From: Minisyncoccia bacterium
Lineage (GTDB): Bacteria; Patescibacteriota; Minisyncoccia; Phycocordibacterales; UBA918
NCBI GenBank assembly: GCA_046598345.1
Contig: JBKJIT010000004.1
Span: 265,226-329,225 of the forward strand
Reading direction: 5' to 3'
DNA length: 64,000 nucleotides
Shown here: positions 1-64,000 of the stretch, one piece after another
How the letters are laid out: the number at the start of each line of letters is the position of its first letter
Position numbering within the stretch: the stretch's first letter is position 1
Program-made: the position numbers and the translations under genes
Notes under the pieces: generated by a model
The model's input: only the letters and a program-made list of their open reading frames with translations
Databases searched by the model: none
What the model was told of the DNA's origin: nothing

Positions 1-142
1 TGCCATATTTCACCCGGATTAATCGAAAGTTGGAACAAGGGTGGTGTAACACTGAGTATCTGACTTCCCTGAGCACTTACTTGGCTCTGCACTCCAAAAA
101 AGAGACAGAGTACTGGGGCAAAAATTCTAAACCATAGGGATG

Positions 143-1186
143 TCATTTTTTTGTGAGATCAATATCGTGATGAAGTGGATCCGAGTAGGTTGGCCTATGA
201 TGCAGGGGAAGGTGCTCTGAATCATCCACCATTTCTACATCAACATCAAAATACCGCTTATGGATATAGAGGGCCGAAATGATGACAAAGACTGCAACAA
301 CACCAAAAATCAGAAGTAGTGTTTTTAACGGTAGCACATAGAAAAAAGAGGTATCTTGCACGGAAGCCTGCTGGTTGTTCCCATACTCAACGTTTAGAAA
401 TGCTTTGTATTTTCCAAATAGGCCATGTACCGGTACTTCTGCGGTGAATTGATACTCTTCGCCCGGGGGAATGGCCTTCCCTTCAGCATTTACTGGAAGA
501 TTCCCCACCTCAGCACCCTTGCTGTTATAAAAAATGATCTCGCCTGAAGGAACGAGCACTTCGTCCCCGGGATTCTTTATCGTATAGAGTGCAGCTTGAT
601 TTTCACCGCCGGTGACAAACCTATCAATGATAAATCGTGAAAGTTTAAGGATTTCAAGCTTTTTATCATCGAGTGTTACTGTGAGGATTGTTCCTGGAGC
701 ACGTCCACTTGCCACCTGTGCTTCTGCTTCATCACGATTGCGTCCGTACCCAAATCCTACAAATGCATGGTACACCCCCGGTACGGGATTTGGGTTAATA
801 CGAAGCGTGAGATCCACCGTTTTACTTCCCCCAATAGGTAGATCAATGCCCATTCGACTGATTTCAATCCAGGATGTAAGCGATACCGTACGATCACTGT
901 CGACTGGAGAAAAGAATTTCTGGATAGTACCTCCGGCGTCAATTGAAATATTGTTGACCGAGGGGTACACGGTGACTGGTTGATCGCCGTTGTTTGTGAT
1001 TGTAATTACTTTCGAAATAATGTCACGAGCCTCCACTTCCGCGTCTATGACGAGTGGTGCTACCTGGTATGAAACATTGGCAAATGAAACGCTGGGCAAA
1101 AGGCTGAGAAACACGAGTGCCGTCCCAAATATGAATCCATGTGTGACTGATGCGTATCGTGTTTTCATTTTAGAAAATTGGAACAA
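143..1186 (-). CDS. DUF916/DUF3324-like (Csc/DufA-like) cell-surface protein: signal peptide, two beta-sandwich domains, C-terminal TM anchor with basic tail
   Basis: 347-aa ORF. N-terminal signal (…FLSLLPSVSFA|NVSY). 'VITITNNGDQPVTV' resembles DUF916-type adhesin domains. C-terminal TM (LLLIFGVVAVFVIISALYI) followed by HKRYFD. Paralog of 16717-17685. Start may be the internal Met (MKTRYAS, 1168), which would abut the upstream giant gene. Confidence 0.6.
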   Translation of the reverse strand: MFQFSKMKTRYASVTHGFIFGTALVFLSLLPSVSFANVSYQVAPLVIDAEVEARDIISKVITITNNGDQPVTVYPSVNNISIDAGGTIQKFFSPVDSDRTVSLTSWIEISRMGIDLPIGGSKTVDLTLRINPNPVPGVYHAFVGFGYGRNRDEAEAQVASGRAPGTILTVTLDDKKLEILKLSRFIIDRFVTGGENQAALYTIKNPGDEVLVPSGEIIFYNSKGAEVGNLPVNAEGKAIPPGEEYQFTAEVPVHGLFGKYKAFLNVEYGNNQQASVQDTSFFYVLPLKTLLLIFGVVAVFVIISALYIHKRYFDVDVEMVDDSEHLPLHHRPTYSDPLHHDIDLTKK

Positions 1187-4100
1187 TAATATACCTGATG
1201 CTCGTGCCGTACGAACCCGCCTCTTGCATTTGTCTCGCTTTAATTTTGAATACCATGTCAGTAGTTTCGTTCGTCACTGGAGCAGAGCTGTAAATAATTT
1301 CATCAAGCGTAGTGGTGCTGAGGCGCGCGTATGTATCAATCGCTGAAAAACGAGTTGAGCCACCTAAGAGTGTATCATCTCCCGCATGGTAGCCCACACA
1401 CCCTGAAAATCCTGCCTCACAGCCTGTATTCCAAGAGACGGGTGTGCCATTGGTCCCCGTAATCGGTGCAATAGTGTCGGCCGAACCACTTATAAAATCA
1501 CTATTAGTGAGCATGAAGATTTGATATCCTTCGGTTGCATTTGTTGAAACCATAAGGCGTTGTGCAGCCTCAATATCGCTATTAACAGGAAGTGAACCGA
1601 ATGGAATGCTTGTCGTACCAGAAGTTATATCCGTGGTAATACCTTCAACTGATGAGCCTGCGGTCACCCCCTGAATCGTAAAGAACAAAGAAGCACCTTC
1701 AGTAACAAGTGACGGATAGGATTCCCCTGTATTTTTTAGAACCGGTGCATCTTCTACTACGTCATATAAACGGAAATAATAGACACGATTAACACGTGGC
1801 GCAGCAGCTTGAATCGTAAATGAATATTCTGCAGCTGCACTATTTTCATGTCGAAATCCGGTTAAGACTCTTGAGGATTCATTATGCGTCCCACACCCGT
1901 TCCCCACACTCGTGACGCAACTGTCGGCATCAGAGAGCGTTGCGGTAGTAATCTTAACGTTATCGACAGCTCCTCCGTTTGCATAGCACCAGGTCGAAGT
2001 GGCTATGCAGGTCGAGGATGCAACAAGATCAGTTGATGTTGAAAAATCAGCATACTCTGAATACTGGAGCTTAAACCTTGCATTCGCTTCTGCAATGTTC
2101 TTAGTTTCTTTCACCGTTACTCTGAGCGTCAGTGCTTGCGTAATAGTGATATCAATTGGAGAGACATTTTCAAGAGCAAGGTCATCTGTAGGTGTCTCAT
2201 TCTGTTCATCATCATACCACCTCCAATTCTGTGTCTTTGGTGAAAAGCTCGCCGTGAGAAGTTGTGGATACGGGCCATACTCATCAAGTGGTGTATTATC
2301 TGACTCAACCATGCGAAAACAGTAGTACGTTTCGGCACTCGCACCATTTTGCTCAATCATCCAATCAAACTCCATTGCTTCTCCCACAGGAAGTGCGTAT
2401 GTATTCACCGCTGTATCGTTTTCTTCTTCGAGCGTTCCTGCGACATCTGACCCTGAAGGTAAATTAAGATCCCCGGGAGTCGGCGGGTCACCCGAGAGTA
2501 ATGTTCCATCGGTGGTGCCGGTAGCATTGTAGCCTCTCCATATAGTGCTCGATGCAGCGTCCCCAAGCGTAATCCAACTGCCTTCACTGATTGCTGTACA
2601 GGTTGAAATCATCTGCCCGTACTGGAGTCTAAATGACTTCGTGCCAGCAGGAAATGTCGCATTCTGTGCTTGAATAGACATGCGAATTCGAATATGCTCG
2701 CCTTCTCCGAGCGGTTCATCAGTCGTACCCAGTACGCCATCCTCTGCAAGATCTGTCCCTCCTGGTGGCCACACATCCGTCGGATCAAGTGCATTGTTAT
2801 CAACAAAGAACTGGAAGTGATGTTGACGAAGAGCAAGTCCAGCCGTAGGCCACTCCACAATCTCTGTACGATATGTCAGGTTTGCTCCTGTGTTACTTCT
2901 CCATAATTCATAGTGTGTCGTTGAAGCGATCGTAGCTCCCGCAATCGGTCGAGGGTAGTTTGTGGCTGTTCCAGCACTTCTTGAGTTAGCAAAAATTGAT
3001 GCATTCGAAATGTCAGTGAGCGTTTTTCCAATTGACACACTGATGGTTAGCGGAGCAGTACCTGCATTTGAACTTCCTGAAGAACGAGTTACATCCATTG
3101 CACCCGACGAGGTTTGAATATTCTCAATAATCCACGCAACGGAGGTTTGACCAGAAGGGGTGGTTGCCCCCGATTCCAAAAAATAAGAAACAAAGCCGAT
3201 ACTTGAAAGCCAGACCTCATGTCCAAACTCGTCTACACCGGTGAGGCCCGTGATAATTCTTTTTTGTGTATGAATAAATGTACGTGAAAGACTGCCAACT
3301 GCAGTGATTGCTTCCGTTTCCGCTGTACCTGCTGCGGTGTACGTATGCTCACTTCGTTGAGTAATCCAATTAGGACCTGTAAATTCAACGACTGCATAAC
3401 TAACGATTGTAGCGTCACTACCCGCAACGCCACGAGTGAAAACGGGTACATTACCAACTGCTCCCCATGCTGAAGTTGACTGTCCCGAATTGTAATTGGT
3501 AGCAGCGATATCCGGGTCCATTTGACCTGTAATAAATACCACAACATCACTATCGTCGCTTACTGTTGCGGTTGTGCCTGTTGCAGTTGTGGCTGTTGTA
3601 CCATACGCAAGAGAAGTTTGACTTCGGACAATCATTTCATTATCTGACCCAACTTCTCCAATAAATTCAACTATTTCCCAAGAAACACGTGAGTTACCGG
3701 TTGCTGTTGATGCTCTGTTTAGAGTTACCGACGTCATAATATTAGAAGGGTTTGAAATATATGCTGTCACATCGTCTGCATTCTGTGTGGCCCCCGCTAA
3801 TGTGCTACCTGCCCCCGTATGATGAGTATTTGTAATGCGCATAAATGCGCTTGTGGAAGCACTTGGCGCAGTATAATCGACTCCGGCCGTGAGAGTAAGC
3901 GAAGTTCCCGTAATGGTGGCCGTTCCTCGTTGAATTTCAAAATCACGATCAGGAGAGGTGGTAAGCTCTGGATACACAGTATAGGCATTAAGTTCAACTT
4001 GAGTTGTGACGAGCCTAAAACAGTACGTGATATCAAAGCCAGCGTTCGCAGTTTGTATAATTGAATGTTCAGTTTCAATATATTGCGTAGAGGTAAGCGT

Positions 4101-7100
4101 TGTCGTCGCTACTGTTGCAGAGGTTTCCTTGACAGCACTATTGGGAGTTAGAAAAGTTACGTTTTCATCAGTGACTCCTCCTGTTGCTACAGCAATATTT
4201 GTAGTGTCATTAGCTTCAGTAAGATTTGTAGAATTAAACATATCCCAGGCACCTCCAGTATCTCCGACATTGATCCATGCACTTACGGCGCCACAGGTAG
4301 TGATTTTAGCTCCATACTCAAGTGTTAAAGCTCGTGAAGCTGAAGTGACTGATCCTTCATTTGAAACTTGCATACGAAGGCGAACTGGAGTTGTCTCTGC
4401 AACATTTAAAATTGGAGTATCCTCAAGCCCTCCAGAAAGGGATGTGGCAGCCGCCTCATTACCATTATCATTTCTCCAGTGGTAATGGGTTTGTGTAAGG
4501 ACAGCACCGGCAAAAGTTGTACTTCCAGTGATATCACGTGTAATTGCCGGACTCACAGAGCCCCCTCCCGATACAACAAGATTTGTCGAAGGGCTTTGCA
4601 TAATTATATTGACCACTTCGCCATTTTGAGCGGTCGCTGTCGAATCAAGCACAGTGTAAACGCACATGGTCGCCGTAGTCGTTATACCAACCGATCCGGT
4701 AAACGTGGACGTGCCATTTGCCCCTGAAAAGCCACCAGTAGTTGTTGCCCCGAATTGAGGTTCATTTCCACCATATGATTCGCTCGAACAATCATAGGGT
4801 AACGTTGTATCAAGGTCATACTTGAGTCTAATATTACTCAGATCATTTTGTGCATCAATAGTGCCATCTTCAGCAATAGTTATGCTTGTCACATTACGCG
4901 AACCAATGTTATTTGTAACAACAAAGGCTCCTCCAACATAGAAATTTGTTGCGGGTAAATTAGTTGTTGAAATCTGAGTACCTGTTGCAGTAACAAGAAC
5001 GTCTGCAGCGATATTCGCACGCGGGATTTGATCATAGGCAAAAAGAGGATTTCCCTTATCAGTCACTCTAAAACAGTAGGTGTTTCCCTCTGCCGCACTT
5101 GTTGAAGCCATGAGTGAATACTCGAGTTCGACGTATTGAGTAGTCGTGAGTAAGATATTTGCTGTTTGTGATGATGTGTCCTTCACGGCGCCGTTCGGAC
5201 TGAGGAAAGTGGTGTTCTCGTCAGTGACGGCGCCGTTTGCTCCGAGAGCCACGTTAGTCGTATCTGCTCCATCAGTAAGGTTTGTTGTGTTGTACATATC
5301 AAATTCTCCGTTTGCTGCGCCCACGTCTGTCCAGCCTGTTGCGGCGCTACAAGCACCTGTTGTCTGTGCATACTCAAGTCGGTACTGCATTGCAGGGGTT
5401 GAGCTTCCCCCTTCATTTGAAACTTCCATACGGAGGCGTGCGGGAACTCCCTGTTGGAGAGCGGTGAGAGATGTGTCTTCATTTCCTCCTGTTTTTGAAG
5501 TTGCAGTGGTTTCTGTACCGTCATCATTTCTCCAGTGATAATGGGCTAAAGTTGGAATGTCATTGAGTACCGTCGTCGCTCCACTAATGCTTTGTGTGGT
5601 TGCAGGTCCTGCCGTACCACCCGTCACGGTTACATCGGAGGCAGGATTAGCAATTTCAATTTCAATTGTTGCATTGTTTGCCGTCGTATCAAGAATAGTG
5701 AGAACAGGATACAGACATAACGAAGTCGTAGTACTAACATTCACAGTCGTACCCGAAAATGAAGACACTCCATTTGCTCCAGAAAACCCATTGGTGTCAG
5801 TTGAACCAAATTGGGCTTCAGAACCACCATAGGATTCACTTGCACAATTATATGGTGCTGTAACATCAGTTTCATAGAACAATTTTATATTTGAAATATT
5901 AGTTGAACCATCAATAGTTCCACTTTCACTAATAGTAACTCCCGTTACATCAAGTGGTTTGTAGGTATTGTAAAGTAAAAATTTTCCACCCACGTAGAAA
6001 TTTGATGTACTCGCATTTGCTGTTGCTATCTGGGTTCCTGCTCCAGACGCATGCACTCCAGGAAATATGTCAGCAATCGTGTCTCCATAGATATCATCAT
6101 CAGTATTATCAAAATATGACACATACATGCGTTGGTCGCTTTGCAGATTAAGGTCTACTCCGTACAGATCATCCTGGCTTGTATTGACGGGCAAGCTTTC
6201 AGTACTCCAGTTCATCATAGAGCTTGTTGCCCATTTCCAATAGACATTTGCAGAACCAACTGTTCCAGCAACCGTACGCCCTGTGTATGCCACATACACA
6301 TCATCATTGGCCGCATCAAGTCCAATCGAAACATTTGTCATACCCATTGTAGTAGAAGCAGTTACGTTTGCACCGGCCGTCCAAGCATTTCCGCTGTAGC
6401 GTGCTGTTCGAATTTGGTCGTTTGTACCAAGCGTATCGTTTGTCGCTATGTATGCAAGGTGAACAGTGCTTGTTCCCGTCGTTGAACTCACTGACGCTGC
6501 CATCCCAATATCATACGTCGTGTTATCTGCCGCTGTACCGTCAATAATAGTCCATGCGGCAGACCATGCAGTATTATCCCAAATCTTTGAGCGAATATCA
6601 TCTAATGATATATCTCGGTCAATAACCATTATGTTGCCTCCCAGAAGTGGTACGAGAATATCATAGTCGTTTGCTGCATCGAGTGGAGTTGCTCCTGTCT
6701 CAGTCCAGCTTCCTGCGAGGTTGCAATTTATCGTACATTCAACAACATATGAGTCACCAGCATCATTTGATACAGCATAAATAGTCCCATCCGTGCCCCT
6801 TGTAATAGAAATAGCATTTGTACCAACTGTTGGTGCGTCAATTGTGCCACCTTGCGCTGTATTAGAAACCATACTCACCGGTGCTGTACCCATAAGCAGC
6901 GAATCACCTGAAGTATCAAGTCTATTATAGAAAATGTCATCAGCACTCGTATCGAGTGTTGCTATATGAATGCTTGAACTGGCAGCAGCCATTCCAGGAG
7001 TCCACTTGTCATACCACACCTGGATCTGAACGCAGTCAGTCTGCGCATCAACTGTTGTGGTCGACGACCACGAGGACCCTCCATTTGTTGTCTTTCGATA

Positions 7101-7367
7101 CACACATGAGCCGTTAAAATCGCGAAAAAACTTATACCCTGTCTGGTCGTCGGTAAACACTGTTTGCGAGCCCGCCCGAAGATGAGAAGTTCCTAATGAT
7201 TGAGCATCCGCATCAATCGATACCTGGGCTGCTTCTGCAGTAGGTATGGAAAATTGTAAGGTAACGATGGATTCAAGTGGGAAGCAAAAAAAATACACAA
7301 TGAGAACCATCGCAAAAAATCTGCACCCTTTTTCGAGCCTTTTAAAACCTCCGGACATCCCCTTCAT
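1170..7367 (-). CDS. giant secreted repeat protein (~2066 aa) with tandem ~330-aa modules, RW(R)NDNG…YCFR modules and conserved C-terminal module 'A' (…RYIIVPIF)
   Basis: 6.3-kb ORF. Likely true start MKGMSGG… (7367) followed by a signal/TM (FAMVLIVYFFCFPLE…AEAA). Internal tandem duplication (TSTNFYVGG…HYHWRNDDG…YCFRV occurs twice). The C-terminal ~150 aa are homologous to the C-terminus of 13902-15047. Confidence 0.85.
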   Translation of the reverse strand: MKGMSGGFKRLEKGCRFFAMVLIVYFFCFPLESIVTLQFSIPTAEAAQVSIDADAQSLGTSHLRAGSQTVFTDDQTGYKFFRDFNGSCVYRKTTNGGSSWSSTTTVDAQTDCVQIQVWYDKWTPGMAAASSSIHIATLDTSADDIFYNRLDTSGDSLLMGTAPVSMVSNTAQGGTIDAPTVGTNAISITRGTDGTIYAVSNDAGDSYVVECTINCNLAGSWTETGATPLDAANDYDILVPLLGGNIMVIDRDISLDDIRSKIWDNTAWSAAWTIIDGTAADNTTYDIGMAASVSSTTGTSTVHLAYIATNDTLGTNDQIRTARYSGNAWTAGANVTASTTMGMTNVSIGLDAANDDVYVAYTGRTVAGTVGSANVYWKWATSSMMNWSTESLPVNTSQDDLYGVDLNLQSDQRMYVSYFDNTDDDIYGDTIADIFPGVHASGAGTQIATANASTSNFYVGGKFLLYNTYKPLDVTGVTISESGTIDGSTNISNIKLFYETDVTAPYNCASESYGGSEAQFGSTDTNGFSGANGVSSFSGTTVNVSTTTSLCLYPVLTILDTTANNATIEIEIANPASDVTVTGGTAGPATTQSISGATTVLNDIPTLAHYHWRNDDGTETTATSKTGGNEDTSLTALQQGVPARLRMEVSNEGGSSTPAMQYRLEYAQTTGACSAATGWTDVGAANGEFDMYNTTNLTDGADTTNVALGANGAVTDENTTFLSPNGAVKDTSSQTANILLTTTQYVELEYSLMASTSAAEGNTYCFRVTDKGNPLFAYDQIPRANIAADVLVTATGTQISTTNLPATNFYVGGAFVVTNNIGSRNVTSITIAEDGTIDAQNDLSNIRLKYDLDTTLPYDCSSESYGGNEPQFGATTTGGFSGANGTSTFTGSVGITTTATMCVYTVLDSTATAQNGEVVNIIMQSPSTNLVVSGGGSVSPAITRDITGSTTFAGAVLTQTHYHWRNDNGNEAAATSLSGGLEDTPILNVAETTPVRLRMQVSNEGSVTSASRALTLEYGAKITTCGAVSAWINVGDTGGAWDMFNSTNLTEANDTTNIAVATGGVTDENVTFLTPNSAVKETSATVATTTLTSTQYIETEHSIIQTANAGFDITYCFRLVTTQVELNAYTVYPELTTSPDRDFEIQRGTATITGTSLTLTAGVDYTAPSASTSAFMRITNTHHTGAGSTLAGATQNADDVTAYISNPSNIMTSVTLNRASTATGNSRVSWEIVEFIGEVGSDNEMIVRSQTSLAYGTTATTATGTTATVSDDSDVVVFITGQMDPDIAATNYNSGQSTSAWGAVGNVPVFTRGVAGSDATIVSYAVVEFTGPNWITQRSEHTYTAAGTAETEAITAVGSLSRTFIHTQKRIITGLTGVDEFGHEVWLSSIGFVSYFLESGATTPSGQTSVAWIIENIQTSSGAMDVTRSSGSSNAGTAPLTISVSIGKTLTDISNASIFANSRSAGTATNYPRPIAGATIASTTHYELWRSNTGANLTYRTEIVEWPTAGLALRQHHFQFFVDNNALDPTDVWPPGGTDLAEDGVLGTTDEPLGEGEHIRIRMSIQAQNATFPAGTKSFRLQYGQMISTCTAISEGSWITLGDAASSTIWRGYNATGTTDGTLLSGDPPTPGDLNLPSGSDVAGTLEEENDTAVNTYALPVGEAMEFDWMIEQNGASAETYYCFRMVESDNTPLDEYGPYPQLLTASFSPKTQNWRWYDDEQNETPTDDLALENVSPIDITITQALTLRVTVKETKNIAEANARFKLQYSEYADFSTSTDLVASSTCIATSTWCYANGGAVDNVKITTATLSDADSCVTSVGNGCGTHNESSRVLTGFRHENSAAAEYSFTIQAAAPRVNRVYYFRLYDVVEDAPVLKNTGESYPSLVTEGASLFFTIQGVTAGSSVEGITTDITSGTTSIPFGSLPVNSDIEAAQRLMVSTNATEGYQIFMLTNSDFISGSADTIAPITGTNGTPVSWNTGCEAGFSGCVGYHAGDDTLLGGSTRFSAIDTYARLSTTTLDEIIYSSAPVTNETTDMVFKIKARQMQEAGSYGTSIRYIIVPIF

Positions 7368-7377
7368 TATCGCGCAC

Positions 7378-9135
7378 TTATGTAGACGAAGCGACGTCTT
7401 CCTGTGAATCCAGTGTTTCTTCACCGCTAGGAATAAAGGGAGCAATTATAAGATCTGGATGTAATACTTGGATACTAGATTCTAAATCCGGAATGATTAG
7501 ATCCTGAATGAGCGATACATCAGGTTGGTCATCCAAGATAAGCTCCGGTGTGGTTGTACCTGGAGTAAAGGGTAAGATAACAACATCCTCTCCCATAGTT
7601 GCTTCTGGTGTCGTAGTTCCGACCTGTGGCTCGGGCTCCGGGCCGGTGTTTGAATCGTTATTCGAATCAGTATCACTTCGCGGCTTAGGTTGCGTAAGTT
7701 GATTTACAAGCGCACGGTCTTCTCCGGTCTGGTCGGGATCTGGAATATTGTCTGGAGTTGCTCCTGGCTTCGACGAAAGTGGTACAACTTCACCACTTTC
7801 GAGGTCATACCCCTTTGTTTCAACATCTCCATTTTGAAGTTTTGTGTCATAAATGAGCACAAATCTTGGATTATCAACTGATGCACCCTCAGAGTCAGCA
7901 ATCGTATCTACCTGTTTCGTCAGTCGATCGTACACTTTCACACGCCATGCACCATCTTCAAAAGATTGCCACATGATGTAGTTCCCGTTTATCCTAGGCG
8001 ATATATCATGAGTGTTATTATCCGTGATCATTGAAAGTTCACCATCTTCTTCGAGCATAATCTCCCAATCATTTCCAACCCATCCCTGCCAGACGATAAT
8101 GTCTCCAAAGCGAGAGGGCTGCATATTATTGTACCGATCCTGGGTTAATTGACGTTCTTCTTCTTTGTCTACATCGTAGGACATAATTTGATACCGCTCA
8201 TCAATGAGTCGGTGCCATACGATTGATTCTGACAGCTCGTCATAGACTGGTGCATCATCATCTACTTGATTTGAAGTGATTTGAGTTAACTCGCCTTTCC
8301 GCTCAACATATATTTCCCTGTCTCCTTCTACGTCAATTGCAGAAAAAACCCTTTCCGTTCCATCCACTGTCGCTAGACTTGCATCAGTTGAACAATAAAA
8401 CGAGTTGTCGCTCATGCTTACACACTCATCTTTTGAAAACATGAATTTGTTTTCATCATTAAAAAGCGTATTGACGGAGACCGTGTCTAGCGTTGAGGTA
8501 GCAATCAACTCAGTTGATGTTGCCTCGGAAGGTAAGTCTGGCAAGAAGTCTGTCTCAGTATTAGTATCAGGGTCAGGGTCTGTCTCAGGAATAATATCGG
8601 TTTCCACCTGATCAGGGAAAACATCATTAGGTGGCGCGACTTCTGGTGTAGATGAGGGTTCAACTTCAGGAATTGGCAACACCCCTGTTGGTATAGGTAG
8701 TTCTGTAGTATCAGATTCATCAGAAGTTTCTGCTGTGGTATCTACAACCACTACTCCATCACTTTCAGCTGGGATAGATACAGATTCAGGTAGATTTTCT
8801 CCCTCCGCATCAGATGACGATGTATCAGTTACATCTTCATTTTCTGGTAACGCATTTGGTACCTCATTTTCGAGTTCAATTTCCATAACTGGCTCTTCTA
8901 CAGTATCTAGAGAATTATTACCTTCATCAGTAACTGCTTCTGATTCAGCGGCAGTATCGATCATTGCTCCATCTTGCTCCTCAGAAGCAAAAACTGGGCT
9001 GAGCGGCAAAAGTGCGAGCGTCAGAAGCGCAGCAGACGCACAGAGTTTCCAAAATATATTCAAAAAACCACTGTGCACAAAAACGTGTGCATGTGCATGT
9101 GTATGTGCCGTTGTATGTTCCCTATATCTGCTCAT
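7378..9135 (-). CDS. secreted acidic protein with Glu/Asp/Pro/Thr-rich low-complexity N-half and W-rich beta-propeller-like (PD40/TolB-like) repeats
   Basis: 598-aa ORF. Probable start MSRYREH… followed by a signal peptide (…LALLPLSPVFA|SEE). Repeated 'VWQGWVGNDWEIML / IMWQSFEDGAWRVKVYD' motifs. Function unknown. Confidence 0.6.
   Translation of the reverse strand: MSRYREHTTAHTHAHAHVFVHSGFLNIFWKLCASAALLTLALLPLSPVFASEEQDGAMIDTAAESEAVTDEGNNSLDTVEEPVMEIELENEVPNALPENEDVTDTSSSDAEGENLPESVSIPAESDGVVVVDTTAETSDESDTTELPIPTGVLPIPEVEPSSTPEVAPPNDVFPDQVETDIIPETDPDPDTNTETDFLPDLPSEATSTELIATSTLDTVSVNTLFNDENKFMFSKDECVSMSDNSFYCSTDASLATVDGTERVFSAIDVEGDREIYVERKGELTQITSNQVDDDAPVYDELSESIVWHRLIDERYQIMSYDVDKEEERQLTQDRYNNMQPSRFGDIIVWQGWVGNDWEIMLEEDGELSMITDNNTHDISPRINGNYIMWQSFEDGAWRVKVYDRLTKQVDTIADSEGASVDNPRFVLIYDTKLQNGDVETKGYDLESGEVVPLSSKPGATPDNIPDPDQTGEDRALVNQLTQPKPRSDTDSNNDSNTGPEPEPQVGTTTPEATMGEDVVILPFTPGTTTPELILDDQPDVSLIQDLIIPDLESSIQVLHPDLIIAPFIPSGEETLDSQEDVASST
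9071..9120. repeat. imperfect TGTGCA/TGTGTA microsatellite-like tract, in or just upstream of the 5' end of gene 7378-9135
   Basis: ctgtgcacaaaaacgtgtgcatgtgcatgtgtatgtgccgttgtatgttc. If translated it would encode HTTAHTHAHAHVFVH, upstream of the signal peptide. Confidence 0.4.
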
Positions 9136-9360
9136 ACGTACAAGTGAATAAGGTACTTTTAACCCATTCTGCACCCATTACTCCCTTGTACCTTTATCCT
9201 ACCAATATCTACAGTGCTTTCCCCAGCCTTATCAACAGTAATTGTACGGTTATCCTCAGTATGCAGCAATGACAGTACGTCCTAAATTAAGGTGGATATG
9301 CTGATGAAATCAGACCTAAATTGGCGCACTTCCAAGTAATCCAGCAATGGAGGGTGTTTG

Positions 9361-10101
9361 CTATTTAAAGAAAGAATCTGCAAGTAAGATTGAAAAGTCT
9401 CTAAAACTCATTTTTCCATCCCCATTAAAATCAAAAGTTTTACCTTTCGTAAACCAGGCGGCCATGAACGCAGAGATGTCACGCAGATCAACCTTCCCAT
9501 CCCCATCAAGATCTGTAACGATTCCTATTCTAGCCTCTCCTTCTAGCTTACCTAGGGTACTTGGGGAAATGGACACACGAGTTTCTTGAGAACCAATATC
9601 ATTTACATCTACCAAAGTTCCTTTCCCATCTCCCGCAATAAAAGTCGCTGAATCCATTATCACGTGAGCAAGCCCTCCGGCTCGCGCCTTAGCCTGAATG
9701 CGCACAATAGGATGCTCACCCACAAAACCGCGTCTAAACGTTCCCCCGCGCAGATAAATCTTTCCATTCTTCGCATAAGGGGGTTCTGTCCAGAGTGTTA
9801 TAACTGACGTCCCTGTATCAATACTCTCAATTGTAAGCTGTGATTCTGGATACGTGATGACCAAATCCACTGCGTTCACCGGCACATGCGCTGTCGCACG
9901 GACATCAATATAAATCTGCTCACCTTCCTTCACTGTCGAAGGAGTGGTAGTAATCGAAATGTACGAACCCTGATTAACTGCAACTGATGCGACTCCAGCA
10001 AAGATGGCCGCAAACAGAACGACCGGAAACGCATATCGCACCGTCTTATTTTCATGAAGCGGGTATGCGGGAAACAAGATTTTCCACAAGCTTCGAAACA
10101 T
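9361..10101 (-). CDS. membrane-anchored cohesin-domain + dockerin-domain fusion protein
   Basis: N-terminal TM (FPVVLFAAIFAGVASVAV). Cohesin-like region (…VNAVDLVITYPESQLTIESIDTGTSVITLWTEPPY…). Two Ca-binding dockerin repeats (DLDGDGKVDLRDISAFMAAW; DFNGDGKMSFRDFSILLA). Confidence 0.75.
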   Translation of the reverse strand: MFRSLWKILFPAYPLHENKTVRYAFPVVLFAAIFAGVASVAVNQGSYISITTTPSTVKEGEQIYIDVRATAHVPVNAVDLVITYPESQLTIESIDTGTSVITLWTEPPYAKNGKIYLRGGTFRRGFVGEHPIVRIQAKARAGGLAHVIMDSATFIAGDGKGTLVDVNDIGSQETRVSISPSTLGKLEGEARIGIVTDLDGDGKVDLRDISAFMAAWFTKGKTFDFNGDGKMSFRDFSILLADSFFK

Positions 10102-10103
10102 AG

Positions 10104-10760
10104 CTAGGGTGTTAACGTGGCTCGAATACTATCAATCTGTTTGTCTTGCACACTCAAAGATTCGCCAAGCGCCTGAGCGTCCTTTGTGAGATCCGTGAGT
10201 GCCATCCCAGAGCTTTTTTCACCCTTTATAAGGGTGGTAATGATATCGCTTTGAATCTGTGTCAGGTCCCGGAGGCTTGCACTACGATCACGCTCAAGTG
10301 CAATAAGTTTCTCCCATGCATCCAAGTTGGTTCCTTCAGACTGCATTCCAAGTGTTTCAAGCAAATGTACGTTTGTTTCTAAAATCTCAAATTCTCGTTC
10401 AAGTTTCGCAACCATAAGTGCCTTACGCTCAGAATAAAAACTCCCGCAACTTTCAAAAAGCTGCTGGACGACGAGGAGATCCCTGTTTCCAAGAGTTCCA
10501 AGAGTATTAATTAATGATTCAAATTCAGTCCGTCTCTCACAATCAGCAACGATAGTTGCAGTAACAGCATCTGCTTCATTTCTATCAGTAATTTCAGCGA
10601 GTTTCGACATGTGCGTATGTTCCTTTTTTATTGTCTCCATTAGTGTGGTGGCAGCTGCGGCCTTTTCATGATGCGCAACGAGTGCACTCACTGTAAGAGC
10701 AATTGCAAAGAAAACGAGGTGAACGGCAATGAGCAAATGGTTTTTTAAGAGTGATTGCAT
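10104..10760 (-). CDS. membrane-anchored coiled-coil protein (hypothetical)
   Basis: 218-aa ORF with N-terminal TM (LLIAVHLVFFAIALTVSALVA) and the remainder predicted helical/coiled-coil. 3-nt spacing to the next gene. Confidence 0.6.
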   Translation of the reverse strand: MQSLLKNHLLIAVHLVFFAIALTVSALVAHHEKAAAATTLMETIKKEHTHMSKLAEITDRNEADAVTATIVADCERRTEFESLINTLGTLGNRDLLVVQQLFESCGSFYSERKALMVAKLEREFEILETNVHLLETLGMQSEGTNLDAWEKLIALERDRSASLRDLTQIQSDIITTLIKGEKSSGMALTDLTKDAQALGESLSVQDKQIDSIRATLTP

Positions 10761-10764
10761 ATGA

Positions 10765-12480
10765 CTATTCTACTATATGCTCAACATCAATAATTTCTTT
10801 TCTAATTTTTGCACGAGCACTTGCAACATCCTCTTCGATTTGTTCAATGAATGTGCTCTCTGCGCGTGTGAACTTCCCCTTACGCGATTCTTTAAGTTCA
10901 GCTACATTCGCATGAAGATTCGTAAGGATCGTGTCTAGCTCAGACTTTACAACGTCCTCAATCTCATGCGTCTCCGTTTGCACTTTTTTACGCCAGAGCG
11001 AAAGCCTATGGTATGAATACCAGCAACCGAATACAAGTAGAACAAGAAGAGCAAGAAGTGGCACAATGACTGAAAGGACACTTACCATAAAGGATCCAAC
11101 GCGCAGGTATCCAGGTTCCTCAACAATAATCCGAAGCGTATCCGACGGCTCACTGACTGCACCAAATGAGTCTGTGGCGACTGCAGAAATATCGTACACG
11201 CCAACCTCGAGTCTTGAATCCGGAATAAAGGTAAAGACACCGCTATCAATTGCTGTGACAATATAGGTCTCCGTTACACCGTTAGAACGAGTAAGTGATA
11301 TTTCAACTGTAGCATTTGGTCTCGTTGTACCCTTAAGTGCTGGAATAACTTCTGGACTTATTCGCTCGGGATATTCTGTAAAAAAAGGTTTCTCAAATGA
11401 CGAAACATCAAATGAGTACGTGGCAGCACGACTATTTCCAGCGCTATCAAACGCCTCCACGATTACTGTGTGTCGACCTGGAGGAAGTATGGGAAGCGTG
11501 TACTGTTTCGTACCCTTTTCATCTGCATATTCAATAAACTCACCTCCATCTATTTGAATGCGATACTTTAAGATCGGCGAGACGTCGGTAATGGTAAATA
11601 CGAGCGTTCGCGTGGGAGTATCTAGATTCTCACGTGCTATCTCAGCGATAGTGAATGCTGAGGGTGCCTCAGTATCAACCCCCAATCTTACGTGCGCGAC
11701 CTTACCCCAACCTTCAGCATTTTTAAATTGAATGTGGAAATACGAGACTCCTTGAGGAAGATCAGTGAGTGTCTTTTTTCGCAATGCCTCCTCGTACACT
11801 ATCGTCGGAATTGTTCCCGCAGTATTGTCGAGAAGCGTGCGTACCGCAGTCACATCACTCGGTACTCCCCAGGTGAGCTCTGCAGTCGTTTCCTTGTACC
11901 ATGCAGTCTGATCTGGATGCGTGGTCGATGTTACTACAGGTGCTTTCGGTGTGTTCGCTGGAGCAATATACTCTGGTTCGGGGTTTTCAGCTTGCGCTGA
12001 AATAGTGTAGGCTCCTCCATTCATTGCGGTGAGAACATTTGTGCCTAATCCATCTGCAGCAAGTACGGATCCACTTTTAAAAGTAAGTTTTGGATTTCCT
12101 GCCGCTGTTGGCCGAAGCGTAATGGAAAGAATAGTACCGCCACTGCCCGTATATCCGGTTGGAGAGCCGCCACCAAACGAGATTGTTCCCGCTGAATTGG
12201 AAAAACTCGGCTCCTCGGTCCATAGATTAAAAATTGAACCTGCGCGAGATACACTCACGACTGTTAGTTCGCGCGGATTAAAGCTAAGCTGTCCGTCAGC
12301 TGCGTTAACTGGCTTGCCTTGTGTATTAAGCACTACGTTAGCAGTAAATGTGCTGCCTGTCGTATACACGCCTGTGTCAGGACTTACGCGAAGAGTTGCT
12401 GCATATCCGATATGGATAATAGAAAAAAAGGCAACAATCGAAATTAAAGTACTTACAACTAGGGTGCGAATATTATTCAT
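10765..12480 (-). CDS. cohesin-domain surface protein with Ig-like domains, C-terminal TM and cytoplasmic coiled-coil tail
   Basis: Signal peptide, then a cohesin-like N-domain (LRVSPDTG…NAADGQLSFNPRELTVVSVSRAGSIFNLWTEEPSFSNSAGTISFGGGSPTGY). TM (VSVLSVIVPLLALLVLLVFGCW) followed by a charged helical tail. Paralog of 44243-45769 and 12473-13567. Confidence 0.75.
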   Translation of the reverse strand: MNNIRTLVVSTLISIVAFFSIIHIGYAATLRVSPDTGVYTTGSTFTANVVLNTQGKPVNAADGQLSFNPRELTVVSVSRAGSIFNLWTEEPSFSNSAGTISFGGGSPTGYTGSGGTILSITLRPTAAGNPKLTFKSGSVLAADGLGTNVLTAMNGGAYTISAQAENPEPEYIAPANTPKAPVVTSTTHPDQTAWYKETTAELTWGVPSDVTAVRTLLDNTAGTIPTIVYEEALRKKTLTDLPQGVSYFHIQFKNAEGWGKVAHVRLGVDTEAPSAFTIAEIARENLDTPTRTLVFTITDVSPILKYRIQIDGGEFIEYADEKGTKQYTLPILPPGRHTVIVEAFDSAGNSRAATYSFDVSSFEKPFFTEYPERISPEVIPALKGTTRPNATVEISLTRSNGVTETYIVTAIDSGVFTFIPDSRLEVGVYDISAVATDSFGAVSEPSDTLRIIVEEPGYLRVGSFMVSVLSVIVPLLALLVLLVFGCWYSYHRLSLWRKKVQTETHEIEDVVKSELDTILTNLHANVAELKESRKGKFTRAESTFIEQIEEDVASARAKIRKEIIDVEHIVE

Positions 12481-13567
12481 ACAGTTGCTCCTCTGGTGCT
12501 TTTTTTATGAGTGCCTTTTTCCGGCGTATGAGAATATATGCTAGTACAAGAACGACAAGAAGTGCTCCCCCAACACTAACGAAGAGCGAAGTTAAGCGCT
12601 CCCTGGAAATTGTACGGAGTGCCTCTTCAGGGACGAGAACTGCGATGGTCTCGTTACCAGCTTTGTCTATGGCCTTTACGCGAATTGTACTATTTAGAGT
12701 CTGATCTTTAAGAACATACGGACTCTCTGTTTCTACCCAAGGAGCATCCGCTCCACCCCATTTGAACGCATAGAAATCTTCGAGTGGTTCCTCGATGACT
12801 TCATAGTGATCGATTCCAGATTGCTTGTCTTGCGAGTTGAAGGAAATAAAATATCGGCCGCTAAACGCATTTTCTTCTCGAGCAAGTGAAATAACAAAAT
12901 CTGATGGACGAGCAGAATCTTGAGCAACTAGATCCTTCCAAGAGTCTTCCGTGGTTGCACCTGCATTTGGGAGCAAGACTATCGTGGCATCCTGCAAGCG
13001 TAAGTTGCTCTGGGTTCCTCTACCGTCATGGAGAAGCACTTGAGAAATACCGTCAACCCAAATTTTTCCACTCGCAGTGTTCCCTCCTGTGCCGACACTA
13101 AAACCTGGTGACCGAAACATCAGCTCGGCAATGATGTTTGTAAGGCTAGGATCTCCCGCAATCCTGCCACAGTAACCACCAGGAAGTCCTCCCGCAAAAG
13201 TAATCGTATGATTCGTCTCGTCGATCACTGGATCTTCAACCCAAATATTTAATATTGAATTTCCTCGTGAGACATCAACTGCGCGAATTGACGGATCATA
13301 CTTTATGACTATATCCACTGCATTGATGCACTCATCTTCGTCCGTATCGATGCGTAGCCCAATCGTTGCGGTATCTCCCCGACTCACCTGTAATTCTGAT
13401 GGGTCAAAATATAAAAGCGCTGCATTACTGGTGCTTACAATGCCAAAAAAAACTAATGCACTTACTATGCACGCATTCGCAAGCGAAAAAAGAGAGCGAA
13501 AAATACTCATACCGAATGCACATAGTATAGCAGTGGAGCACCTACCCTGACGCATAGCTACCCACAT
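12473..13567 (-). CDS. cohesin-domain surface protein with C-terminal TM anchor
   Basis: N-terminal signal/TM. Cohesin-like (…QVSRGDTATIGLRIDTDEDECINAVDIVIKYDPSIRAVDVSRGNSILNIWVEDP…TFAGGLPGGYCG). C-terminal TM (LFVSVGGALLVVLVLAYILI) followed by RRKKALIKK. Overlaps the downstream gene by 8 nt. Confidence 0.7.
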   Translation of the reverse strand: MWVAMRQGRCSTAILCAFGMSIFRSLFSLANACIVSALVFFGIVSTSNAALLYFDPSELQVSRGDTATIGLRIDTDEDECINAVDIVIKYDPSIRAVDVSRGNSILNIWVEDPVIDETNHTITFAGGLPGGYCGRIAGDPSLTNIIAELMFRSPGFSVGTGGNTASGKIWVDGISQVLLHDGRGTQSNLRLQDATIVLLPNAGATTEDSWKDLVAQDSARPSDFVISLAREENAFSGRYFISFNSQDKQSGIDHYEVIEEPLEDFYAFKWGGADAPWVETESPYVLKDQTLNSTIRVKAIDKAGNETIAVLVPEEALRTISRERLTSLFVSVGGALLVVLVLAYILIRRKKALIKKAPEEQLYE

Positions 13568-13598
13568 TTACGAGAACTGTGTAGGCTTTAGCATTAGG

Positions 13599-13666
13599 TG
13601 TTGGACGGTGTGCGTCCAAAATCAATTGTGAATAGGATTTTATGACGGACTTGGAAAATATAGTCA
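13599..13666. promoter_or_regulatory. ~67-bp promoter-like repeat element (copy A), 32-100 nt upstream of cohesin gene 12473-13567
   Basis: gttggacggtgtgcgtccaaaatcaattgtgaataggattttatgacggacttggaaaatatagtca. Its reverse complement reads TTGACT-N19-TAAAAT. Near-identical to 15476-15542. Confidence 0.45.
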
Positions 13667-13815
13667 AGATGCTTATAACGGTTACTAAACGTTAGAGTGC
13701 GTCGTCTTCACAAGGCATAGGGAAAGCTTGTGAAGACGGGCTCCGAAAATATAGTCACTACGCTCCTTATTTTCGGGCCACCCTTTTGTCACGAAAATTT
13801 GAGATTTTCATGATG

Positions 13816-13858
13816 GGTTTTTCTTTTATCCAGAAACCTGGATAAAAGAAAAACCCGT
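13816..13858. terminator. perfect 19-bp stem / 4-nt loop hairpin (GGGTTTTTCTTTTATCCAG aaac CTGGATAAAAGAAAAACCC) 45 nt downstream of gene 13902-15047
   Basis: Inverted repeat read directly. AU-rich stem closed by a GGG/CCC clamp; the flanking U-tract is imperfect. Confidence 0.5.
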
Positions 13859-13901
13859 CTCGTGGTGGGAGATAGGGTTTTTCTCAACTCTTATTCTGTC
13901 G

Positions 13902-15047
13902 CTAGAACATCGGTGTTGCTATGTAGCGAAGTGTCGTCGTATAGTCGTCACCCGCTTCTTGCAATGCCGAGATTTGGACCTGGTAACCAATTCGTGCCCT
14001 ACCAAAACCGTTAGTAGTGCCGTCAGCTGGCCCCGTGTGACCCATAATCACAATCGGTGTTGTACTGCCAGATGCCCACTCGTTTGCATCGAATTCATCG
14101 ATACCAGCACGTGAGGTTGTTGCATCTTCTGAGGTGATCCCCCAGTGGCCGTATGTTGCCGTATCAGTGATGACCGCGCCTGGCGCCTGCCACGCTGTTG
14201 GCGTGTAGGTGTTTGCTCCATCGATGAATCCATCAATAGTTGCTCCAGTCGTTGACTGCAATGCACCGGTTTGCTCAACAGTTACGCTGTAGCCGTTTGA
14301 GGCATTTGTCGTAACTGAAAGGTCCTGTGCAAGCGTTTTCGATACGTTAATGTTTAGCGTTCCAAATGGAAGCGAGACACTCGTACTCGTTGCAGATGTT
14401 GTTGTAGGACTGCTGTTCACACTTGAACTTGCAGCCACTCCTGATACGGTAAACGTAAGAGAAGTATCAACACTTGCTGTCATGGTCACTTGATCAATGA
14501 TTGCTACACGAATTTGTCCGTCATCCGGTGACGTACCGTCTATATCAATTGGATACGAGGTCGTTGCCGAAGGATTCACAATCTGTGTATTACCTGCACC
14601 ACCAGCTGCTGCATGACTACCAATCTCAATTGAGAATGGGGTACTCGATGCCTGGCCGACGTTACTGGGTGAAGTGAAAGTGATCGTTTGACTCGATGTA
14701 CTTACACCCCAAATTCCAGATCCGTTTGTAGGAGCAATTGTTTGCTCTGTACCAGATGCAGTGAGATCAAAATCTTCAACACCAAGTGCTGGGATTGTGA
14801 ACTGTGCTGGGAAGGTAATAGTGATTGTTTGACCTGCAGTCATACCATTTGGCGATGTAAACGCGACGGTATGATTGGATGCTACGCTAGGCGCAGAATT
14901 GGACAAGGTATCGCTTGCGCTTGTGATTGATGACGCTTCCGCAGTGCGGAAGATTGTTGGAAGTCCAGTAGTCCAAAGGAACACTGCAAGTCCAACTATC
15001 ATCGCGACAGCCTGGAGAGTTCGCACGGTCGTTGCCGTGTGAATCAT
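13902..15047 (-). CDS. surface protein carrying C-terminal module 'A' (…TLRYIATPMF), the small paralog of the 2091-aa giant's C-terminus
   Basis: 381-aa ORF with N-terminal signal-anchor (AVAMIVGLAVFLWTTGLP). C-terminal ~150 aa align with the giant 1170-7367 C-terminus (SLPFGTLNINVS ~ SIPFGSLPVNSD; QEAGDDYTTTLRYIATPMF ~ QEAGSYGTSIRYIIVPIF). Confidence 0.75.
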   Translation of the reverse strand: MIHTATTVRTLQAVAMIVGLAVFLWTTGLPTIFRTAEASSITSASDTLSNSAPSVASNHTVAFTSPNGMTAGQTITITFPAQFTIPALGVEDFDLTASGTEQTIAPTNGSGIWGVSTSSQTITFTSPSNVGQASSTPFSIEIGSHAAAGGAGNTQIVNPSATTSYPIDIDGTSPDDGQIRVAIIDQVTMTASVDTSLTFTVSGVAASSSVNSSPTTTSATSTSVSLPFGTLNINVSKTLAQDLSVTTNASNGYSVTVEQTGALQSTTGATIDGFIDGANTYTPTAWQAPGAVITDTATYGHWGITSEDATTSRAGIDEFDANEWASGSTTPIVIMGHTGPADGTTNGFGRARIGYQVQISALQEAGDDYTTTLRYIATPMF

Positions 15048-15475
15048 AGGCTTTACGTTGTATTAATCGAATATGTTGACTCTAATAATGAGCGGCATTG
15101 TGGCGTTGTGCTCTTGCAACACCCTATACCTAGTAATCAAGGGAGTCTCCACCCCTCTTTGATTCACATTCAACATATTACGGGGACCAGACAATACTCG
15201 GCTGTAAGTATTGGAAACTCATACTTGCGTATTCATTTCAGAAATACATCTCTCACATGTATGAAATGTATACCTCCAATCACCGCAACTTCATTGTAGC
15301 GTGCGCATTATTTTAATGAGTGTACTTATGCACAAAAATTAGTATAAGTATCAAGTATGAGTATGATTTTGCGCAGAGATACCTCGTCCGCTTGCGGCGA
15401 GGACCCTGCGAGCTGACGTTTTTACGGACTCAGGAATTATAGTCGCTACGCCACTCTTACATACTGGAACTCAAC

Positions 15476-15542
15476 GTTGGACGGTGTGCGTCACATAATC
15501 CATTTTGAATAGGATTTAGTAACGGACTCAGAAATTATTTTG
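15476..15542. promoter_or_regulatory. ~67-bp repeat element (copy B) in the long 15048-15585 intergenic region
   Basis: gttggacggtgtgcgtcacataatccattttgaataggatttagtaacggactcagaaattattttg. Additional copies of the 21-bp core ACGGRCTYNGRAAWTATAGTC occur at 13735-13763 and 15424-15451. Confidence 0.45.
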
Positions 15543-15585
15543 AAAAGCAAACAATTGCTTTTCAACTACGCTCTGTGATTTAGGG

Positions 15586-16713
15586 TCAACCGGTCCAGTT
15601 GAAGAGAAGGATCGAAAAGTCTTCCAGTCCTACTTTTGCATTTTGATTTATGTCCGCAGGTGGATTAGAGTTGCCGCCAGGTGTACCCCACCAAAAGATA
15701 AGGATTGAGAAGTCAATAAGATTTACCTTTCCGTCACGATTGAGATCAGAATTACTTACTGCTTTCCCTTCTACTCCCACGAAGAGTGAAATTGCAGTGC
15801 CATACGTGCTTTCTGTTTTCAACGCGCCTGTACCTGTGATGAAACGTGCCTTTGCAGTATGTGTGTCGATTGATACTTCTCCCGTATCAAAAGCAACACT
15901 CCAATTACCAGAAGTGTCGGAGGTCGCTGTAAGTATTTTACGATTATTATCAATTGAAACTTCGACTGGCACACTTGGTACCGTTTGACCCGAAAGCGTA
16001 ATGGTGTCCCCCGGGTTTGGAGAGGCATTTGAAGCGCGAATCGTTGGCGGAATTAAAATCCCATTTACACTTGTTACTGCACCCTGCGTGACATCAAATG
16101 TTGTGTTGAAGGTAGCAGAACGTGTTCCCTGCGAATCATTTGCCCAGAAACTAAACGATGCTGCACCTGGTTCTGCATCAGTATTAAATAAAAACTCTCC
16201 TTTACTATTCGTACGCACACTTCCTATTGAATCGCCGTCCATAAGTATATTCACAGTTGCATTCGGATATGCCTTTCCTTGCAGAGTGACCTGCGTGTCA
16301 CCAAGAGCCTCGTTACTTCCACCTGAAGCAGAACTACCTCCACCTCCAGAGCTTCCGCCACCAGCATCTGCACGCTCTTCAGTACAGTCAGCAGCACAAA
16401 AGTCATCATCCTCATTGTTCCCATCATCACACTCTTCAGCATAAATTGTTTGCAAAACAGCATCTCCGCAATAGGGAGCCCAACGGCACACATCCGTACA
16501 CTGTCTCCCTAAAATTGTCGTGCTGTATGCACCCGTATCAGTTGGGACGTCGCAATCTTCTCCTGAGTTAACAATAACGTCTCCACAGATACTAATGAGA
16601 AGACTCGTGGTCGCAATCAGAGTCTGCCCATGCACAACACCAGCAAAGAAAAAAGGGAGACACAGTAAAACAAAAAAGTAACTTTTCATGAGATTACGAG
16701 TATTCAAAGCCAT
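15586..16713 (-). CDS. secreted dockerin-domain protein with N-terminal Myxococcus-type cysteine-rich repeat, Gly/Ser linker and Ig-like domains
   Basis: Signal peptide. 'CGDVIVNSGEDCD…CGDAVLQTIYAEECDDGNNEDDDFCAADC' matches the CxxGxGxxxxGEECDDGN cysteine-rich repeat. C-terminal double dockerin (DLNRDGKVNLIDFSILIFWWG…DINQNAKVGLEDFSILLFNWTG). Paralogous C-terminus to 46486-48339. Confidence 0.75.
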   Translation of the reverse strand: MALNTRNLMKSYFFVLLCLPFFFAGVVHGQTLIATTSLLISICGDVIVNSGEDCDVPTDTGAYSTTILGRQCTDVCRWAPYCGDAVLQTIYAEECDDGNNEDDDFCAADCTEERADAGGGSSGGGGSSASGGSNEALGDTQVTLQGKAYPNATVNILMDGDSIGSVRTNSKGEFLFNTDAEPGAASFSFWANDSQGTRSATFNTTFDVTQGAVTSVNGILIPPTIRASNASPNPGDTITLSGQTVPSVPVEVSIDNNRKILTATSDTSGNWSVAFDTGEVSIDTHTAKARFITGTGALKTESTYGTAISLFVGVEGKAVSNSDLNRDGKVNLIDFSILIFWWGTPGGNSNPPADINQNAKVGLEDFSILLFNWTG

Positions 16714-16716
16714 ACA

Positions 16717-17685
16717 CTACGCTCGTCTCTTTCGAGAACGGACGGTGCGCACAATCACATAACCGAGAAGGCTTGCAAAGAAAAGAATTGGAATTATTAA
16801 AGAAAGCTTGTGTGGCAGAGAGAGTCCCGTGAAGCCAAAGCCTGCAGTTTGCAATGTGCCGTACGGCAAAATACTTACATTAACTTCCCCACTCAGTTTT
16901 ACTTCCTCGTCATTTTTAATTTCGAAACGTGCTAGGTAACTTCCAGATGGAAGCCTCGTTGGAAGTTCTGCAAAGACAGTTTCAGTTTTAAAGGGATTTA
17001 CAGTAGCAATCTTTCCTTTTTTGTGGGTTTCTTCGAGAAGCACTTTTCCGGATGCGTCATAAATTCTAAATACCACGTCACTTGGTGCTACGGGGATATT
17101 ACCCAAATTTTCAAGAAGCATTTCGAATCGGATCCTTCCTGGGAAATAAAGCCATCCTACTTTATGTCCTTCATTCAAATCAGAGATCCCAATTTTTCGT
17201 ACCTTGAAATCTTTAATTTCTTTATCAATAACACTAAGCTTTACATCTATCTGAGCGCCTAATGAAATATTTACTGCACCACCTGCAACCTGATCATCAG
17301 GAGTTCCTGTCTTTATACGAATGTTTCCAGTGTAGTCTCTAAAATCAGCCTTATCAGGAACCTGAACTCTCACTGTCATGGGAACTTTCTGAGCGCCCTG
17401 AGGAAGTAAAAATTCATTTCCCTCTACAATAGTAAACCAATCATTGACTTCAGGAACATCAATACTAATAGTTGCTTTGAGAGCAGTTGTCGGATCACTT
17501 CGTACTAAATAAATAATTTGCTCATACTGGGAGTTTCTAGTAAGGCTGGAATTTGTAACATAGGGAGGTGTAATACCGAAGCCAGCAAAAACTGTGTGCG
17601 CAAGGGAAAAGAGCGCTACAAATGTTAAAAAAAGAGAGCTAAGAAATCTCATTATATAAACCGACCACCAAAATAATGGCGACAA
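16717..17685 (-). CDS. DUF916/DUF3324-like (Csc/DufA-like) cell-surface protein, paralog of 143-1186
   Basis: 322-aa ORF. Signal (…LFSLAHTVFA|GFG), two beta-sandwich domains, C-terminal TM (IIPILFFASLLGYVIV) followed by RTVRSRKRRA. Same architecture as 143-1186. Lies immediately downstream of the module-B protein 17764-19590. Confidence 0.6.
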   Translation of the reverse strand: MSPLFWWSVYIMRFLSSLFLTFVALFSLAHTVFAGFGITPPYVTNSSLTRNSQYEQIIYLVRSDPTTALKATISIDVPEVNDWFTIVEGNEFLLPQGAQKVPMTVRVQVPDKADFRDYTGNIRIKTGTPDDQVAGGAVNISLGAQIDVKLSVIDKEIKDFKVRKIGISDLNEGHKVGWLYFPGRIRFEMLLENLGNIPVAPSDVVFRIYDASGKVLLEETHKKGKIATVNPFKTETVFAELPTRLPSGSYLARFEIKNDEEVKLSGEVNVSILPYGTLQTAGFGFTGLSLPHKLSLIIPILFFASLLGYVIVRTVRSRKRRA

Positions 17686-17717
17686 TTAATTATCAAACGG
17701 TTAAGCCATAAACGCAA

Positions 17718-17743
17718 GAACCACCGTAGGATAACGGTGGTTC
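17718..17743. terminator. 10-bp stem / 6-nt loop hairpin (GAACCACCGT aggata ACGGTGGTTC) 20 nt downstream of gene 17764-19590
   Basis: Perfect palindrome. On the minus-strand transcript it is followed by UUGCGUUUAUGGCUUAA. Confidence 0.45.
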
Positions 17744-17763
17744 AGAACATAGATTTTAACTAA

Positions 17764-19590
17764 CTACCAATTTGCGGATTCACCAACAATTGCTGTAAAG
17801 GTATTCTCACCTGTGTAGTCACCTGCAAAGGTAATCGTGCCTGGAACTCGGATTCCCCAATACGCATTGTTTGTTGCCTGTGAGGAAGTTGCAGTTGACT
17901 TCGGAACATTGATTTCAATTTCCTGTGGGGTGGTAGATGAAAGTGCAGTTCCCTGAGCATAGGTTACTGTACTAGTAGCAAAGACCTGTTCAGATTCTGG
18001 AATGGTGGAGGTAGACAAACTCGGACAAAGAGTAGAGCCAGTATATGTTGTACACATTGACTCACCAGTTACATCCTTATCAAGCCCGACGTTCCCAGTG
18101 GCAGCAATCGTAGTGGTTGCAGTAATTGGATCCATTTGCTGACCCGGTTCGAGTGATCCATATGGAATTGATAGTGTATTGAGCGCGAAAGCAAGGAAAC
18201 TAGTTACTTCAACTCCGATTGAGCCCTCTGCCAAGCTTCCTGTGGCAGAATTATCATCCACTGCTCGGACCTGTGCAAGCCAGTTTTGTGTTGGATACTG
18301 CGTGGTTGTTGCTGTACCGTCAGTTGGATCTGCAATGTACCAAAGCGGGAATGTACAATTCCACATTTTGTCAGTATCTGATGCACCCGTGCATGATGTT
18401 GTTGATGCTGTGCATGAAATGTTCCAAGTTGTCGTTGGTACACTACTGACATAACAATTGTTTGCATTGTACGAACTTGTAGGAGTACATGTTGAGGAGC
18501 TAACGCCGGATCGATACAAGCTGAGCTGATAACTTACTACCTCACTCGAGGATGCTGCATTGATGCAACTATTATTATCTGCGGCTGTAAACTGCAGAGT
18601 AAAGCCAGTTGTCTGCCCTGCTTCAGTCGTAAGTATGATATCAGTACCTCCATTAATTGAGATCGTTGAACTAGCAACAGATGGTGCAACGTTACTTACA
18701 GTGAGAACTGAGTCAGTGCCTTGCGATCCACCTGAAGCTTCAAATCCATGGTTGTCTATAACATAGCCGAACGCGCCGTAGTTTTGATCTTGAGTTGGAA
18801 TAACAATGGTATATGTCGCAGTTGCGTTTGCAGCAACAGTTATAGTTGTGCTTCCAAGCAGCGTACCAGTACAAGAATCAGTAGATGTACTAAATCCTGC
18901 TGTTGCACACACAATCAGTTTTACCCTATCAGCTGTACCAGAAGTGTCTGAATCTGAAGATGTGCTGTTAAAAATAACTAGCTGGCCAGGATCAGCGGGT
19001 GAATTGTCAGTGAAAATAGTAAATGTTGGTCGATGATTTACTTCAAATGGTGAGGAGTTAGTGGCGTTTGTTCCTTGCGTTGAAATAGTGTTACAACGTG
19101 GAGTTCCCGCGTTTCCGTCACAGATAAATGCAAACCAAGGGTTTGATTCAGCCCAACTGGCATTTGTAGTCGTTGCTGAAACTGCCGCTACACCGCTTGT
19201 TGTTGAAGCAGAAACTGCCCATTGCGTACCGCCACCACATGCGGGTGCAGCACCAGAGTTTGGTGTTGGAGAAGCATTTGTGCTGCAAATAAGAAGATAA
19301 TATCGCTCCCCGTTTGAATCAGTACCAATAGCCGTCCAAGAAACTACATCCCCCGCATTCGTAGGATTTGTTGCAGATGATTCAACAACTTCTGTGGTAG
19401 TGGCTGTCCATAGGGGAGGTGTGTTGAGAACTGTAACTGAAGTAGTAGCCTGACTTTGAGCGTCTACTTGAAGGAGTTCTTGGGAGCCAAGATTAAAAAC
19501 GAATGCAATCGCAAATACGAAAACCCCGATGATCGTGGTGTACACAGTGATTTTACCTGCCGTACGTAAATTATCTGTGTTATAAGACAT
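17764..19590 (-). CDS. N-terminally anchored Thr/Ser-rich surface protein carrying C-terminal module 'B' (…YWGIRVP…), the small paralog of the 5587-aa giant's C-terminus
   Basis: 608-aa ORF with TM anchor (ITVYTTIIGVFVFAIAFVF). C-terminal ~250 aa align with giant 27418-44181 (YRSGV…NNCY…ADPTD…; SIPYGSLEP ~ TIGYGALEV; YWGIRVPG ~ YWGIAIPSG). Confidence 0.75.
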   Translation of the reverse strand: MSYNTDNLRTAGKITVYTTIIGVFVFAIAFVFNLGSQELLQVDAQSQATTSVTVLNTPPLWTATTTEVVESSATNPTNAGDVVSWTAIGTDSNGERYYLLICSTNASPTPNSGAAPACGGGTQWAVSASTTSGVAAVSATTTNASWAESNPWFAFICDGNAGTPRCNTISTQGTNATNSSPFEVNHRPTFTIFTDNSPADPGQLVIFNSTSSDSDTSGTADRVKLIVCATAGFSTSTDSCTGTLLGSTTITVAANATATYTIVIPTQDQNYGAFGYVIDNHGFEASGGSQGTDSVLTVSNVAPSVASSTISINGGTDIILTTEAGQTTGFTLQFTAADNNSCINAASSSEVVSYQLSLYRSGVSSSTCTPTSSYNANNCYVSSVPTTTWNISCTASTTSCTGASDTDKMWNCTFPLWYIADPTDGTATTTQYPTQNWLAQVRAVDDNSATGSLAEGSIGVEVTSFLAFALNTLSIPYGSLEPGQQMDPITATTTIAATGNVGLDKDVTGESMCTTYTGSTLCPSLSTSTIPESEQVFATSTVTYAQGTALSSTTPQEIEINVPKSTATSSQATNNAYWGIRVPGTITFAGDYTGENTFTAIVGESANW

Positions 19591-19662
19591 GGATTACTTA
19601 TGAACTTGTTTCATTAATTGTACCTAATCCACAGCCTAATATCAGTGAGTTATACACAGGCG

Positions 19663-20877
19663 TTATTCATAGCGAATTGCATCGAGTGGGTTGAGTAACG
19701 AAGCACGACGTGCAGGAAATATTCCCGTCAGATACCCAACTCCACCTGAGAAGAGAGCGATAAATGTGAGGAATCCAAGTGGGAACGCGAAGAGGCCTAC
19801 AGACTGCCCTCCGAATTGACTTGCCGCAAGATTGAGGAGTAAATTCACAACCCATCCCAAGGTTACCCCCATGACTATCCCACTCACTCCCCCCAGGAAA
19901 CCCACAATGATAGATTCTGAAACAAATAAGAACTTAATGTCTCGAGGAGAGGCTCCAATAGTGCGCATAATCCCAATTTCCTTCGTTCGCTCAAGAAGAG
20001 TCACCGTCATCGTATTAAACATACCGATCGCAGACACAAGGAGCGCAATACCACCAAATGTTGCCAGCACTGCCTGAACTCCCTCGAAAATCTTAGAGGC
20101 CTGCTCCACCGTCTTGGAAAGTGCAGTCACACGGTATCCCGCCTTAATAAGGCTTTCTTCAATGAGTGGAAGAAACTCACTGGACACCACTTTAACCTGA
20201 GCGCGATCATAGACTTCAATTCCCACATAGTTTTTAAGCTCAGGGAGCATCATGAGCGCATTAAGAACCCCCTCCTCCTTGGTTACTCCTTTTACCTTGT
20301 ATTGCTTTGCAATATTAATTTCAGTAATTGCATCGGTACCATCATTTGCCGGAATAAGGAGACGGAACGAAACCTCCTGTCCGATGAAATTGTTGATTTG
20401 ATCATCCGCGATACCGAAAAGCTTGAGTACCGCGGGTGAAATCATCACTTCGTTCGTATTGCCAATATCTTCATCCTTAAATACATCTCCCGCTGAGGTG
20501 GTAATACCTGCATACCGAAGGTATGCAGGTTCAGCGCCTTGAAGAAAGATGTTTCCTGTAAGCCCTTTATAAGTAATGAGCGCAGGAAAACGTGCGAGGG
20601 GCGCTGCATCCTCAATATTGGGATCTTTTTCAAACTCCCCGATTATGTCGTCATCAATAACAATGTTCTTCCCTCCAGTAGCGGAAACACCCAAGGAAAG
20701 GAGGCTGTCCCCGAAAACGATCTGTTCGAGAATAATCTGCTGTAGTCCAAAGCCAAGTCCCACAAGGACCACAACCGCACCCGTACCAACACCCATACCC
20801 AAAATTGTAAGCCACGTACGAAGTGGATTTGTCTTAAACATACGCGTCGAAAGACGCGCAAGATCAACTACTTGCAT
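19663..20877 (-). CDS. ABC transporter permease, FtsX/MacB family
   Basis: 404-aa ORF with TM1, a large extracytoplasmic domain, and three C-terminal TMs of FtsX type (…GASPRDIKFLFVSESIIVGFLGG…). Its start codon lies inside the repeated 'ACTTGCAT…CTATATAGTAAA' cassette. Confidence 0.8.
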   Translation of the reverse strand: MQVVDLARLSTRMFKTNPLRTWLTILGMGVGTGAVVVLVGLGFGLQQIILEQIVFGDSLLSLGVSATGGKNIVIDDDIIGEFEKDPNIEDAAPLARFPALITYKGLTGNIFLQGAEPAYLRYAGITTSAGDVFKDEDIGNTNEVMISPAVLKLFGIADDQINNFIGQEVSFRLLIPANDGTDAITEINIAKQYKVKGVTKEEGVLNALMMLPELKNYVGIEVYDRAQVKVVSSEFLPLIEESLIKAGYRVTALSKTVEQASKIFEGVQAVLATFGGIALLVSAIGMFNTMTVTLLERTKEIGIMRTIGASPRDIKFLFVSESIIVGFLGGVSGIVMGVTLGWVVNLLLNLAASQFGGQSVGLFAFPLGFLTFIALFSGGVGYLTGIFPARRASLLNPLDAIRYE

Positions 20878-20932
20878 ACTCTATATAGTAAACTACCCTC
20901 TCCTCATAACCCATACGTTCTCCACTGATTCC
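20867..20932. promoter_or_regulatory. copy 1 of a repeated start-site cassette (gatcaaCTACTTGCATACTCTATATAGTAAACTACC…TTCTCCACTGATTCC) containing the ATG of the ABC permease
   Basis: Direct repeat of 21702-21735 and 22641-22715. Includes the 8-bp palindrome CTATATAG. The ATG of gene 19663-20877 and its first codons (MQVVD) lie inside the element. Confidence 0.6.
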
Positions 20933-21059
20933 TAGATTCACTACCTAAGTAGATCCGGTTCATTAGCAAGCTCGGCATGCACATGTGTGTGCATAGAGTT
21001 GTATCCGAAGGACTTACTATTGATTATTTAGTCGTATAGAGTTACATTCGGTCTACCCT

Positions 21060-21689
21060 ATGGAAAAGATTCCTCTTTATAAGGCAAAGCGTATATTCGA
21101 TATAGTTTTTTCCCTTTCAATACTCATCATCCTTTCCCCTGTCATCCTATTTTTCTTATTTGGAATTATTCTCGAGCACATCATACGATTGCGGCCTTTC
21201 GATCCACTCTTCTATAGTGAAATCCGCTATTCCCAAGGGGAACCGTTTACACTCTATAAATTCAATATCTTTAAGCAAGAGGTAATAGAGGAAATGCGTT
21301 CACAAGGAGCATTTATTCATACAAAACAACTTGAACGAGAAGGTTCAACTCTGTGTATAGGCTGGATTCTCAAGCAGATATACCTTGATGAACTTCCACA
21401 ATTTTTTAATATTCTGAGAGGTGATATGACTGTAGTCGGTCCAAGACCAGTAAACTACGAGGTCTATCAGAAACTTCTTGGACTGGGAATTACGGACAAA
21501 GCAAAAGTGAAGTCTGGTCTCACGGGAAACTACCAGTCCTATAAAAATACAGCAGGTAAAAAATCTGAAGACATGGATAGAGAGTATGTCGAATACTATC
21601 GTACACACCCGTGGCCTAAGGTGCTTCTCTTTGATTTAAAAATAATTTTACGCACGCTTAAAGTCTTATTCCTTGCACGAGGGATTTAG
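21060..21689 (+). CDS. bacterial sugar transferase (small phosphoglycosyltransferase, PglC/WbaP C-terminal-domain type)
   Basis: 209-aa ORF with N-terminal TM (IVFSLSILIILSPVILFFLFGIIL). 'DELPQFFNILRGDMTVVGPRP' matches the PF02397 signature (DELPQLxNVLxGDMSLVGPRP). Confidence 0.85.
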   Translation: MEKIPLYKAKRIFDIVFSLSILIILSPVILFFLFGIILEHIIRLRPFDPLFYSEIRYSQGEPFTLYKFNIFKQEVIEEMRSQGAFIHTKQLEREGSTLCIGWILKQIYLDELPQFFNILRGDMTVVGPRPVNYEVYQKLLGLGITDKAKVKSGLTGNYQSYKNTAGKKSEDMDREYVEYYRTHPWPKVLLFDLKIILRTLKVLFLARGI

Positions 21690-21701
21690 TTACACTTGGA
21701 T

Positions 21702-21735
21702 CAACGACTTGCATCCTCTATATAGTAAAAATAAG
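21702..21735. repeat. copy 2 (shortest) of the start-site cassette, in the convergent 3' intergenic space between the sugar transferase and protease genes
   Basis: 'caacgACTTGCATCCTCTATATAGTAAAAATAAG'. It would encode MQVVDPSVTKSLVQGIRL* on the minus strand but has no downstream gene, so it is probably a remnant. Confidence 0.5.
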
Positions 21736-21745
21736 TAGCGAGTGA

Positions 21746-22615
21746 TTACATCGATTGATCAATCCCCCAGTTTGCTTGATCTCCTTCGAGTAACTTAAGC
21801 GCTGCGTTAATAGGTACCGCAAAATTCAAGTTCTGAACTCCTATAGCATTATCTTCATACTCAAACGTCCATGCAGGTATTCCGATGAGTTCACCTCGAT
21901 CGTTTAATAGTGCTCCACCACTATTCCCTGAAGAAATAGGATTGGTGATTTGTAATTCTTGACGCGACTCAAATGTGCGAATTCCACTAATATTACCCAG
22001 AGATAGAGTGTGCAGGTAGCCCTCAGGATGACCGATGACGAGTACTTTGTCCCCAATCTGGATCGAATCTGAATTTCCTATTGGTATAGGTTGGAGCTTC
22101 GTCGCATCAATCTTAATAAAGGCAACATCCATACCCTCATCAGCAGCAAGAACTGCGGTAACGGGATAGTGAGTGCCATCAGATGTTGTTACGACCGCTT
22201 TCACTTTGTCATGTGCAACATGATCGTTCGTAAGAATAACCCCATCCTCAGTTAAGATCGAGCCGCTCGCGATATAGACGAAACCCAATTCATCTTCTGT
22301 CGTTATGTACACGACGCTTTTTGAATTCTTATTGTAATTAGCAATATCAGCCATTGCTTCTGGCTCGTCTGCACGAACAAGTGATGGACGTTTCGTTACT
22401 CGCCTGTTTTCATATAGCGACAAAAGGTCGGGATTGAGTGTTTCAAGTATCTCGCTTATTTCCGTGTCCAAGGTAATGACAGTATCCGGACGGAGTTCCT
22501 CATACGTTCCAAAAGGAAGATAATACTGCACCCAGGGCCAGGCAAGCCAAACAAACATGAGTACAACAAGCCCATCAATTATTCTCCTCCACCACGTAGT
22601 ACACTTTGCACTCAT
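21746..22615 (-). CDS. membrane-anchored trypsin-like serine protease (S1/HtrA-like catalytic domain, no obvious PDZ)
   Basis: 289-aa ORF with N-terminal TM (LVVLMFVWLAWPWV). Catalytic His (…LTNDHVAHD), Asp (…AADEGMDVAFIKID) and Ser in GNSGGAL. Confidence 0.8.
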   Translation of the reverse strand: MSAKCTTWWRRIIDGLVVLMFVWLAWPWVQYYLPFGTYEELRPDTVITLDTEISEILETLNPDLLSLYENRRVTKRPSLVRADEPEAMADIANYNKNSKSVVYITTEDELGFVYIASGSILTEDGVILTNDHVAHDKVKAVVTTSDGTHYPVTAVLAADEGMDVAFIKIDATKLQPIPIGNSDSIQIGDKVLVIGHPEGYLHTLSLGNISGIRTFESRQELQITNPISSGNSGGALLNDRGELIGIPAWTFEYEDNAIGVQNLNFAVPINAALKLLEGDQANWGIDQSM

Positions 22616-22656
22616 ACAGACAGAATTGGTGTGTGCCCAAGATCAGCGACTTGCAT
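22612..22656 (-). CDS. putative 14-codon leader ORF (MQVADLGHTPILSV) translationally coupled (ATGA overlap) to the S1 protease
   Basis: Lies within copy 3 of the cassette. Reading the minus strand: ATG CAA GTC GCT GAT CTT GGG CAC ACA CCA ATT CTG TCT GTA TGA, where the TGA overlaps the protease ATG (GTATGAGTG). Confidence 0.35.
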   Translation of the reverse strand: MQVADLGHTPILSV

Positions 22657-22715
22657 ATTCTATATAGTAAACTACCGAGTTCAACAAACTCTTACTTTCT
22701 CCACTGGTTCAATCT
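22641..22715. promoter_or_regulatory. copy 3 of the start-site cassette, upstream of the S1 protease
   Basis: 'gatcagCGACTTGCATATTCTATATAGTAAACTACCgagttcaacaaactcTTACTTTCTCCACTGGTTCaatc'. About 80% identical to copy 1 over ~75 bp. Confidence 0.6.
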
Positions 22716-22726
22716 GTTAAATGCAA

Positions 22727-23875
22727 TTAAATAAACCGGAAACTTGAGATAACTCTGTTAAGTATGGCGTCCTCAGTCACGTCAACACCTTTAGAAGGAA
22801 CGATAGATATGAGATACATGACTCCATTATTGATAGTGCAAAAATTAGTAAAACGAGTAGTGTTGTTCGTGGCATCGTATTTTGTGAAGCTTATGCCATT
22901 CAATAATATCTGAGTAAATGGGGTAGACCGTCCTGCAATTTCACGAGAACAATTTAGTGTCCCCTCTGTCAGTGCGTTAATCACAAATGAACCAGGTGCG
23001 TATTGCTTCCCATCCATTGGTCTGAAGCGTATGGCAGTATCGTTAGGCCCATTCTCATAATCACCTAAATTCGTTACACCTGGAGGATACTCCACGTGAA
23101 ATCCATACTGAGTATTAGTATAAGTATTCCAACCATCATCAGTTTTTTCAATAACAGCAGATGGCGTTGGGACAGTAATTTTTGTTGGCCAAACGATATT
23201 TGTCTCACTTGCGCCTACAACCTTCTCGTCAAAGGTGATGTTTGTTATCGAATCCAGGCGAAATATGTAATTCTCGGTCACTACATACCCACTACACCTC
23301 TCCCCTTCGGCACTACATATCCAAAAGGCAGGCCTCCCATCAATTTCGGTTGTTCTAATTTCACTAGTATATTCGTAAATTAACTTCTGTAACAATTCCA
23401 ATATTTTTATTTTTTGAGTATTGGTATATACAAAAATACTTGGCTTCCATTTCTCTTCAAGTGAAAAAACAGCTACGTCTTGTGTTTTATCAACCCACCC
23501 ACGTGATGCAAAATCATCTTGAGTTAATTGCTTCACTTGCAAACTGGGCGAATGTTGGAATGCAAACCCATATTCCTTATTTTCGTACAAAACCCAGTCA
23601 GTCTTATCTTTATCTAAATCATATGTATACGAACCATGAGCCGGGAGACCTTCTTGAATTTGAATATATTTTATTTCTGTTAACTGAGGTGGCTTTTTAA
23701 CCTCAATTATTCTTTGAACCGCAACAACCTTTTCGGGTGCATGGTTGTAACCTATAAGCCCACCAATAAATGGCATAAGAATAAATAATACCAGTGCCAG
23801 ATATTTTGAAAGCGGAGTAATAACAAATAAAGGGCTTTTTGGCTTTGCCTCTAATATTAGATTTTCTTGTTCCAT
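22727..23875 (-). CDS. hypothetical membrane-anchored extracytoplasmic protein
   Basis: ORF 22727-24013. The internal Met (MEQENL…, 23875) precedes the single TM (YLALVLFILMPFIGGLIGY). The remaining ~330 aa have no recognisable family. Confidence 0.5.
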   Translation of the reverse strand: MEQENLILEAKPKSPLFVITPLSKYLALVLFILMPFIGGLIGYNHAPEKVVAVQRIIEVKKPPQLTEIKYIQIQEGLPAHGSYTYDLDKDKTDWVLYENKEYGFAFQHSPSLQVKQLTQDDFASRGWVDKTQDVAVFSLEEKWKPSIFVYTNTQKIKILELLQKLIYEYTSEIRTTEIDGRPAFWICSAEGERCSGYVVTENYIFRLDSITNITFDEKVVGASETNIVWPTKITVPTPSAVIEKTDDGWNTYTNTQYGFHVEYPPGVTNLGDYENGPNDTAIRFRPMDGKQYAPGSFVINALTEGTLNCSREIAGRSTPFTQILLNGISFTKYDATNNTTRFTNFCTINNGVMYLISIVPSKGVDVTEDAILNRVISSFRFI

Positions 23876-24053
23876 GACTAAATCATAGCATGCGAGTTTA
23901 GAACCATCTGCAGTTGCGCGCACGTAGAAGTCACTAAACATGCAAATCTTGAGAAAAGTTCGAGGCGCAAGTTCTTTTGTGCATGAGCCGTACCCATGTA
24001 CGGTGAAAAGCAAAAGGACGCAGCGACAAAGAAATTTTCCAAGATTTCAAGGT

Positions 24054-25376
24054 TTAGGCTTTGTAGCTGACGTCAACGCCAAGTGCAATCAACTTCTCCA
24101 TATACCTCGCCACCTCATCGGCAATCTTTTCCTTAAGTGATAGTCCTCCCTCTTTAATATCTTCCTGAAGTCGCGCGTGGAAATCTACTTCTCCATTTAT
24201 CCCTGAGAGTCTGTCAGCAATTATCCCGGTGAGATTCTCACGCGTAAGTTTTGTAAGTTTTATATCATGAGTAAGTAGAAGGTACTCCCGAACACGCTCT
24301 GCAAACTTATGCTGTTCAAAAAATGCAGCGTCTGAATCATTATCACTTCGGAAGCGTCGCACGTCATCTGCCTGCTTCACGATCTGGACTGAAACATCAG
24401 CCATTTTTAGCGCAGTTTCCTTATCGATGCCTGCTCCCCCCTCATCATACCTTTTAACGAGCGCATCAATAAATAGTTTCTTATGAATTTTTCCCTGAAT
24501 GAGAAGATTGACCGCCTTTTCAAGACGACTGAGTTGGCTATACGAGTATTTCTGGGTTAGAAAATTGGTGAGACTACGGACCCGCAGCATATCAACAGAG
24601 TCGTATGGAAAAAGGCGAGCAAGCTGCTCAAGCTCCGTCACGATAGTTTCCCCTTCCATAACAGGCTTAATTTGTTTTCTCTGGGGATTTACCACCTCGC
24701 GAACAATAAATCCGTCTTTCAAATAATACACGCGATGTGCGTAAGAAAGGTGTGCGGCATTATGGGACACCATAATAATAGTGCGTTGATCAAACGTATT
24801 AATCTCGTCAATTTTGTCCATCACTTGCTGTGTAGAGACGGAGTCGAGGTTCCCTGTTGGTTCATCAGCCAATAGAATCTGTGGGTCATTCACCATAGAA
24901 CGTGCAACGGATACACGTTGCTGTTGACCTCCCGAGAGCATCGAGGGAATCTTATGAGAAACATGACCTACCCCGAACCGTTCAAGAAGCATTTGCGCAC
25001 GGCGTTCACGCGTTGCCTTATTCGCGTCACAAAAGATCATAGGAAGTGCTACATTATCGAGAACAGAAAGCGAGCCAATTAGGTTGAATGACTGGAAGAT
25101 AATTCCCATGATGTACCGTTGGAAATAGACACGCTCCTGGGGTGGATATGAGTAAATATCGTCACCACGAATAAGGAGAGTGCCGCCGCCAGGAGGTAGG
25201 GAGCCTTGGATTGCATACATCAGAGTCGATTTTCCTGAACCAGAACTGCCGAAGAGAATGATGTACTCCCCTTCGTAGATGTCCGTGTTTACATTCTGAA
25301 GTGCCTTGTACTCATTTGACTTCCCTTTGTTGTAGGTGATATCCAAATTTCTGCAAACTATCAAAGGCTTAGCCAT
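24054..25376 (-). CDS. ABC transporter ATP-binding protein (MacB/LolD-like NBD) with an unusual ~220-aa C-terminal extension
   Basis: Walker A GSSGSGKST, signature LSGGQQQRVSVAR, Walker B ILLADEPTGNLD, H-loop VSHN. Probable start MAKPLIV… (25376); the ORF is open to 25457. The C-terminal extension (VVNPQRKQ…VSYKA) is predicted helical and of unknown function. Confidence 0.8.
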   Translation of the reverse strand: MAKPLIVCRNLDITYNKGKSNEYKALQNVNTDIYEGEYIILFGSSGSGKSTLMYAIQGSLPPGGGTLLIRGDDIYSYPPQERVYFQRYIMGIIFQSFNLIGSLSVLDNVALPMIFCDANKATRERRAQMLLERFGVGHVSHKIPSMLSGGQQQRVSVARSMVNDPQILLADEPTGNLDSVSTQQVMDKIDEINTFDQRTIIMVSHNAAHLSYAHRVYYLKDGFIVREVVNPQRKQIKPVMEGETIVTELEQLARLFPYDSVDMLRVRSLTNFLTQKYSYSQLSRLEKAVNLLIQGKIHKKLFIDALVKRYDEGGAGIDKETALKMADVSVQIVKQADDVRRFRSDNDSDAAFFEQHKFAERVREYLLLTHDIKLTKLTRENLTGIIADRLSGINGEVDFHARLQEDIKEGGLSLKEKIADEVARYMEKLIALGVDVSYKA

Positions 25377-25589
25377 GGTACAAACATCTTTGGCGTATTT
25401 TTTCGTTGCTCGCTCGTTTGCTCCACGCACTGTAGGTTGACTACAGCTTGGTCGCAAGCCTCACGAGCGCCTTAAAATACACTCAAAGACTGATTGTCCT
25501 ATTGTATACTAATGATTCTCTATTTTTCATAATTCTCCACGTTGTTCAAGTAGATGTACACAATATCGTAAGCGTGTGGCGAGGAGCCG

Positions 25590-25672
25590 TCAGATACAAG
25601 GCGCTGAGCCGCGATGACACGAGGCGTACAGGGCGTACGGTGAGTGTCATCGCGGTGAGAGCAACGCCGTAG
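25590..25672. ncRNA. structured intergenic element D1 (nested hairpins), a repeat of 27319-27394
   Basis: ccGCGATGACAC-[gagg CGTAC aggg c GTACG gtga]-GTGTCATCGCgg. 12-bp outer stem and 5-bp inner stem. Conserved flanks gatacaaggcRctgagcc … agYaacgccgtagat. Confidence 0.4.
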
Positions 25673-25693
25673 ATGGCGGCTCCCCGCTGCACG

Positions 25694-27241
25694 TTAACCG
25701 CTGATGTTCTTAACCCATCCGAACGTCGACTCAAAGTTCTCAATAATGATATCAATAATGTTCTTTTCCTGAATAGGAGTAAAGAGCACAAAGTTTTCTG
25801 AATCGGCTTTATTCCCCGACTCGTCCTTACACGAAAGCCAGAATTGATACACAGTTGCTGGCGCAAACTCGACAATTACCTCCACGTGCTGTTCGCTGTA
25901 ACTTATATCTTTTGACTCTACTATTGTTGGATCAACTCCACCTACGATACCTTCACGGTACATCATGGTACAGAATGATGGCTCATCGGTGCTCCACTCC
26001 ACAATCGTCTGAATACGCGATTCGCCACCTGGGAAGAGCGTTGATTCGTTCGTGACATTTGAAATGATTGGCGGTTCGGTGTCTTTAACGGTAATAAAGG
26101 TAACCGGACTCGACTTTACTCGATCTCCACCGGCATTTTCCGCAATGACAAAGGCGACGTACCGAGTACCCAACGTAAGATCAGCAATACGCATTTGATG
26201 GGTAGATGCCAAAGTAGGACGACCTACAGAGTTCTGGATACCTGTTGTGAGATCCTGATATTCAATCGTTGCTTTTGCGGGTACTGTGGTATCCCATGCC
26301 AAGGTGGCAGAGTTCTCTTCTACTTTCACAATGCGCAGATTTCGAATCTCAGGAAGTGATGCTTTCGTGCGGAATGTATAGTCGAAGCTTTCTCCCAAAA
26401 TACCGATGGAATCCTTCGATCGAACCTTAAAGTGGTACTCAGTATATGGCTCTAGACCAATGAGACGAATTGAATGACTCTTCGTGTCACCATCAGTACT
26501 TGCCTGGGAGAACTCATACTGCCCTTCGACGTACGAATCTGCAGGACTAAACACCACTTCAGAGCTTGACTCACGATTGGTAGTCCAGCTTACGATTGCG
26601 CTTGTCGTTTCAACTTCAACAGTAGGAGGACCCACGATCGTAAGGTCTTCAGTAATACCCTGAATGGCTTTCACTGTTTCATTTAAAATCTCCTGCAGAG
26701 TTTCTGGAGACTGTATCTGCTTAATTTGCTCTATTACTTCTTCGGCACTCTGAGCTTCGGTTTGTGACTGTGATTCTGACTCTGATTCTGACTGTGACTC
26801 TGAGCCTTCCTGGAGCGTTTGATTTTCCTGTGTTTGTGTTTCCTTTCCTTCACCTGCCTCCGCGCCCACTTCGGGAGTTCCCTCGGTCAGCACTTTGTAG
26901 TTTGCAGAAATTCCCTGGTTGCCATCAAGGTCTGAAGACACTACGCGGAAGTAGTACGTGCGACCAGGTTCAAGGCCGTCGAGCGTAATTGAGTGTTCAG
27001 TTTTGTCGACTGCTGGTACACGCACAATGCCGTAGTCTTCCTGAAGACCGTAGTTAACTAAGGAATCAGCATCCTCGTCAGTCTCCCACGTCACCGTGAC
27101 ACTACTCTCATCGACAGTCGTAATCTGAACATTTGTAATATCTGGTGGTTCAGTGTCGGCCCCATGCACACTAGGAAGCTCCTGCACATATGAAACAAGT
27201 ACAAAAAGCGTCAGCGCTGTCGTTGCTAGCGAACGTAACAT
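25694..27241 (-). CDS. secreted protein with four fibronectin type III domains and an acidic SESE/SQSQ linker
   Basis: Signal peptide (…LPSVHG|ADTEPP). FN3 signatures (…TWETDE…YYFRVVSSDLDGN…; …VSWTTNRES…YHFKVRSKD…). Confidence 0.75.
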   Translation of the reverse strand: MLRSLATTALTLFVLVSYVQELPSVHGADTEPPDITNVQITTVDESSVTVTWETDEDADSLVNYGLQEDYGIVRVPAVDKTEHSITLDGLEPGRTYYFRVVSSDLDGNQGISANYKVLTEGTPEVGAEAGEGKETQTQENQTLQEGSESQSESESESQSQTEAQSAEEVIEQIKQIQSPETLQEILNETVKAIQGITEDLTIVGPPTVEVETTSAIVSWTTNRESSSEVVFSPADSYVEGQYEFSQASTDGDTKSHSIRLIGLEPYTEYHFKVRSKDSIGILGESFDYTFRTKASLPEIRNLRIVKVEENSATLAWDTTVPAKATIEYQDLTTGIQNSVGRPTLASTHQMRIADLTLGTRYVAFVIAENAGGDRVKSSPVTFITVKDTEPPIISNVTNESTLFPGGESRIQTIVEWSTDEPSFCTMMYREGIVGGVDPTIVESKDISYSEQHVEVIVEFAPATVYQFWLSCKDESGNKADSENFVLFTPIQEKNIIDIIIENFESTFGWVKNISG

Positions 27242-27318
27242 GTAATTAGTGTATCACCTACATGTTTCCCTCCTTTCTTCCGTTATTAACATCAACTTGA
27301 TTGAGAATGAGAATGCCT

Positions 27319-27394
27319 GAGATACAAGGCACTGAGCCACGATGATATGAGGCGTACTCTTTGTACGATGAATGTCATCGTGGCGAAAGTAACG
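27319..27394. ncRNA. structured intergenic element D2, a repeat of D1 with compensatory substitutions
   Basis: ccACGATGATAT-[gagg CGTAC tcttt GTACG atga]-ATGTCATCGTgg. Relative to D1 the outer stem shows two compensatory double changes (g→a with c→t; c→t with g→a) and one G·U wobble. The inner stem is conserved. Confidence 0.4.
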
Positions 27395-27417
27395 CCGTAG
27401 ATTAGGCATTATCACTC

Positions 27418-30400
27418 TCAATCACCGATGGCGTAGAAGATGTTCGTTCCGGTGTGTGCAACTCCAGCCACCCCCGACGGAATTGCAATACCCCAGTAGA
27501 GACGATCAGTAATGAGTGGAGTGGTGGACGTCGGTTTTGGTAGATTCAGTTCGTAGTTAACCGCTGATGTTGTGAGTTGCGTACAGTACACACAGGCACT
27601 GTATGTGAAGGTAGAGGTAGCATACTTTTCCTGTGTCGCAGGAATAACCGACGAAGCACCATCCGTGAGATCGGTACCTTGAATGGATACGTCAAGTGCA
27701 TCATTTCCAATATTTTCTACTGTCGTCGACGCATTGGTTGCACCTGTGTCACTATTCACCTCAAGAGCACCATATCCGATTGTACTATTAACGCTGATTG
27801 CGCGGAGCGTGAGGAGATCAATCGATGGTGCAGTTCCTGATGCTGTGGAGCCGCCGTCGTCACTCACACTCAGAGTTGCACGCCATGTTTCTCCCGCATA
27901 GGTACCAATGTCAGTTGGATCAGTATGATAGTAGAAATCAGCTGAGCAACTAACGTCACAAGAATTACCTGCACAATTACTAAACGTGCACTGCGCAGGT
28001 GCTGCGATATAGCAGTTGTTTGTGTTTGCGCTACATGAAGCCCCAACCCCGGAACGGTAGAACGTTGTTGTTGCAACATTAAGATCAGCATATCCGTTTT
28101 GATCAGTAACGGTACCGGTAGCAGTAATGGTTGAGGTTGCTCCGGGACTAAGGCTGATATCCATTCCAGCGTTCAATGAAAGTGACGTCACTGTTGGTAC
28201 AAAGACGAGTTCAAGCTCCGCAACACGTACGTACGAATCAATGGGACTACCACCGTCGCTTACACGGAGGCAGTAGTTTGAATCAGTTACATCAGTAGTC
28301 GAGGTGATTGCATACTCAACTTCTGTGTACTGGTTGGCGCCAACTCCAAAGCTTTGCGTGGAATTTGATGGATCCTCAATAATTTGTCCGGTAGTGAATG
28401 TTCCTGTGCCACCCAACACGTCCGTTGTCGAGGCCTGGTTCGCAAATTGGGAAGAGGAGACCATGCAGATTGGAGATCCGGTACAACTTGCCTGCACAGG
28501 TACGCTCGCATATGACGCAGAGGAAACAGATTCGCAACTTGGTGCATTACCTTTTGCTGCATACTCAAGCCGATACTGATCAGTGATAGCGAGTCCAGTG
28601 TTTTCAATGAGGAAACGCGGGCGCACGGTAGTATTTGCACTTATCCCAGAGGCCTTGGTGTTCAGCGCCGCAAACCAAGATGCACCTCCTGAGACTTGCT
28701 CGTATCCAAGTGTAGTTGTTGGTTCCGTTCCAAGAAGTGTTCTAGCAGAGTACACATCCCACGCACCGTGCTGCTCCCAGAAGGTAAAGCCGGTACCTCC
28801 AGTTGTGTAGGTGCCGTCTGTCACTGAAGTGGTAGCAACGAGTGCTCCATCTTTATAAAGGAACACTGCGATAGTGTCGTCAGTATCCCATTCAACCTCT
28901 ACCTCATACCATCCCGTTGCATACGTGAGTGTTGAGGATGCGAGCTGTGTTGTACCGGTATCACTATCGTTGTCGTACACGTCACGAGAGATCGAGATTC
29001 TATCAACACCGAACTGCTCGAGACATATACCATAGTTATCATGGAGCGTACCAGGAGACTGTACCCCAAAGAGCGTACACGTTTCGTCTCCGCTTGCTGG
29101 TGCAGATGTGTCTACGTACTTCATGAAGCGAAGCTTACTTCCCTGTGCGACCGAAGCATCAAAACGATGGATACCATGAGTGGTACGATCTCCCACCGTT
29201 ACTGCCTTTAGTCCATATGATCCCTGGTACGCAAGTGCAACACTAGTCGTGAACTTACTTGTATCATTCGCATACTCCGTGATGTTGTTATCTTCAAAAT
29301 CATCGTATGCAACAAACGTTGTGGTACCAACACCCCCGTCCGAGACTCCTCCATTTCCGTAGTACATGTAGAGTGTTGTGTTCGCGGAAGCAGTAAGTGA
29401 TGGAATTTTTACCCAGACAGTCGCTTCTGTGCTTGCGGTGTACGCGTCACGCACATAACTGAGCGTTGTTGTACCACTCGAATCCGTAAATCGAAGGTCG
29501 TCAAAGTCTGTCTGCATATCACCGTCGTATGGGATATCTACTTTCACCACCGCATTGGTATACGTCGTCGCATCCGCATTCACAACCGTGACACGCTTAC
29601 GTTTTGACCAGTTTTGGTCATACCACTCACTATTTGGTACACTCTCCCCCCCGTTATCATTTCGCCAGCGATACCCGGCCTGCTGGGTCAGGAGACACGT
29701 ACTGTCAGACCAGCGAATGGATCCGCATGCTGTAGCACCATCCACGTCGTACGCCTCACCTGCGAGATTGCCGCGGTGCGTCGTAAACGTCCACGCTGAA
29801 GGTGTGGTGCCCGTAAGTGTGATGTTTGTTCCGGAAATAGCAGTTGTGGTTGCAAAGCGCACACCAGTTATGACTTGGGATGCATTGTAGTTTACGGTCG
29901 TAGAGCTTACCGTAAGAAGTGTTCCGCCGTTTTGATCAAGTTCAAAATCTCCGTTCGACAATGAGGTAATTGTGGTATTTCCGGTGAGTGTTAGCCCATT
30001 CGGATTGAGATTCCTAAAGGCATAATTAAGTGCATTGAGCGTTCCACTATCCATTCGAATACTGTACGTACCACTTCCTTGGTTACGAACAGTCGTTGTA
30101 GCACCTGACCCTCCAAGCATATGAAGCGTGCTGCCGGTAAAGGTGGTCGTCGCGCCATTTGCAATTCGCACGGTGACTACACGTTCTGTACCTCCAAGTG
30201 CAGTCCCGTCGAAATCAGTTGCGTAGCTCCAATAATCGGTTCCCGTCGTGCGCTCATACTGACCATAGATGTTGAGCTCTCCGTTAACGGCAGCATGATC
30301 CTGTGAATACAGTGAGCTTAGGCTATCTTCCACTGTGGTGGTTGCCTGGCTATTCCATGTGCGAAGATCAGTATTATTTCCAATAAGGAGAATATTGTAA

Positions 30401-33400
30401 GATGTTCCTCCTGCAATACTCGTATTAATGGTATACGGCAGACCAGTTGTGATGCGGAGTGTGCTTCCCGTCCACGTACCTCCAACAAGGTTCGTAAACA
30501 CACCCTGCACGGTAAGCCGGACGCCGGAGCCAAGAGTAAAGGTACTTGCGCTCGTCAGTGAGAAGTTCGACGTGGTTGTTGCGTTATTCGTAATCGTATA
30601 GCCTCCACTTGGAGCTGCAATTGAAACAACGTTGAACGTCGAGCTTCCTGGATTAATGGTTTCACCCACATCGCTGGAGTTGAAAAGGATCGTGCCACTT
30701 GCGCTATTAAATGCTCCACCGAGATTGAGGAACGAACCACCAATAGCCATGGTCCCGGTCGCCAATGTTGCAGTTCCCTGTTCAATGCGTAGTGTTCCAA
30801 GGAGGTCCACATTTGTGTCAGTGAAAAGGTATTTTCCAAGTCCTGCAAAGGTTACTGAATATAGATCAGAGGTTGACGCCGTTACGCTTGTCGTCCCCGT
30901 ACCGGAAGCATTGAGGCGCAATGTTCCACTATTGTGCGTAAAGGTACCTGCAGTAATGAAGTCACCGCCAATCGCGAGGGTTCCACTTGGTGCGGTTACA
31001 GTACCTGAGAGAATGGTGTAATGCTGTGTTGAGGTTGCGTTCAAATCCTGGTACGTCCAACTACCACTTCCTGCAAAGGTCGTTGTACCAAAATTCGAAC
31101 CATTAGTCCTAATAGTTTCTGCGGCAGCACTCGTGAAGCGCATATGTCCACCATTTTGGATAAATGTCCCGCCTGTATTACTGAGTGAACCTAAAATTGT
31201 TGTCGTACCTGTAGGTAAAGTGAGTGTTCCCTGTGTAATGGTGAGATCATTCGCAAGATCGAGCGCCGCATTTGTAACGGTCCAACTTCCAGAGCCATTT
31301 AGAGTAAGGTTGTAGAGTGCATACTCATTGGTATCGATCGTGCGCGCTGCCCCATTCGTCGTAAACGTAAATGTAGAAGTCTCGTCATCAATAGATGCCC
31401 CACTACCACTTATGAGGCTTCCTCCAATTGAGTGGATCTCGCTTAGGGTTGCGTCAAACACCGCATTCGTGAAAAGTTCAAGCGTACCATCATAAGGAGC
31501 TCCCGCACCTCCACCCGAAAGGGTGACGTTTCCATCGGGTCTAAACGTCTTTCCATTCCAAACAATAAGTTTTCGATCTGCAGGGAGCGTGAGTGTATCT
31601 GACCCAGCATCCACCGCAGTGAACGGTATGTCAGCGTCATCAGACGAATCCCAGACCGCCATATCAGCAATGGAAAGTGGGTCGGTATCCTCGTGACGCA
31701 CGATAATCCTATTTTCATAGAGATCCATATTGGCAACACTTGAAATCAAATCCTCCGAAACTACTGCTGCCTTTTCCGATTCTCCATCAATATAGACAAT
31801 GAGCGAATCACCAGGGCTGTACGTTACACCAGGGATTGAATACAGCCCACTGCCTCCATTGCAGCTCGTCGTGAAGCTCGTGAGCCCCGCCACACGTAGG
31901 TGAATATTTGCCGTGCTGCCATCACATACCGTTGACACCGTAGAACCTTCGTCGCTGTACACGCGACCTGAAATGGTGACTGCGGCAGCACTATCGTCCC
32001 ACACCACATATCCCGGGTCACCATCAGGGTCAACGTCGTATGATTCTCCGTCAATCGATCCACTATGGTTCGTGAAGCGCCATGAGGAAACTGATGTTCC
32101 TGTTGCAGTGACGTTGAATGCTGAAATGCCCGTTGAGGTACCAAACGTATTATTCGTAAATGTCTTCGCAGGATTTTGATTAATGACATTTCCACCCACG
32201 GTAATCGCACTACCTCCACTTTGCGAAACTACAAAGTCTCCGTAGGAGAGACTTACGATGTTTGGTGTTCCGGAGAAGACAAGGCCAGACGCATTAAGAT
32301 TTCGCGTCTCGTAATAGGACATGGTGGTCGATGCGCTGCCCCCGACGCGGAATCCATATGTGCCAGCACCCTGGTTTTGAAGTGTGGTTGAAGCACCGGA
32401 AATTCCCAGTACGCTCAATCCTCCACCCGTATACAGTGCGCTTGAACTGGACGCGAAGTACACATCCACCTTTCGGCTACTGCCTCCAAGTACTGTTCCA
32501 TCAAAGTCAGTTGCGTAGCTCCAATAATCGGTTCCCGAAGTCTTTGCGTAGCTTCCATATATATAGAGTGCGCCATTCACGTTTGCGTGATCCTGTGAAT
32601 ACAGAGACCCAGTGCTTGCTACGGTGGTAGTACCGGCACTCGAGTTCCACATTCGAATTTGTGTAGTTCCACTTATGGTAAGGGTACCGTACGTATCAAT
32701 CACCGACGAAGTGTTAATTTGGTAGTTCCCTCCGCCGTAGAGATGTAATGCAGAATTTGTCCATGTTGTAGCAGCACCACCCAGGCTGTTAGTGAATGTT
32801 CCCCCGACCGCGAGTGTGGCGGCGGGATCAACTGTAAAGCTTGTTGCATTCGTCAGTGTAAACGCTGTTGTTGCGGTCGCGTGTTCAGAAATACTCCAAG
32901 TGCCAGCAGCGTTTATTGTTACGTTACTGAACGAGGAATTTCCTGCTGCGATAGTTTTCGTGCCGACTGAGTCAAAGGTTACGGTACCGCCACTTCCCGT
33001 GAAGGTGCCATTATTGTCCCAACTTCCTCCCACCATAAAGGATGCGCTGTCACTTCCAATAAGCGTACCAAACGATCCGATTGTTACATTTCCGTTTACG
33101 TCGAGAGCGGTGTCATTCGTCGTAACTGTAAGTGTTGACGTTGCTCCCGCGCCCACTGTGAGATTATTCAAAACCACAATTCCGAGACCCGTAGTGGTAA
33201 AGGTTGGCGAACTACCCTGTGCATTCACATCTACATTGTAGTAATTGGTGGAGAGTACGTTTGAACCTGCAGTCCCGCTGTAGCGCACCGTGCTTGTACC
33301 TTCAACAAAACTTCCAGTTTCTACAAACACCGTACCTGCTCCCTGAAGATTCAAAACTCCACCCCCGGGTACAAAGAAGTGCGCATTTCCGATCGTCAGT

Positions 33401-36400
33401 TTGCCTAATATGGTAGTCGTCGCTGTGGTTGCAGAGGTCGTCGTGCCTACTGATGTCCCATTCCCGAGGACCAAGTTTCCAAAAGTCCATGCCTGTGATC
33501 CTCCGAGCGTATTCGTACTCGCGATTGTAGTCGTACCACTACCGAGCGAGAGGAGTCCATTGCCGTAGAGTGATCCATTCGCAAGCGAAATATTTCCTGT
33601 GCCGGTGACCGTTCCTGTTGATACATATATATTCGCCGTTGCAGATGCATTACCGTTTATGTTCCAGGCGCCTCCAACGCCAGTAAAGTCGAGTTCATTA
33701 AATCGTACCGTCTCACTATTTTCTGTCGAAATCGTTTTACCGCTCGTCGTTGCTGTCATTATGATCGTCGTCGACGCAGGCACGTAGGTAGCATTAATGT
33801 CCTGGAATATTGAACCGCCGATACTGTACGTAGTTGTACCTGCTCCCGTGAAGATTGACGCATTGTCCAAATGGAGTGAACCGTCATAACTTGTTCCTGT
33901 ACCTCCACTTGTAAGTGTTACGGTTCCTCCTGGTGTAAAGGTGGTTGTCGCCCACACATGAAGCTCAGTATTGGCCTGAACGAGGAGTGAGTTCGGTGAG
34001 CCGGTCGCTGCAGTGAACGGAACGTCACTGTCGTCCGTACTGTCATAGAGCGCCATGTCAGCGATGGTCATCGCATCGACATCTTCATGGCGGACAATGA
34101 CTCTATTAACCATGAGGTTGAGATCACTGATGTCTGCAGTAGGAGTCTTCGTAACGGCAACGGCACGCTCGCCGTTACTTGCGCCATTTAGGAAAACGGT
34201 AAGTGTAGGATTTCCAATGACAACCACTCCAGGAATACTGTAGACTCCACTTCCGTTACATGCACCGTCATACGTGCCGCCGTTTGAAACGACCACGCGC
34301 ACTGGAGTACCCACCCCACACGTCGGTGCACCGAGTGGAGTTGTTTCATCAGCACCATACACCGTACCCGAAACGGTGATCGTGAGGGAACTGTCGTCCC
34401 ATCGAATTGAGCCAGGATCACCCGTGTCATTATCAAACGCTTCCCCATCAATATTCCCGGATGACTCTCTGAACCACCAATATGTTGTCGGCGTGCCATC
34501 TGTTTGCGTAATGTTTGTAGCAGCAATTGCTGTTGTCGTAGAAAAGTTCACACGATAGATTTGGAGTTCCGCATTTGCGTTTACGGTAGTAGATGACACG
34601 GTGATGCCCGTGCCCGCAGCAATGCCCGGAATAATCTCCCCATCTGATAACGCACTTACATGCGTCGTACCACTGAGTGAAATGCCACTCGCTCCTAAAT
34701 TACTGAAGCTATAGAATGCAGCGGAGGTAGTGCCGTTTGCCACACCGATCGTGTAGGTGCCACTTCCTTGGTTTGCAATACTTGTCGTCGCAGTCGATGT
34801 CCCCGTTATCGACAGTGTGCTTCCAGTGAAAAGTGCTGAAGAGCTACTTGCAAATCGAACGCGCGCTATTCGGGTAGAACCCAGAAGTGAGGTGCCATCG
34901 AAATCAGTTGGTGCACTCCAATACTCTGTGCCACTTGTACGTTCATATCCGCCAAAGATGTATAGATCTCCATCAATGCCATTATGATCTTGCGAATAGA
35001 GCGAACCTGTACTGTCGACGGTATAGGTAGAGGAAGTGGAATTCCACATACGTATATCGGTATTTGCACGAAGGCGGAGTGTGCCGTAGGCATCTCCTAA
35101 GGTATTCTTCGTATTCAAGCTGTACGCTCCCGCCTCAAGTGAGAGTGTTGAACCACTCCAGGTGGTGGAAGCTCCCCCCACGCTATTCGTAAACGTACCA
35201 AAAACAGCAAGTGTTGCTCCGGACGACAGCGTGAACGCTGATGAGGTTGCAAGCGTGAAATTATTTGAGGTCGTTGCGTGCGAAGCTACGGTGAAGCCGC
35301 CGCCCACACCATTAATTGTGACGTTGTAGAGATTTGAATTACCGGTGGTTAAGGTCTTCCCGAGACTCGTTGCGTTAAAGAGCACCGTTCCACTGTTGTG
35401 GGTGGTCGTCGCAGCATTTGTAAATGATCCTCCAAGGGTGAGTGTTCCCCCAGGGAGCGTTACTGTTCCTCCGGAAACAGTAAGATCTCCAACTGCAGTA
35501 ACGTTCGTGTCTACAAATGACCAACCGCCAGAACCAGTGAATAGCAGTGAACTAAACGAAGAATTTGTATCAATGGTTTTTGTGGTCGCACTGGTAAATC
35601 TAACCGTACCACTGTTGTGAGTAAACGTACCCGCAGAGTTCGTGAAATGACCACCAATAGAGAGCTGAGCTGAAGGGAGTGTGACACTCCCCTGCGTAAG
35701 AACAAAATCATTTGAAGTTGTTGCGCTTGTATCAAGGAAGGACCAACTGCCACTTCCCGTGAAACGAAGATTGTAGAAAGCGTTCGTGAATACAGTTCCG
35801 CTCGCAGCAATAGTTTCTGCAGTTCCTGCCGTCATGTACACGAGCGCGTTATTGTGTGCAAATGTGCCCCCAACACTATTCCAAGAACCAGCAAGCGTTG
35901 TAGTGCCAGTTGGCATGGTGACCGTTCCTGTTGCAATCGTAAGGTCATTCGAAATCGTGAGATCTGCTTCAGTAAACGCCCACGCACCGCCTTGACCGAT
36001 GAAGTTCAGATTGTAGAAGGCATCTCCACCTGCCGTAATAACTCGATTTGTCGTCGTGGCATCAAAATATACCGTACCACTTCTGGCGACAAACGTGTTG
36101 TGATTAACCCAGTCACTCATCACTGTTGTGTTGTAATTGCCCGTTGTTACATCAAAAATGTCGTCTACTCCAATCGTAATGGATTGTGCTTTCACATTGG
36201 TGAGTAGTGCCAGAGTTTTTGATGTTCCGTCAATTACTACCCTACCGATATTCTGCAGTGTGGCATTTGCGTCGCTCCAATTTGATGTGCCACTACCGTC
36301 AAAAGTGGTGGTTCCTAATCCCGTCCAGATACCATTGATTGCATTTGAAAGTGAACCGCCAACAGTGATTCCTACTGTACCTCGCGCGAGTGTTCCCCTC

Positions 36401-39400
36401 GTGACCGTAAGCGCATTATTTACATCAAGAGGTGTAATCAGATTCCATGTTGCAGCACCAGTAGTTGTCCCAAAGGTAAGATTATAAAAGGATGGAGAAA
36501 GTGCCCCAGTCTCATCAATTGATTCTGTTGTTGAAGTCGCCGTAAAGATGACAGTGGAGGTACCTGCAGTTAATGTGGCGTTGTTGTCCCATGAACGTGT
36601 AACGTACATCGTATTTCCATCAAGTGTTGTAGTGCCGTTGTTTTCAAAGTAGTTAACATCAACTGTGCCCCCTGGCCGATATGTAGAACTTGCCATAACA
36701 TACAATTCCGCAGTACCGCACGTAGTCTCCACACACATGTCTAGAATTGTACCGGTTCCATCAAAGAAGAGATCTTCGTCATTCGTAGCATCATACAAAG
36801 CGATCTGCGCATTAGTAAATGCAGTTGTCGTCGCGTCATTTGAGCCAAGGGTGAGATGTTGCTCATAGAGACGCATACCTGACATATCTCCAACGCCATC
36901 ATAATGTGCAACAGAAACCGCTTCATTCACTTCATTTGCACCATTTACGAATACAGTGACCACATCTCCAGGAGACGCATTTACATTAGGAATTGACCAA
37001 GCTCCAGCTGCAATTGTGCCGGTCTTGCCAATTTGCAATGACCCGTTTAGTGCCACCGCTACTGATCCTGCGGTTACATTTGTTGACTGATCGTACGCCT
37101 GAGCAGTCCCAGAGAGAGCAATCCCAGCAGACCAGGTAATAGTCCAATCAGAAAGTGTAGGACATGTGCCACCACTACAACTCATATTTGCTAAGGGTCG
37201 TATGAGACTGTATGTGGAAACCGGAAGCACGTTGGTTAGATTGATAGGACTTATCGTTGTGCCTACTGAATTTCCTGGAATGAGTGAGTCTGGTATAAGC
37301 TTCCAGCTGCTTGACGCTGTGTCGTAGTATTCCACCTGGTGCAAAATGCTCGAACCGCCGGGCTCACTATCAATCCATGACATTTGTTGGAAATACGGAC
37401 CAGAGCCATCATAGAAATTGATCTCTGTTCCCACAACAGTTCCACTCGTCACGGGATTTTTCGCCGTAATCATAAACGGCTCCTTAAAAGGAACTGCGCC
37501 CGCGGCACCGTTTGTCTCAAGCGTTTGCGCTGGAGCCCACCAGTCGCTACTCGTTGAATAGGTAAAATCATAGCGATCAGTTGAGGTCGCATACGACATC
37601 ACCTGGATAGTGTTGTCTCCTGTACGTCTTGCTTGTACGCGAGGACCTTTTCCTGTTGTGGTTGCCGTTACTTCCCCGAGCCACGCTACGCCATCCCACG
37701 TACGCGACTGAATGTTTGTTGTGTCACTATATACCGCCCGTATGTATCCATCTCGCGAACCTCCTACTTCAAAAATACAATCAATAGGACGATCTTCATA
37801 GATATTACCAGCAGTAAGGCCGGCTGTTTCAAGTTCAATCTGACCGGTAAATGCAGCGCCTGTCCAGCGAACTGCTCCTATGTCTCCATCTTGGTCGACG
37901 TAACATAATGCCATGTTGTCACTGCCATCATCAGCAGCCATGGAGCCGGCTTCAAAATCATCTCCCAACGCAACGGTTGCTGTGGCCGTCCACGCAGAGC
38001 CATTCCACGCACTCCAGGCAAAGCTTGCAGCTGTACCATTTGATACTGCGATGACTGCCTGTCCCCCGCTCTCCTCATATTCTGCAGCAATACCTTCATG
38101 GTTGGCCTGATTCATAGACCCCAGTCGAGCAGAGTTTCCCCATGCAGAGCCAGTCCACACGCGGGCCTCATACCCAGCACCACTCGTGTCCCTGGTTACT
38201 GCAATAATTTCATCCGAGGTTGGATCAGAAATAAGCTTTATCCATCCGCAGGTGTTACCGTTCACAAGTCCAATGGTTGCACCTCCCAGTGTCCAACTCG
38301 CGCCATCCCATATCCAATAACTTGGGTTGCTATCCCCATCGCAGGTAACAACGAGCGCATCTCCCGATGTTTGTTCATACGCAATATCAAACCCACGCAT
38401 GTTCGTGTTTGATAATGCATTTGTAACTTCCTGAAGATCTCCCCAACTACCATTCTGATACACCTGTATATTCACATCCCCATCAGTGCCTACCGTTCCC
38501 AAGAGATACTCGTTTTCACTTGGTGCTGAACGTGTAACGACCCAGGTGATAGCAGCACCAACATCAAGCGCGCTGGCCTCTGCCGACCAGGAAGACCCAC
38601 TCCAGACACGGTACTGCGGAGTTGTCAGTAATCCTTCTGCGTATGCAATGAGCGATTCAGTTGATGTCGTTGCTACAGTTACCGTGTTTCCTGCTTGCGT
38701 AATTGCACCAGAAAGTACATCCGTATCAAACTGTGATTGGGTAGTTTGGAACCAAGTTGAAACGGTCACGCTCGTATCAACGGTAATACTTTGTGGATCG
38801 GTATAAAAGGAATACTCATTACTACTGAGCGGATCTTTCGCTCGGATACGCCACCAATACGTAGAACCGTTCGTGAGTGCATCTCCAGATTGCAACGTGA
38901 ATTGGATAGTGTTTCCAGAGGTAAATGGATTTAGATCAGCTCCATTCGTGATATTCACAAATCCGAGACTGGAAGACGAGTTACGTGTGGTAGATGCAGT
39001 AAAGGTGTACGTGGTTGACCACTGAATCTCGTATTCAAGATCATCGCTTTGCGGGTCAGTGGTTACGAATTCAAACGTTGGCGTAGTGGTACTAACTTTT
39101 TCATTATCAAAAGGAGCATTGATGGTCGGTGTCTCAATGCGATAGCCCCATGAAAGTGTCCAATCGGAAAGCGTTGGAGACCCACCGGAATTCGTAAACA
39201 CAGCAACAATTCGGATAATTCGGTATGTCGAGACATCCATCGAAAGAAGGCTCACACCCGACGTGTCGAAGCCAGTGCTATTCCCCGTGAGCGCAGTGTC
39301 TGGCACATTAATCCACGTCGCTGATGCATCACTATAGTACTGGATGCGGTATTTGATATCTCCAACTGTTTCGTTATCGACGAAGGAAAGTGACCCCCAC

Positions 39401-42400
39401 GCGTTTCCCTGCGATCCATCGAGAAAATCAATTGCTGAAGATGTTGTCGTGCCAGTTGTTGAGCCAGTCGCAAGCTGCACTAAGTCGGTGACCAGAGCAT
39501 CCGTATCAGAGAGTGTGTCCGTATCAAACTGCTCCTCGGTTGTTTGGAACCATGTTGAAACTGTCGCGCTGGTATCGATAGTGAAACTGTATATCGTTGA
39601 CCATTCTCCCCACGTATTTGATCCAACAGTATCCTGTGCACGTACACGCCAATAGTATGTTGTGTTGTTGGTGAGTGCGGTTGTTGGTGAGTATCGTATT
39701 GTTTCACCGTTAGTGTATGGGTCCTTATCAGCGGGGGTATTAATATTCTCAAACAGTGTTGAGTTTGAAATCGTATTATGATCAATATTAGCCGAAGAAA
39801 AAGTGCGATCGTCATCCACCTGGATTTGATAAGAAAGGTCGTCAGCCTCCTCATCCGTTCCCGCAAATTCAAATCGAGGGAGCGTTGTTGACGATTTTTC
39901 ATTATCAAAAAGTTTTGAGAGAATGGGCGCTTCTGGTGCACTATTCGTGAGAAGCATTGGATACTGGCTGTACGCAAAGAGCGTCGTGTCATCAGACTTA
40001 ACCATTCGAAAACAATAGAGCGTCTCTGCGAGTGCGCCATTATGTTTAAGCACAAAATCCCACTCTCCCTCCTGTCCGATCCCGATCGAAGTAGGAAGAA
40101 CCACCGTCGGGTTTTGCTCTTCATATGTTTCGAGTATGTCAGTGCCCGTTAAGGTTGAGGTGGAAAGTGTAGCGCCATCACTCGGACTCGCATTGTTGTA
40201 ACCAGTCCATACAGCAGAGGAGGTAGCGGAACCCACATCGGTCCACGTACCCACTGTAGTACACACCGAGGTTGTCGTTCCAAATTGAAGCTTGAAATCC
40301 TCGCCGGTCGTGGTTGAGTTGCGTACATTAAGCTGCAATCGTAACCGAACGACGTCATTGTATCTAAGGGGAGTAAATGATGAATCAATAGCTTCGTTTT
40401 CTGCTACGTCTTCAGTACTTGTGGGCCAAGCATCACTCACGGTCGCTGAGTTCACATTTGTATACCAGCGATACGCAGACTGTGTATAGATTGGAACCAA
40501 TCCATATCGTTTTGCAAAAATAACCGTTTGGTATGGGGGAGTGTTTGATGCAATGGTGAAACCACTAACATCGATGGCATGGGTATGCGATCCACTCGAT
40601 CCCGTTGCACCCGAGCGGGCATTATCAGTCGATGCTGTTACCGCTGAAACAACTCCTGGCATATCAGCATGTGTGTGTGTATCGCTTCCACCGGTTGTCC
40701 CGTACGTCGATGCTCCCTTGATGTACCGATTATAAAAGGGATCTCCTGCTTGCCCTGAACGATTGAGCCAGCCTGCAGGAGGTGTATCGCTCCACATCGA
40801 GATAGACGTGAGAGGCGTGGCCGTAGCAGAGGAGGAAGTTGCAAAAATAACTTCGATATAGGGCGGTTCTTGACTTAAAGCAGGAGTAGAGCTGCTCACC
40901 GTATGTGTATGAGATGCCGCCGCCGCAGTGACCTGAGTACCTCCTGTCCTTGAGTTAACGGTCGCTCCACTTGCAGCATCTGTTGTTCCACTCACACTAT
41001 GGGTGTGAGTGTTGGTTCCCGCGCTCGTGATGGTATTTTCTCCATATGGATAGCGACTATCGAGAGGGGTGTATTGTGCCCACCCGGAAGGCAGTACACC
41101 ATCGAATATTAAGACTGCCCCCGCAGGAATTGTTCCTGGATCTCCTGCGCTATTATTTTGAATGAAACGAAGCTGACGATAGGCAGGGAGTGTACTTGTG
41201 CTCCCAATTGTTGGCGTAACTGTGTGGGAGTGAGCGGTAATACTCACGAAAGCACCGGCATTATTTTCCGCATTCGTGGCGGTACTTGCATTCACAACAG
41301 CACTGGCTGTGTGACCCGATGTAGCCGTTCCTCCAGTGGTGCCATACGATGCATCTCCTTTAGGGAACCGCTGATAAAAAGTGCTTGTTGAGGCACATGA
41401 AATACATGTCCAGCCTGAGGGAATAGTAGAAGTGCCGGTCCAGAAGAGAATCATGCTTCCCGTTGCATCAGAAGCAATCTGCCATGCACGATGTTCGACA
41501 AAGTCTGGCACGGGAAGTGAAGCCTCCCCACTCGTGTCAACGATTTCTTCCGGTTCATTTGTAACAGTTTCGTTTGAAACACTCGGTGTTACATCTTCTA
41601 CAGTACTAGTCGCTTCATCTGGAGTAATTGTTTGAGTTGAGACATTCTCTTCTTCTATCAGTACTTCTTCTGTAGGTTCGATGGGTTCAGTGTCAGTTTC
41701 TAAGGAGGCAGAAATATCAGTAGGTGAGGAAACGATTTCAGGTTCGGTACCTTCCTCTTCCACTGCCTGATTACCATCTTCTATGGCATCCGTTTCATCA
41801 ATGGGTGTGAAGATGGTTTCAGATAAGAGCGGTTCACCGTTTGTAGGAAGCGTTTCCTCGATAATAACCCCTCTGTCAACTCCCCGCACTTCTGCCGGCC
41901 CGAGAGTATACAGATACGGAGAAATGTCTGGAGCATCAAATGTGTAGCTAAACGTTTGTGACTCGTTGGCACCTAGGTTCACATTAAAAGTAAGAATGTG
42001 TTCGCTCTCGTTTGTTGTTATCTCCGCGTCAGTACCGCTTACTACAAAATCTCCCGGCACGTGTTCAATGAGTGTGCCCGTAAATGCATTCACTGAAGTG
42101 AGGGTTATCTCCATCGGATATTCCGAAAGTGGATAAATACGTGTTGGGCCTTCACGCATGAGTGTTATTTCATGCGCTGTGACAACCTCCACAGTATCGC
42201 TCGTGTGAGAAAGAACATTTCCTTCATAGTCGACACGCTCTACATACAGCTCGTAGGTACCTGGCACGTTCGGCACAAAGGACGCGGTGTAGTCAGGTAC
42301 GTCAATCACATTATTTCCATTACAGAATCCAGACGGGGTGATAGGTGCACGTGAAATGAAATCAGTTGGATCAATAATGTATAGCTCAAGATTTGCGTCA

Positions 42401-44181
42401 CAAAGCGTATTCCCGCCCTGAGAGAGCGCTCCGAAAGAGAGCGTCGCGGTATCTCCTACGGTATATTTACTTTGACTTGGATTCACCGCGAGCATACCCC
42501 ACTGGAAATCAAACGAATCGGTAAAAATCTTTCCACCTTCATTGATGGTAAGTTCGATCGAGTACGTGCCTGGCTGCAGATTTGTAAGATCGGCAGGATC
42601 AATTTGAATAGTCCATAACCCGTCAACGGTAGTATCAATATCGGCATCTATAGGCACAATACCTTCATCTTTTCGAATTATTGTTACCCCCTCAACCGTC
42701 GCAAGCCTGTCAGAGAAGATGCTTCGGAACAAACGGACCGCAGCATTTCGCTGGGATTCGTATCGGAGGACAAACGTAGGCTCTTCCGTTCGGGTGAAGT
42801 CCAACGAAGTGCTGATGAGTTCATGTTTTTCTGGGAGTGTTAGATATTCAAGGAGGGACGGGAGTAATCGCGCTCGTAATAGTTCCTGATCAAAAATCTC
42901 AGTACTAATTTCGAGCCATGCCGCATCTAAGTACAGTGCTTTTAATCCTCCGGCATCACCACGGTATACCGCACGCACTTCAAGATCTTCGAGTTCGTGT
43001 ACATCCTCGAGTGTTGGGAGTGCAAAGAGGAAATATCCACCATTTAGTGCATTCGAAACCTCTGAATCCATGAGAATTGCGCCCGCATTCACCCACTCAT
43101 CCTTAGTACGATATTCAATATCGAGCATCGGGACAGAGAGCTCGGGGACACTCTCGTATTGCGCTCCAAAAGAAATTCTCAGTTGCACGTTCGTAATGAA
43201 TTGCCCTGACCCAAGTGAAGGAAGAGCAAAATCACTCATGAGTACTACAGGTTCAGGTGCGGTAGTCAAAGGCACCGGAAGAACGTTGCTTGTTTCAGTA
43301 CCAACTGACTCCTGAACCACCTCTTCATTTTCTGTACCACTAAGAACTTCTTCAGATATTGTTTCACTCACCTCACTATCAGCTCCATCCAGTACCACAC
43401 TGACTTCAGATAATCCTGTGGATTCCGTCGCTTCAGTATTTGATTCAAGTGGCGTAACAATGTGCTCACTTGCAAACGGGAGAAGAGCAGTAAATTTGTT
43501 AAAGAACGCGAAGATAGGAGAGCGCACACCAATAAAACTTGTTGGCACTGACTCCGTTGCCTCTACCTCCCCGTTCTCTACCTCCACACTCTCCGACTCT
43601 ACGGTTTGCTCTGGTTCATTTTGACTTTCTGTTGTTATTTCAGGTGCAATATTAATAACTTCTTCAGAGGAGTTTGTGTTTTCAATAATTGAATCAGTAT
43701 CACTGCTCTCCAATTCTTCAGAATAATTTGTTTCAGATTCTTCATCAATAAAAGATGCGGAATTGGATTTCTTAAATGCTTGAAATATTCCGTCTTCTTT
43801 AACATCTCGAGACCCAATCGTATCTGTACGTAGCCAGTCACCTCCCTCTACCTTGCCAGGGAATACATGCAACGTGTCTCCTTTTTTTGTAAGTACTGTT
43901 CCTGAATCAACGTGAGAATATGAAAAGAAAACACATATAAGTAAAAGTCCATAGAGTACTTTGTGTGTTTTTCGAATTTGTCGAAGAGAAACATTTTTTG
44001 CATGTACTAACAGATGTAATCCACAGCGAACTGGATGGACACTCTCACCATAGGAAAAAGCAGACGATGTAGCATGTATCGCTGTAAATAAGGCTTTTAT
44101 GATACTTTTTCTTGTTTTATCTGAGAAAAATCTCATTACCCGAACAAGCAAGTCCAACCACTGAGTTAGAGTGGGTGGCAA
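27418..44181 (-). CDS. giant (~5570-5587 aa) secreted multi-domain adhesin-like protein: beta-helix-type repeats, FN3/Ig domains, LamG-like domain, three phage-tail-collar-like (SHTH/PPY) repeats, RW(R)NDNG…YCFR modules, C-terminal module 'B' (…YWGIAIP…)
   Basis: Uninterrupted 16.7-kb ORF with an N-terminal hydrophobic signal (VLYGLLLICVFFSYSHV); the exact start is uncertain (44181 or 44136). A ~330-aa block containing 'SLYSQDHxxxxGxLxIxGxYxxTSGTxYWSxxTDFDGT' repeats three times. 'PSGWxC…FYxRxxKGxxxYGTTGG…HTHxV…PPYxxVIFA' occurs three times. The C-terminus is homologous to 17764-19590. Confidence 0.85.
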   Translation of the reverse strand: MPPTLTQWLDLLVRVMRFFSDKTRKSIIKALFTAIHATSSAFSYGESVHPVRCGLHLLVHAKNVSLRQIRKTHKVLYGLLLICVFFSYSHVDSGTVLTKKGDTLHVFPGKVEGGDWLRTDTIGSRDVKEDGIFQAFKKSNSASFIDEESETNYSEELESSDTDSIIENTNSSEEVINIAPEITTESQNEPEQTVESESVEVENGEVEATESVPTSFIGVRSPIFAFFNKFTALLPFASEHIVTPLESNTEATESTGLSEVSVVLDGADSEVSETISEEVLSGTENEEVVQESVGTETSNVLPVPLTTAPEPVVLMSDFALPSLGSGQFITNVQLRISFGAQYESVPELSVPMLDIEYRTKDEWVNAGAILMDSEVSNALNGGYFLFALPTLEDVHELEDLEVRAVYRGDAGGLKALYLDAAWLEISTEIFDQELLRARLLPSLLEYLTLPEKHELISTSLDFTRTEEPTFVLRYESQRNAAVRLFRSIFSDRLATVEGVTIIRKDEGIVPIDADIDTTVDGLWTIQIDPADLTNLQPGTYSIELTINEGGKIFTDSFDFQWGMLAVNPSQSKYTVGDTATLSFGALSQGGNTLCDANLELYIIDPTDFISRAPITPSGFCNGNNVIDVPDYTASFVPNVPGTYELYVERVDYEGNVLSHTSDTVEVVTAHEITLMREGPTRIYPLSEYPMEITLTSVNAFTGTLIEHVPGDFVVSGTDAEITTNESEHILTFNVNLGANESQTFSYTFDAPDISPYLYTLGPAEVRGVDRGVIIEETLPTNGEPLLSETIFTPIDETDAIEDGNQAVEEEGTEPEIVSSPTDISASLETDTEPIEPTEEVLIEEENVSTQTITPDEATSTVEDVTPSVSNETVTNEPEEIVDTSGEASLPVPDFVEHRAWQIASDATGSMILFWTGTSTIPSGWTCISCASTSTFYQRFPKGDASYGTTGGTATSGHTASAVVNASTATNAENNAGAFVSITAHSHTVTPTIGSTSTLPAYRQLRFIQNNSAGDPGTIPAGAVLIFDGVLPSGWAQYTPLDSRYPYGENTITSAGTNTHTHSVSGTTDAASGATVNSRTGGTQVTAAAASHTHTVSSSTPALSQEPPYIEVIFATSSSATATPLTSISMWSDTPPAGWLNRSGQAGDPFYNRYIKGASTYGTTGGSDTHTHADMPGVVSAVTASTDNARSGATGSSGSHTHAIDVSGFTIASNTPPYQTVIFAKRYGLVPIYTQSAYRWYTNVNSATVSDAWPTSTEDVAENEAIDSSFTPLRYNDVVRLRLQLNVRNSTTTGEDFKLQFGTTTSVCTTVGTWTDVGSATSSAVWTGYNNASPSDGATLSTSTLTGTDILETYEEQNPTVVLPTSIGIGQEGEWDFVLKHNGALAETLYCFRMVKSDDTTLFAYSQYPMLLTNSAPEAPILSKLFDNEKSSTTLPRFEFAGTDEEADDLSYQIQVDDDRTFSSANIDHNTISNSTLFENINTPADKDPYTNGETIRYSPTTALTNNTTYYWRVRAQDTVGSNTWGEWSTIYSFTIDTSATVSTWFQTTEEQFDTDTLSDTDALVTDLVQLATGSTTGTTTSSAIDFLDGSQGNAWGSLSFVDNETVGDIKYRIQYYSDASATWINVPDTALTGNSTGFDTSGVSLLSMDVSTYRIIRIVAVFTNSGGSPTLSDWTLSWGYRIETPTINAPFDNEKVSTTTPTFEFVTTDPQSDDLEYEIQWSTTYTFTASTTRNSSSSLGFVNITNGADLNPFTSGNTIQFTLQSGDALTNGSTYWWRIRAKDPLSSNEYSFYTDPQSITVDTSVTVSTWFQTTQSQFDTDVLSGAITQAGNTVTVATTSTESLIAYAEGLLTTPQYRVWSGSSWSAEASALDVGAAITWVVTRSAPSENEYLLGTVGTDGDVNIQVYQNGSWGDLQEVTNALSNTNMRGFDIAYEQTSGDALVVTCDGDSNPSYWIWDGASWTLGGATIGLVNGNTCGWIKLISDPTSDEIIAVTRDTSGAGYEARVWTGSAWGNSARLGSMNQANHEGIAAEYEESGGQAVIAVSNGTAASFAWSAWNGSAWTATATVALGDDFEAGSMAADDGSDNMALCYVDQDGDIGAVRWTGAAFTGQIELETAGLTAGNIYEDRPIDCIFEVGGSRDGYIRAVYSDTTNIQSRTWDGVAWLGEVTATTTGKGPRVQARRTGDNTIQVMSYATSTDRYDFTYSTSSDWWAPAQTLETNGAAGAVPFKEPFMITAKNPVTSGTVVGTEINFYDGSGPYFQQMSWIDSEPGGSSILHQVEYYDTASSSWKLIPDSLIPGNSVGTTISPINLTNVLPVSTYSLIRPLANMSCSGGTCPTLSDWTITWSAGIALSGTAQAYDQSTNVTAGSVAVALNGSLQIGKTGTIAAGAWSIPNVNASPGDVVTVFVNGANEVNEAVSVAHYDGVGDMSGMRLYEQHLTLGSNDATTTAFTNAQIALYDATNDEDLFFDGTGTILDMCVETTCGTAELYVMASSTYRPGGTVDVNYFENNGTTTLDGNTMYVTRSWDNNATLTAGTSTVIFTATSTTESIDETGALSPSFYNLTFGTTTGAATWNLITPLDVNNALTVTRGTLARGTVGITVGGSLSNAINGIWTGLGTTTFDGSGTSNWSDANATLQNIGRVVIDGTSKTLALLTNVKAQSITIGVDDIFDVTTGNYNTTVMSDWVNHNTFVARSGTVYFDATTTNRVITAGGDAFYNLNFIGQGGAWAFTEADLTISNDLTIATGTVTMPTGTTTLAGSWNSVGGTFAHNNALVYMTAGTAETIAASGTVFTNAFYNLRFTGSGSWSFLDTSATTSNDFVLTQGSVTLPSAQLSIGGHFTNSAGTFTHNSGTVRFTSATTKTIDTNSSFSSLLFTGSGGWSFVDTNVTAVGDLTVSGGTVTLPGGTLTLGGSFTNAATTTHNSGTVLFNATSLGKTLTTGNSNLYNVTINGVGGGFTVASHATTSNNFTLATSSAFTLSSGATLAVFGTFTNSVGGASTTWSGSTLSLEAGAYSLNTKNTLGDAYGTLRLRANTDIRMWNSTSSTYTVDSTGSLYSQDHNGIDGDLYIFGGYERTSGTEYWSAPTDFDGTSLLGSTRIARVRFASSSSALFTGSTLSITGTSTATTSIANQGSGTYTIGVANGTTSAAFYSFSNLGASGISLSGTTHVSALSDGEIIPGIAAGTGITVSSTTVNANAELQIYRVNFSTTTAIAATNITQTDGTPTTYWWFRESSGNIDGEAFDNDTGDPGSIRWDDSSLTITVSGTVYGADETTPLGAPTCGVGTPVRVVVSNGGTYDGACNGSGVYSIPGVVVIGNPTLTVFLNGASNGERAVAVTKTPTADISDLNLMVNRVIVRHEDVDAMTIADMALYDSTDDSDVPFTAATGSPNSLLVQANTELHVWATTTFTPGGTVTLTSGGTGTSYDGSLHLDNASIFTGAGTTTYSIGGSIFQDINATYVPASTTIIMTATTSGKTISTENSETVRFNELDFTGVGGAWNINGNASATANIYVSTGTVTGTGNISLANGSLYGNGLLSLGSGTTTIASTNTLGGSQAWTFGNLVLGNGTSVGTTTSATTATTTILGKLTIGNAHFFVPGGGVLNLQGAGTVFVETGSFVEGTSTVRYSGTAGSNVLSTNYYNVDVNAQGSSPTFTTTGLGIVVLNNLTVGAGATSTLTVTTNDTALDVNGNVTIGSFGTLIGSDSASFMVGGSWDNNGTFTGSGGTVTFDSVGTKTIAAGNSSFSNVTINAAGTWSISEHATATTAFTLTNATSFTVDPAATLAVGGTFTNSLGGAATTWTNSALHLYGGGNYQINTSSVIDTYGTLTISGTTQIRMWNSSAGTTTVASTGSLYSQDHANVNGALYIYGSYAKTSGTDYWSYATDFDGTVLGGSSRKVDVYFASSSSALYTGGGLSVLGISGASTTLQNQGAGTYGFRVGGSASTTMSYYETRNLNASGLVFSGTPNIVSLSYGDFVVSQSGGSAITVGGNVINQNPAKTFTNNTFGTSTGISAFNVTATGTSVSSWRFTNHSGSIDGESYDVDPDGDPGYVVWDDSAAAVTISGRVYSDEGSTVSTVCDGSTANIHLRVAGLTSFTTSCNGGSGLYSIPGVTYSPGDSLIVYIDGESEKAAVVSEDLISSVANMDLYENRIIVRHEDTDPLSIADMAVWDSSDDADIPFTAVDAGSDTLTLPADRKLIVWNGKTFRPDGNVTLSGGGAGAPYDGTLELFTNAVFDATLSEIHSIGGSLISGSGASIDDETSTFTFTTNGAARTIDTNEYALYNLTLNGSGSWTVTNAALDLANDLTITQGTLTLPTGTTTILGSLSNTGGTFIQNGGHMRFTSAAAETIRTNGSNFGTTTFAGSGSWTYQDLNATSTQHYTILSGTVTAPSGTLAIGGDFITAGTFTHNSGTLRLNASGTGTTSVTASTSDLYSVTFAGLGKYLFTDTNVDLLGTLRIEQGTATLATGTMAIGGSFLNLGGAFNSASGTILFNSSDVGETINPGSSTFNVVSIAAPSGGYTITNNATTTSNFSLTSASTFTLGSGVRLTVQGVFTNLVGGTWTGSTLRITTGLPYTINTSIAGGTSYNILLIGNNTDLRTWNSQATTTVEDSLSSLYSQDHAAVNGELNIYGQYERTTGTDYWSYATDFDGTALGGTERVVTVRIANGATTTFTGSTLHMLGGSGATTTVRNQGSGTYSIRMDSGTLNALNYAFRNLNPNGLTLTGNTTITSLSNGDFELDQNGGTLLTVSSTTVNYNASQVITGVRFATTTAISGTNITLTGTTPSAWTFTTHRGNLAGEAYDVDGATACGSIRWSDSTCLLTQQAGYRWRNDNGGESVPNSEWYDQNWSKRKRVTVVNADATTYTNAVVKVDIPYDGDMQTDFDDLRFTDSSGTTTLSYVRDAYTASTEATVWVKIPSLTASANTTLYMYYGNGGVSDGGVGTTTFVAYDDFEDNNITEYANDTSKFTTSVALAYQGSYGLKAVTVGDRTTHGIHRFDASVAQGSKLRFMKYVDTSAPASGDETCTLFGVQSPGTLHDNYGICLEQFGVDRISISRDVYDNDSDTGTTQLASSTLTYATGWYEVEVEWDTDDTIAVFLYKDGALVATTSVTDGTYTTGGTGFTFWEQHGAWDVYSARTLLGTEPTTTLGYEQVSGGASWFAALNTKASGISANTTVRPRFLIENTGLAITDQYRLEYAAKGNAPSCESVSSASYASVPVQASCTGSPICMVSSSQFANQASTTDVLGGTGTFTTGQIIEDPSNSTQSFGVGANQYTEVEYAITSTTDVTDSNYCLRVSDGGSPIDSYVRVAELELVFVPTVTSLSLNAGMDISLSPGATSTITATGTVTDQNGYADLNVATTTFYRSGVGASCSANTNNCYIAAPAQCTFSNCAGNSCDVSCSADFYYHTDPTDIGTYAGETWRATLSVSDDGGSTASGTAPSIDLLTLRAISVNSTIGYGALEVNSDTGATNASTTVENIGNDALDVSIQGTDLTDGASSVIPATQEKYATSTFTYSACVYCTQLTTSAVNYELNLPKPTSTTPLITDRLYWGIAIPSGVAGVAHTGTNIFYAIGD

Positions 44182-44188
44182 TTATAAG

Positions 44189-44222
44189 TATAGCCCGCTA
44201 AACGTTGATTTAGCGGGCTATA
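44189..44222. terminator. perfect 14-bp stem / 6-nt loop hairpin (TATAGCCCGCTAAA cgttga TTTAGCGGGCTATA) between the cohesin gene stop and the giant gene start
   Basis: Inverted repeat read directly from the sequence. Lies 21 nt downstream of the 44243 stop on the minus strand, followed by an A/U-rich tract. Confidence 0.5.
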
Positions 44223-44242
44223 CTGTGGATTCGAAAGTGATT

Positions 44243-45769
44243 TTACTTCAATATTTTGTTTACATCACTGATTTCCTTTTCAATCAATGTTTCTGATACT
44301 TCAAGTGCTTGATTAAGTCCTTCAACTGCCTCTCGTTCCTTCTTCGAAAGACGTTGCTTCTTAGTGATCATATTGATCTGATCATAAATCTCATCACGGA
44401 GGGCTGAGAATATCTTTTCCATCTGGTCTTGAATCTCTTTGGTCTCCTTACGAAGTTTTTGTTCCTTTTGTTCATGGAGTTTCCTCTGATAGAAGAAATA
44501 CATAATCTGCCCAATGATAAGGAGGAGAAGCAGCATGATGACTAGATTCTTTCCCTTAAAAAAATCCCAAATCGAGGTCTGCACTATTTCAGCAACCGGG
44601 GGTTTCCATCCAGCGGTAATAAGAACGGGGACTGCTGACTCGGTCTTATTCCCCGCATAGTCAAACGCAACAACTTTTACAGTGTATGTTCCATCTTCAA
44701 GATTTTTCAATAGATATCCAAGTTCAGCTTCACCTGGAGTCACCTCAATAGTCTCGCCCCCAGCAATGGTCATTTCATACTTCTCAATACCTGACGTAGA
44801 ATCGTTTGCCTTAAAGGTAAGGAGGGGGAATGAAGTCGGCGAATTACCTGAGCGTACGTTCACCGTAAATGCTTCAGGGGGTACGGAGTCGATCTTGATC
44901 ATACGGTGCAAGATTCCTCCCCAGCCAACCTGATTTTCAAATTGAACTGTAAGATACTGCACACCCTCAATAAGCATCTTGTCGTTCAGCGCAATGTCTT
45001 CAATCGGTGGATCGTACTCAGTAACGGGATCAAATTCTGATGATGTTGAAATATCAAGCGCTACCGTAGTAATGTCAAACGGTAGGGTCCAAGTGAAGAT
45101 ACCGGTTTTCGTCGAATACCATAGTTCCGGATCGAGGAATGTCGTCGAACCAGCTTCAGGGGCTCTCGGTGGATCTCCAAACGTAATGGTAGCATCAGGT
45201 GACTCTTCACCTTCTGGTTCTTCCTCTGGAGTAGGCTTAGGAGTTGGAGTGGTAGGCGGTGGGGTTGTAGCCGCTGTGACCGTGTACGAACCAGTACCAC
45301 CCTTTGAATACACATCCGTTCCTTGCCCGTCAGCTGCAAGCACTGATGCGGAAGCAACTGAAACTGCCCCAGTACCTTCACTTAACGCTTTAAAAGTAAT
45401 CACGAGTAACGTCGAAGCCGAAGTAAAGGGTGTTGGACTCCCCCCTCCAAAGTCTATGGTCCCTGCGCTATTTGAAAATGCTGGCTCTGTTGTCCATAGG
45501 GAAAATACTGAACCTGTTTTGGAAACACTCACTACTGAAAGTTTACTTGTATCAAAAGAAAGTTTTGCCTCAACTGCATTCACGCTTTTGCCTTTTGGAT
45601 CAACCTTTGTTGTAACTGTAAAAGATTGTCCTTTTGCGTAGGAACCACTACTCGGTGTAAAGGTGAGTTCAGCAGCGATAGCAGAATGAGCGGTCAGAAA
45701 AAACCCTAACACGAGAAGTGTAGAGAGGGAGAGAATTTTTATGTAATGTAAATGTGCGTAAAGAACCAT
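44243..45769 (-). CDS. cohesin-domain surface protein with Pro/Thr linker, Ig-like domains, C-terminal TM and cytoplasmic coiled-coil tail
   Basis: Signal peptide (…FLTAHSAIA|AELTF). Cohesin-like (…NAVEAKLSFDTSKLSVVSVSKTGSVFSLWTTEPAFSNSAGTIDFGGGSPTPF). TM (LVIMLLLLLIIGQIMYFFY) followed by a K/E-rich helix. Paralog of 10765-12480. Confidence 0.75.
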   Translation of the reverse strand: MVLYAHLHYIKILSLSTLLVLGFFLTAHSAIAAELTFTPSSGSYAKGQSFTVTTKVDPKGKSVNAVEAKLSFDTSKLSVVSVSKTGSVFSLWTTEPAFSNSAGTIDFGGGSPTPFTSASTLLVITFKALSEGTGAVSVASASVLAADGQGTDVYSKGGTGSYTVTAATTPPPTTPTPKPTPEEEPEGEESPDATITFGDPPRAPEAGSTTFLDPELWYSTKTGIFTWTLPFDITTVALDISTSSEFDPVTEYDPPIEDIALNDKMLIEGVQYLTVQFENQVGWGGILHRMIKIDSVPPEAFTVNVRSGNSPTSFPLLTFKANDSTSGIEKYEMTIAGGETIEVTPGEAELGYLLKNLEDGTYTVKVVAFDYAGNKTESAVPVLITAGWKPPVAEIVQTSIWDFFKGKNLVIMLLLLLIIGQIMYFFYQRKLHEQKEQKLRKETKEIQDQMEKIFSALRDEIYDQINMITKKQRLSKKEREAVEGLNQALEVSETLIEKEISDVNKILK

Positions 45770-45785
45770 AACTCACTGTGCGTAC

Positions 45786-46247
45786 TCAACGCTCCTTAGT
45801 ACGTGCCCGACTAATCTTAAGGTGTACTTTTTCTTTTTCTTCCGGCCTTAAAAGCGGCAAGACGAGAACGAGTACACCGTTCTTGATTTTTGCTTCAGCA
45901 TGGGAAATATCCACGCTTTCAGGAAGAATGATGCGGCGATAAAAATCACCCCATACACATTCCTCTGTAAAGTACGCTCCATCTGGCTTCTTTTTCGGAA
46001 ATGCCAAGTGCTCAGGTCTTAGTCGCTTACCTTGAATCAGCACTACGTCCGCATCGCCTTCAATAGATACGTGAATATCGGAAAGCTCTGCGCCTGCCGC
46101 TTGTGCATATACAATAATAAGATCAGTCGTCTGAAACACGTCCACATCAAGTTGCACAATTTTATCGAGTGCAGTTTCTTCTTCACTTGATTGCAAGCGT
46201 TGTTCAGTACGAATCCCCCTTCCTTTGAGTCTTTGCAAAAAGGACAT
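45786..46247 (-). CDS. Hsp20/alpha-crystallin family small heat-shock protein
   Basis: 153-aa ORF. The ACD pattern (…DVFQTTDLIIVYAQAAGAELSDIHVSIEGDADVVLIQGKR…AKIKNGVLVLVLP) resembles the IbpA/Hsp20 fold. Confidence 0.75.
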   Translation of the reverse strand: MSFLQRLKGRGIRTEQRLQSSEEETALDKIVQLDVDVFQTTDLIIVYAQAAGAELSDIHVSIEGDADVVLIQGKRLRPEHLAFPKKKPDGAYFTEECVWGDFYRRIILPESVDISHAEAKIKNGVLVLVLPLLRPEEKEKVHLKISRARTKER

Positions 46248-46485
46248 ACAGCTTCATTTTACGGCAAAGATGCAAAATACTCGCAAGACTTATACACAAA
46301 GTGCTTTCCTCTCGGATTTAATGAGACGAAGTTAGAACTTAGAAATACATGCGGGGGTTAGAATTTTGTGCAGAGATGCCCCAGATACGAGACGAACAAA
46401 GAAAACAATATGAAGCGTATACTCATACGATGAATATTATTTTCTGCAGTGGGGCGAAGTAGATGGGGTATATTCTGCGCAAAAA

Positions 46486-48339
46486 TTAGCCGGTCCAATT
46501 GAAGATGAGGATGGAAAAGTCAGTCAAACTCACCTTCCCATCCTGATTAATATCTGCTGGAGGATTTGAGTTCCCTCCAGCAGAATTCCACCAGAAGAGA
46601 AGGATAGAGAAGTCGATAAGATTCACTTTTCCGTCACGATTTAAGTCAGAGGTTTGAGGACCTGCAGCTTTCTCCCCTACACCGTAGTACGTAAAATCTG
46701 AGAAGTTGGTCGAAACACCAAGATCCTGCTTGGCTTTTGCGCGCACCTTATATGTGCCCGTTTTAAAACCTGCTGTGCTCAACTCATACGACCAAGCACC
46801 ATTTCCATCTGATGTTGTGGTAAACGTCTTTAAGCCTGCACTTGATTTATCACTTTGATTTTCAATAGTAATAGTTGCATCGGGGATCGCGAATCCTGAG
46901 AAAGTTACTGTGGATTCAGGATCGACTGGATCAGGAGTTACTTTAATTGAAGGCATCACATTAATGTTCGAAAGTGTGGATCCACGAGCTCCAGTAATCG
47001 TAAATGTAGTTGAAAATGTGCTCGATTTCGTTTTATTTTGGTCAATAGCATACACACCGAAGGTGTAGACCCCTCGAGCTATAGCATCAAGTGTTACAGA
47101 GAATTCACCCTCAGAATCAGCAGTCACACGCTCAGCAACTTCCCCATCAACGAGTACGTACACCTCGCTCCGCGGGAAGGCGTACCCGTTAATTATCACG
47201 AGTCCATCGCCACTCTGGTATGGATTAGTACTCCCTTCGAACCCTCCACTGTCTGAACCTGAAGTTCCTGAGGTCCCTCCACCTGAACCGCTTCCACCAC
47301 CACCTCCACCCGATCCGGAAGAGCCTCCGGAGGAACTACCTCCCGTGGAGCCAGAATTATCTCCACTTCCACTTCCTGTACCTCCCCCGGATCCAACATC
47401 CTCACCATCCCCCTCGTCACCTGGCTCTCCAGGTGGATATACCGGGATTGCAAAGGCAATCGTGTAATCATCCAAGTTTGCATTTCCTTCATCGTCAATA
47501 CACCGGATAAAGAAGGTGTATGACGTGCTCGTAGCAACACTTATATTTTTAAGGTGAATCGTAGCAAATGCAGAAGAGAATTCACTGGTCATGGAAAAAT
47601 ATGGAGTCCCTGACGCAGTGCTATAGCGACAGCGAGCAAACTCGTCTGTTTCAAGTGACATCTGCACCGTAAGCGTGGTTCCCGAAAGGGTCCCTGAAGG
47701 AGCACCATTAAATCGTACTGGTGCTGCAGTTTCTCTAGTATCCACGTCGGGAACAGAAACTGCCTCAACAATAGCCACAAGACCCCGCACCCTTGATGTC
47801 GTGGTTCCCACTGTTTCAATATAAAAGTTATTCGTTCCAGTTGCTGAGGGATTTATGATACCGACGTCTGTGCCAGTCGCATTTCTCGTATGTTCACCAA
47901 TAAGCAAGCGTACATATGCTCCCGCTGGGATACCTACTGTTGAGTTAAGCGTCAATTCAATGCTTCCAGAAGCACCTGGGGTGACTGCTATCCCATCTTG
48001 AGTGGCGCTTGGTGTTCCTGTCGCTGATCTTTGAACGTACGTAGAGGTAGTTGAGACATACAACTCGATGTTGTCGATATCAAAATTACTCGCAGGTATG
48101 GTAAATTCTCCCGGCTCAGGTTCAAAGCGAATAGATCCTGAAGGGGGTATGCCCCCCGTCGTTTTAAATTGGATTGTATGGTTCGAAGAAGTGGCGGGGC
48201 GTGAATCAGAAAGTGTATCGCGATACTCATGAATGGTAGCTCCCTCTACAATCCCAATTTGGCTACAGAAAAAAAGTGTAAACGCACTCGCGCACAGATA
48301 TAGCACATTCTTACACAAAAACTGGCCCACAGTATGCAT
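46486..48339 (-). CDS. secreted dockerin-domain protein with Ig-like domains and a long Gly/Ser linker
   Basis: Probable start MHTVGQF… followed by a signal peptide. Linker GGGTGSGSGDNSGSTGGSSSGGSSGSGGGGGGSGSGGG. C-terminal double dockerin (DLNRDGKVNLIDFSILLFWWN…DINQDGKVSLTDFSILIFNWTG), near-identical to 15586-16713. Confidence 0.75.
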   Translation of the reverse strand: MHTVGQFLCKNVLYLCASAFTLFFCSQIGIVEGATIHEYRDTLSDSRPATSSNHTIQFKTTGGIPPSGSIRFEPEPGEFTIPASNFDIDNIELYVSTTSTYVQRSATGTPSATQDGIAVTPGASGSIELTLNSTVGIPAGAYVRLLIGEHTRNATGTDVGIINPSATGTNNFYIETVGTTTSRVRGLVAIVEAVSVPDVDTRETAAPVRFNGAPSGTLSGTTLTVQMSLETDEFARCRYSTASGTPYFSMTSEFSSAFATIHLKNISVATSTSYTFFIRCIDDEGNANLDDYTIAFAIPVYPPGEPGDEGDGEDVGSGGGTGSGSGDNSGSTGGSSSGGSSGSGGGGGGSGSGGGTSGTSGSDSGGFEGSTNPYQSGDGLVIINGYAFPRSEVYVLVDGEVAERVTADSEGEFSVTLDAIARGVYTFGVYAIDQNKTKSSTFSTTFTITGARGSTLSNINVMPSIKVTPDPVDPESTVTFSGFAIPDATITIENQSDKSSAGLKTFTTTSDGNGAWSYELSTAGFKTGTYKVRAKAKQDLGVSTNFSDFTYYGVGEKAAGPQTSDLNRDGKVNLIDFSILLFWWNSAGGNSNPPADINQDGKVSLTDFSILIFNWTG

Positions 48340-48506
48340 GGTTAATTCTATTGTACCGCACTGTGACTCTAGAGATGTACAGGACTGAGTATAATCGTGA
48401 GTGTATCCATCTCTTCGCCGTTTCATCATATAGACACGACATGCATGTGCATATGCACACGCAAAACAAGTAAAGCAATTGAGTAGAGAGTACTATTACT
48501 CATAAT

Positions 48507-49685
48507 ATGAATACATATTTAGTAGGGCTTATTGGTGCAGTCGTTCTTTCTCTTGTTGGTGCATATTTTTATTTTTCGGTAGCAAAATCAGAAGAGCCTT
48601 TGCGCGCAACGTACTTCACATACGCCGAAGAAGAGCTCCAGCCGATTCGTGCACTAAAGTCCAGTCAGATGATTACTACTGACGATGTGTACTTTTGGGA
48701 TCAAATTGCCTTTATCTTAATGTCAAAAAATACCCTCAAGGAAACATTCACAGAGGAGCCATCAAAAGTCTATGCATATCTCGCTGTAGCACAACGCGAT
48801 TTTTATGATCTTTCCATTCGGATGGGAAGGAAGAACACCGGTTCGTTTGAATATCTCTCAAAAGACGTATTGTGCCTCTTTTTTATGGATGATTGTGTAA
48901 GCATAGTGGTACGTGGTGAGAATGATGCTTACGGAGAGGCTGTCTCAGAACTTATCATGACTAAAATACGTGCCCGCATGGAAGAAGAAAAAGCAAAACT
49001 AACCCCTTACCCCATGATGGAGGGAGAGCAATACTGGAATGGTGGAACTGCTCCTTTAATTGGGCCCACGAACGGTCACAGCTTGGGTTGGTTTATTAAA
49101 TCAGGTGCGGAGTTTAGAGCCCCACAACCGATAGCATATGATTCCGAAGCATTTAAAGCAGAACTTCAAGGCACGCTGAAAGCACTAAGTAATGCTAATC
49201 AAGAACAGCGTGAGGCCGTTGTCTACTGGGCAGGAGTTCCTGGTACTAAAACTCCTCCAGGCCAGCTCCTAGAACTCGCGGATTCGTATATGGAAGAACA
49301 TGAGATCCCTCTAGGAAAGATGTTACTCGTCAGGTCTGTTGTCGCGCTCGCTGTCGCAGATGCCGTTACCTCAGTCTTTGATTCTAAATATACATATCTT
49401 GTGAAGCGGCCTTTTATGATGGATCCTACCCTCTTTACCATCATGCCAACACCTAATCACCCGAGTTACCCATCTGGACATTCAACACTTTCAAAAGCAG
49501 CGACAACCGTACTGAAACATTATTTTCCTGAAGACACAGAGTTTTGGGATGCAAAAGCAGTCGAAGCTGGAATGTCACGTGTTTGGGGAGGTATTCACTA
49601 CATGATGGACCATGATTCTGGAGTAGAAATGGGTAAACGTGTTGGGGAAATAGCTATAGAGAAATCTACAGTCAACAACCAGTAA
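48507..49685 (+). CDS. PAP2-superfamily enzyme (acid phosphatase / vanadium-haloperoxidase-like), membrane-anchored or secreted
   Basis: N-terminal TM (LVGLIGAVVLSLVGAYFYF). PAP2 motifs KRPFMMDP (KxxxxxxRP), PSYPSGHS (PSGH), SRVWGGIHYMMDHD (SRxxxxxHxxxD). Confidence 0.8.
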   Translation: MNTYLVGLIGAVVLSLVGAYFYFSVAKSEEPLRATYFTYAEEELQPIRALKSSQMITTDDVYFWDQIAFILMSKNTLKETFTEEPSKVYAYLAVAQRDFYDLSIRMGRKNTGSFEYLSKDVLCLFFMDDCVSIVVRGENDAYGEAVSELIMTKIRARMEEEKAKLTPYPMMEGEQYWNGGTAPLIGPTNGHSLGWFIKSGAEFRAPQPIAYDSEAFKAELQGTLKALSNANQEQREAVVYWAGVPGTKTPPGQLLELADSYMEEHEIPLGKMLLVRSVVALAVADAVTSVFDSKYTYLVKRPFMMDPTLFTIMPTPNHPSYPSGHSTLSKAATTVLKHYFPEDTEFWDAKAVEAGMSRVWGGIHYMMDHDSGVEMGKRVGEIAIEKSTVNNQ

Positions 49686-49697
49686 TTCATTAGGAAT

Positions 49698-50702
49698 ATG
49701 TTTAGCAATTCTAGCATCGGTAAAAAGTTACTATATGCATTTTTTGTACTCACAATCATTTCTATAGGCATAGGCTACGTTAGCTTTCGTAATATGGAGC
49801 ACAATAGCGAGGTTTTCACTGAAATAATTTCTGGAACATCACCACGCGTCCAAGCATTACTTGAAATGAAAAATATTTCAAATGAAATAGCGAACACCGC
49901 TTTCCAGATACAGACGCTACATCATACAAACGAAGACGAGCAACACCCTGAAAATGCTACTCAAAATATGACGGGTGTATCTGACTCAAAATCCGTCATT
50001 CTTGTAAATCTAGAACAACTCTTGCGGTGGATTGAGGTATATCGTAAAGCATCAACTGACACAGATACACGGGTAGCTGCTTTTCTCTTTGAAATAAATC
50101 AAAGCAAATCTGCGATCATAGCATCGACACTCGAATATGTTGACGCCAGGGAACAGCAAGTTGATCCAAAAATACTCATTGCAAAGCAAGAAACACTAAA
50201 CAGACAAATTGCCACATTACAGAATTTGATCGAGATTTCGATTGCAGAAGAAACCGCAAGCCTTCGAGTTCAAAAACAGAATGCTGACCGTGAAATGAAG
50301 GATACATTACTCTTAACAGGACTAATGACTGGAATAAGTGTATGTGTAGCTCTTTTTGCATGGATCCTTCTTAGCCGCCTTATTGTGCGACCGCTTCAGG
50401 CACTACGGGATGCTTCTCGTGCGATTGCAGGTGGAAACATGGAAATCGAAATCCCAATCACCTCGAAGGACGAGATTGCTGACCTGGCAATGGCATTTAA
50501 CAATATGGCACGGCGTCTCCGAGAAACACACAGCGTGTTAATCTCGAACAATGTGGAGTTAGAAAAAGTAAAAAAGGAAATCGAAACGAAATTCATTGAC
50601 ACAGATAGAATGAATAAACAGATGATTAATCGCGAACTTAAAATGGTGGAGCTTAAGAAAGAAATTACTCTTCTTAAAGAAAAAATCGGACCTGTGAGCT
50701 AA
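49698..50702 (+). CDS. HAMP-domain signalling protein without output domain: 2 TM + periplasmic helical sensor + HAMP + C-terminal coiled coil ending in the NKQMINRELKMVELKKEI motif
   Basis: TM1 (LLYAFFVLTIISIGIGYV), TM2 (LLLTGLMTGISVCVALFAWILL), HAMP (RLIVRPLQALRDASRAIAGGNMEIEIPITSKDEIADLAMAFNNMARRLRE). No kinase or MCP domain follows. Confidence 0.75.
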   Translation: MFSNSSIGKKLLYAFFVLTIISIGIGYVSFRNMEHNSEVFTEIISGTSPRVQALLEMKNISNEIANTAFQIQTLHHTNEDEQHPENATQNMTGVSDSKSVILVNLEQLLRWIEVYRKASTDTDTRVAAFLFEINQSKSAIIASTLEYVDAREQQVDPKILIAKQETLNRQIATLQNLIEISIAEETASLRVQKQNADREMKDTLLLTGLMTGISVCVALFAWILLSRLIVRPLQALRDASRAIAGGNMEIEIPITSKDEIADLAMAFNNMARRLRETHSVLISNNVELEKVKKEIETKFIDTDRMNKQMINRELKMVELKKEITLLKEKIGPVS

Positions 50703-50788
50703 AACAATATAGCGTAGCCAAAGCCAAACTTTCGAACAAAAAACAACACTCCTAAACGGAGTGTTGTTTTTTGTTCGAAAGGACAGAG

Positions 50789-51247
50789 CTACCGAATCAC
50801 GGAGATATCTACGCCACCATATGCTGCTGGTGCACATACACCAATTCGGCCATTTGCATTCTTAAAAATGGCGTACCCGGTTATTTGATCATCCGCAACA
50901 GTAGGGTCACTTGGGATGTCGGTGAGATATTTATCATCTGTAAGCAGCTCATCGAGATTCACTCCATCACATGAAATTCCTGATTGACAGATGTCATCGC
51001 CATTACCTGCACACGTAGTACCCGTTGGAATAAGTTCAGAAGGTAACGACCCATAATTATCGATGGAGTACTGCTGGACCGCATCAAGAATTGCACGGAC
51101 ATCGCTTCTACGTTGAGCGTTTTGCGATTCGCCAAATTGCTTCGCAGGATTTAAAGCGACAATAACTACTGCCGCAAGGATGGCAAGGATGGCAATCACC
51201 AAAAGAACTTCGATCAGTGTAAATCCACGTGCTGTATCTTTTTTCAC
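50789..51247 (-). CDS. pilA: type IV pilin (major pilin candidate 1), prepilin-type N-terminal cleavage/methylation domain
   Basis: MKKDTARG|FTLIEVLLVIAILAILAAVVIVALNP… is a class III signal with Glu+5. Four Cys in the C-terminal half. Confidence 0.85.
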   Translation of the reverse strand: MKKDTARGFTLIEVLLVIAILAILAAVVIVALNPAKQFGESQNAQRRSDVRAILDAVQQYSIDNYGSLPSELIPTGTTCAGNGDDICQSGISCDGVNLDELLTDDKYLTDIPSDPTVADDQITGYAIFKNANGRIGVCAPAAYGGVDISVIR

Positions 51248-51377
51248 GATTTTATTTTATATGCGTATAAATACATGAGATATGTCGCTACTCAAAATGA
51301 TTTTGTATTGATTCAAGTATATAAACACTTGGCTCAATCAACAAAGGACAACTCAGGGTTACCCAATACCCCCAATG

Positions 51378-51839
51378 CTACCGGGTGACGACCATGTCAT
51401 CTGCAAGCTCAACACTGGGTGCAGAAACCCGCACCCTCCCATTTTCAGTTTTGGCAACGAAATACCCTGTTCCATCTTCAGAACAATATGCACTATCCCT
51501 CGGGCAGAGGGGATCTTCTGGCATTGAAACGAGGTATCTTTCTTCAGTTGTCAGCATGGATAGGTCGTAGAGACCAACACATGAAACGCTTTGAGTTTTG
51601 CAGATTTCCTTGTTTTCAGTGGTAATTTCTGAGGGAAAGGACCCGTCATTATTTGCAGCATATTGATGTAGGGCACCAAGAATTGCGTAGACATCACTCA
51701 AACGCTGTGCGTCCCTGGCAGTCCCTAGTTGTCTAGAGGGATTAATAGCAATGATTACCACCGATGCCAAAATCGCAAGTATTGCAATAACAAGCAATAC
51801 TTCTATAAGTGTGAAGCCATTTCGGAAAATCTTTTGCAT
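51378..51839 (-). CDS. pilA: type IV pilin (major pilin candidate 2), tandem paralog
   Basis: MQKIFRNG|FTLIEVLLVIAILAILASVVIIAINPSRQLGTARDAQRLSDV…. About 45% identical to 50789-51247 in the N-terminal 70 aa. Confidence 0.85.
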   Translation of the reverse strand: MQKIFRNGFTLIEVLLVIAILAILASVVIIAINPSRQLGTARDAQRLSDVYAILGALHQYAANNDGSFPSEITTENKEICKTQSVSCVGLYDLSMLTTEERYLVSMPEDPLCPRDSAYCSEDGTGYFVAKTENGRVRVSAPSVELADDMVVTR

Positions 51840-51873
51840 ATTGCTTATACTATATCAGTGCGACACCGTGTAT

Positions 51874-53178
51874 TTAATTGATATAGGTTCTTACTACCCA
51901 GACTAGAAATACAAATGCCGCAATGAAAATGCATACTGTGCCAATTAAACGAAAGTTAATAGTACCTGTACGCTTTCGTTTCAAATATGCCTTAGGTGAA
52001 GCAAGCAGAGTACTCATTTGAGACAGTAGGCCCGAAAGTACATACTGCAAATCCTCAAGGGAACGTATGTCACTTATTTTTAGAAATTTTTCTGAATCGC
52101 TTTCCTCGTATTGGTATTGACGAAGTAGATTAATGCGATCTGCATCGTGACTTACTCCATGCAAGGCTAGACCGACTACTGTTGAAAAATGGACCCCAGG
52201 CATATCTCGTTGAAGCACGTCAGCATTTTTGATTCTAGAGAGTGGATCAGCCATCTCTGTCGGAATTCCAGTCTGCTCTTGTATCCACACATCTAACTTT
52301 TTGAGTGATGCTGATCCCCCAGTCAAAATAATGTGTGCAATCTTGGCTCCCGTTTTTTCTTCAAAATAGGTCTTCGCTTCAGCTATTTTATCAGTAATTT
52401 CTTTGATGCATTCTAAAAGAACACCCCTAACTCCGGTGTTCTCGTATTCCGGGTCGAGGCCCTGCTCGCACTTCAGCACTTCTGCTTCTTCCTCTTTCAT
52501 GGCGAGTTTTTCTGCTATCCTCTTAGTAAAATATTCACCTCCCTTAGGAATAGTCACTGAAACGTTTGCAACTGCATCCTCACCAAAGATTCCGATTGTT
52601 GTTGTGTGTGCACCCATGTCAACAATTATGTAGTCCTCGTCACCTAGAGAAGTAGGTAGTAATGCACGGCCCAAGGAAAAAAGTTCACCGCCAACGAACG
52701 CAGGTTTCACATTGGCATGGACAAGGGCTGCAACATACCTATTTAAATCGGACTTTGACACACCGACGAACGTTGCATTCCGCTTTCCATTTTTTTCGGC
52801 TATATGGTAATCCCAATAGAGGTCACGAAGTTCAAAGGGAATGATTTTTTCGGCATCAGCACGTACAAATTCGGCAACTTCTCCTTCTTTCGTATCCTGA
52901 GGAATAGTAAGGTAATGCGTGAAGAGTTTGGATTCAGGGAGACACACAATTGCCCGCAAGGTTGCATTTTCTGACGAAAGCACAAGCGGGCTCGTATTTG
53001 TAAGTATTGTACGTAGGGTTTCTGAAAAAACTTCTGTATTAACAATATTTCCTCCTTCTACAGTTCCTTTTGGAAGCTCTGCACTTCCATAGGCGACAAT
53101 AGTGTTCTCCGCATCAAGCTGTAAAACCTTTATTGAAACGTCGCTTATGTCTATGCCAATTACACTTGAATGTTTCAT
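51874..53178 (-). CDS. pilM: type IV pilus assembly protein PilM (actin-like ATPase fold) with C-terminal PilN-like TM segment (PilM-N fusion)
   Basis: 'VIGIDISDVSIKVLQL…' and 'IILTGGSASL' are FtsA/PilM-like phosphate-binding motifs. C-terminal TM (LIGTVCIFIAAFVFLVWVV). Confidence 0.75.
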   Translation of the reverse strand: MKHSSVIGIDISDVSIKVLQLDAENTIVAYGSAELPKGTVEGGNIVNTEVFSETLRTILTNTSPLVLSSENATLRAIVCLPESKLFTHYLTIPQDTKEGEVAEFVRADAEKIIPFELRDLYWDYHIAEKNGKRNATFVGVSKSDLNRYVAALVHANVKPAFVGGELFSLGRALLPTSLGDEDYIIVDMGAHTTTIGIFGEDAVANVSVTIPKGGEYFTKRIAEKLAMKEEEAEVLKCEQGLDPEYENTGVRGVLLECIKEITDKIAEAKTYFEEKTGAKIAHIILTGGSASLKKLDVWIQEQTGIPTEMADPLSRIKNADVLQRDMPGVHFSTVVGLALHGVSHDADRINLLRQYQYEESDSEKFLKISDIRSLEDLQYVLSGLLSQMSTLLASPKAYLKRKRTGTINFRLIGTVCIFIAAFVFLVWVVRTYIN

Positions 53179-53179
53179 A

Positions 53180-53575
53180 CTAAAAACTTGCTACTCGTTC
53201 ATATGACGTTATGGATAAATGAGGACTAACGACTGCAACGTCTACAACTACACGATACACAACCGAACCCACCTGACTTTCCGCATGAATCGTTCGGTTA
53301 GTATTACCATCCCCTCCAATACTTTCGATCTCACAGGGTGTATCCCCCACCAGTATACTCTCTTCCCCATCATAATTGAGGGTTCGTTGTAGTTCTACAA
53401 GTGCGTGCTCTACACACGCCATTACGATAAAGCGAGCCACTTCGCGTTCGTGCATGCCTATACTCGTATCCGAGCCCGAAATAGCGCGGGAAGCAATACT
53501 GATACTTATAGACAAGAAAATGGCTGAAAGTACTAAGACCGAAGCAAGTGCAATGAAACCTTGAGTATATTTCAT
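53180..53575 (-). CDS. minor pilin-like protein (divergent N-terminal hydrophobic helix)
   Basis: 131-aa ORF. N-terminus MKYTQGFIALASVLVLSAIFLSI. Sits within the pseudopilin block with a 4-nt overlap. No canonical Glu+5. Confidence 0.5.
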   Translation of the reverse strand: MKYTQGFIALASVLVLSAIFLSISISIASRAISGSDTSIGMHEREVARFIVMACVEHALVELQRTLNYDGEESILVGDTPCEIESIGGDGNTNRTIHAESQVGSVVYRVVVDVAVVSPHLSITSYERVASF

Positions 53576-54093
53576 GGTGATTGTTGAATACCAACTGTTG
53601 TGTAGTACGTACCGCTCGCGTGATATGCCTGTATCTCTTCTGGATTGTACGTCTCAATCTGAAGTTCAATTCTGAGTGTGCCCGCACCATGTTCACCCGT
53701 AACATTACTCACACTGAATACAGGGACACGTACCCCTGCCCCAGAAATGGGCTGTGGTTCTCCCTCGCCTTCTGTCATGCGCATAATTCCATCAAGAACT
53801 TCAAACACTGTTGGATCATTGGAAGCATCTTCCATGTGAAGCGTAAGGGAAGAAGATGTTGTTCCCATTTCGGGAGTATGAATGGAAACTGCACGATCTA
53901 CTGCTCTCTGCACCTTCTCCATAACAAATGCAGCAGTATAGTGCATCTCTTCTTCAGCATGTGCCTTGGCCTTGCTTTCCAACACGGTGATCCCGATGCT
54001 TGCAAGAACTGCAAGCATCGTGACTGAGATACCCATATAGAGCAAAAGCTCGAGCAATGTGAATCCTTTAGCTTTTCTGCGAAGAGTCCCCAT
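53572..54093 (-). CDS. prepilin-type pseudopilin / minor pilin
   Basis: MGTLRRKAKG|FTLLELLLYMGISVTMLAVLASI. Confidence 0.8.
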   Translation of the reverse strand: MGTLRRKAKGFTLLELLLYMGISVTMLAVLASIGITVLESKAKAHAEEEMHYTAAFVMEKVQRAVDRAVSIHTPEMGTTSSSLTLHMEDASNDPTVFEVLDGIMRMTEGEGEPQPISGAGVRVPVFSVSNVTGEHGAGTLRIELQIETYNPEEIQAYHASGTYYTTVGIQQSP

Positions 54094-54094
54094 A

Positions 54095-54892
54095 TTACAG
54101 TGAAATTAAGACATTATTCTTGGTCCCATCAACGAGGATGAAGGTGAGAATAAAATCAGTCCCCGCAACACTCGCATCAAATTGAAGGGAATCTATCGAA
54201 TAGACCGTGTTTGGGTTGAGTACGTAATCTGCGAGATCAATGAAAGTTTCTGACGGGACAGAAGGCGTGCCACCACCGAAGATTTCAGTGCCCTGTAACA
54301 TAATACGTGTAAGGAGTGCTCCGGTATCCCACTGCACAATTATTCCCGTAAGTGTAATTGGGCTCTCTCCTGTGTTACTAAGTGCAAGACCAGTGAGACT
54401 AGTACTCGAAGCGGAGAGTGTGGGGGTATCCATATCGACCTCGAGAAACCCTGCTTCCCCATCCGTTTGTCTCCAGTTTGTAAGTCTCGTCGTTACTACG
54501 ATATCTTTTTCAGCATCACCAATCGTATTCCATGCGACCTCTGCTGTGACTTCCTTTGTATGATCATCAATATCGGTGATCATAATCGTACGGGTAAATT
54601 TACCAACTACGTCGGGAGAAGGCGAGAGTGCCCAGTGTATGTCGTCAAATACAAGGCCGTGGACTCCTGCTTCAAGATTTGTAAAACTATCGTCGCGGAT
54701 CGAACGTAGCGCTTCAATACCTTCACTGGCTAAGAATCGCGCCTGCGTCGATTCATTTTTGTAACGCAACGATGCAAATGAATCCAAGATAAGATATCCG
54801 ATCGTTACAACGCCAATAGTGAAAACAGCAATTGCAAATACTATTTCAATGAGTGACTGACCTTTCTTGTAATGGAATGGATACATACGCAT
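54095..54892 (-). CDS. prepilin-type pseudopilin / minor pilin (large)
   Basis: MRMYPFHYKKG|QSLIEIVFAIAVFTIGVVTIGYLI. Confidence 0.7.
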   Translation of the reverse strand: MRMYPFHYKKGQSLIEIVFAIAVFTIGVVTIGYLILDSFASLRYKNESTQARFLASEGIEALRSIRDDSFTNLEAGVHGLVFDDIHWALSPSPDVVGKFTRTIMITDIDDHTKEVTAEVAWNTIGDAEKDIVVTTRLTNWRQTDGEAGFLEVDMDTPTLSASSTSLTGLALSNTGESPITLTGIIVQWDTGALLTRIMLQGTEIFGGGTPSVPSETFIDLADYVLNPNTVYSIDSLQFDASVAGTDFILTFILVDGTKNNVLISL

Positions 54893-55344
54893 TATTCAAT
54901 AAGTCCCGATGGAAACACCAAAATGGAACTTGTCTTATTTTCTAGTGTGAGAATGAGTGCCCCGTCTGTGCCTGGCAGCCCTTCATGCTGAGAAAAAACT
55001 ACTTCTTCAAAACCTGAAATGAGTAGGTTAGAAGGAATAGAAAATGATTCATCCTCAGAAATTAGACGCGACGCATACGACTCACCCTCAAAGAGGATAT
55101 ATGCATCTTCTTCTATACGAACTCCAAAAGCACTTCCATGTTTACCTGCGATTGAAAAGCTCTGCGCTCGTCGTAAAGCGTTCGTCAGCCCCTCATCTGC
55201 TCCATTCAAAATCTCTGACCGGTAAAAGGAAAGTTCAACAGGAAACATGAATACACCAACCATGAGCATGAGCGACATGACAAGAAGAAGCTCAATGAGC
55301 GTAAAACCCCGTCTACTATTTGGTAATACTCCCCGTAAGTTCAT
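54892..55344 (-). CDS. prepilin-type pseudopilin / minor pilin
   Basis: Probable start MNLRGVLPNSRRG|FTLIELLLVMSLMLMVGVFMF. The ORF is open to 55365. Confidence 0.75.
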   Translation of the reverse strand: MNLRGVLPNSRRGFTLIELLLVMSLMLMVGVFMFPVELSFYRSEILNGADEGLTNALRRAQSFSIAGKHGSAFGVRIEEDAYILFEGESYASRLISEDESFSIPSNLLISGFEEVVFSQHEGLPGTDGALILTLENKTSSILVFPSGLIE

Positions 55345-56371
55345 ATATAGGCATAATAATTGCAAGTGCTATGAAACCAACCATGATCGCGATAAATACC
55401 AAGAGGAGCGGCTCTATGATCGTGGGTAATTTTTTTGTCTGTACATTAACTTCTTTTGTATAGAACTCAGAAAGATATTCAAAAGAATTAACGAGCGATC
55501 CACTTTTTTCACCGACCGTAATAATACTTATCGCAATTTTAGGAAACAACTTAGGAAAAGCATTCATTGATTGTGAAAGCGTTATACCTTTTTCAGTCCC
55601 TTGCTTCACTTTTAGTAAGGCATCCTGGTACGGAATATTTGTTGCAGCCTGTGAAGCTATGTCAACAGACTCGTTCAGCGTAAGACCGCTTTTTAAAAGT
55701 GTCCCAAACAGTTGGGTAATGAGTGCGAGCTGGTAATTTCGGAGGAGTGATCCGAGGAATGGCATATGAATATAGAATATATGGAATGCCCTCCGTACAC
55801 GTGGTATTCGGTTGCTGTACACCAAACACACACTGAAAAAAATAGTGGCGAGCACCGTGAGCAGCCAATACTGTTTTATATATAACGAAATCGCGAGCAA
55901 AATTCTCGTAATGAGAGGCAGCTCAACATGGAGTCCGGTAAAAAGTGGAACAAGAAGTGGAAGAATAAACACTGCGAGACCCCCTCCGAGGAGGGCTGCG
56001 GCGCCAAAAACCATTTTTGGGTAGAGCATTGCTGCATTTACTTCTCGTTTTAAATCAGCGCTCCGAGAAAGCCAATCAGCAAGGAATTGCAGGTTGCCTT
56101 GTAGTGTCCCACTTTGTTCGCCCGCTTTAATGAGGCTTACAAAAATTTTACCAAATATCTGTACTTCCCTTTCAAATGCGACGGAGAGCGGCGTGCCATT
56201 TTCAATATCCGTTCGTACTTGGTACACAATTTTTTTAAAATGAATTGACTCGCTCTGGTCCGCCAAGGAGGTAAGGGCTTCATTTATCGGAATGCCACTC
56301 CTAAGCATTATCGAAAGATTTTTTGCGAAATCAACCCGATCTTGTATTGAAATACGTGAAAAAAAATACAT
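55316..56371 (-). CDS. pilC: type IV pilus inner-membrane platform protein PilC (GspF family, two T2SSF domains)
   Basis: 351-aa ORF, three TMs. Two repeats of the T2SSF pattern (…AKNLSIMLRSGIPINEAL…; …LFGTLLKSGLTLNESVDIA…). Confidence 0.85.
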   Translation of the reverse strand: MYFFSRISIQDRVDFAKNLSIMLRSGIPINEALTSLADQSESIHFKKIVYQVRTDIENGTPLSVAFEREVQIFGKIFVSLIKAGEQSGTLQGNLQFLADWLSRSADLKREVNAAMLYPKMVFGAAALLGGGLAVFILPLLVPLFTGLHVELPLITRILLAISLYIKQYWLLTVLATIFFSVCLVYSNRIPRVRRAFHIFYIHMPFLGSLLRNYQLALITQLFGTLLKSGLTLNESVDIASQAATNIPYQDALLKVKQGTEKGITLSQSMNAFPKLFPKIAISIITVGEKSGSLVNSFEYLSEFYTKEVNVQTKKLPTIIEPLLLVFIAIMVGFIALAIIMPIYELTGSITK

Positions 56372-56372
56372 A

Positions 56373-58052
56373 TTATATTCGCGCGACTTTCATCACTTCT
56401 TCGAGTGTCGTAACTCCAGTGAGTGCTTTTCCAATACCATCATAGAGCAGTGAGGTCATACCGAGTTCAAGTGCTTTCTGATTAATGACTTCTGCAGAAG
56501 ATTTTTTGGTAATAAGGAGACGTATGTCTTCGTTTATTTCGAGCACCTCAAAAATACCTACGCGCTCCGCAAAGCCAGAATTTCTACATATCTTACAGCC
56601 AGTCCCCCGGTACCACCTGAGTGCGGCCAAGTCCGCGTTTCCACTAATCTTTGTTATAAAGTCTTTTACTTCAGCATCCAGTTGAAGTAGTTCGAGTTCT
56701 CCAGGCTCTGGGATATAACTTTCCTTGCAGTGTTCACAAATTTTTCGCACAAGACGCAGTGCGATAATGATATTAAGGGAAGACGCAATGAGGAATGGCT
56801 CAACATTCATTTCAATAAGACGTGGAAATGTTGTTGCAGCATCATTCGTGTGTAAGGTAGAAATCACTAAATGCCCTGTAAGCGCTGAATTCACTGCTAT
56901 GTCTGCTGTTTCCTCATCGCGGATCTCTCCCACCATGATAATATCGGGATCCTGACGCACAATAGAGCGAAGGCCAGTTGCAAACGTAAGATTCTTCTTT
57001 GGATTAACCTGTGTTTGCTGCACTCCCTCAATATCATATTCCACAGGGTCCTCAATTGTCATGATGTTAACCTCGCTGCTGTTTAGTTTTTCGAGAACGG
57101 TATACAGTATAGTTGTCTTCCCCGACCCAGTAGGCCCAACAGCCAGAATCATGCCATGCGGTTTTTCAATTGCGTGCAGAATTTTATGATAATCAAGGTC
57201 GCTGAGGCCTAGATTCTCAAGTGAGTACCTGTGTGTTCGTGAATCTAAGAGACGCATCACGACATTTTCTCCATCCGTAATAGGAAGAATGGAAACGCGA
57301 ACATCAAAAACATTGTCATGTCCACGATATTCAAACCTCCCATCTTGGGCAGCAGCACGCTCGTCTGTTTGCATATGCGCCATGATCTTGATACGAAAAA
57401 TAATTTTTTCATGAAGAGCATGCGGGTAGCTCAAGGCCTTGTGGAGTATCCCATCCACTCGAAAGCGAATGAGGATTTCCTTTTCGAGCGGTTCGATGTG
57501 TATATCTGAAGCACGGTTGTCATTTGCGTACTCCAAAAAAAGGTCAACGAGTCGCACAATATCTCCCTCTTCATGTCCTTGTGTACATGCTTCAACTAAT
57601 GTGTGAATCTTGGACTTAAGATCACCCTTGTAGTGTTTTAGGGCGGCGTTAATATGAGTCGCAGTAGCATAAAAAATTGAAAGCTTTTTTCCTGTTTTCT
57701 TTTCAAGCAAACGAAAAAATTCATAGTTTTCAGGATTTTCGGTTGCAAGTTTAAGTTCAGTATCATTCATTTCGAATATTACTGCACGCTGAGCTCTCGC
57801 AACAACCTCTGGAATACAGGTTAAAAATTCGTCTCTCTGGTTTAATTCATGCAAATCAACGAAATGGTAATCAAAAAAATCGGCTATAGTTCTGCCAAGA
57901 TTTTCGTCAGTGACAAGCCCGTCTTCGATTAATTGTAGGGCAAGTGGAGTATTTTTTTGTTCAGCGTGGAGAAGAGAAGCGGAAAACTGTTCCAAAGTTA
58001 TGTGCCCGGGAGGAACGAGCATTTCTTTCAAGTTTTCGTGTGAAATTTCCAT
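56373..58052 (-). CDS. pilB: type IV pilus assembly ATPase PilB (GspE family)
   Basis: Walker A 'LAVGPTGSGKTT'. Asp/His boxes. Tetracysteine motif 'CEHC…CKIC'. N-terminal GspE_N-like region. Confidence 0.9.
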   Translation of the reverse strand: MEISHENLKEMLVPPGHITLEQFSASLLHAEQKNTPLALQLIEDGLVTDENLGRTIADFFDYHFVDLHELNQRDEFLTCIPEVVARAQRAVIFEMNDTELKLATENPENYEFFRLLEKKTGKKLSIFYATATHINAALKHYKGDLKSKIHTLVEACTQGHEEGDIVRLVDLFLEYANDNRASDIHIEPLEKEILIRFRVDGILHKALSYPHALHEKIIFRIKIMAHMQTDERAAAQDGRFEYRGHDNVFDVRVSILPITDGENVVMRLLDSRTHRYSLENLGLSDLDYHKILHAIEKPHGMILAVGPTGSGKTTILYTVLEKLNSSEVNIMTIEDPVEYDIEGVQQTQVNPKKNLTFATGLRSIVRQDPDIIMVGEIRDEETADIAVNSALTGHLVISTLHTNDAATTFPRLIEMNVEPFLIASSLNIIIALRLVRKICEHCKESYIPEPGELELLQLDAEVKDFITKISGNADLAALRWYRGTGCKICRNSGFAERVGIFEVLEINEDIRLLITKKSSAEVINQKALELGMTSLLYDGIGKALTGVTTLEEVMKVARI

Positions 58053-58074
58053 AGATCAAATAAAGAGACCAGCT

Positions 58075-58461
58075 TTATGGGAGAGGTAGGTGTTCTCGTA
58101 CTTTTGCTACAAGGTCTTTAAGTGAGATGTTTGACTTCACTACAAAATCTTTAGCTCCCAGGGAAAGTGCTGTGTCAATGTCGCTCTGTTGTCCAAGATT
58201 CGAAGCAACAATAATTGGTATTTTCTGCACTAGTGGATCCCCATTCGTTTTTATTTCTTGAAGCACCTCAAATCCTGTTTTGAGTGGCATCATGAGATCC
58301 ATAATAATCAGGTCAGGTCTCTCAGTTTTTAGAATCTCTAACGCTTCGCTCCCGTTATGTGCATGGATCACTTCATAGCCTTCAATCTGTAGTTTTCGAA
58401 TATATGAACGCGCAACAAACTCTTCGTCTTCCCCCAGTAGTATTTTTTGTGGTGTACTCAT
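58075..58461 (-). CDS. single-domain response regulator (CheY-like receiver)
   Basis: 128-aa ORF. 'ILLGEDEEF…', phospho-acceptor 'IIMDLMMP', 'VASNLG…AKDFVVK'. Confidence 0.85.
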   Translation of the reverse strand: MSTPQKILLGEDEEFVARSYIRKLQIEGYEVIHAHNGSEALEILKTERPDLIIMDLMMPLKTGFEVLQEIKTNGDPLVQKIPIIVASNLGQQSDIDTALSLGAKDFVVKSNISLKDLVAKVREHLPLP

Positions 58462-58477
58462 AGTATTTAGATGTATT

Positions 58478-58906
58478 TTACGCGTGTGTGGTCTCCTCTT
58501 TGAAATATGCGTTAATAGCAGTAACGATTTCAGTGAGCGATGTCTTGTATTTTTGAAGGATGTCTTTTACTCCTGCAGCCTCAAAATGTGCATATTCCTG
58601 CCCTTTCTCATCTACAGTCGTGTTCGTCAATATAATAACAGGTAAATCCTTTAAAGGTGGCTTTTCCCGTATTTTAAGGAGTGTTTCGTAGCCGTTAAGG
58701 CCTGGCATCCCCAAATCGAGAAGCACGAGGTCAATCTTCTTCTCTTCAAGGGCAAGGAGACCCTGAGTACCGTCATGCGCTCCGGTGACTTCTGCCCCTG
58801 CAGCGGTAAGCCATTTCGAATAGAGTCGCAAGATGAATTGATCATCTTCAACGATAAGGATACGTAGGGTTCGTAACGGTTTTAATTCTGAGATTTTTGA
58901 TTGCAT
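58478..58906 (-). CDS. single-domain response regulator (CheY-like receiver)
   Basis: 142-aa ORF. 'ILIVEDDQF…', 'LVLLDLGMPGLNG', 'IILTNTT…GVKDILQK'. Confidence 0.85.
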   Translation of the reverse strand: MQSKISELKPLRTLRILIVEDDQFILRLYSKWLTAAGAEVTGAHDGTQGLLALEEKKIDLVLLDLGMPGLNGYETLLKIREKPPLKDLPVIILTNTTVDEKGQEYAHFEAAGVKDILQKYKTSLTEIVTAINAYFKEETTHA

Positions 58907-58911
58907 ATTAA

Positions 58912-61380
58912 TTACTTTGTATCCATTTTTTCTAAGGGAAGTGTGACAAAAAAAGTAGTACCGATTTCTTCTTCAGATTCAAATCGTATATCACCCCCAA
59001 GCTGCTGTGCTAATGATTTTACTATGTAGAGACCTAAACCCGAACCGCTACTCGCTGTTTTTGATGTGTTGGTTGCTCTGTAAAATCGACCGAATAACTT
59101 CGACTGTTCATTTTTTGGAACACCAATACCATTATCCTTAAAGGCAATCTCTATCATATCTCTCGGAGCAAGCTTAGTTGTAATATCAAGCGTCCCTGGA
59201 TGACTACTGTATTTAATTGCATTATCAATAAGATTTTGAAATATTTGTCTGATGCGTATTTTATCACCTTTAACAAACAGATCGGAGGCAATTTCATCCT
59301 TGCGAATCTTGAACTCATGGCGATCTGAATACGTACCCAGATCTAGAACAACAGAATCGATGATTTCTTTGACATTCAATTTTTCAATGTGCATTTCAAT
59401 ATTACCCTGTTCAATTTTGGTTATATCGAGCATGTCGTTCACCATCGATATGAGGCGTATCGTTGAAACATCGACGTCATCGAGGAGCTCATGCTGCTCT
59501 TTATTCAATGGGCCAAAACTTTCATCAATGAGCATCTCGACATTTCCCCGCATGGCGGTAAGCGGTGTCCGGAGCTGGTGTGAAGCTACTGCAACAAGCT
59601 CGCTTTTAGAGCGCTCAAGGAATTTTGCCTCTGAAATATCAAAGAAGAGAATGAAATATCCTACTGATCTTATAACATCTTCAGTATCGGTTTTAAGATG
59701 GTGAAAAAATATTTCATACACCTTCCCATTTCCATCAATTTCAGGAACATGAAATGTGTTGCCACTGATGCAGTTCGTGTAATACTCTTTGATTTTTGTA
59801 TTTTCGAAGTACGCAAAAAAATGTTCAAGTACTTCACTACTCTCTACGCTTCGATCAAGATTGAGGAGTGCATACGTTGCGTCATTGGTAAAAGTAACAG
59901 TCTGGTCAGTATCTAAAAGTATACCTCCTCCTTTCATGTTACTCGTCACTTGGAGGAGCTTGTTCTTTTCTTGCAGAAGTTCTTCGGTACGATCTTTAAT
60001 TTTCCTTTCGACGGCTTGCTTTTCCTCCTCAAGATCCTCAAGAAGATTGATCGTCGCAATCTGTGATCTTTCAAGATCTTTATTTTTCTCTTCAACTTGT
60101 GCAAACATCGTCGATGCGACATTTGTTTTTTCTGTAACTTTTCCTTCCATTCGTTCGTATGAGACTTTGAGCCTATCGATCATGGTGTTAAACGCACGAG
60201 CGAGCTTGCCGATTTCATCCTTTGATGGAATACGTATTTGTGTGCGTAAATCTCCATCAGTGACTCGCGTAACTGCATTCGTTAATGCAATGATGGGCTT
60301 CGTGATGCGTGAAAGTATGATGTAAAACATAACCAGCAGAGTGACCCCAAAAATCGCAATGGCAAGTAAGTTCAAATCAAATAGTGTTTTGAGTGGAGCT
60401 GCTATGACTGTATACGGCACGAGCATGCCGTATACCATTCCGACTTCTGTACGGGTGTAAAACACTCGATACTCCACACCCTGAATCGTACGGTCAGCAA
60501 TTTGTATTTTTCCTTTCTCTGGTTGTGTCAAACCCGTCATCCAAGGGACGGTCGCTGCTCCCTTCAAAATCGTGAGTGGATCAAGGGTATTTGCCATTAT
60601 TATTTTGGAATTCCCATCGACAAGGAATAGATGACTATCAAAAGAAAGTTTATGGCTTTCAAGGAATAGAAGCATCTCCGCAATTGCCCAATCAGCAGTT
60701 GAAATACCAATGATTCGATCGGTATCATCGAACATAAACGCATCGACCGTAACCATGAGGGACTCACTTCCCGCCTCATCAATGTATGGTGCTGTCCAAT
60801 AAAATTCCTCAGCTCGTTTTTCTGCTCTGTTCCAGGTCGTTGGAAGGGCACGGGTGTACCAAGTTTGCGTATGATAGTCGTACTCAGGCGTATTTAGATC
60901 CCACGTAAAGTCGACCTCATTCTGGGTCCAGTAGGCATATGGACCGAAATACTTTTGGTCAGCTTTGAATGTGTACGGTTCAAACCATAACCCTCCACCG
61001 AGCGCTTCAGGAAATGACTGAATACTGTCAGTTATGTATCTGCTAATCTTCTCGTCGAGAGTTGAGGAACTAGTGACTTCCCTCATGCGATAAAACGCCT
61101 CCCCTCCGCGGGCAAGATCAGATACCTTTTCCTCCATGGATGCGGTGTACCGGTCAACTTTGGCAACATTGTATTCAACGGACACAAGGATTTTTTGGTT
61201 TAATTCCTTGATATAGAGCGAAGAGTTTATTTTTTCACTGATAAAAAGAAACGTAGTGAAACTAATACCCAAGAGCAGCATAATGGCAATGGTTATTTTT
61301 GCCCGGAGTGAATGTTGAAATACGTTTTTCACAATAGATACATTATACCGTGGATGATGTAGTAGTCGGGCCCGACTCAA
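58912..61380 (-). CDS. sensor histidine kinase: periplasmic Cache-like domain between 2 TMs, HAMP, signalling helix, PAS, HisKA, HATPase_c
   Basis: TM1 ITIAIMLLLGISFTTFLFI. TM2 LLAIAIFGVTLLVMFYIIL. HAMP (…KLARAFNTMIDRLK). H-box 'VASHQLRTPLTAMRG'. N/G boxes (QNLIDNAIKYS; GSGLGLYIV). The start likely uses GTG at ~61332, because ORF 61343-62017 overlaps the annotated ATG. Confidence 0.85.
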   Translation of the reverse strand: MSRARLLHHPRYNVSIVKNVFQHSLRAKITIAIMLLLGISFTTFLFISEKINSSLYIKELNQKILVSVEYNVAKVDRYTASMEEKVSDLARGGEAFYRMREVTSSSTLDEKISRYITDSIQSFPEALGGGLWFEPYTFKADQKYFGPYAYWTQNEVDFTWDLNTPEYDYHTQTWYTRALPTTWNRAEKRAEEFYWTAPYIDEAGSESLMVTVDAFMFDDTDRIIGISTADWAIAEMLLFLESHKLSFDSHLFLVDGNSKIIMANTLDPLTILKGAATVPWMTGLTQPEKGKIQIADRTIQGVEYRVFYTRTEVGMVYGMLVPYTVIAAPLKTLFDLNLLAIAIFGVTLLVMFYIILSRITKPIIALTNAVTRVTDGDLRTQIRIPSKDEIGKLARAFNTMIDRLKVSYERMEGKVTEKTNVASTMFAQVEEKNKDLERSQIATINLLEDLEEEKQAVERKIKDRTEELLQEKNKLLQVTSNMKGGGILLDTDQTVTFTNDATYALLNLDRSVESSEVLEHFFAYFENTKIKEYYTNCISGNTFHVPEIDGNGKVYEIFFHHLKTDTEDVIRSVGYFILFFDISEAKFLERSKSELVAVASHQLRTPLTAMRGNVEMLIDESFGPLNKEQHELLDDVDVSTIRLISMVNDMLDITKIEQGNIEMHIEKLNVKEIIDSVVLDLGTYSDRHEFKIRKDEIASDLFVKGDKIRIRQIFQNLIDNAIKYSSHPGTLDITTKLAPRDMIEIAFKDNGIGVPKNEQSKLFGRFYRATNTSKTASSGSGLGLYIVKSLAQQLGGDIRFESEEEIGTTFFVTLPLEKMDTK

Positions 61381-62017
61381 GCGTTTTAATTTTTTCTTTC
61401 AGTTCAACCATTTTTAGTTCTCGATCCACCATAGCTTTATTTAAATGTTCTAGTGCCTCGAGTCGTGCTTTGAACTCATCTTGATTTTTAAGATGCATGG
61501 TTATATCCTTTGAGCTCCAGACCGTTCCAACGCTCTTACCGTCAAGCATCTGTGGTTTTGATTGAAATTCAATTGTCCTACCGTCAGTGAACTCTACCGT
61601 ATGAGTGGCATTTTTTTGGGGGTTAACAAACCCTTCTTCGATTCTATCTTTAAACGTTTTAGGATCAGAGACCTTGTCAAGAACCACACGCAGTATCTGT
61701 TCTGGATCATGTGTCACCATGATGTTTTCAGGCACTTGCCATATTTCAATAAACCGTTTATTCCAAACTGTAACCATCCGCTTCTCATCGAGCGCAATAA
61801 TCCCCTCACTAATTGAATCAATTGATGTTTGAAGAATCACCACAAGATTCTTGAGTTCTGCTGAGCTAATTTCAAGAGAACGTTCTATGAGTACATGGTC
61901 TCTATCGAAATCAGAATAGGTTTCACTTATTACATCCAGTAACTTTTTCCATTCCGGAGTAAGCGAATCTGGTTCTAAGCCTAGATGATCAATTTGTCTC
62001 AGTAACGTTTTATGCAT
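61343..62017 (-). CDS. PAS-domain protein without output domain, C-terminal coiled coil ending in NKAMVDRELKMVELKEKI motif
   Basis: 224-aa ORF. PAS core (…SISEGIIALDEKRMVTVWNKRFIEIWQ…TVEFTDGRTIEFQSKPQMLDGKSVGTVWSSKDIT). Confidence 0.75.
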   Translation of the reverse strand: MHKTLLRQIDHLGLEPDSLTPEWKKLLDVISETYSDFDRDHVLIERSLEISSAELKNLVVILQTSIDSISEGIIALDEKRMVTVWNKRFIEIWQVPENIMVTHDPEQILRVVLDKVSDPKTFKDRIEEGFVNPQKNATHTVEFTDGRTIEFQSKPQMLDGKSVGTVWSSKDITMHLKNQDEFKARLEALEHLNKAMVDRELKMVELKEKIKTLESGPTTTSSTV

Positions 62018-62023
62018 GGTGAA

Positions 62024-63166
62024 CTACACTTCACTAAAAGTGGTGATGGTCATCGTCTGATTATGAAGCCTACACTGCTTTTCGGTGGGAGACACAGGAC
62101 AGATCTCACCATATGAATAGAAACCAGTCAGTATGGTTTCCTTACCTAACACTGACTGTACCGCTTCGGTTTCTTCTTCTATTCTGCTCTTTAGAACCAG
62201 TTTTCTTCCCACACAACTTATAAGAATGGCAAGTTCAGGCACCTTCGCCACATCGTCATTGCTCATCTTTGCTGCACCAAGTGCACCATCGACCAATCGC
62301 TCAAAATTTGCCTTCATAAGTGTTGCTGTTGTGCCTTCGGGCATATCCCCTGCAAACGTCATACTCTGTTCTTTTTCGTCAACAGCAAGAAGTGTACGCA
62401 CTACTTCTGCATCTCCCTCTTCGTGGCCAAGATTGAGACGCATCGGAAACAGGAGGCCCGATGCGGGTAGTTCAGAAGCAAGTTCTCCTAAGTATTCTTT
62501 GTAGAGTCCTAGGGCCGGCCTTCCATCTAATTCATACAACACATTCCCGTTGGAACGAGTGATCGTCCGATCGGGACCAAACGTATCCCATCCTCCAAGC
62601 GAACCATAGCCCACTTTGAGCGCTGTCCCATAAAATCCAAGGAGAACAATATTATTTTCTTTTGGAACTTCATCGAGACCAATGACTGTCTTTATAAAAT
62701 TCGCTCCGTCGCCCGCGAGTCCTCCTGTAACCGAGACAGTGCTGGGTAATATTTGAGTTAACCCGCTCACCAGTGCCGTTCCATTCACTCTAAGTCCATC
62801 ACAAAAAACCATTACATGGGAAAGATTCTCTGGGTTGAGCATACCCGCTAGAGCTTTTCCCTTTTCCTCACTCTCTTCAACACTCGAAATAGTAATTTGC
62901 GCAAAGGCCAATTGCGTTTTTGTAAAATGTATTGCAGTGACCGCGATAGAATCGTCATACACATGAGTACCAAGAATTTCCCCTGCTGTCGAACAAGTCA
63001 AAATTCGTGCGTCAGGGTACGCGGCGCGGAGGGAATTAAAATGTTCAGGATTCTCTATCTGTGTCCGGCCGCCAAATACAAATATTACGTGGGCTTTTTC
63101 AGTGAGTGAATTACCTTTCAAAACCCATCCATCTTTTTCAGTCCAAAGCTTTTGTTCTATATACAT
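62024..63166 (-). CDS. FIST-domain (FIST_N + FIST_C) sensory protein, stand-alone
   Basis: 380-aa ORF. '…ILTCSTAGEILG…' and 'VMVFCDGLRVNG' FIST_N motifs. C-terminal half 'LLFPMRLNLG…ISCVGR' is FIST_C-like. Confidence 0.7.
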   Translation of the reverse strand: MYIEQKLWTEKDGWVLKGNSLTEKAHVIFVFGGRTQIENPEHFNSLRAAYPDARILTCSTAGEILGTHVYDDSIAVTAIHFTKTQLAFAQITISSVEESEEKGKALAGMLNPENLSHVMVFCDGLRVNGTALVSGLTQILPSTVSVTGGLAGDGANFIKTVIGLDEVPKENNIVLLGFYGTALKVGYGSLGGWDTFGPDRTITRSNGNVLYELDGRPALGLYKEYLGELASELPASGLLFPMRLNLGHEEGDAEVVRTLLAVDEKEQSMTFAGDMPEGTTATLMKANFERLVDGALGAAKMSNDDVAKVPELAILISCVGRKLVLKSRIEEETEAVQSVLGKETILTGFYSYGEICPVSPTEKQCRLHNQTMTITTFSEV

Positions 63167-63268
63167 GTAAGTGCATTAATGGTTGGAGCGTGAAGGAATT
63201 TTAATATACTCCATCAGTATACAGTTAAAGCTCTACCTCATGTGATTTAGTGTATGAACAGTGGGTAC

Positions 63269-64000
63269 CTATTTCACACAGCGAAAACCAATACCTGCAC
63301 TTCCAGAACTCGGTGCTGTGTCTGCGTGAACGGTGTATATTCCCGCGTCTACACCACTATCGTAGTAGCCTCCACGAATGATGCCAAAACTCCCGGCTTC
63401 CTGTGACCAGAAATAATCACCCCCAAAAAGAGCCTGCGAAGATGTTTCCACCACAGTCGCCATACCACTTTGGTCTACCTGAGCAACATACCCATCAACG
63501 GGAAGAGTTCGTTCCTCGTATTTTCCATCTATTACGTCATCACTTACCCACTCCCAGAGATTCCCGACTAGGTCAAAGACTCCGTGCGGGGACACACATG
63601 CTGTTTTTGAACCCGATTGAAGCACTGACTTACTTTGCACATTGCACGAGGACTCAGTGTCACTCATTCCAAGGCTAAGGGTATACCACTCGCGACTTGT
63701 AGGAAGACGTTTCCCGGCGCGCGCGCAGAGTTGCATTGCCTGATCACGAGTCACAAACCGCCACGGCATAACGTCATTTTTAGACTCGGGGAGACACGTT
63801 CCAGTTCCTACATTTGTATTTGATTGGATAGTGTTCCCGGGATCAAGAATGGGACAGTCCTCTCCTACTGATGCTTCAAAAATGTCGACACACCGCATTG
63901 ATACTCCATTTTCAATAACAGCCATGCCCACGGGGCATGCGCTATTTTCACTGGATATAAGTTGTGACAGAAGTGTCCCACGTGAACCGGTAATGGTGTC
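63269..64000 (-). CDS. formylglycine-generating-enzyme (FGE-sulfatase/C-type-lectin-like fold) domain protein, N-terminally truncated by window edge
   Basis: 'GNLWEWVSD', 'RGGYY', 'GFRCVK*' are FGE-sulfatase signatures. The reading frame stays open upstream of 63931 to the window end (…ACPVGMAVIENG…). Confidence 0.75.
   Translation of the reverse strand, partial: DTITGSRGTLLSQLISSENSACPVGMAVIENGVSMRCVDIFEASVGEDCPILDPGNTIQSNTNVGTGTCLPESKNDVMPWRFVTRDQAMQLCARAGKRLPTSREWYTLSLGMSDTESSCNVQSKSVLQSGSKTACVSPHGVFDLVGNLWEWVSDDVIDGKYEERTLPVDGYVAQVDQSGMATVVETSSQALFGGDYFWSQEAGSFGIIRGGYYDSGVDAGIYTVHADTAPSSGSAGIGFRCVK

What the first reader, a model, noticed from the sequence alone, without database searches (positions are those of the whole stretch)
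143..19590. Csc/WxL-like surface complex built around giant proteins: conserved C-terminal modules A and B paired with DUF916-like membrane proteins
Seen in sequence. The 2091-aa giant and the 381-aa protein (13902-15047) share a ~150-aa C-terminal module 'A' (S[IL]PFG[ST]L… QEAG.Y.T.[IL]RYI..P[IM]F-COOH). The 5587-aa giant and the 608-aa protein (17764-19590) share a ~250-aa C-terminal module 'B' (…YRSGV..S.C…NNCY…ADPTD…[IL][GP]YG[AS]LE…YWGI[AR][IV]P…). A and B both begin with the [ST][IL]P[FY]G[SA]L signature, so they are distant relatives. Each module-bearing gene is followed by a paralogous signal-peptide / two-beta-sandwich / C-terminal-TM protein (1186-143 overlapping the giant's stop by 17 nt; 17685-16717) whose N-domain (…ITITNNGDQPVTV…) looks DUF916-like. 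Established knowledge: in Firmicutes, Csc/WxL loci combine DUF916/DUF3324 membrane proteins (CscA/DufA) with two classes of proteins (CscB, CscC) bearing a C-terminal WxL domain that docks non-covalently onto the wall. The gene order, the two module classes, and the '[LV]P.F.FG' start and 'Y.G.[IL].[WY].[IL]…P' end of the modules are all reminiscent of that system. Inference: here the anchoring module is appended to giant adhesin-like proteins (6 and 17 kb genes), with Trp replaced by Tyr in the terminal motif, in what appears to be a Patescibacteria-like genome. That would be an undescribed variant of the system and a candidate host- or surface-attachment apparatus.
Basis: partly seen in the sequence, partly recalled or inferred. 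Interest (0 to 1): 0.85.

Follow-up and report, generated by a model that had tools for sequence, protein, structure and literature searches.

The report
Pam-pilus-like surface system with giant proteins
A conserved gene cluster in an ultra-small (CPR/Patescibacteria) bacterium pairs surface proteins, two of them giants, that end in a pilin-like tail domain with membrane-anchored chaperone-like partners; it looks like a distant, unannotated relative of the recently described Pam pili and of the WxL surface clusters of Firmicutes.

Summary
Module A ends both the 2091-aa giant and the 381-aa protein. Module B ends both the 5587-aa giant and the 608-aa protein. Both matches are far beyond chance. 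The two "DUF916-like" proteins are remote homologues of each other (profile-profile 93%), and a third paralogue is cut by the window start.

Pairing is strongly conserved. A module-A ORF lies directly upstream of the p347 homologue in 49 of 51 testable species. A module-B ORF lies upstream of the p322 homologue in 58 of 58 metagenome loci.

The WxL reading is only partly right:
- No WxL (PF13731) hit appears in 113 family members or the window proteins, and there is no dual W-x-L motif.
- 62 of 80 family members give weak PF06030 hits.
- Module A instead matches NCBIfam CPR_Pam_pilin_C end to end, below its cutoff.

Most likely this is an usher-less system related to Pam pili. Membrane-anchored partners would bind incomplete C-terminal domains by strand complementation. 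That mechanism is inferred, not shown. A–B homology is unproven, and module B is an orphan.

Verdict: new variant of a known kind.

The parts
1..146 (-). N-terminus of a second WxLIP/PapD-like paralogue (chapA2), cut by the window start. Its ATG (146-144) overlaps the p347 stop codon (ATGA).
   Evidence: Translation MTSLWFRIF...SVTPPLFQLSINPGEIW matches the 431-436-aa proteins that follow p347 homologues in L001/L003. Present downstream in 54/54 species loci. 32/39 hit PF06030 and 22/39 carry a C-terminal LytR_C domain.
143..1186 (-). p347 (chapA1): signal peptide, two beta-sandwich domains, C-terminal TM helix. WxLIP/PapD-like membrane-anchored partner. Probable start is the ATG at 1168.
1170..7445 (-). 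Giant A (2091 aa), secreted. No Pfam domain at E<=1e-3.
   Evidence: Homologues of 1700-2470 aa sit in the same position in L001 and L004-L006.
1173..1694 (-). Module A of the giant (aa ~1918-2091): linker strand 'SLFFTIQGV' plus a C-terminal pilin-like domain ending at the protein's C-terminus.
   Evidence: NF058581 CPR_Pam_pilin_C E 1.6e-6, 28.3 bits, profile positions 3-148 of 148. p381-family HMM E 3.5e-18.
7378..9174 (-). p598, secreted beta-propeller-repeat protein. Conserved member of the cluster.
   Evidence: NCBIfam repeat hits. Syntenic in L001 and L004-L006.
9361..10101 (-). p246, cohesin-like domain plus dockerin/EF-hand.
   Evidence: Syntenic.
10104..10760 (-). p218, membrane-anchored helical protein of unknown role. 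Conserved in the cluster.
10765..12480 (-). p571, cohesin + Big_13 + TM + coiled cytoplasmic tail.
   Evidence: Syntenic.
12473..13567 (-). p364, cohesin-like domain plus C-terminal TM helix. Paralogue of p571.
13902..15047 (-). p381: signal peptide, Ig-like N-terminal domain, linker strand, module A. Candidate shaft subunit. Very conserved family (64-78% identity over 120 listed clusters; 1181 hits).
   Evidence: AF2 model. Module A lies at nt 13905-14465. NF058581 E 3.9e-4 for p381; 17/42 family members hit it, best E 1.3e-7.
15586..16713 (-). p375, Ig-like domains plus a C-terminal dockerin.
   Evidence: Syntenic.
16717..17685 (-). p322 (chapB): signal peptide, ectodomain collinear with p347, C-terminal TM helix. 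Remote paralogue of p347. Probable start is the ATG at 17652.
   Evidence: hhalign of ectodomains: 93% probability, E 2.5e-7 against the p347 family; 95%, E 3.9e-8 against chapA2. 1480 homologues.
17764..19590 (-). p608: secreted, Cys-rich Ig-like domains plus module B. The C-terminal subdomain is aa 441-608 (nt 17767-18270).
   Evidence: A module-B ORF lies directly upstream of the p322 homologue in 58/58 loci.
19663..20877 (-). p404, MacB/FtsX-type ABC permease. Conserved in the cluster.
   Evidence: Pfam MacB_PCD + FtsX on its syntenic homologues.
24054..25457 (-). p467, ABC ATPase partner of p404.
   Evidence: PF00005 on its syntenic homologues.
25694..27241 (-). p515, secreted protein of FN3-type repeats, directly downstream of giant B.
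27418..44181 (-). Giant B (5587 aa), secreted. Only DUF2341 and one Ig domain are recognised. It ends in module B (shared region nt 27421-28278).
   Evidence: A 6158-aa homologue sits in the same position in L005.

Best explanation
This is a conserved ~45-kb cell-surface assembly locus of Paceibacteria/Kaiserbacteria-type CPR bacteria. It most likely works like the Pam pilus system, a chaperone-usher-like pathway without an usher.

Proposed mechanism, all steps inferred:
1. The module-bearing proteins are exported by Sec.
2. Their extreme C-terminal module is an incomplete Ig-like 'acceptor' domain.
3. That domain is captured at the membrane by the signal-peptide / two-beta-sandwich / C-terminal-TM proteins encoded right after them (p347 plus its tandem paralogue for the module-A giant; p322 for module-B p608). 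The partner donates a beta-strand.
4. The partners then either hand the subunit on for donor-strand exchange, or keep it tethered to the envelope. In the first case p381 and p608 would act as repeating shaft subunits and the 2091- and 5587-aa giants as distal or cargo subunits.

Shown here: the modules, their strictly C-terminal position, the fold of p347, the remote family links, and the conserved gene pairing.

Not shown: strand complementation, polymerisation, and which subunit sits where.
For: 1. Module A matches NCBIfam NF058581 'Pam pilus system pilin subunit' over the whole profile and ends at the protein C-terminus. Values: g2091 E 1.6e-6, p381 E 3.9e-4; 17/42 family members, best E 1.3e-7, and it is the only recurrent family.
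2. p381 has the PamA/B build: an Ig-like N-terminal domain, a conserved linker strand (SLTFTVSGV, shared with the giants) and a C-terminal domain. As reported for Pam pilins (paper), the linker (0.85) and the last 20 aa (0.92) are more conserved than the N-terminal domain (0.69).
3. p347 has the PamC/D build described in the paper: signal peptide, two beta-domains, C-terminal TM helix.
5. For WxLIP itself, AlphaFold2 predicts insertion of a DUF916 strand into the WxL domain (PMC10599100).
6. Tandem partner genes occur, as with PamC/PamD: chapA1-chapA2, with ATGA start/stop overlap.
7. Pairing is conserved. A module-A ORF lies directly upstream in 49 of 51 testable GTDB species loci, and the second paralogue downstream in 54/54. 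A module-B ORF lies upstream of p322 homologues in 58/58 loci.
8. Modules sit at the very C-terminus: 129/135 module-B proteins end within 14 residues of the domain, and nearly all module-A ORFs end with it. This fits the chaperone-usher way of gripping a subunit's C-terminal strand (established knowledge).
Against: - The Pam pilin hit is well below the curated cutoff (28 and 20 bits against 55).
- Module B matches no known family at all.
- A-B homology is not significant.
- The p381 model gave only generic Ig-fold matches in the PDB, with no pilin of any donor-strand system near the top.
- No complex could be modelled, and no Pam protein sequence was available for direct comparison.
- The giants are not more conserved in the module than elsewhere, which gives no hint of a variable 'tip'.
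- The cluster also carries cohesin/dockerin proteins and a MacB-type ABC transporter, which the Pam model does not explain.
Confidence: 0.55

Rival explanations
1. One reading: a Csc/WxL-type complex. The C-terminal modules are WxL-like domains that dock non-covalently on peptidoglycan. The DUF916-like membrane proteins (WxLIP) stabilise them there. The giants are displayed as single molecules, and no polymer forms.
For: - WxLIP1 is the top structural match of p347.
- PF06030 is the commonest Pfam hit in both partner families.
- The cluster build is the same as described for WxL clusters: small module protein, large module protein, WxLIP-like protein (PMC10599100).
- Most longer chapA2 paralogues carry a LytR_C domain, which is typical of wall-associated proteins.
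Against: - No PF13731 hit at E<=1 in the window modules or in 113 family members.
- No conserved pair of W-x-L motifs.
- No PF11797 hit for p347 or p322.
- The p322 family has no PF06030 hit.
- Module A hits a pilin model instead.
- The extreme conservation and abundance of p381 fit a repeating structural subunit better than an accessory anchor.
Confidence: 0.2
2. The two-domain membrane proteins are not chaperones. They are PamR/RbmA-like terminators or anchors that simply tether finished subunits or fibres to the cytoplasmic membrane. Folding and any polymerisation of the modules would be chaperone-independent.
For: - The Pam paper assigns an RbmA-like protein with two FnIII domains and a TM helix (PamR) to this role.
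- chapA2 has extra membrane and LytR_C parts suited to anchoring.
Against: - Fimbrial chaperones and WxLIP score as well or better.
- Three paralogues per locus, each tightly coupled to a specific module gene, resembles dedicated chaperone-subunit pairs.
Confidence: 0.12
3. There is no physical coupling. These are merely co-located secreted Ig-fold proteins, and the shared tails are ordinary domain shuffling among surface proteins.
For: - Ig-like folds are ubiquitous.
- The structure searches for p381 were non-specific.
Against: - Adjacency is conserved in 49/51 and 58/58 loci across lineages down to ~37% identity.
- Start and stop codons overlap or abut.
- The modules are always at the extreme C-terminus.
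Confidence: 0.05

Closest known systems
Pam pilus system of CPR bacteria (Ca. Mycosynbacter amalyticus; Troman et al., bioRxiv 10.64898/2026.03.03.709456; NCBIfam NF058581)
   Same: - CPR host.
[quoted passage not shown]
- Module A matches the Pam pilin C-domain model end to end.
- Partner proteins have a signal peptide, two beta-domains and a C-terminal TM helix, and occur as a tandem pair.
- No usher.
   Different: - The match is far below the curated cutoff.
[quoted passage not shown]
- The pilin-like domain is fused to 2091-aa and (as orphan module B) 5587-aa proteins.
- There is a second module class with its own partner.
- The neighbourhood holds cohesin/dockerin proteins and a MacB-type ABC transporter rather than ATP synthase genes.
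- No PamT- or PamR-type gene was identified.
WxL / WxLIP (Csc) clusters of Firmicutes (Hassan et al. 2023, PMC10599100; PMC9772566)
   Same: - Small and large proteins share a strictly C-terminal module.
- A membrane-anchored partner has two Ig domains and a TM helix.
- Strand insertion of partner into module is predicted for WxLIP.
   Different: - No PF13731 or PF11797 match.
- No dual W-x-L motif.
- Different phylum.
- Large proteins are up to 5587 aa, against 500-1000 aa.
- The small protein has an extra N-terminal Ig domain and is far more conserved.
Chaperone-usher pili of Gram-negative bacteria (Pap/Fim, CFA/I, Csu, Ecp)
   Same: - The subunit's interaction domain lies at the extreme C-terminus.
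- A large adhesin-plus-pilin-domain arrangement is reminiscent of FimH/PapG tips.
   Different: - No usher and no outer membrane.
- The partner is membrane-anchored.
- There is no significant sequence similarity.
- The donor strand, if any, would be an internal linker rather than an N-terminal extension.
Cohesin-dockerin surface scaffolds (cellulosome-type)
   Same: Three cohesin+TM proteins and three dockerin proteins are interleaved with the module genes. One dockerin protein shares the p381 N-terminal domain.
   Different: - No carbohydrate-active enzymes.
- The role here is unknown, and it may be a second, parallel way of mounting proteins on the same envelope.

Membership tests
WxL / Csc cluster | C-terminal WxL domain (Pfam PF13731) on at least two proteins of the cluster | tested here: not met
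   No PF13731 hit at E<=1 for the four window modules, 42 module-A family members or 71 module-B family members.
WxL / Csc cluster | Two conserved Trp-x-Leu motifs in the domain (PMC9772566) | tested here: not met
   Columns conserved in both module-A classes contain one Trp that is not followed by x-Leu. Module B has a single conserved W-G-I plus a terminal Trp.
WxL / Csc cluster | WxLIP first domain, DUF916 (PF06030) | tested here: inconclusive
   [not shown]
WxL / Csc cluster | WxLIP second domain, DUF3324 (PF11797) | tested here: not met
   Not hit by p347 or p322 at E<=1. Not among the 25 most frequent families.
WxL / Csc cluster | Partner has a signal peptide and a C-terminal TM helix; cluster has >=1 partner and >=2 module proteins within four genes | tested here: met
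   p347 model has helix 287-318. p608-p322-p375-p381 are adjacent. This meets the architecture only, counting modules A and B in place of WxL.
WxL / Csc cluster | Non-covalent binding of the domain to peptidoglycan | not testable with these tools
   Needs biochemistry.
Pam pilus system | [quoted passage not shown] | tested here: inconclusive
   g2091 scores 28.3 bits, E 1.6e-6. p381 scores 20.5 bits, E 3.9e-4. Both cover profile positions 3-5 to 148 of 148. 17/42 family members hit it, best 1.3e-7. All scores seen for the window proteins are below the cutoff. The module-B family gives 0/71.
Pam pilus system | Pilin architecture: beta-sandwich N-terminal domain, linker strand, C-terminal domain | tested here: met
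   p381 AF2 model: strands in 59-182 (pLDDT 80-92), a low-confidence break at 187-192, strand 197-203, then the C-terminal domain to residue 379. The linker is conserved in small and giant classes. The model is monomeric, so donation of the strand is not shown.
Pam pilus system | PapD/FimC-like chaperones with a C-terminal TM helix, encoded in the operon | tested here: met
   [not shown]
Pam pilus system | Assembly into a filament by donor-strand exchange | not testable with these tools
   No multimer prediction was available. Needs cryo-EM or AlphaFold-Multimer.
Pam pilus system | PamT-type tip (C-terminal domain only) and PamR-type anchor | not tested
   [not shown]
Classical chaperone-usher pathway | Outer-membrane usher | tested here: not met
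   No usher family appeared among the Pfam hits of the 30 window ORFs or segments scanned. As general background (not tested here), CPR bacteria are regarded as monoderm. ORFs that were not scanned could hide one.

The most novel reading that the evidence does not exclude
The Firmicute WxL-WxLIP clusters, the CPR Pam pili and this locus would be one homologous superfamily of usher-less, membrane-anchored-chaperone, strand-complementation systems for single-membrane envelopes. In Paceibacteria-type CPR the pilin-type acceptor domain would have been fused to 2- and 5.6-thousand-residue proteins, so that whole giant proteins are mounted as the distal units of a p381/p608 fibre used for host contact. 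The same reading would recast WxL 'wall anchors' as pilus-like assemblies.
Probability: 0.3. Interest if true: 0.8.

Novelty: new variant of a known kind. Interest (0 to 1): 0.62.

Why it matters
CPR bacteria are thought to depend on contact with host cells, yet their surface machinery is almost entirely unannotated.

This locus is large and conserved in order across every related genome examined. It is present in at least 54 species-level genomes, and the protein searches returned between several hundred and about 1,500 relatives per family.

If the proposed mechanism is right:
- It extends the newly described Pam pilus principle to another major CPR class.
- It shows how giant proteins could be attached to such a fibre.
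- It gives names and testable partners to a ~17-gene cluster.
- It suggests that WxL/WxLIP clusters of lactic acid bacteria and enterococci work by the same strand-complementation logic.

All of this can be tested directly with multimer prediction and cryo-EM.

Tried and rejected
- The afdb50 library, which would have held WxL and DUF916 models, was not available.
- PDB sequence searches with single sequences and family profiles of p381 and p347 found nothing significant. Pam pilins are therefore either not in that copy or too distant.
- BLASTP of p347 against p322 found nothing. Only profiles built from 54 and 80 diverse homologues showed the relation.
- hhalign of module A against module B, with three different A profiles, aligned only the 'slPFGtL / IxYGxL' start and the 'Q.AG.Y...Y' / 'sG.Y.G.NT' end (E 0.003-0.03, probability <=10%). 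I do not accept A-B homology as shown.
- I tested whether the giant's module is more conserved than the rest, as expected for a variable adhesin on a constant anchor. It is not.
- I considered type IV pilins because of a weak Tad hit on p608 (E 0.1) and the nearby PilM/PilC/PilB genes. I rejected this: there is no class III signal peptide, and the hit is not recurrent in the family.
- A WS6 locus (L060) looks like a canonical two-pilin plus two-partner operon.
- Direct comparison with PamA-D sequences could not be done because they were not retrievable with the tools.
Full report
**1. What is there**

The minus strand of window 1-44181 carries one long run of genes. In transcription order they are:
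- giant B (g5587, 27418-44181)
- FN3 protein p515
- ABC ATPase p467
- three genes not found at this position in relatives (p428, p289 and, on the plus strand, p209)
- MacB/FtsX permease p404
- p608
- p322
- dockerin protein p375
- p381
- cohesin+TM proteins p364 and p571
- p218
- cohesin/dockerin protein p246
- propeller protein p598
- giant A (g2091, 1170-7445)
- p347
- the first 48 codons of a further gene, cut by the window start

GC content is 41-50% with no break. Homologues are named Kaiserbacteria, Paceibacterota, Minisyncoccia or Parcubacteria.

**2. The shared tails are real**

- BLASTP gives g2091 1947-2091 against p381 226-381 at 30% identity, E 1.5e-5. It gives g5587 5302-5585 against p608 280-601 at 30% identity, E 8e-18.
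- Family profiles raise these to E 3.5e-18 and 6.5e-36. They find exactly two copies of each module in the window.
- An alignment of 42 small and 42 giant module-A proteins keeps a common core. It runs from a linker strand (L..F...G), through FG, TN..GY and W, to Q.AG.Y....Y...P two residues before the C-terminus.
- The last ~168 aa of module B lie at the very end of 129 of 135 family proteins. These include proteins of 940-2600 aa.
- A and B are not demonstrably related. Three profile-profile runs aligned only the first and last motifs (E 0.003-0.03, probability <=10%).

**3. The partner proteins**

- The AlphaFold2 model of p347 (pLDDT 85) has a signal helix, two beta-sandwiches (40-172 and 181-284) and a TM helix at 287-318.
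- By sequence, PF06030 (DUF916/WxLIP_PGBD) is the most frequent Pfam hit of the family: 30/41 members, best E 2.4e-5. p347 itself scores 16.5 bits against a cutoff of 27.3.
- Other hits are to PapD-like-fold families (DUF1573, ASH) and, in NCBIfam, choice-of-anchor D and a fimbrial chaperone model (6/41).
- p322 has no BLASTP similarity to p347 and no PF06030 hits. Ectodomain-only profiles from 54 and 80 diverse homologues nevertheless align at 93% probability, E 2.5e-7.
- The truncated gene at 1-146 is a third paralogue (chapA2). It aligns with the p347 family at 99.9% probability. Of 39 members, 32 hit PF06030 and 22 carry a LytR_C domain after a second TM segment.
- The giant's stop, the p347 ATG and the chapA2 ATG abut or overlap (TAAAATG; ATGA). 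This implies coupled translation.

**4. The pairing is conserved**

- Four other genomes keep the whole gene order over more than 20 kb.
- In 54 species-level loci found with the p347 family, the second paralogue follows in all 54.
- Of the 51 loci with upstream sequence, 49 have an ORF ending in module A directly upstream. One of these is frameshifted.
- The two exceptions are a genome lacking the giant at that position, and a WS6 genome at 21% identity. The WS6 locus has two 405-aa pilin-like genes there instead.
- In 58 of 58 metagenome loci with upstream sequence, the ORF before the p322 homologue ends in module B. In 44 of 46, a p381-like gene follows within 2.5 kb.

**5. Which known system**

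There is no PF13731 hit at E<=1 for any window module or for 113 family members. There is no conserved W-x-L pair and no PF11797 hit.
- Module A instead matches NCBIfam NF058581, 'Pam pilus system pilin subunit', over the whole 148-position profile and up to the C-terminal residue. Values are g2091 E 1.6e-6 and p381 E 3.9e-4. In the family, 17/42 members hit it, best E 1.3e-7, and it is the only recurrent family. All scores seen for the window proteins are below the curated 55 bits.
- The model comes from a 2026 preprint (10.64898/2026.03.03.709456). That paper makes four points:
  - Filaments of a Saccharimonadia parasite are built from PamA and PamB.
  - Each pilin has a beta-sandwich N-terminal domain, a donated linker strand and a truncated Ig-like C-terminal domain.
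  - Assembly uses donor-strand exchange with FimC/PapD-like chaperones that carry a C-terminal TM helix (PamC, PamD).
  - The system has no usher.
- p381 has the Pam pilin architecture. As the paper reports for Pam pilins, its linker and C-terminal end are more conserved than its N-terminal domain (0.85 and 0.92 against 0.69).
- The paper does not mention WxL, DUF916 or giant proteins.
- The WxL literature, independently, describes small and large proteins with a strictly C-terminal module plus WxLIP. It also predicts insertion of a DUF916 strand into WxL (PMC10599100; PMC9772566).
- The three descriptions therefore converge on one mechanism. The present locus sits between them: a Pam-like module with a WxLIP-like partner.

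**6. Mechanism and its limits**

I consider a Pam-like, usher-less strand-complementation system the most likely reading (0.55).
- Shown: the domains, the fold of one partner, the remote family links, the C-terminal position, the coupling and the synteny.
- Inferred: that the partners bind the modules by strand insertion, that p381 and p608 polymerise, and that the giants are distal units.
- Against: sub-threshold scores, an orphan module B, non-specific structural matches for p381, and the inability to separate a chaperone role from an RbmA/PamR-like anchor role.
- The giants show uniform 50-60% identity over their last 960 aa and almost no known domains. 'Adhesin' is therefore a guess.
- The rivals, with their probabilities, are a WxL-type wall anchor without polymerisation (0.2), partners acting as anchors only (0.12), and no physical coupling (0.05).

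**7. Verdict**

- Novelty is a new variant of a known kind. The variant features are pilin-type tails on giant proteins, a second orphan module class with its own partner, a different CPR class, and an associated cohesin-dockerin set and MacB-type transporter.
- Interest is 0.62.

Noticed in passing
window 9361-13567, 15586-16713, 44243-48429: Three cohesin+TM proteins (p364, p571 and the 508-aa ORF at 44243-45769) and three dockerin proteins (p246, p375 and the 647-aa ORF at 46486-48429) are interleaved with the module genes. This looks like a membrane-anchored cohesin-dockerin scaffold with no carbohydrate-active enzymes. The 647-aa dockerin protein (aa 81-257) shares the N-terminal Ig domain of p381 (E 2e-17), so the same domain seems to be mounted in two different ways.
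   Followed up: partly
window 19663-20877 and 24054-25457: A MacB/FtsX-type permease and its ABC ATPase lie between giant B and p608. They keep that position in three other genomes (L004-L006). This could be a mechanotransducing transporter serving the surface system.
   Followed up: partly
window 51874-58052: Type IV pilus genes (PilM, PilC/T2SSF, PilB/T2SSE) sit a few kb upstream of the locus, next to HAMP, histidine-kinase and FIST sensor genes. A second, unrelated filament system is therefore in the same neighbourhood.
   Followed up: no
window 14886-15047 (p381 aa 1-54): The first 54 residues of the p381 family, including a long signal peptide predicted as two helices, are unusually conserved (mean column identity 0.87, against 0.69 for the N-terminal domain). 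p381 has no cysteine and is 30% Ser+Thr. The conserved leader could be a special sorting signal or an N-terminal strand with a role in assembly.
   Followed up: partly
L007-L059, ORF after the p347 homologue (e.g. L027:3818-5644): Most longer versions of the tandem paralogue (560-620 aa) have a second TM segment and a C-terminal LytR_C domain (22/39, best E 2.5e-13). This hints at a link to the cell wall.
   Followed up: partly
L060:452-4906 (candidate division WS6, LBWK01000001.1): This is a compact operon of two 405-aa pilin-like proteins ending ...DYTEDITFIMVPRY and ...AGSYSEEVHFICGAYY, followed by two partner-like membrane proteins. It looks like a canonical Pam-type operon and a possible bridge to the giant-bearing locus. 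Similarity to module A was too weak to call (10 bits).
   Followed up: partly
L003/L014 ORF at L003:8506-9993: This 495-aa ORF joins a LexA/S24-peptidase-like N-terminus to the last ~370 aa of a giant-A homologue. It is probably a truncation or an assembly chimera rather than a real fusion.
   Followed up: no
window 21060-24013: p209 (plus strand), p289 (its sequence suggests a trypsin-like protease; not scanned against any family library) and p428 interrupt the otherwise conserved gene order. They are absent from this position in L004-L006, so they are a lineage-specific insertion.
   Followed up: no
loci L007-L055, record titles: Many MAGs carrying close homologues with identical synteny are titled 'uncultured Candidatus Saccharibacteria bacterium', while their nearest relatives are titled Kaiserbacteria or Paceibacterota. 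A few are titled Acidimicrobiales, Patiriisocius or Azotimanducaceae. These are probably generic labels or mis-binned contigs, so taxonomic range should not be read from the titles.
   Followed up: no

Follow-up and report, generated by a model that had tools for sequence, protein, structure and literature searches.

Promoter reuse upstream of unrelated genes has been described as putative mobile promoters (Matus-Garcia, Nijveen & van Passel 2012; PMC3575422), defined as two genes of one genome whose upstream regions are at least 80% identical across 50 nt or more. That screen used the region from -150 to -50 and dropped pairs with similar coding starts. A further precedent is the activation of transferred genes by promoter capture (Li & Bock 2019, PMC6614815), which there, as in the Cit+ E. 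coli case cited in PMC3575422, comes about through deletions or tandem amplifications whose junctions show microhomology. In mycobacteria, an ATG at the 5' terminus is both necessary and sufficient for leaderless initiation, and leaderless ORFs of 5-50 amino acids that are RTGA-coupled to a following gene have been documented and are enriched (Shell et al. 2015, PMC4633059). A literature search found nothing specific on leaderless translation in CPR/Patescibacteria.

The locus described here lies in a 64-kb stretch of DNA (hereafter the window) from an uncultivated Paceibacteria/Kaiserbacteria-like CPR bacterium; its features are listed in Table 1. Three copies of a short repeat that includes the start of ftsX surround or adjoin newly inserted genes. 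We regard this as a case of promoter propagation and capture, of a kind already known: a fairly ordinary promoter duplication that does not overturn current understanding. Like the mobile promoters, copies 1 and 3 share 76-77 nt at about 80% identity in front of non-homologous genes of one genome, ftsX and the S1 protease, and are not IS-associated. Their identity is borderline for that class (60 of 76 positions or 79% ungapped, 80.5% over 77 nt with one gap) and is measured over -54 to +22 rather than -150 to -50; the downstream products are not paralogues, falling into FtsX/MacB_PCD and Trypsin_2, respectively, in Pfam. Unlike mobile promoters, the window copy passes through the predicted transcription start to +22 of the coding region, because the promoter is of the predicted leaderless type, and the three copies are clustered in 1.8 kb round inserted genes in a CPR host. 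The likeness to promoter capture lies in an apparently promoterless arrival behind a resident promoter copy, whereas no tandem cargo duplication is seen in the window. Finally, the ORF opened by copy 3 resembles the mycobacterial small ORFs in its 14 codons (within the 5-50 of that class), its predicted transcript 5' end and a TGA that overlaps the next ATG. It differs in being a prediction from another phylum and in being visibly derived from the neighbouring ftsX 5' end, and so illustrates a possible origin of a "coupled small ORF".

Table 1. Genes, small ORFs and repeat copies of the locus, in window coordinates.
Feature	Coordinates	Strand	Remarks
FtsX/MacB-type ABC permease (ftsX), 404 aa	19663..20877	-	Pfam FtsX + MacB_PCD; homologues 86-87% identical
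Small phosphoglycosyl (Bac_transf) sugar transferase, inserted	21060..21689	+	GC 38%
Membrane-anchored S1/HtrA-like serine protease, inserted, 289 aa	21746..22615	-	no -10 box of its own
unk428, function unassigned, inserted	22727..23875	-	ORF to 24013; gene caller start 23941; GC 38%
ABC ATPase, 440 aa	24054..25376	-	ftsX directly next in relatives
Leader ORF, 14 codons, MQVADLGHTPILSV-stop	22612..22656	-	opened by copy 3; protease start backed by alignment
Orphan ORF, 18 codons, MQVVDPSVTKSLVQGIRL-stop	21658..21714	-	opened by copy 2; antisense to sugar transferase 3' end
Copy 1	20856..20931	-	76 nt, -54 to +22 of ftsX ATG; TACTAT 20890-20885, ATG 20877-20875
Copy 2	21699..21729	-	31-nt core only, -16 to +16; TACTAT 21727-21722, ATG 21714-21712
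Copy 3	22635..22710	-	76 nt, begins 16 nt past unk428 stop; TACTAT 22669-22664, ATG 22656-22654

The order ATPase then FtsX is found in all 74 relatives that have both genes, the two being at most 50 nt apart in 37 of them, and also in the closer metagenome contigs L095 and L097, where both genes were identified. The 1.9-kb contig L094 apparently has the same order, although its upstream ORF is recognised by an ATPase-like 3' end only. Homologues of unk428, the protease or the transferase are absent from all of the ~77 related loci, and the three genes are therefore insertions here. As judged by gene order, this comparison shows that an otherwise conserved adjacency, of ABC ATPase and permease, was interrupted by the insertion of three accessory genes. 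The earlier note had suggested that the protease and sugar-transferase genes were inserted between ATPase and permease and had proposed a synteny comparison; the related loci agree with it, in that ftsX follows the ATPase where the genes are absent and no relative shares the window's gene order. The junction carries other insertions in five relatives (L010, L013, L072, L074 and L078), and for CPR genomics this position in a highly conserved surface-protein/ABC cluster stands out as an accessory-gene hot spot.

The block 20932-24053 codes for unk428, the protease and the transferase only. The GC content is 38% in unk428 and the transferase but 44-47% in the ATPase, FtsX and fn3 genes. No match to unk428 was detected in Pfam, NCBIfam, PDB sequences or viral contigs, and its start is likely the MEQEN at 23875, behind TATGAT-N6-ATG. 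The nearest homologue of the protease is 54% identical, and the gene contexts are unrelated. That of the transferase adjoins a tRNA-like end, elsewhere; in the comparison with the closest relative locus (L098, 79% amino acid identity), homology is limited to 21035-21687.

A repeat search of the window detected a 31-nt core three times in direct orientation (20862-20892, 21699-21729 and 22641-22671), the second and third cores being 94% and 90% identical to that of copy 1. With up to three mismatches permitted, ACTTGCATNNTCTATATAGTAAA has exactly three plus-strand matches (20870, 21707 and 22649), all without mismatch, and none in 100 dinucleotide shuffles, so that no copies are expected by chance. 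The minus-strand consensus of every copy is TTTACTATATAGA-NN-ATGCAAGT.G.TGATC. Each copy has a -10-like TACTAT, then 7 nt, then ATG, without a Shine-Dalgarno (SD) sequence, and each contains the perfect 8-bp palindrome CTATATAG. The three direct copies of a promoter and start module, the palindrome and the missing SD had all been read correctly in the earlier note, with coordinates off by about 10 nt at most.

The ATG of copy 1 is the true FtsX start, as had been proposed: all homologues begin there, with MQVADLAR or MRxQDLAQ. Copy 2, an orphan as first described, sits where the protease and sugar transferase genes converge, between their stops (21746 and 21689, respectively). On its upstream side it is flanked by CTTATTT, which is similar to the ancestral ftsX spacer in the relatives L094, L003 and L097, and it has neither the -54 to -17 nor the +17 to +22 flank, both of which are present in the outer copies. 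Although it has no evident target, it is as well conserved as the others. Across the copies, 28-29 of the 31 core positions (-16 to +16) match, compared to 26 of 38 in the flank of copies 1 and 3 (binomial P = 0.001-0.004); identity has fallen to 68% in these flanks but is still about 90% in the core. Similarity between copies 1 and 3 ends at +22, and a far block, GAAYCAGTGGAGAA (-54 to -41), is conserved in both while the intervening spacer has diverged. That the core is kept more strictly than its flanks suggests either selection for promoter function or gene conversion. The core has four variable sites, which conflict with each other, and the copy phylogeny consequently gives no dating.

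It is very improbable that the copies are a generic dispersed repeat of the MITE or REP kind, or an assembly artefact. Intergenic repeat families are plentiful in the Paceibacteria loci of this cluster. However, only three copies exist in the window, all within 1.8 kb; they include genuine ftsX 5' coding sequence, and neither terminal inverted repeats nor a significant fold was detected in them. Scans with TTTACTATATAGNNNATGNAAGT gave nine metagenome matches and one viral match, all unrelated and at chance level, and the features of MITEs and IS elements are missing (no terminal inverted repeats; no further copies in the window, metagenome or viral scans). A separately assembled Logan contig (L001, run SRR31159418), whose sample may be the same as the window's, is base-for-base identical over 12.1 kb. 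The generic-repeat and artefact readings are thus largely refuted; many copies at unrelated positions, which the earlier note had named as the result that would count against it, were not found in the window, and the other collections gave only the chance-level matches.

A survey of 483 ATG starts (the window plus 80 loci, drawn from orthologous clusters and so not independent) gives the wider context. The gap between a near-consensus -10 hexamer and the ATG is most often 6 nt (38 cases, whereas most other gaps have about 5-15), and lesser peaks of 19-20 are seen at 8 and 12 nt; SD cores are rare, with 3-8 cases among the 483 starts for any one gap in the range 5-10 nt. Where a spacer separates ATPase and ftsX in a relative, a TATAAT, CATAAT or TACTAT usually lies 6-10 nt before the ftsX ATG, and in a few, L020, L022, L049 and L069 among them, the ftsX -10 lies farther upstream. 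An identical module, TTTACTATATAGAGT-ATG, precedes ftsX in L013, and the nearest relatives have the close variants TACTAT-AGAGTGGT-ATG (L094), TATTAT-AGAGTTGT-ATG (L003) and TATTAT-AGTCAT-ATG (L097), from which it follows that the promoter is older than the insertion.

Given a -10 at 6-8 nt and rare SD sequences in the clade, the repeat is predicted to consist of a leaderless promoter and the 5' codons of ftsX. All three copies, with TACTAT-N7-ATG, fit the sequence proxy for leaderless genes (a -10 about 6-8 nt before the ATG and no SD), although the -10 register is ambiguous, as TACTAT, TATATA and TAGAGT/TAGAAT all match TAnnnT. With a -10 abutting the start, transcription is predicted to begin at, or 1-2 nt from, the start codon. 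A promoter of this type is inseparable from its start codon, and each copy of it therefore brings an ATG and the first codons (MQVxD). On sequence layout, we consider it probable that the repeat is the native leaderless promoter and start-codon module of ftsX. The leaderless-type module suggested in the earlier note is supported both by the hexamer 7 nt before the ATG and by the same layout at ftsX of relatives and at many genes of the clade; annotators of CPR genomes should beware of -10 boxes that abut start codons.

The palindrome allows another interpretation, in line with the dimeric-regulator site that the earlier note had raised as a possibility, that the core is mainly an operator at which a dimeric factor on CTATATAG, perhaps also on the GAAYCAGTGGAGAA box, co-regulates ftsX, the protease and an antisense transcript. 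The intact palindrome in all three copies, the retention of the second block across a diverged spacer and the better conservation of the core would fit such a site. However, the palindrome consists of A and T alone and shares positions with the -10 region, and promoter function alone therefore accounts for its conservation; relatives have TATAAT-AG or TACTAT-AG at the equivalent position, without the palindrome. No adjacent regulator gene was seen among the scanned ORFs, and neither CTATATAG nor GAAYCAGTGGAGAA recurs elsewhere in the 64-kb window, which makes an operator improbable as the main function.

With the leaderless module as the preferred reading of the core, the arrangement in front of the protease can be interpreted. 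The TGA of the leader ORF (22614-22612) overlaps the protease ATG (22615-22613) to form ATGA (22615-22612), the coupled leader ORF already recognised in the earlier note, and this protease start is consistent with an alignment of 11 homologues. Two homologues have a TATAGT of their own, 7 nt (L092) or 11 nt (L091) upstream of the ATG; no -10-like hexamer is present in the 19 nt between copy 3 and the protease ATG in the window. Copy 3 probably drives the inserted protease through the 14-codon mini-ORF. It can also be read as sigma-70-like, TTGAAC-16-TAGAAT (22684-22657), which, if used, would start transcription within the leader ORF and so bypass the leader. RNA structure is no better than in shuffles (copy-3 leader, z = -0.2; copy-2 region, z = +0.4), and the window contains no Rfam matches and no tRNA.

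A three-copy ftsX module, one copy of which was captured by the protease, offers the best explanation of the locus as a whole, and we favour it with some confidence. Copy 1 would now drive ftsX. The protease may have arrived without the promoter that its homologues possess, with copy 3 captured in front of it; this would yield a leaderless mini-ORF of 14 codons with a UGA that overlaps the AUG of the protease, and given this overlap, terminating ribosomes are proposed to re-initiate on the protease. Copy 2 may be the ancestral copy left behind, or a spare, and would be transcribed antisense into the transferase with no obvious product. The locus could then serve as a natural example of how a genome with leaderless, SD-free initiation wires up a newly inserted gene: where promoter and start codon are one unit, copying the promoter makes a mini-ORF, and an ATGA overlap can hand its ribosomes to the new gene. 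The insertion of unk428 without a copy, and the far block GAAYCAGTGGAGAA, were counted against this explanation. A supposed fourth copy, degenerate and located just past the stop of the ATPase (24053-23860), suggested by eye from ELAPRTFLKICMF and DLARLSTRMF, was rejected because its Smith-Waterman score of 17 is matched by shuffles (16.4 +/- 2.3).

How the copies arose is a separate question. The earlier note had proposed that the protease and transferase genes, bracketed by the copies, were inserted by recombination at this element. The bracketing stands for these two genes, but not for the third insert, unk428 (22727-23875/24013). Recombination at the element is not supported: no recombinase was found among the scanned nearby ORFs, the transferase points the other way, no copy precedes unk428, the junction insertions of five relatives lack such repeats, and simple serial target duplication fails to give the observed distribution of flanks among the copies. 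An att-type duplication would account for the position of copies 3 and 1 on either side of the protease and transferase, and for the ftsX start as rebuilt by copy 1, but unk428 lies outside and copy 2 departs from the nested pattern. As in attL/attR elements and integron arrays, direct repeats surround inserted accessory genes and the target gene is intact. Unlike in those systems, the middle copy is shorter, one inserted gene is outside the repeats, the cassettes have opposite orientations, and neither an integrase (in the scanned ORFs) nor attC-type inverted repeats are present. Specifically, Pfam scans of 19 ORFs (window 143-27241 and 44243-49685) detected no integrase or recombinase, IntI included; the inserted block 20932-24053 has no integrase gene; and the copies have no inverted-repeat arms, with the copy-2 fold at z = +0.4 and the transferase on the opposite strand.

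The copies may nonetheless be unselected by-products of insertion, the ftsX 5' end having been duplicated over 30-80 bp as a target (staggered break and fill-in) or carried by a circular molecule that integrated in a Campbell- or att-type manner. Both versions leave the ftsX promoter and start intact, and because they concern origin, they are compatible with the present function favoured above. The closest parallel, in a distant relative and independent, is L073 (Lloydbacteria, FtsX 60% identical), in which TATAAT-N8-ATG and 13 ftsX codons are duplicated (57 nt, 96%) on both sides of a 1.5-kb block that contains hicB/hicA-like genes together with a 311-aa ORF. Its hicB has its own TATAAT-N6-ATG, and the duplication is therefore unnecessary for hicB expression. 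Recurrent insertion at the ATPase-ftsX junction also speaks for such a process, but the five insertions in other relatives are without flanking repeats of this kind, and the called genes of L091, another locus with a duplicated gene end, contain no recombinase domain in Pfam. Nested duplication predicts a middle copy with -54 to -17 or +17 to +22, and copy 2 has neither; the contrast between flank (68%) and core (about 90%) in copies 1 and 3 is a further difficulty. We consider a by-product origin possible but rather unlikely. Of the orders of events tried for nested target-site duplication, all three put the outer-only flank on the middle copy, and tandem duplication followed by deletion could produce copy 3 but takes two extra steps and leaves copy 2 unexplained.

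In favour of a by-product origin, duplicated gene ends are also found elsewhere among the related loci: a permease 3' end (109 nt) on either side of a one-gene insert in L091, and a gene 3' end (33 nt) on either side of an intergenic element in L048. It is conceivable, if doubtful, that Paceibacteria acquire accessory genes by an unrecognised insertion process that duplicates 30-110 bp of a target-gene end, with the ftsX start as a recurrent target (the window and L073) and L091 and L048 as 3'-end cases. If so, a 5'-end duplication would constitute a leaderless promoter-start module and a 3'-end duplication the last codons and stop; with its end duplicated, the target gene would survive and the incoming DNA would gain a promoter.

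Three direct copies of one short element, which the earlier note had claimed from the sequence alone, are indeed present in the window. The 23-nt pattern ACTTGCATNNTCTATATAGTAAA has exactly three matches in the 64 kb (20870, 21707 and 22649), all with 0 mismatches; a scan tolerating up to three mismatches returned the same three matches, and none were found in any dinucleotide shuffle. Repeat finding delimits a 31-nt core, with the other two copies 94% and 90% identical to copy 1, and a longer 76-nt pair (20856-20931 and 22635-22710) with 79% identity. In gene sense (the minus strand), every copy reads TTTACTATATAGA-NN-ATGCAAGT(A/C)G(T/C)TGATC. The ATG of copy 1 is the start codon of the FtsX permease, that of copy 3 opens a 14-codon mini-ORF (MQVADLGHTPILSV*), and that of copy 2 opens an 18-codon orphan ORF, which enters the 3' end of the sugar transferase gene in antisense. 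The core matches at 28-29 of 31 positions across the three copies, versus 26 of 38 between copies 1 and 3 over the flank from -54 to -17 (binomial P = 0.001-0.004), which suggests that the core is under constraint or has undergone gene conversion. A separately assembled contig (L001, with a Logan run accession) is base-for-base identical over 12.1 kb, which argues against a one-off assembly error, although the run may not be an independent sample.

Features around the three copies in order of transcription (minus strand, top to bottom); for the copies, positions are those of the 31-nt core
Feature	Window position	Strand	Remark
Giant protein	27418-44181	minus	5587 aa; first in order
fn3 protein		minus	after giant protein
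ABC ATPase	24054-25376	minus	
unk428	22727-23875/24013	minus	no family match
Copy 3	22641-22671		between unk428 and protease
S1/HtrA-like protease	21746-22615	minus	
Copy 2	21699-21729		between protease and sugar transferase
Bac_transf sugar transferase	21060-21689	plus	
Copy 1	20862-20892		after sugar transferase; includes permease start codon
FtsX/MacB-type permease	19663-20877	minus	
Three more conserved surface proteins			beyond permease

FtsX homologues with 78-87% identity bear the labels Kaiserbacteria, Paceibacterota or Patescibacteria, which places the source of the window among Paceibacteria-class CPR bacteria. Eighty loci around FtsX relatives were fetched, and the window proteins were mapped onto them. 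The cluster fn3-ATPase-FtsX-unk608-unk322-big375 is kept across all of these loci, whose labels include Kaiserbacteria, Nomurabacteria, Lloydbacteria, Sungbacteria and Paceibacterota. In 74/74 loci having both genes, FtsX lies downstream of the ATPase, with a gap of at most 50 nt in 37, 51-430 nt in 32 and 0.85-3.3 kb in five. In the closer metagenome contigs L095 and L097, the annotated ATPase lies 12 and 97 nt ahead of FtsX, and in the nearest relative (L094, 87%, a contig of only 1.9 kb) the ATPase-like C-terminus of an upstream ORF ends 64 nt before it. Homologues of unk428, the protease and the transferase are absent from every one of the 80 fetched loci. This adjacency and this absence support the suggestion of the earlier note that genes were inserted between ATPase and permease; all three are therefore lineage-specific insertions into an ancestral pair. 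Other properties of these genes fit such an origin: the GC content is 38% in unk428 and the transferase but 44-47% in the ATPase, FtsX and fn3 genes; identity to the best protease homologue, which occurs in unrelated contexts, reaches only 54%; and the best transferase homologue (79%) adjoins a tRNA-like end and retains a terminator hairpin, with homology to the window limited to 21035-21687. The protease, at 44% GC, is not separable from its conserved neighbours by this measure.

The MacB-type ATPase/permease pair sits among conserved fn3, Ig-like, cohesin/dockerin and giant (~5600-aa) surface proteins (window 15586-27241 and the giant ORF; relative loci L002-L081), an arrangement that suggests a Paceibacteria system dedicated to the export or assembly of surface proteins. 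At its C-terminus, the ATPase has a conserved extension of ~200 aa, the last residues of which are GVDVSYK.

The five larger ATPase-FtsX gaps (L010, L013, L072, L074 and L078) hold unrelated, lineage-specific cargo. This includes a Gly-rich secreted protein of 861 aa (L010), a 340-aa ORF resembling a C5 cytosine methyltransferase with an adjoining HNH-like 191-aa ORF (L074; both identified by eye, without a family-library scan), an HD protein and others. No ftsX-start repeats flank these five insertions. Unrelated cargo in five relatives marks the junction as a recurrent insertion site, or hot spot, in an otherwise conserved cluster.

The repeated module is best read as a leaderless promoter, with TACTAT, a 7-nt gap and transcription predicted to start from the A of the ATG. 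Where relatives have an ftsX spacer, a -10-like hexamer is mostly found 6-10 nt ahead of the ATG: TATAAT-N6 in L004, TATTAT-N6 in L097, TATAAT-N8 in L012, L072 and L073, TGTCATAAT-N7 to N10 in L027, L030, L040, L042 and L063, TACTAT-N8 in L094, and, identical to the window module, TTTACTATATAGAGT-ATG in L013. L020, L022, L049 and L069 are among the few loci with the hexamer further upstream, implying a leader. The shared layout shows the module to be older than the insertions and to be the probable ftsX promoter of this clade, and supports the leaderless-type start module proposed in the earlier note. In 483 ATG-start ORFs from the window and the loci, near-consensus -10 hexamers are most frequent at a gap of 6 nt (38, versus ~5-15 at most other gaps) and have lesser maxima of 19-20 at gaps 8 and 12; for each gap between 5 and 10 nt, only 3-8 of the 483 starts have a Shine-Dalgarno core. 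The ORFs are drawn from orthologous clusters, so that neither set of counts is independent. The same layout is seen at unk428 (TATGAT-N6-ATG) and at the fn3, hsp20 and 10104-10760 genes of the window. The palindrome CTATATAG overlaps the -10 region and is missing from the equivalent promoters of relatives, and it would have no role separate from that region.

The protease start codon is backed by alignment with 11 homologues. Two protease homologues have their own TATAGT, 7 nt (L092) and 11 nt (L091) upstream of the ATG, whereas no -10-like hexamer was found in the 19 nt separating copy 3 from the protease ATG in the window. It appears that the protease arrived without a promoter and now has a captured ftsX module in front of it. 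In a leaderless gene, promoter and start codon would form one unit, and copy 3 would for that reason necessarily open an ORF. The mini-ORF terminates upon the protease start, its TGA overlapping the ATG as ATGA at 22615-22612, in keeping with the coupled layout described previously. The same architecture, with a leaderless ORF of 5-50 codons coupled to the next gene by RTGA, is documented and statistically enriched in mycobacteria, in which a 5'-terminal ATG is both required and enough for leaderless initiation (PMC4633059). Alternatively, a sigma-70-type TTGAAC-16-TAGAAT lies within copy 3, from which transcription would begin inside the mini-ORF and bypass it.

The proposal that the genes entered by recombination at this element is not supported. 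No recombinase domain was found in the 19 ORFs scanned (window 143-27241 and 44243-49685), the transferase runs opposite to the other genes, unk428 is not enclosed by the repeats, and neither inverted repeats nor hairpins characterise the copies. A history of successive insertions, each duplicating its target, does not fit either; it predicts a long flank on the middle copy, but the outer copies match from -54 to +22 and the middle one from -16 to +16 only. Copy 2 has no target. Directly upstream of it stands CTTATTT, similar to the ancestral spacer in L094, L003 and L097, and copy 2 may thus be the promoter that ftsX had originally, left behind when the transferase was inserted, although so short a match (seven AT-rich bases) counts for little. 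Four-fold sites are only 31-46% identical between the window and its nearest relatives, so synonymous sites are saturated and the events are not datable against these relatives.

Comparable duplications are found in other loci. In L073 (Lloydbacteria, FtsX 60% identical), the TATAAT-N8-ATG and 13 ftsX codons are duplicated in an independent event (57 nt, 96%, 6405-6461 and 7984-8040). Between these repeats lies a 1.5-kb block with hicB-like and hicA-like genes and an ORF of 311 aa; a 19-codon ORF begins in the upstream copy, and hicB has a separate TATAAT-N6-ATG. In L091, the 3' end of a gene for an FtsX-type permease of 830 aa is duplicated (109 nt, 91%; 4452-4559 and 5113-5221) around a 553-nt insert with one 105-aa gene on the opposite strand, and an intact tail of 32 aa can still be read from the leftover copy. 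In L048, a 33-nt duplication of the last codons and stop of the fn3 gene (6328-6360 and 6580-6612) flanks a tandem pair of intergenic elements, each consisting of a hairpin and then AAGGAAAATATAGTCGCTGCGCTC. In L035, a 143-nt upstream region occurs twice (93%), ahead of the ATPase and of ftsX, each up to the ATG. These cases suggest that the clade either has an insertion process with long target duplications or often copies promoter and intergenic modules, although five cases in ~1.3 Mb, without a control set, are a lead only. A Paceibacteria insertion mechanism that duplicates gene termini is considered improbable. An element related to that of L048 (hairpin and AAATTCRRAATAGTC...TTCAT) precedes ftsX in L029, L035, L052, L055 and L058-L060, and it is this element that L035 has twice.

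The closest concepts include promoter propagation, also called "putative mobile promoters" (PMC3575422), promoter capture by acquired genes (PMC6614815) and RTGA-coupled leaderless small ORFs (PMC4633059), and the case is a fresh example of known phenomena, not a novel kind of system. It differs from published promoter reuse in that the copied unit extends beyond the transcription start and includes coding sequence, the copies are tightly clustered around inserted genes, and the host is a CPR bacterium. Integrons, integrative elements and MITEs each have at least one defining feature that these repeats lack.

Other repeats are also found in the window. A 94-nt direct repeat (79%; 25581-25674 and 27309-27402) had zero Rfam matches and forms, on the minus strand, an extended hairpin of ~110 nt (MFE -66 and -47 kcal/mol; z = -6.2 and -7.7), with compensatory changes between copies (CCGCGAUGACAC...GUGUCAUCGCGG versus CCACGAUGACAU...AUAUCAUCGUGG). 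Its copies start 16-20 nt past the upstream stop (of the fn3 protein and the 5587-aa giant protein), and it may be a terminator or stabiliser, or a structured intergenic repeat family. Three intergenic regions contain alternating GTGCAT/ATGCAC tracts (e.g. CATGTGCATATGCACAC; 9085-9108, 20976-20995 and 48440-48461), possibly an operator or DNA prone to the Z form; one tract lies between copy 1 and the start of the transferase, and another within a divergent promoter region. Finally, a 63-nt intergenic direct repeat (84%; 13600-13661 and 15476-15538) lies upstream of the consecutive minus-strand genes 12473-13567 and 13902-15047.

Follow-up and report, generated by a model that had tools for sequence, protein, structure and literature searches.

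Background

Correia elements (CREE/NEMIS), discovered in 1986-88, constitute the first bacterial miniature transposable element (MITE) and are regarded as specific to Neisseria. We know of no experiment that has supported their movement since their discovery. They possess a directional core and terminal repeats with a TA duplication, no transposase has been demonstrated for them, and their hairpins are bound and cleaved by RNase III (PMC2649163, PMC2229807). REP elements are extragenic hairpins as well, most of them no more than 20 bp from the 3' end of the upstream ORF, with some overlapping its stop codon, and a role as RNA hairpins has been proposed for them (PMC3733652). In Geobacter metallireducens, the 24 copies of a further repeat, Gmet_R1001-1024, have been annotated as predicted regulatory short RNAs (Aklujkar et al. 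2009, PMC2700814).

A preliminary description of the 64,000-nt stretch of DNA analysed here (the window) reported two copies of a structured element flanking an FN3 gene. In this study we examined the anatomy of these copies, the family to which they belong and the evolutionary scenarios that might explain it. Our analyses support as the probable explanation a Correia-like MITE, i.e. a non-coding, hairpin-forming dispersed repeat; the window elements would accordingly be distant relatives of the Neisseria mini-transposons, within the same superfamily, which would also include the Geobacter repeats.

Results

A directional core at the tip of a long hairpin

Both copies were found on the + strand (Table 1), and there are exactly two occurrences of the left flank motif GATACAAGGCRCTGAGCC, compared with 0.08 expected by chance. 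The conserved blocks, of 84 nt each, are identical at 68 of 84 positions (81%) and extend beyond the ends previously assigned to them, which were 2 nt short in copy 1 (25672) and 8 nt short in copy 2 (27394). The 25 nt on either side of the blocks show 7/25 and 8/25 matches, the level of random sequence; homology between the two copies is confined to the core, with only 28-32% identity in the arms. Each block constitutes the tip of a 125-130-nt rod closed by an outer helix of ~20 bp, which had been overlooked. Because these arms are unrelated in sequence between copies 1 and 2, the pair does not represent a segmental duplication. On the window + strand, the anatomy of the core is 5'-GAUACAAGGC, variable helix, GA-GGCGUAC-loop-GUACG-GA, variable helix, AACGCCGUAGAU-3'. 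This directional module of ~82 nt caps a longer inverted repeat, whose sequence is lineage-specific or even copy-specific, and the whole rod measures 105-190 nt.

The outer stem, previously given as 12 bp, comprises 13 bp, four of which differ between copies 1 and 2; within the original 12 bp, the two compensated changes and the single wobble had been correctly identified. A third compensatory pair had been overlooked (25603 G/A with 25662 C/T), as the R and Y of the previously described flank consensus are in fact pairing partners. Altogether, the stem substitutions between the blocks amount to three compensatory double changes, two wobbles and no disruption, every one of them retaining pairing. 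Copies 1 and 2 have the same inner 5-bp stem, CGTAC/GTACG, and differ at all five loop bases, as had been noted. RNA folding, proposed earlier as a check, yielded -65.1 kcal/mol (z -7.8) and -50.6 kcal/mol (z -9.5) for the two blocks, far below shuffled sequence.

Table 1. Elements of the family in the window and their component parts (CM, covariance model)
Feature	Position	Strand	Details
Copy 1, complete rod	25568..25698	+	fold -85.3 kcal/mol, z -8.9; CM match 78.3 bits, E 8e-22
Copy 1, conserved block	25591-25674	+	84 nt
Copy 1, conserved core	25593-25674	+	
Copy 1, junction, 5' side	GA 25593-94, UAC 25595-97, GGC 25600-02		AA bulge 25598-99
Copy 1, junction, 3' side	GCC 25666-68, GUA 25669-71, GA 25672-73		AAC bulge 25663-65
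Copy 1, variable helix	25603-05/25660-62 + 25608-20/25644-56		the second segment is the 13-bp stem (copy 2: +1728)
Copy 1, apical hairpin	25625-29/25635-39		
Copy 1, outer helix	~25571-25592/25675-25693		ends at FN3 gene stop codon (25694-96)
Stem pair	25611/25653		copy 1 G-C, copy 2 A-U
Stem pair	25620/25644		copy 1 C-G, copy 2 U-A
Stem pair	at 25618		copy 1 C-G, copy 2 U.G
Stem pair	at 25656		copy 1 G.U, copy 2 G-C
Copy 2, complete rod	27298..27424	+	fold -69.5 kcal/mol, z -10; CM match 82.1 bits, E 5e-23
Copy 2, conserved block	27319-27402	+	84 nt
Copy 2, core	27321-27402		copy-1 core coordinates +1728
Copy 2, outer helix	27298-27320/27403-27424		3' arm includes stop codon (27418-20) of the 5587-aa gene
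Copy 3, diverged	46364..46484	+	CM match 24.4 bits, E 7e-5
Copy 4	23941..24049	+	CM search with filters off: 14.5 bits, E 0.09, weak alone
Related rod, gene-sense orientation	25385..25490	-	weak CM match, 13 bits, E 0.24; fold -49.9 kcal/mol, z -6.2

Further copies in the window

The window contains four copies in total, together with one variant in the opposite orientation, the additional ones having escaped the preliminary description. Copy 3 displays the junction GAUACGAGAC...GGCGAAGUAGAU and a conserved apical module, folds better on the + strand than on the - strand (-45.6 vs -33.3 kcal/mol), and has its base 2 nt from the stop codon of a dockerin/Ig gene (46486-48429, - strand). Similarly, copy 4 combines a degenerate base (GUUCGAGGCGC...GCGACAAAGAAA) with a canonical apical module (GAGCCGUAC-CCAU-GUACGGUGA), folds at -42.0 kcal/mol on the + strand and -30.1 kcal/mol on the - strand, and lies 5 nt from the stop codon (24054) of an ABC ATPase gene; an orthologous counterpart follows the ABC gene in the related genome L246. 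The ABC ATPase gene has its true ATG at 25376, and the oppositely oriented variant lies in its 5' UTR. This variant shares the family junction AAGGCGC...GCAACG, with a different interior (GAGGCUUGCGACCAAGCUGUAGUCAACCUACAGUGCGUGGAGCAAACGAG). Its counterpart in L246 scores 31.5 bits with the CM, the interior being ~90% conserved between the two and the arms different.

A structured family across bacterial phyla

A pattern scan identified no fewer than 119 loci, whose lengths form a cluster at 78-83 nt, and 94 of the 99 loci searched with a CM were confirmed. The model used, R1, was built from 31 non-Neisseria copies. By these two approaches, more than 100 further copies were found in other genomes, belonging to at least 12 phylum-level lineages; the core occurs in Desulfobacterota, Acidobacteriota, Nitrospirota, Planctomycetota, Gammaproteobacteria and Firmicutes, and also in Spirochaetota, Bacteroidota, Omnitrophota, Verrucomicrobiota and CPR bacteria. 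The possibility that the window pair was a mere duplication with no further copies, raised in the preliminary description, is contradicted by this distribution.

The assembled family also bears out the earlier proposal of a secondary structure under selection. Among 119 aligned copies, double changes were observed at 38 of 43 pairs, counts that are phylogenetically non-independent and dominated by Desulfobacterota. The covariation score of these copies was 0.553, compared with 0.170 in shuffles and 0.07-0.11 in slid controls, and 81.5% of cells in the aligned copies were paired (57.4% in shuffles). Furthermore, orthologous copies in the MAGs L144 and L178 differ by compensatory changes. Maintenance of the fold by selection is thus strongly supported.

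Rfam 15 returned no family at the gathering threshold for the window or for 18-23 family loci, which excludes known ribozymes, riboswitches and 6S, SRP or Y RNAs, and focused searches at E values up to 5-10 gave no match covering the elements. No tRNA or tmRNA was found, and the plasmid database contained no match. In viral contigs, the window-specific pattern had no matches and the general pattern only two. A first 14-mer scan produced chance matches only, and the sole literature match to a sequence string was the human U6 promoter.

One structured strand, antisense to the abutting gene

Selection maintains the fold on a single strand, which is antisense to the gene whose stop codon adjoins the element. 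Folding of the + strand was more stable in 106 of 115 copies, with a mean gain of 10.6 kcal/mol, and the favoured strand displays G.U pairs, tandem G.A loops and purine bulges. In the outer helix, G.U/U.G outnumber A.C/C.A by 147:24, and in the apical stem by 93:17; at one apical-stem pair, G.U is the commonest state (41 of ~92 copies). The stop codon of an antisense gene was located within 60 nt of the core 3' end in 54 of 99 copies, as opposed to 17 of 95 for a sense gene stop within 60 nt of the core 5' end (Fisher p=1e-7). Distances from hairpin base to stop taken from MFE folds are unreliable, because the flanks pair spuriously. Within the window, the rule holds for all four antisense copies, and the antisense relationship of the structured strand to the flanking genes had previously gone unnoticed. 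The neighbouring genes of the family are unrelated housekeeping genes. A conserved small ORF following a GGAGG-like motif was also considered, and inspection revealed no conserved start codon in the loop.

Plain long hairpins were also observed at other gene ends of the window (44187-44224, 50729-50781 and 13809-13858).

Since the rods occupy the same kind of position as these plain hairpins, the elements might be ordinary gene-end terminator hairpins, locally duplicated, with covariation arising by chance. About half of the family does resemble a bidirectional intrinsic terminator, both in its gene-end position and in its arms, where an A-tract and a T-tract accompany a GC stem (53 of 103 copies carry both tracts in the arms). 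However, the 'loop' is a structured 82-nt module instead of 3-8 nt, and a terminator scan found none at the window copies, which carry neither a U-tract nor the corresponding T-tract. Together, the more than 100 copies of the core across many phyla, their strong covariation and the unrelated arms of copies 1 and 2 refute this explanation, to which we attach practically no probability. The previously suggested role as terminator or attenuator for the upstream genes likewise finds no support at the window copies, given the missing U-tract and a selected strand that is antisense to those genes.

The RNA hallmarks of the selected strand raise a different scenario, a structured non-coding RNA family whose copies would be transcribed from that strand, convergent or antisense to their neighbours, and would end at their own terminal helix, binding a conserved cellular partner or keeping antisense transcription out of the gene, with MITE-like spread as a secondary feature. 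The compensatory changes between orthologous copies and the terminator-like arms of 53 of 103 copies fit this scenario, as does the conserved gene-sense variant in the ABC 5' UTR, which indicates that such rods can sit within mRNAs; the Geobacter members, moreover, were annotated as predicted regulatory short RNAs (Aklujkar et al., PMC2700814). Against it, no conserved upstream promoter was detected, scans of the window for a promoter of the element's own remaining at chance level, and dozens of copies adjoin unrelated genes.

Evidence for mobility

The element is multi-copy and non-coding, no gene is linked to it, and orthologous sites differ in whether they carry it. Indeed, the CM detected it at only 4 of 80 orthologous FN3 loci, and in the closest relatives (L243, L244, L247 and L248) a mere 1-5 nt separates the FN3 stop from the ABC start. 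In the MAG BS2bin.18, ten near-identical copies of a ~153-bp unit were found, with terminal inverted repeats GATGAACTCGTAAAAAGT / ACTTTTTACGACGCCATC and 6-bp target-site duplications. The flanks of this type of unit match at 5.25 of 6 bases, compared with 2.70 for non-cognate pairs (p=3e-4), in a test on the copies that have both flanks (seven in this MAG and one in a related MAG, eight in all). The window copies themselves allowed no target-site duplication or conserved terminal repeat to be demonstrated. Copies 1 and 3 have TA dinucleotides flanking the base of the hairpin, one of which lies within a stop codon, and copies 2 and 4 do not; flanking TAs occur commonly in the Acidobacteriota and Desulfobacteraceae groups and could belong to the element ends.

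This sporadic presence among orthologous loci, the target duplications in one lineage and the relationship to Correia elements, which are established mobile repeats, also weigh against the non-coding RNA scenario as the primary explanation, and we consider it unlikely.

An all-against-all BLASTP comparison of 1320 neighbouring ORFs recovered no recurrent linked protein family, and neither a candidate transposase nor an autonomous parent with the same ends was found in the window or near the other fetched copies; the window encodes no integrase and no HUH or Y1 transposase. A split 'master' copy with an ORF in its loop was likewise not found, the sole candidate being a second complete copy. One Scalindua copy adjoins a group II intron fragment, an association that looks incidental. 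A hairpin downstream of a diversity-generating retroelement (DGR) target was discarded, as the neighbours are unrelated housekeeping genes and there is no reverse transcriptase.

Sequence kinship with Correia and Geobacter repeats

Real Correia elements share TCAGGACAAGGCG...CCGCAGACAGTAC-N5-GTACGG...GCAACGCCGTACTGG with the family. The ends of the Correia core, TCAGGACAA(GGCG) and (CAACGC)CGTACCGG, are represented in the window by the variant form CAGATACAAGGCG ... CAACGCCGTAGATGG, the matching ends in real Correia elements being TCAGGACAAGGCG ... CAACGCCGTACTGG. When applied to eight Correia elements, CM R1 matched them over its full length and in the same orientation with 19-27 bits (E 2e-5 to 6e-3), modest scores obtained on loci pre-selected by a pattern sharing 8 nt with the conserved motif. 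A search of the window for the Correia terminal repeat gave at best 3 mismatches, at 11 matches compared with 18.8 by chance, none of them beside the elements.

The Geobacter repeats, previously uncharacterised and with neither a structural model nor a link to other taxa, belong to the same family. They measure ~112 nt, and their defining features are a central palindrome, GRCGTAGC..GCTACGCC, with TCCGCG after it, and the flanks ATCTC.GCGTTG and GCCTTGACC; the counterpart of these features on the window - strand is ATCTACGGCGTTGC ... ACCGTACGCCCTGTACGCCTCG ... GCGCCTTGTATCTG. Their reverse complements display the rod architecture of the family.

Discussion

Under the Correia-like explanation, which we favour as probable, the elements would have spread as MITEs through an enzyme supplied in trans, and the core would act as a single-stranded structure, RNA or ssDNA, read by the copying or recognition machinery. 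In host mRNA, the reverse complement should still form a strong 3' hairpin, and by analogy with Correia elements, its binding or cutting by RNase III could set transcript ends and stability. Several observations stand against a MITE. The centre is conserved and the ends are variable, the reverse of an ordinary MITE with conserved transposase-binding ends; the RNA-like signature of the antisense strand and the compensation between orthologues fit a cellular RNA function equally well; and searches of the window and of the surroundings of other copies revealed neither an autonomous parent nor a candidate transposase.

A bolder reading, which we advance tentatively as a possibility, is that the conserved core and not the terminal repeats constitutes the functional heart of a pan-bacterial 'Correia superfamily', as an RNA or ssDNA that is read by a widespread machinery or is itself catalytic. 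Such a core could ride inside many outer hairpins, including terminators and other MITEs. If this were true, the identity of its partner would explain the movement of Correia elements, and could reveal a novel, structure-guided way of transposing or a class of antisense RNAs at gene ends that is likewise new.

Our results place the Correia directional core within a structured family distributed across many bacterial phyla and not only in Neisseria, and tie the 'short RNA' family described in Geobacter in 2009 to a known element. The combination of a conserved centre, variable ends and one-strand selection recasts the question of Correia mobility, and a comparison of core-carrying genomes with the enzymes they encode could identify the mobilising partner. 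The evidence makes the family a well-supported candidate entry for Rfam and Dfam, both of which currently lack it. In genome annotation, the family accounts for the long spacers between genes and the over-extended ORF starts that small CPR-like genomes show at gene ends.

Comparison with known systems

Among the functions previously suggested for the element, 'REP-like' came closest, in that it is a dispersed non-coding hairpin repeat, its probable kinship being instead with Correia MITEs. The family shares with REP, BIME and REPIN sequences the location of a hairpin repeat at gene 3' ends. REP palindromes, however, span 20-40 bp and carry a GTAG or CGTC tag at their foot (PMC3733652), compared with 105-190 nt for the window family, in which GUAG belongs to an internal junction helix and is not a foot tag. 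They are also lineage-specific and linked to RAYTs, whereas the core of the window family is common to many phyla. This unfit anatomy (PMC3733652) led us to reject a REP/RAYT identity.

The likeness to integron attC sites is of another kind, comprising a structure that outlasts its arm sequence, a strand-specific fold with bulged bases, and a position right after a stop codon, the folding strand being antisense to the gene. It raises the possibility of a site of ssDNA recombination or transposition, folded from one strand as in attC bottom strands or IS200/IS605/REP ends and served by a tyrosine or HUH enzyme encoded elsewhere. The bulged bases on fixed sides and the arms that vary and yet always pair are consistent with such a site, as is the negative GC skew of the element strand in 68 of 103 loci. 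However, inspection showed that the family lacks the RYYYAAC ... GTTRRRY boxes (the R/L box consensus), its central sequence is strongly conserved, and no integrase or HUH gene occurs in the window. The position of the FN3 gene, which two copies flank here, is unchanged in element-free relatives; the gene therefore does not behave as a cassette. HUH enzymes make no target duplications, whereas one lineage has 6-bp ones, and the G.U frequencies of 10-12% are more RNA-like than DNA-like. We reject an integron attC or cassette, and regard an ssDNA site in general as highly improbable.

In reverse complement, the Geobacter repeats read GGUCAAGGCG...CAACGCAGAGAU at the junction and CGGAGGCGUAGC...GCUACGC in the apical module; they differ in having another junction subtype and in being published in the opposite orientation. 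Their placement is intergenic or intercistronic, e.g. between dapB and dapL, and the published, gene-sense direction matches the antisense rule.

Correia elements differ from the window copies in host (Neisseria, as opposed to an unrelated, CPR-looking lineage), in the junction (GAC/GUAC, compared with AUAC/GUAGA in the window), in the 26-bp terminal repeat TATAGTGGATTAA(CAAAAA/ATTTAAA)... and the IHF-site insert, both missing from the window copies, and in the 13-bp variable helix, absent from the Correia short form. In Correia elements and the wider family alike, a non-coding imperfect palindrome, of 105-157 bp and with more than 100 copies per genome in Correia elements (PMC2649163, PMC2229807, PMC5039591), occupies intergenic positions near genes with arms carrying A- and T-tracts. 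They also share a directional core, with ...CAG-GAC-AA-GGCG at one end and CAACGCCGUAC-YGG at the other, and a central GUAC-N5-GUAC hairpin that follows CCGCAGAC.

Structure of the two copies around the FN3 gene

The two hairpin blocks that the preliminary description had placed around the FN3 gene were both found, on the + strand, and their left motif, GATACAAGGCRCTGAGCC, occurs exactly twice in the window compared with 0.08 occurrences expected by chance. That description was accurate, except for end coordinates that fell slightly short. The homologous blocks, offset by 1728 nt, are identical at 68 of 84 positions, and since their 25-nt flanks match only at the random level (7/25 and 8/25) the homology has sharp edges. 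The 16 differences comprise five in the terminal loop, two in internal loops, one at the edge and eight in stems; pairing is kept in all eight of the latter, with three compensatory double changes (25603/25662, 25611/25653 and 25620/25644) and two wobble switches (25618 and 25656). Both copies adopt the same fold, well beyond shuffled sequence (z of -7.8 and -9.5), and the original inference of a secondary structure under selection was right. It had missed that an outer helix of ~20 bp, unrelated in sequence between the copies yet paired in both, encloses each block to form a rod, that the + strand folds ~11-12 kcal/mol better than the - strand, and that the neighbouring genes all lie on the - strand. 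The core is the sole part shared by the two copies: either two different hairpins each received a copy of the 83-nt core, or core-to-core conversion took place, anchored by the junction motifs.

Coordinates of the element copies and associated features in the window
Feature	Position	Strand	Remarks
Copy 1, homologous block	25591-25674	+	
Copy 2, homologous block	27319-27402	+	
Copy 1, rod	25568-25698	+	fold -85.3 kcal/mol
Copy 2, rod	27298-27424	+	fold -69.5 kcal/mol
Copy 3, diverged	46373-46475	+	match to model R1, E 7e-5
Copy 4, degenerate	23953-24040	+	model R1 with filters off, E 0.09
Fifth, related rod, ABC ATPase gene 5' UTR	25385-25490	-	opposite orientation to the four copies; counterpart in locus L246 at 4743-4848
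Perfect palindromic hairpins, 16-24 bp, at other gene ends	44187-44224, 50729-50781, 13809-13858		A/T-tract flanks in two
Single ORF, 5587 aa	27418-44181	-	

Further copies and other hairpins in the window

A covariance model (R1) built from 31 non-Neisseria copies scored copies 1 and 2 at 78-82 bits and recovered two further, more diverged ones. The apical module of copy 4 is canonical, and L246 carries a counterpart of this copy at its orthologous site (L-numbers denote loci retrieved from other genomes or metagenomes). All four copies lie on the + strand, with hairpin bases 0-5 nt from, or overlapping, the stop codon of a - strand gene; these genes encode the 5587-aa giant protein, the FN3 protein, a dockerin/Ig protein and an ABC ATPase.

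The fifth rod carries the family junction AAGGCGC...GCAACG but a different ~50-nt interior, which is ~90% conserved between the window and L246 whereas the arms differ. It has no Rfam match, and may represent a distinct structured leader. Orthologues and the gene call on a Logan contig (440 aa) place the true start of the ABC ATPase at ATG 25376 (gene 24054-25376); its mechanical ORF, 24054-25457, begins at a TTG inside the rod. The plain palindromic hairpins look like ordinary bidirectional terminators of this genome, occupying the same type of site as the rods.

The window encodes cohesin/dockerin/Ig-domain proteins, a type IV pilus cluster and giant surface proteins, and also contains a 2091-aa ORF. 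Genes of these kinds are typical of CPR-like bacteria with small genomes, and the host is probably one of them. Transposase, integrase and reverse transcriptase genes are all absent from the window. The motif G(G/A)TACACT is conserved 7-25 nt upstream of the FN3 start (window 27242-27262) in every orthologue checked, at the same position in L244, L246, L247 and L251, and no Shine-Dalgarno sequence is visible at this start in the orthologues checked. The motif may act as a -10-like box, giving a transcript with a short leader or none.

Family distribution, architecture and covariation

No family in Rfam 15 matches the element. Scanning one genome per species with the pattern ATACAAGGC-N45-75-AACGCCGTAGA returned at least 119 loci, whose lengths cluster at 78-83 nt; of 99 loci searched with the covariance model, 94 were confirmed, and extra copies nearby brought the matches to 119 in all. 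Judged by record titles, many of the hosts are Desulfobacterota, whose MAGs carry several copies each; others include Myxococcia, Acidobacteriota, Nitrospiria, Scalindua (Planctomycetota), Gammaproteobacteria, Firmicutes (Pelotomaculum, Selenomonadales, Borkfalkiaceae), Spirochaetes, Bacteroidales, Omnitrophota, Opitutales and two CPR groups, Peribacteria and Kaiserbacteria.

From base to tip, the shared rod consists of the outer helix, a tandem G.A, UAC/GUA, an AA bulge, GGC/GCC, variable helices with an AAC bulge on their 3' side, a GA-containing internal loop and the tip GGCGUAC-loop-GUACGUC. Covariation across the family alignment is strong: paired cells make up 81.5%, compared with 57.4% in shuffles, the covariation score reaches 0.553, compared with 0.170 in shuffles (0 of 500 attain it) and 0.07-0.11 in slid controls, and 38 of 43 pairs display double changes. 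These values come with caveats, since the seed pattern had fixed the junction motifs, related copies enter repeatedly and the alignment had itself been fitted to the model. Junction-helix subtypes covary as UAC/GUA, UGC/GCA and UUC/GAA.

Several lineages depart from this plan. Two copies of Scalindua SCAELEC01 (L142 6859-7067; L159) bear a ~110-nt insert between 5' arm and core, a junction that may be an insertion hot spot; in L142 a group II intron D1-D4 fragment (RF02001, 62 bits) lies ~55 nt upstream of the arm. Elsewhere (L122, L147 and others, of BS2bin.18, a Desulfobacterales MAG; L123, L144, L178 and others; L196, L208) the 5' arm is present as similar tandem copies A and B, both complementary to 3' arm C, which therefore has two alternative partners. 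Acidobacteriota copies (L143, L150, L170, L177, L215, L237 and L239) form ~190-nt rods with an outer second module, cGUAGCGAGGc / GCCGCAGUAGA, resembling the core junction, and end in TA-flanked RCCCGCATTTCTCAC terminal repeats.

Strand of the selected fold and position relative to genes

In an alignment-free comparison of 115 copies, the strand that reads ATACAAGGC... gave the more stable fold in 106, the mean difference being 10.6 kcal/mol. The outer helix contains 147 G.U/U.G pairs but only 24 A.C/C.A, and the apical stem 93 compared with 17; the second pair of this stem is most commonly G.U. The favoured strand also displays purine-rich loops, the tandem G.A and the AA and AAC bulges. The mutation biases known for coding or leading strands would produce an asymmetry of the opposite sense, and we therefore read the observed one as selection on a single-stranded form (RNA or ssDNA) of the favoured strand.

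In 54 of 99 usable copies, an opposite-strand gene (100 codons or longer) terminates no more than 60 nt from the core 3' end, mostly at 10-30 nt; on the core 5' side, a same-strand gene terminates that close in only 17 of 95 (Fisher p=1e-7). The adjacent genes are unrelated housekeeping genes (e.g. SecY, ClpP, RNase E/G, ATP synthase), and an all-against-all comparison of 1320 neighbouring ORFs revealed no recurrent protein family. A true non-coding RNA family transcribed antisense to gene ends would fit the RNA-like signature, but promoter scans of the window yielded no evidence for it and we consider it unlikely. Strand and position would suit an attC-like ssDNA site, a reading made very improbable by the failure of the defining boxes and by a flanked gene that is not a cassette.

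In 53 of 103 copies the 5' arm carries an A-tract and the 3' arm a T-tract, an arrangement resembling a bidirectional terminator; the window copies have neither. A duplicated terminator was excluded as the identity of the copies.

Mobility and possible mechanism

FN3 orthologues were found in 80 metagenomic loci (61-79% identity), and the order of giant, FN3 and ABC genes was the same in all dozen loci whose flanks were read, while only 4 of the 80 gave a model match to the element. In the closest relatives, 1-5 nt separate the FN3 stop codon from the ABC start codon, so the element is certainly absent there. The element is a structured, strand-asymmetric, dispersed, non-coding repeat at gene ends, polymorphic among relatives.

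Transposon hallmarks were observed in one lineage. In BS2bin.18, ten near-identical copies form a ~153-bp unit with imperfect terminal inverted repeats. Among eight copies with both flanks (seven from BS2bin.18, one from a related MAG), flanking 6-mers match at 5.25/6 positions within a copy compared with 2.70/6 between copies (permutation p=3e-4); these are target-site duplications. Other family groups have TA-flanked ends. A purely selfish reading has against it the compensatory changes that separate orthologous copies of two MAGs (L144 and L178), which suggest in-place constraint or conversion from active copies. At an "empty" site orthologous to these two (L234 6571-6630), the motif that forms the arms of BS2bin.18-type elements, GATGGnnnnGTAAAAAG(G)T, occurs as two direct repeats, the first overlapping a TGA stop codon.

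Movement would probably depend on an enzyme supplied in trans, and the conserved core would be a structure recognised in single-stranded form; what reads this core is the interesting question that the element raises. For Correia elements (CREE/NEMIS), MITEs of Neisseria, a transposase has no experimental support (Delihas, PMC2229807). The reverse complements of the two core regions (103-105 nt), the form present in host mRNA, fold at -54 and -38 kcal/mol, and the transcript would still form a stable hairpin. Correia hairpins can be bound or cleaved by RNase III, with altered transcript stability (PMC2649163, PMC10969869), and by analogy RNase III could bind or cut this hairpin, changing transcript stability. 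More speculatively, the orientation bias may reflect survival: as the elements lie, the operon transcript would carry the weaker hairpin, with its pyrimidine mismatches, while the antisense side would have the stronger.

Relationship with Geobacter repeats and Correia elements

Gmet_R1001-1024, 24 'predicted regulatory short RNAs' of Geobacter metallireducens with the central palindrome GRCGTAGCGCTGCTACGCC (Aklujkar et al. 2009, PMC2700814), are, once reverse-complemented, clear members of the family; no later papers citing them were found in the literature searched. The single example discussed in that text separates dapB from dapL, two co-transcribed genes, and was published in gene-sense orientation, in keeping with the antisense rule. 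Four members, Gmet_R1010-R1013 (992-995 kb of G. metallireducens), occur in both orientations around three polyamine/lysine-pathway genes in a stretch of less than 3 kb (PMC2700814, Additional file 4), a local cluster resembling that around the window FN3 gene.

Correia ends have been reported as TATAGTGGATTAA...TCAGGACAA and ...CCGTACCGG...TTAATCCACTATA (PMC9778887), and real elements in Neisseria-derived viral contigs read TATAGTGGATTAAATTTAAATCAGGACAAGGCGATGAAGCCGCAGACAGTACAAATAGTACGGCAAGGCGAGGCAACGCCGTACTGGTTTAAATTTAATCCACTATA. They align with the family through ACAAGGCG, CCGCAGAC(A)GTAC-N5-GTACG and GCAACGCCGTA. R1, which contains no Neisseria sequence, matches eight Correia elements over their full length and in the same orientation (19-27 bits, E 2e-5 to 6e-3), and the same strand folds better in 9 of 9 tested, relating the family to a known MITE. 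The window copies, however, lack the 26-bp Correia terminal repeat and differ in junction and helix lengths; they are therefore not Correia elements in the strict sense, but members of a wider superfamily sharing the core, and the element is best classed as a Correia-type MITE in a new form that crosses phyla.
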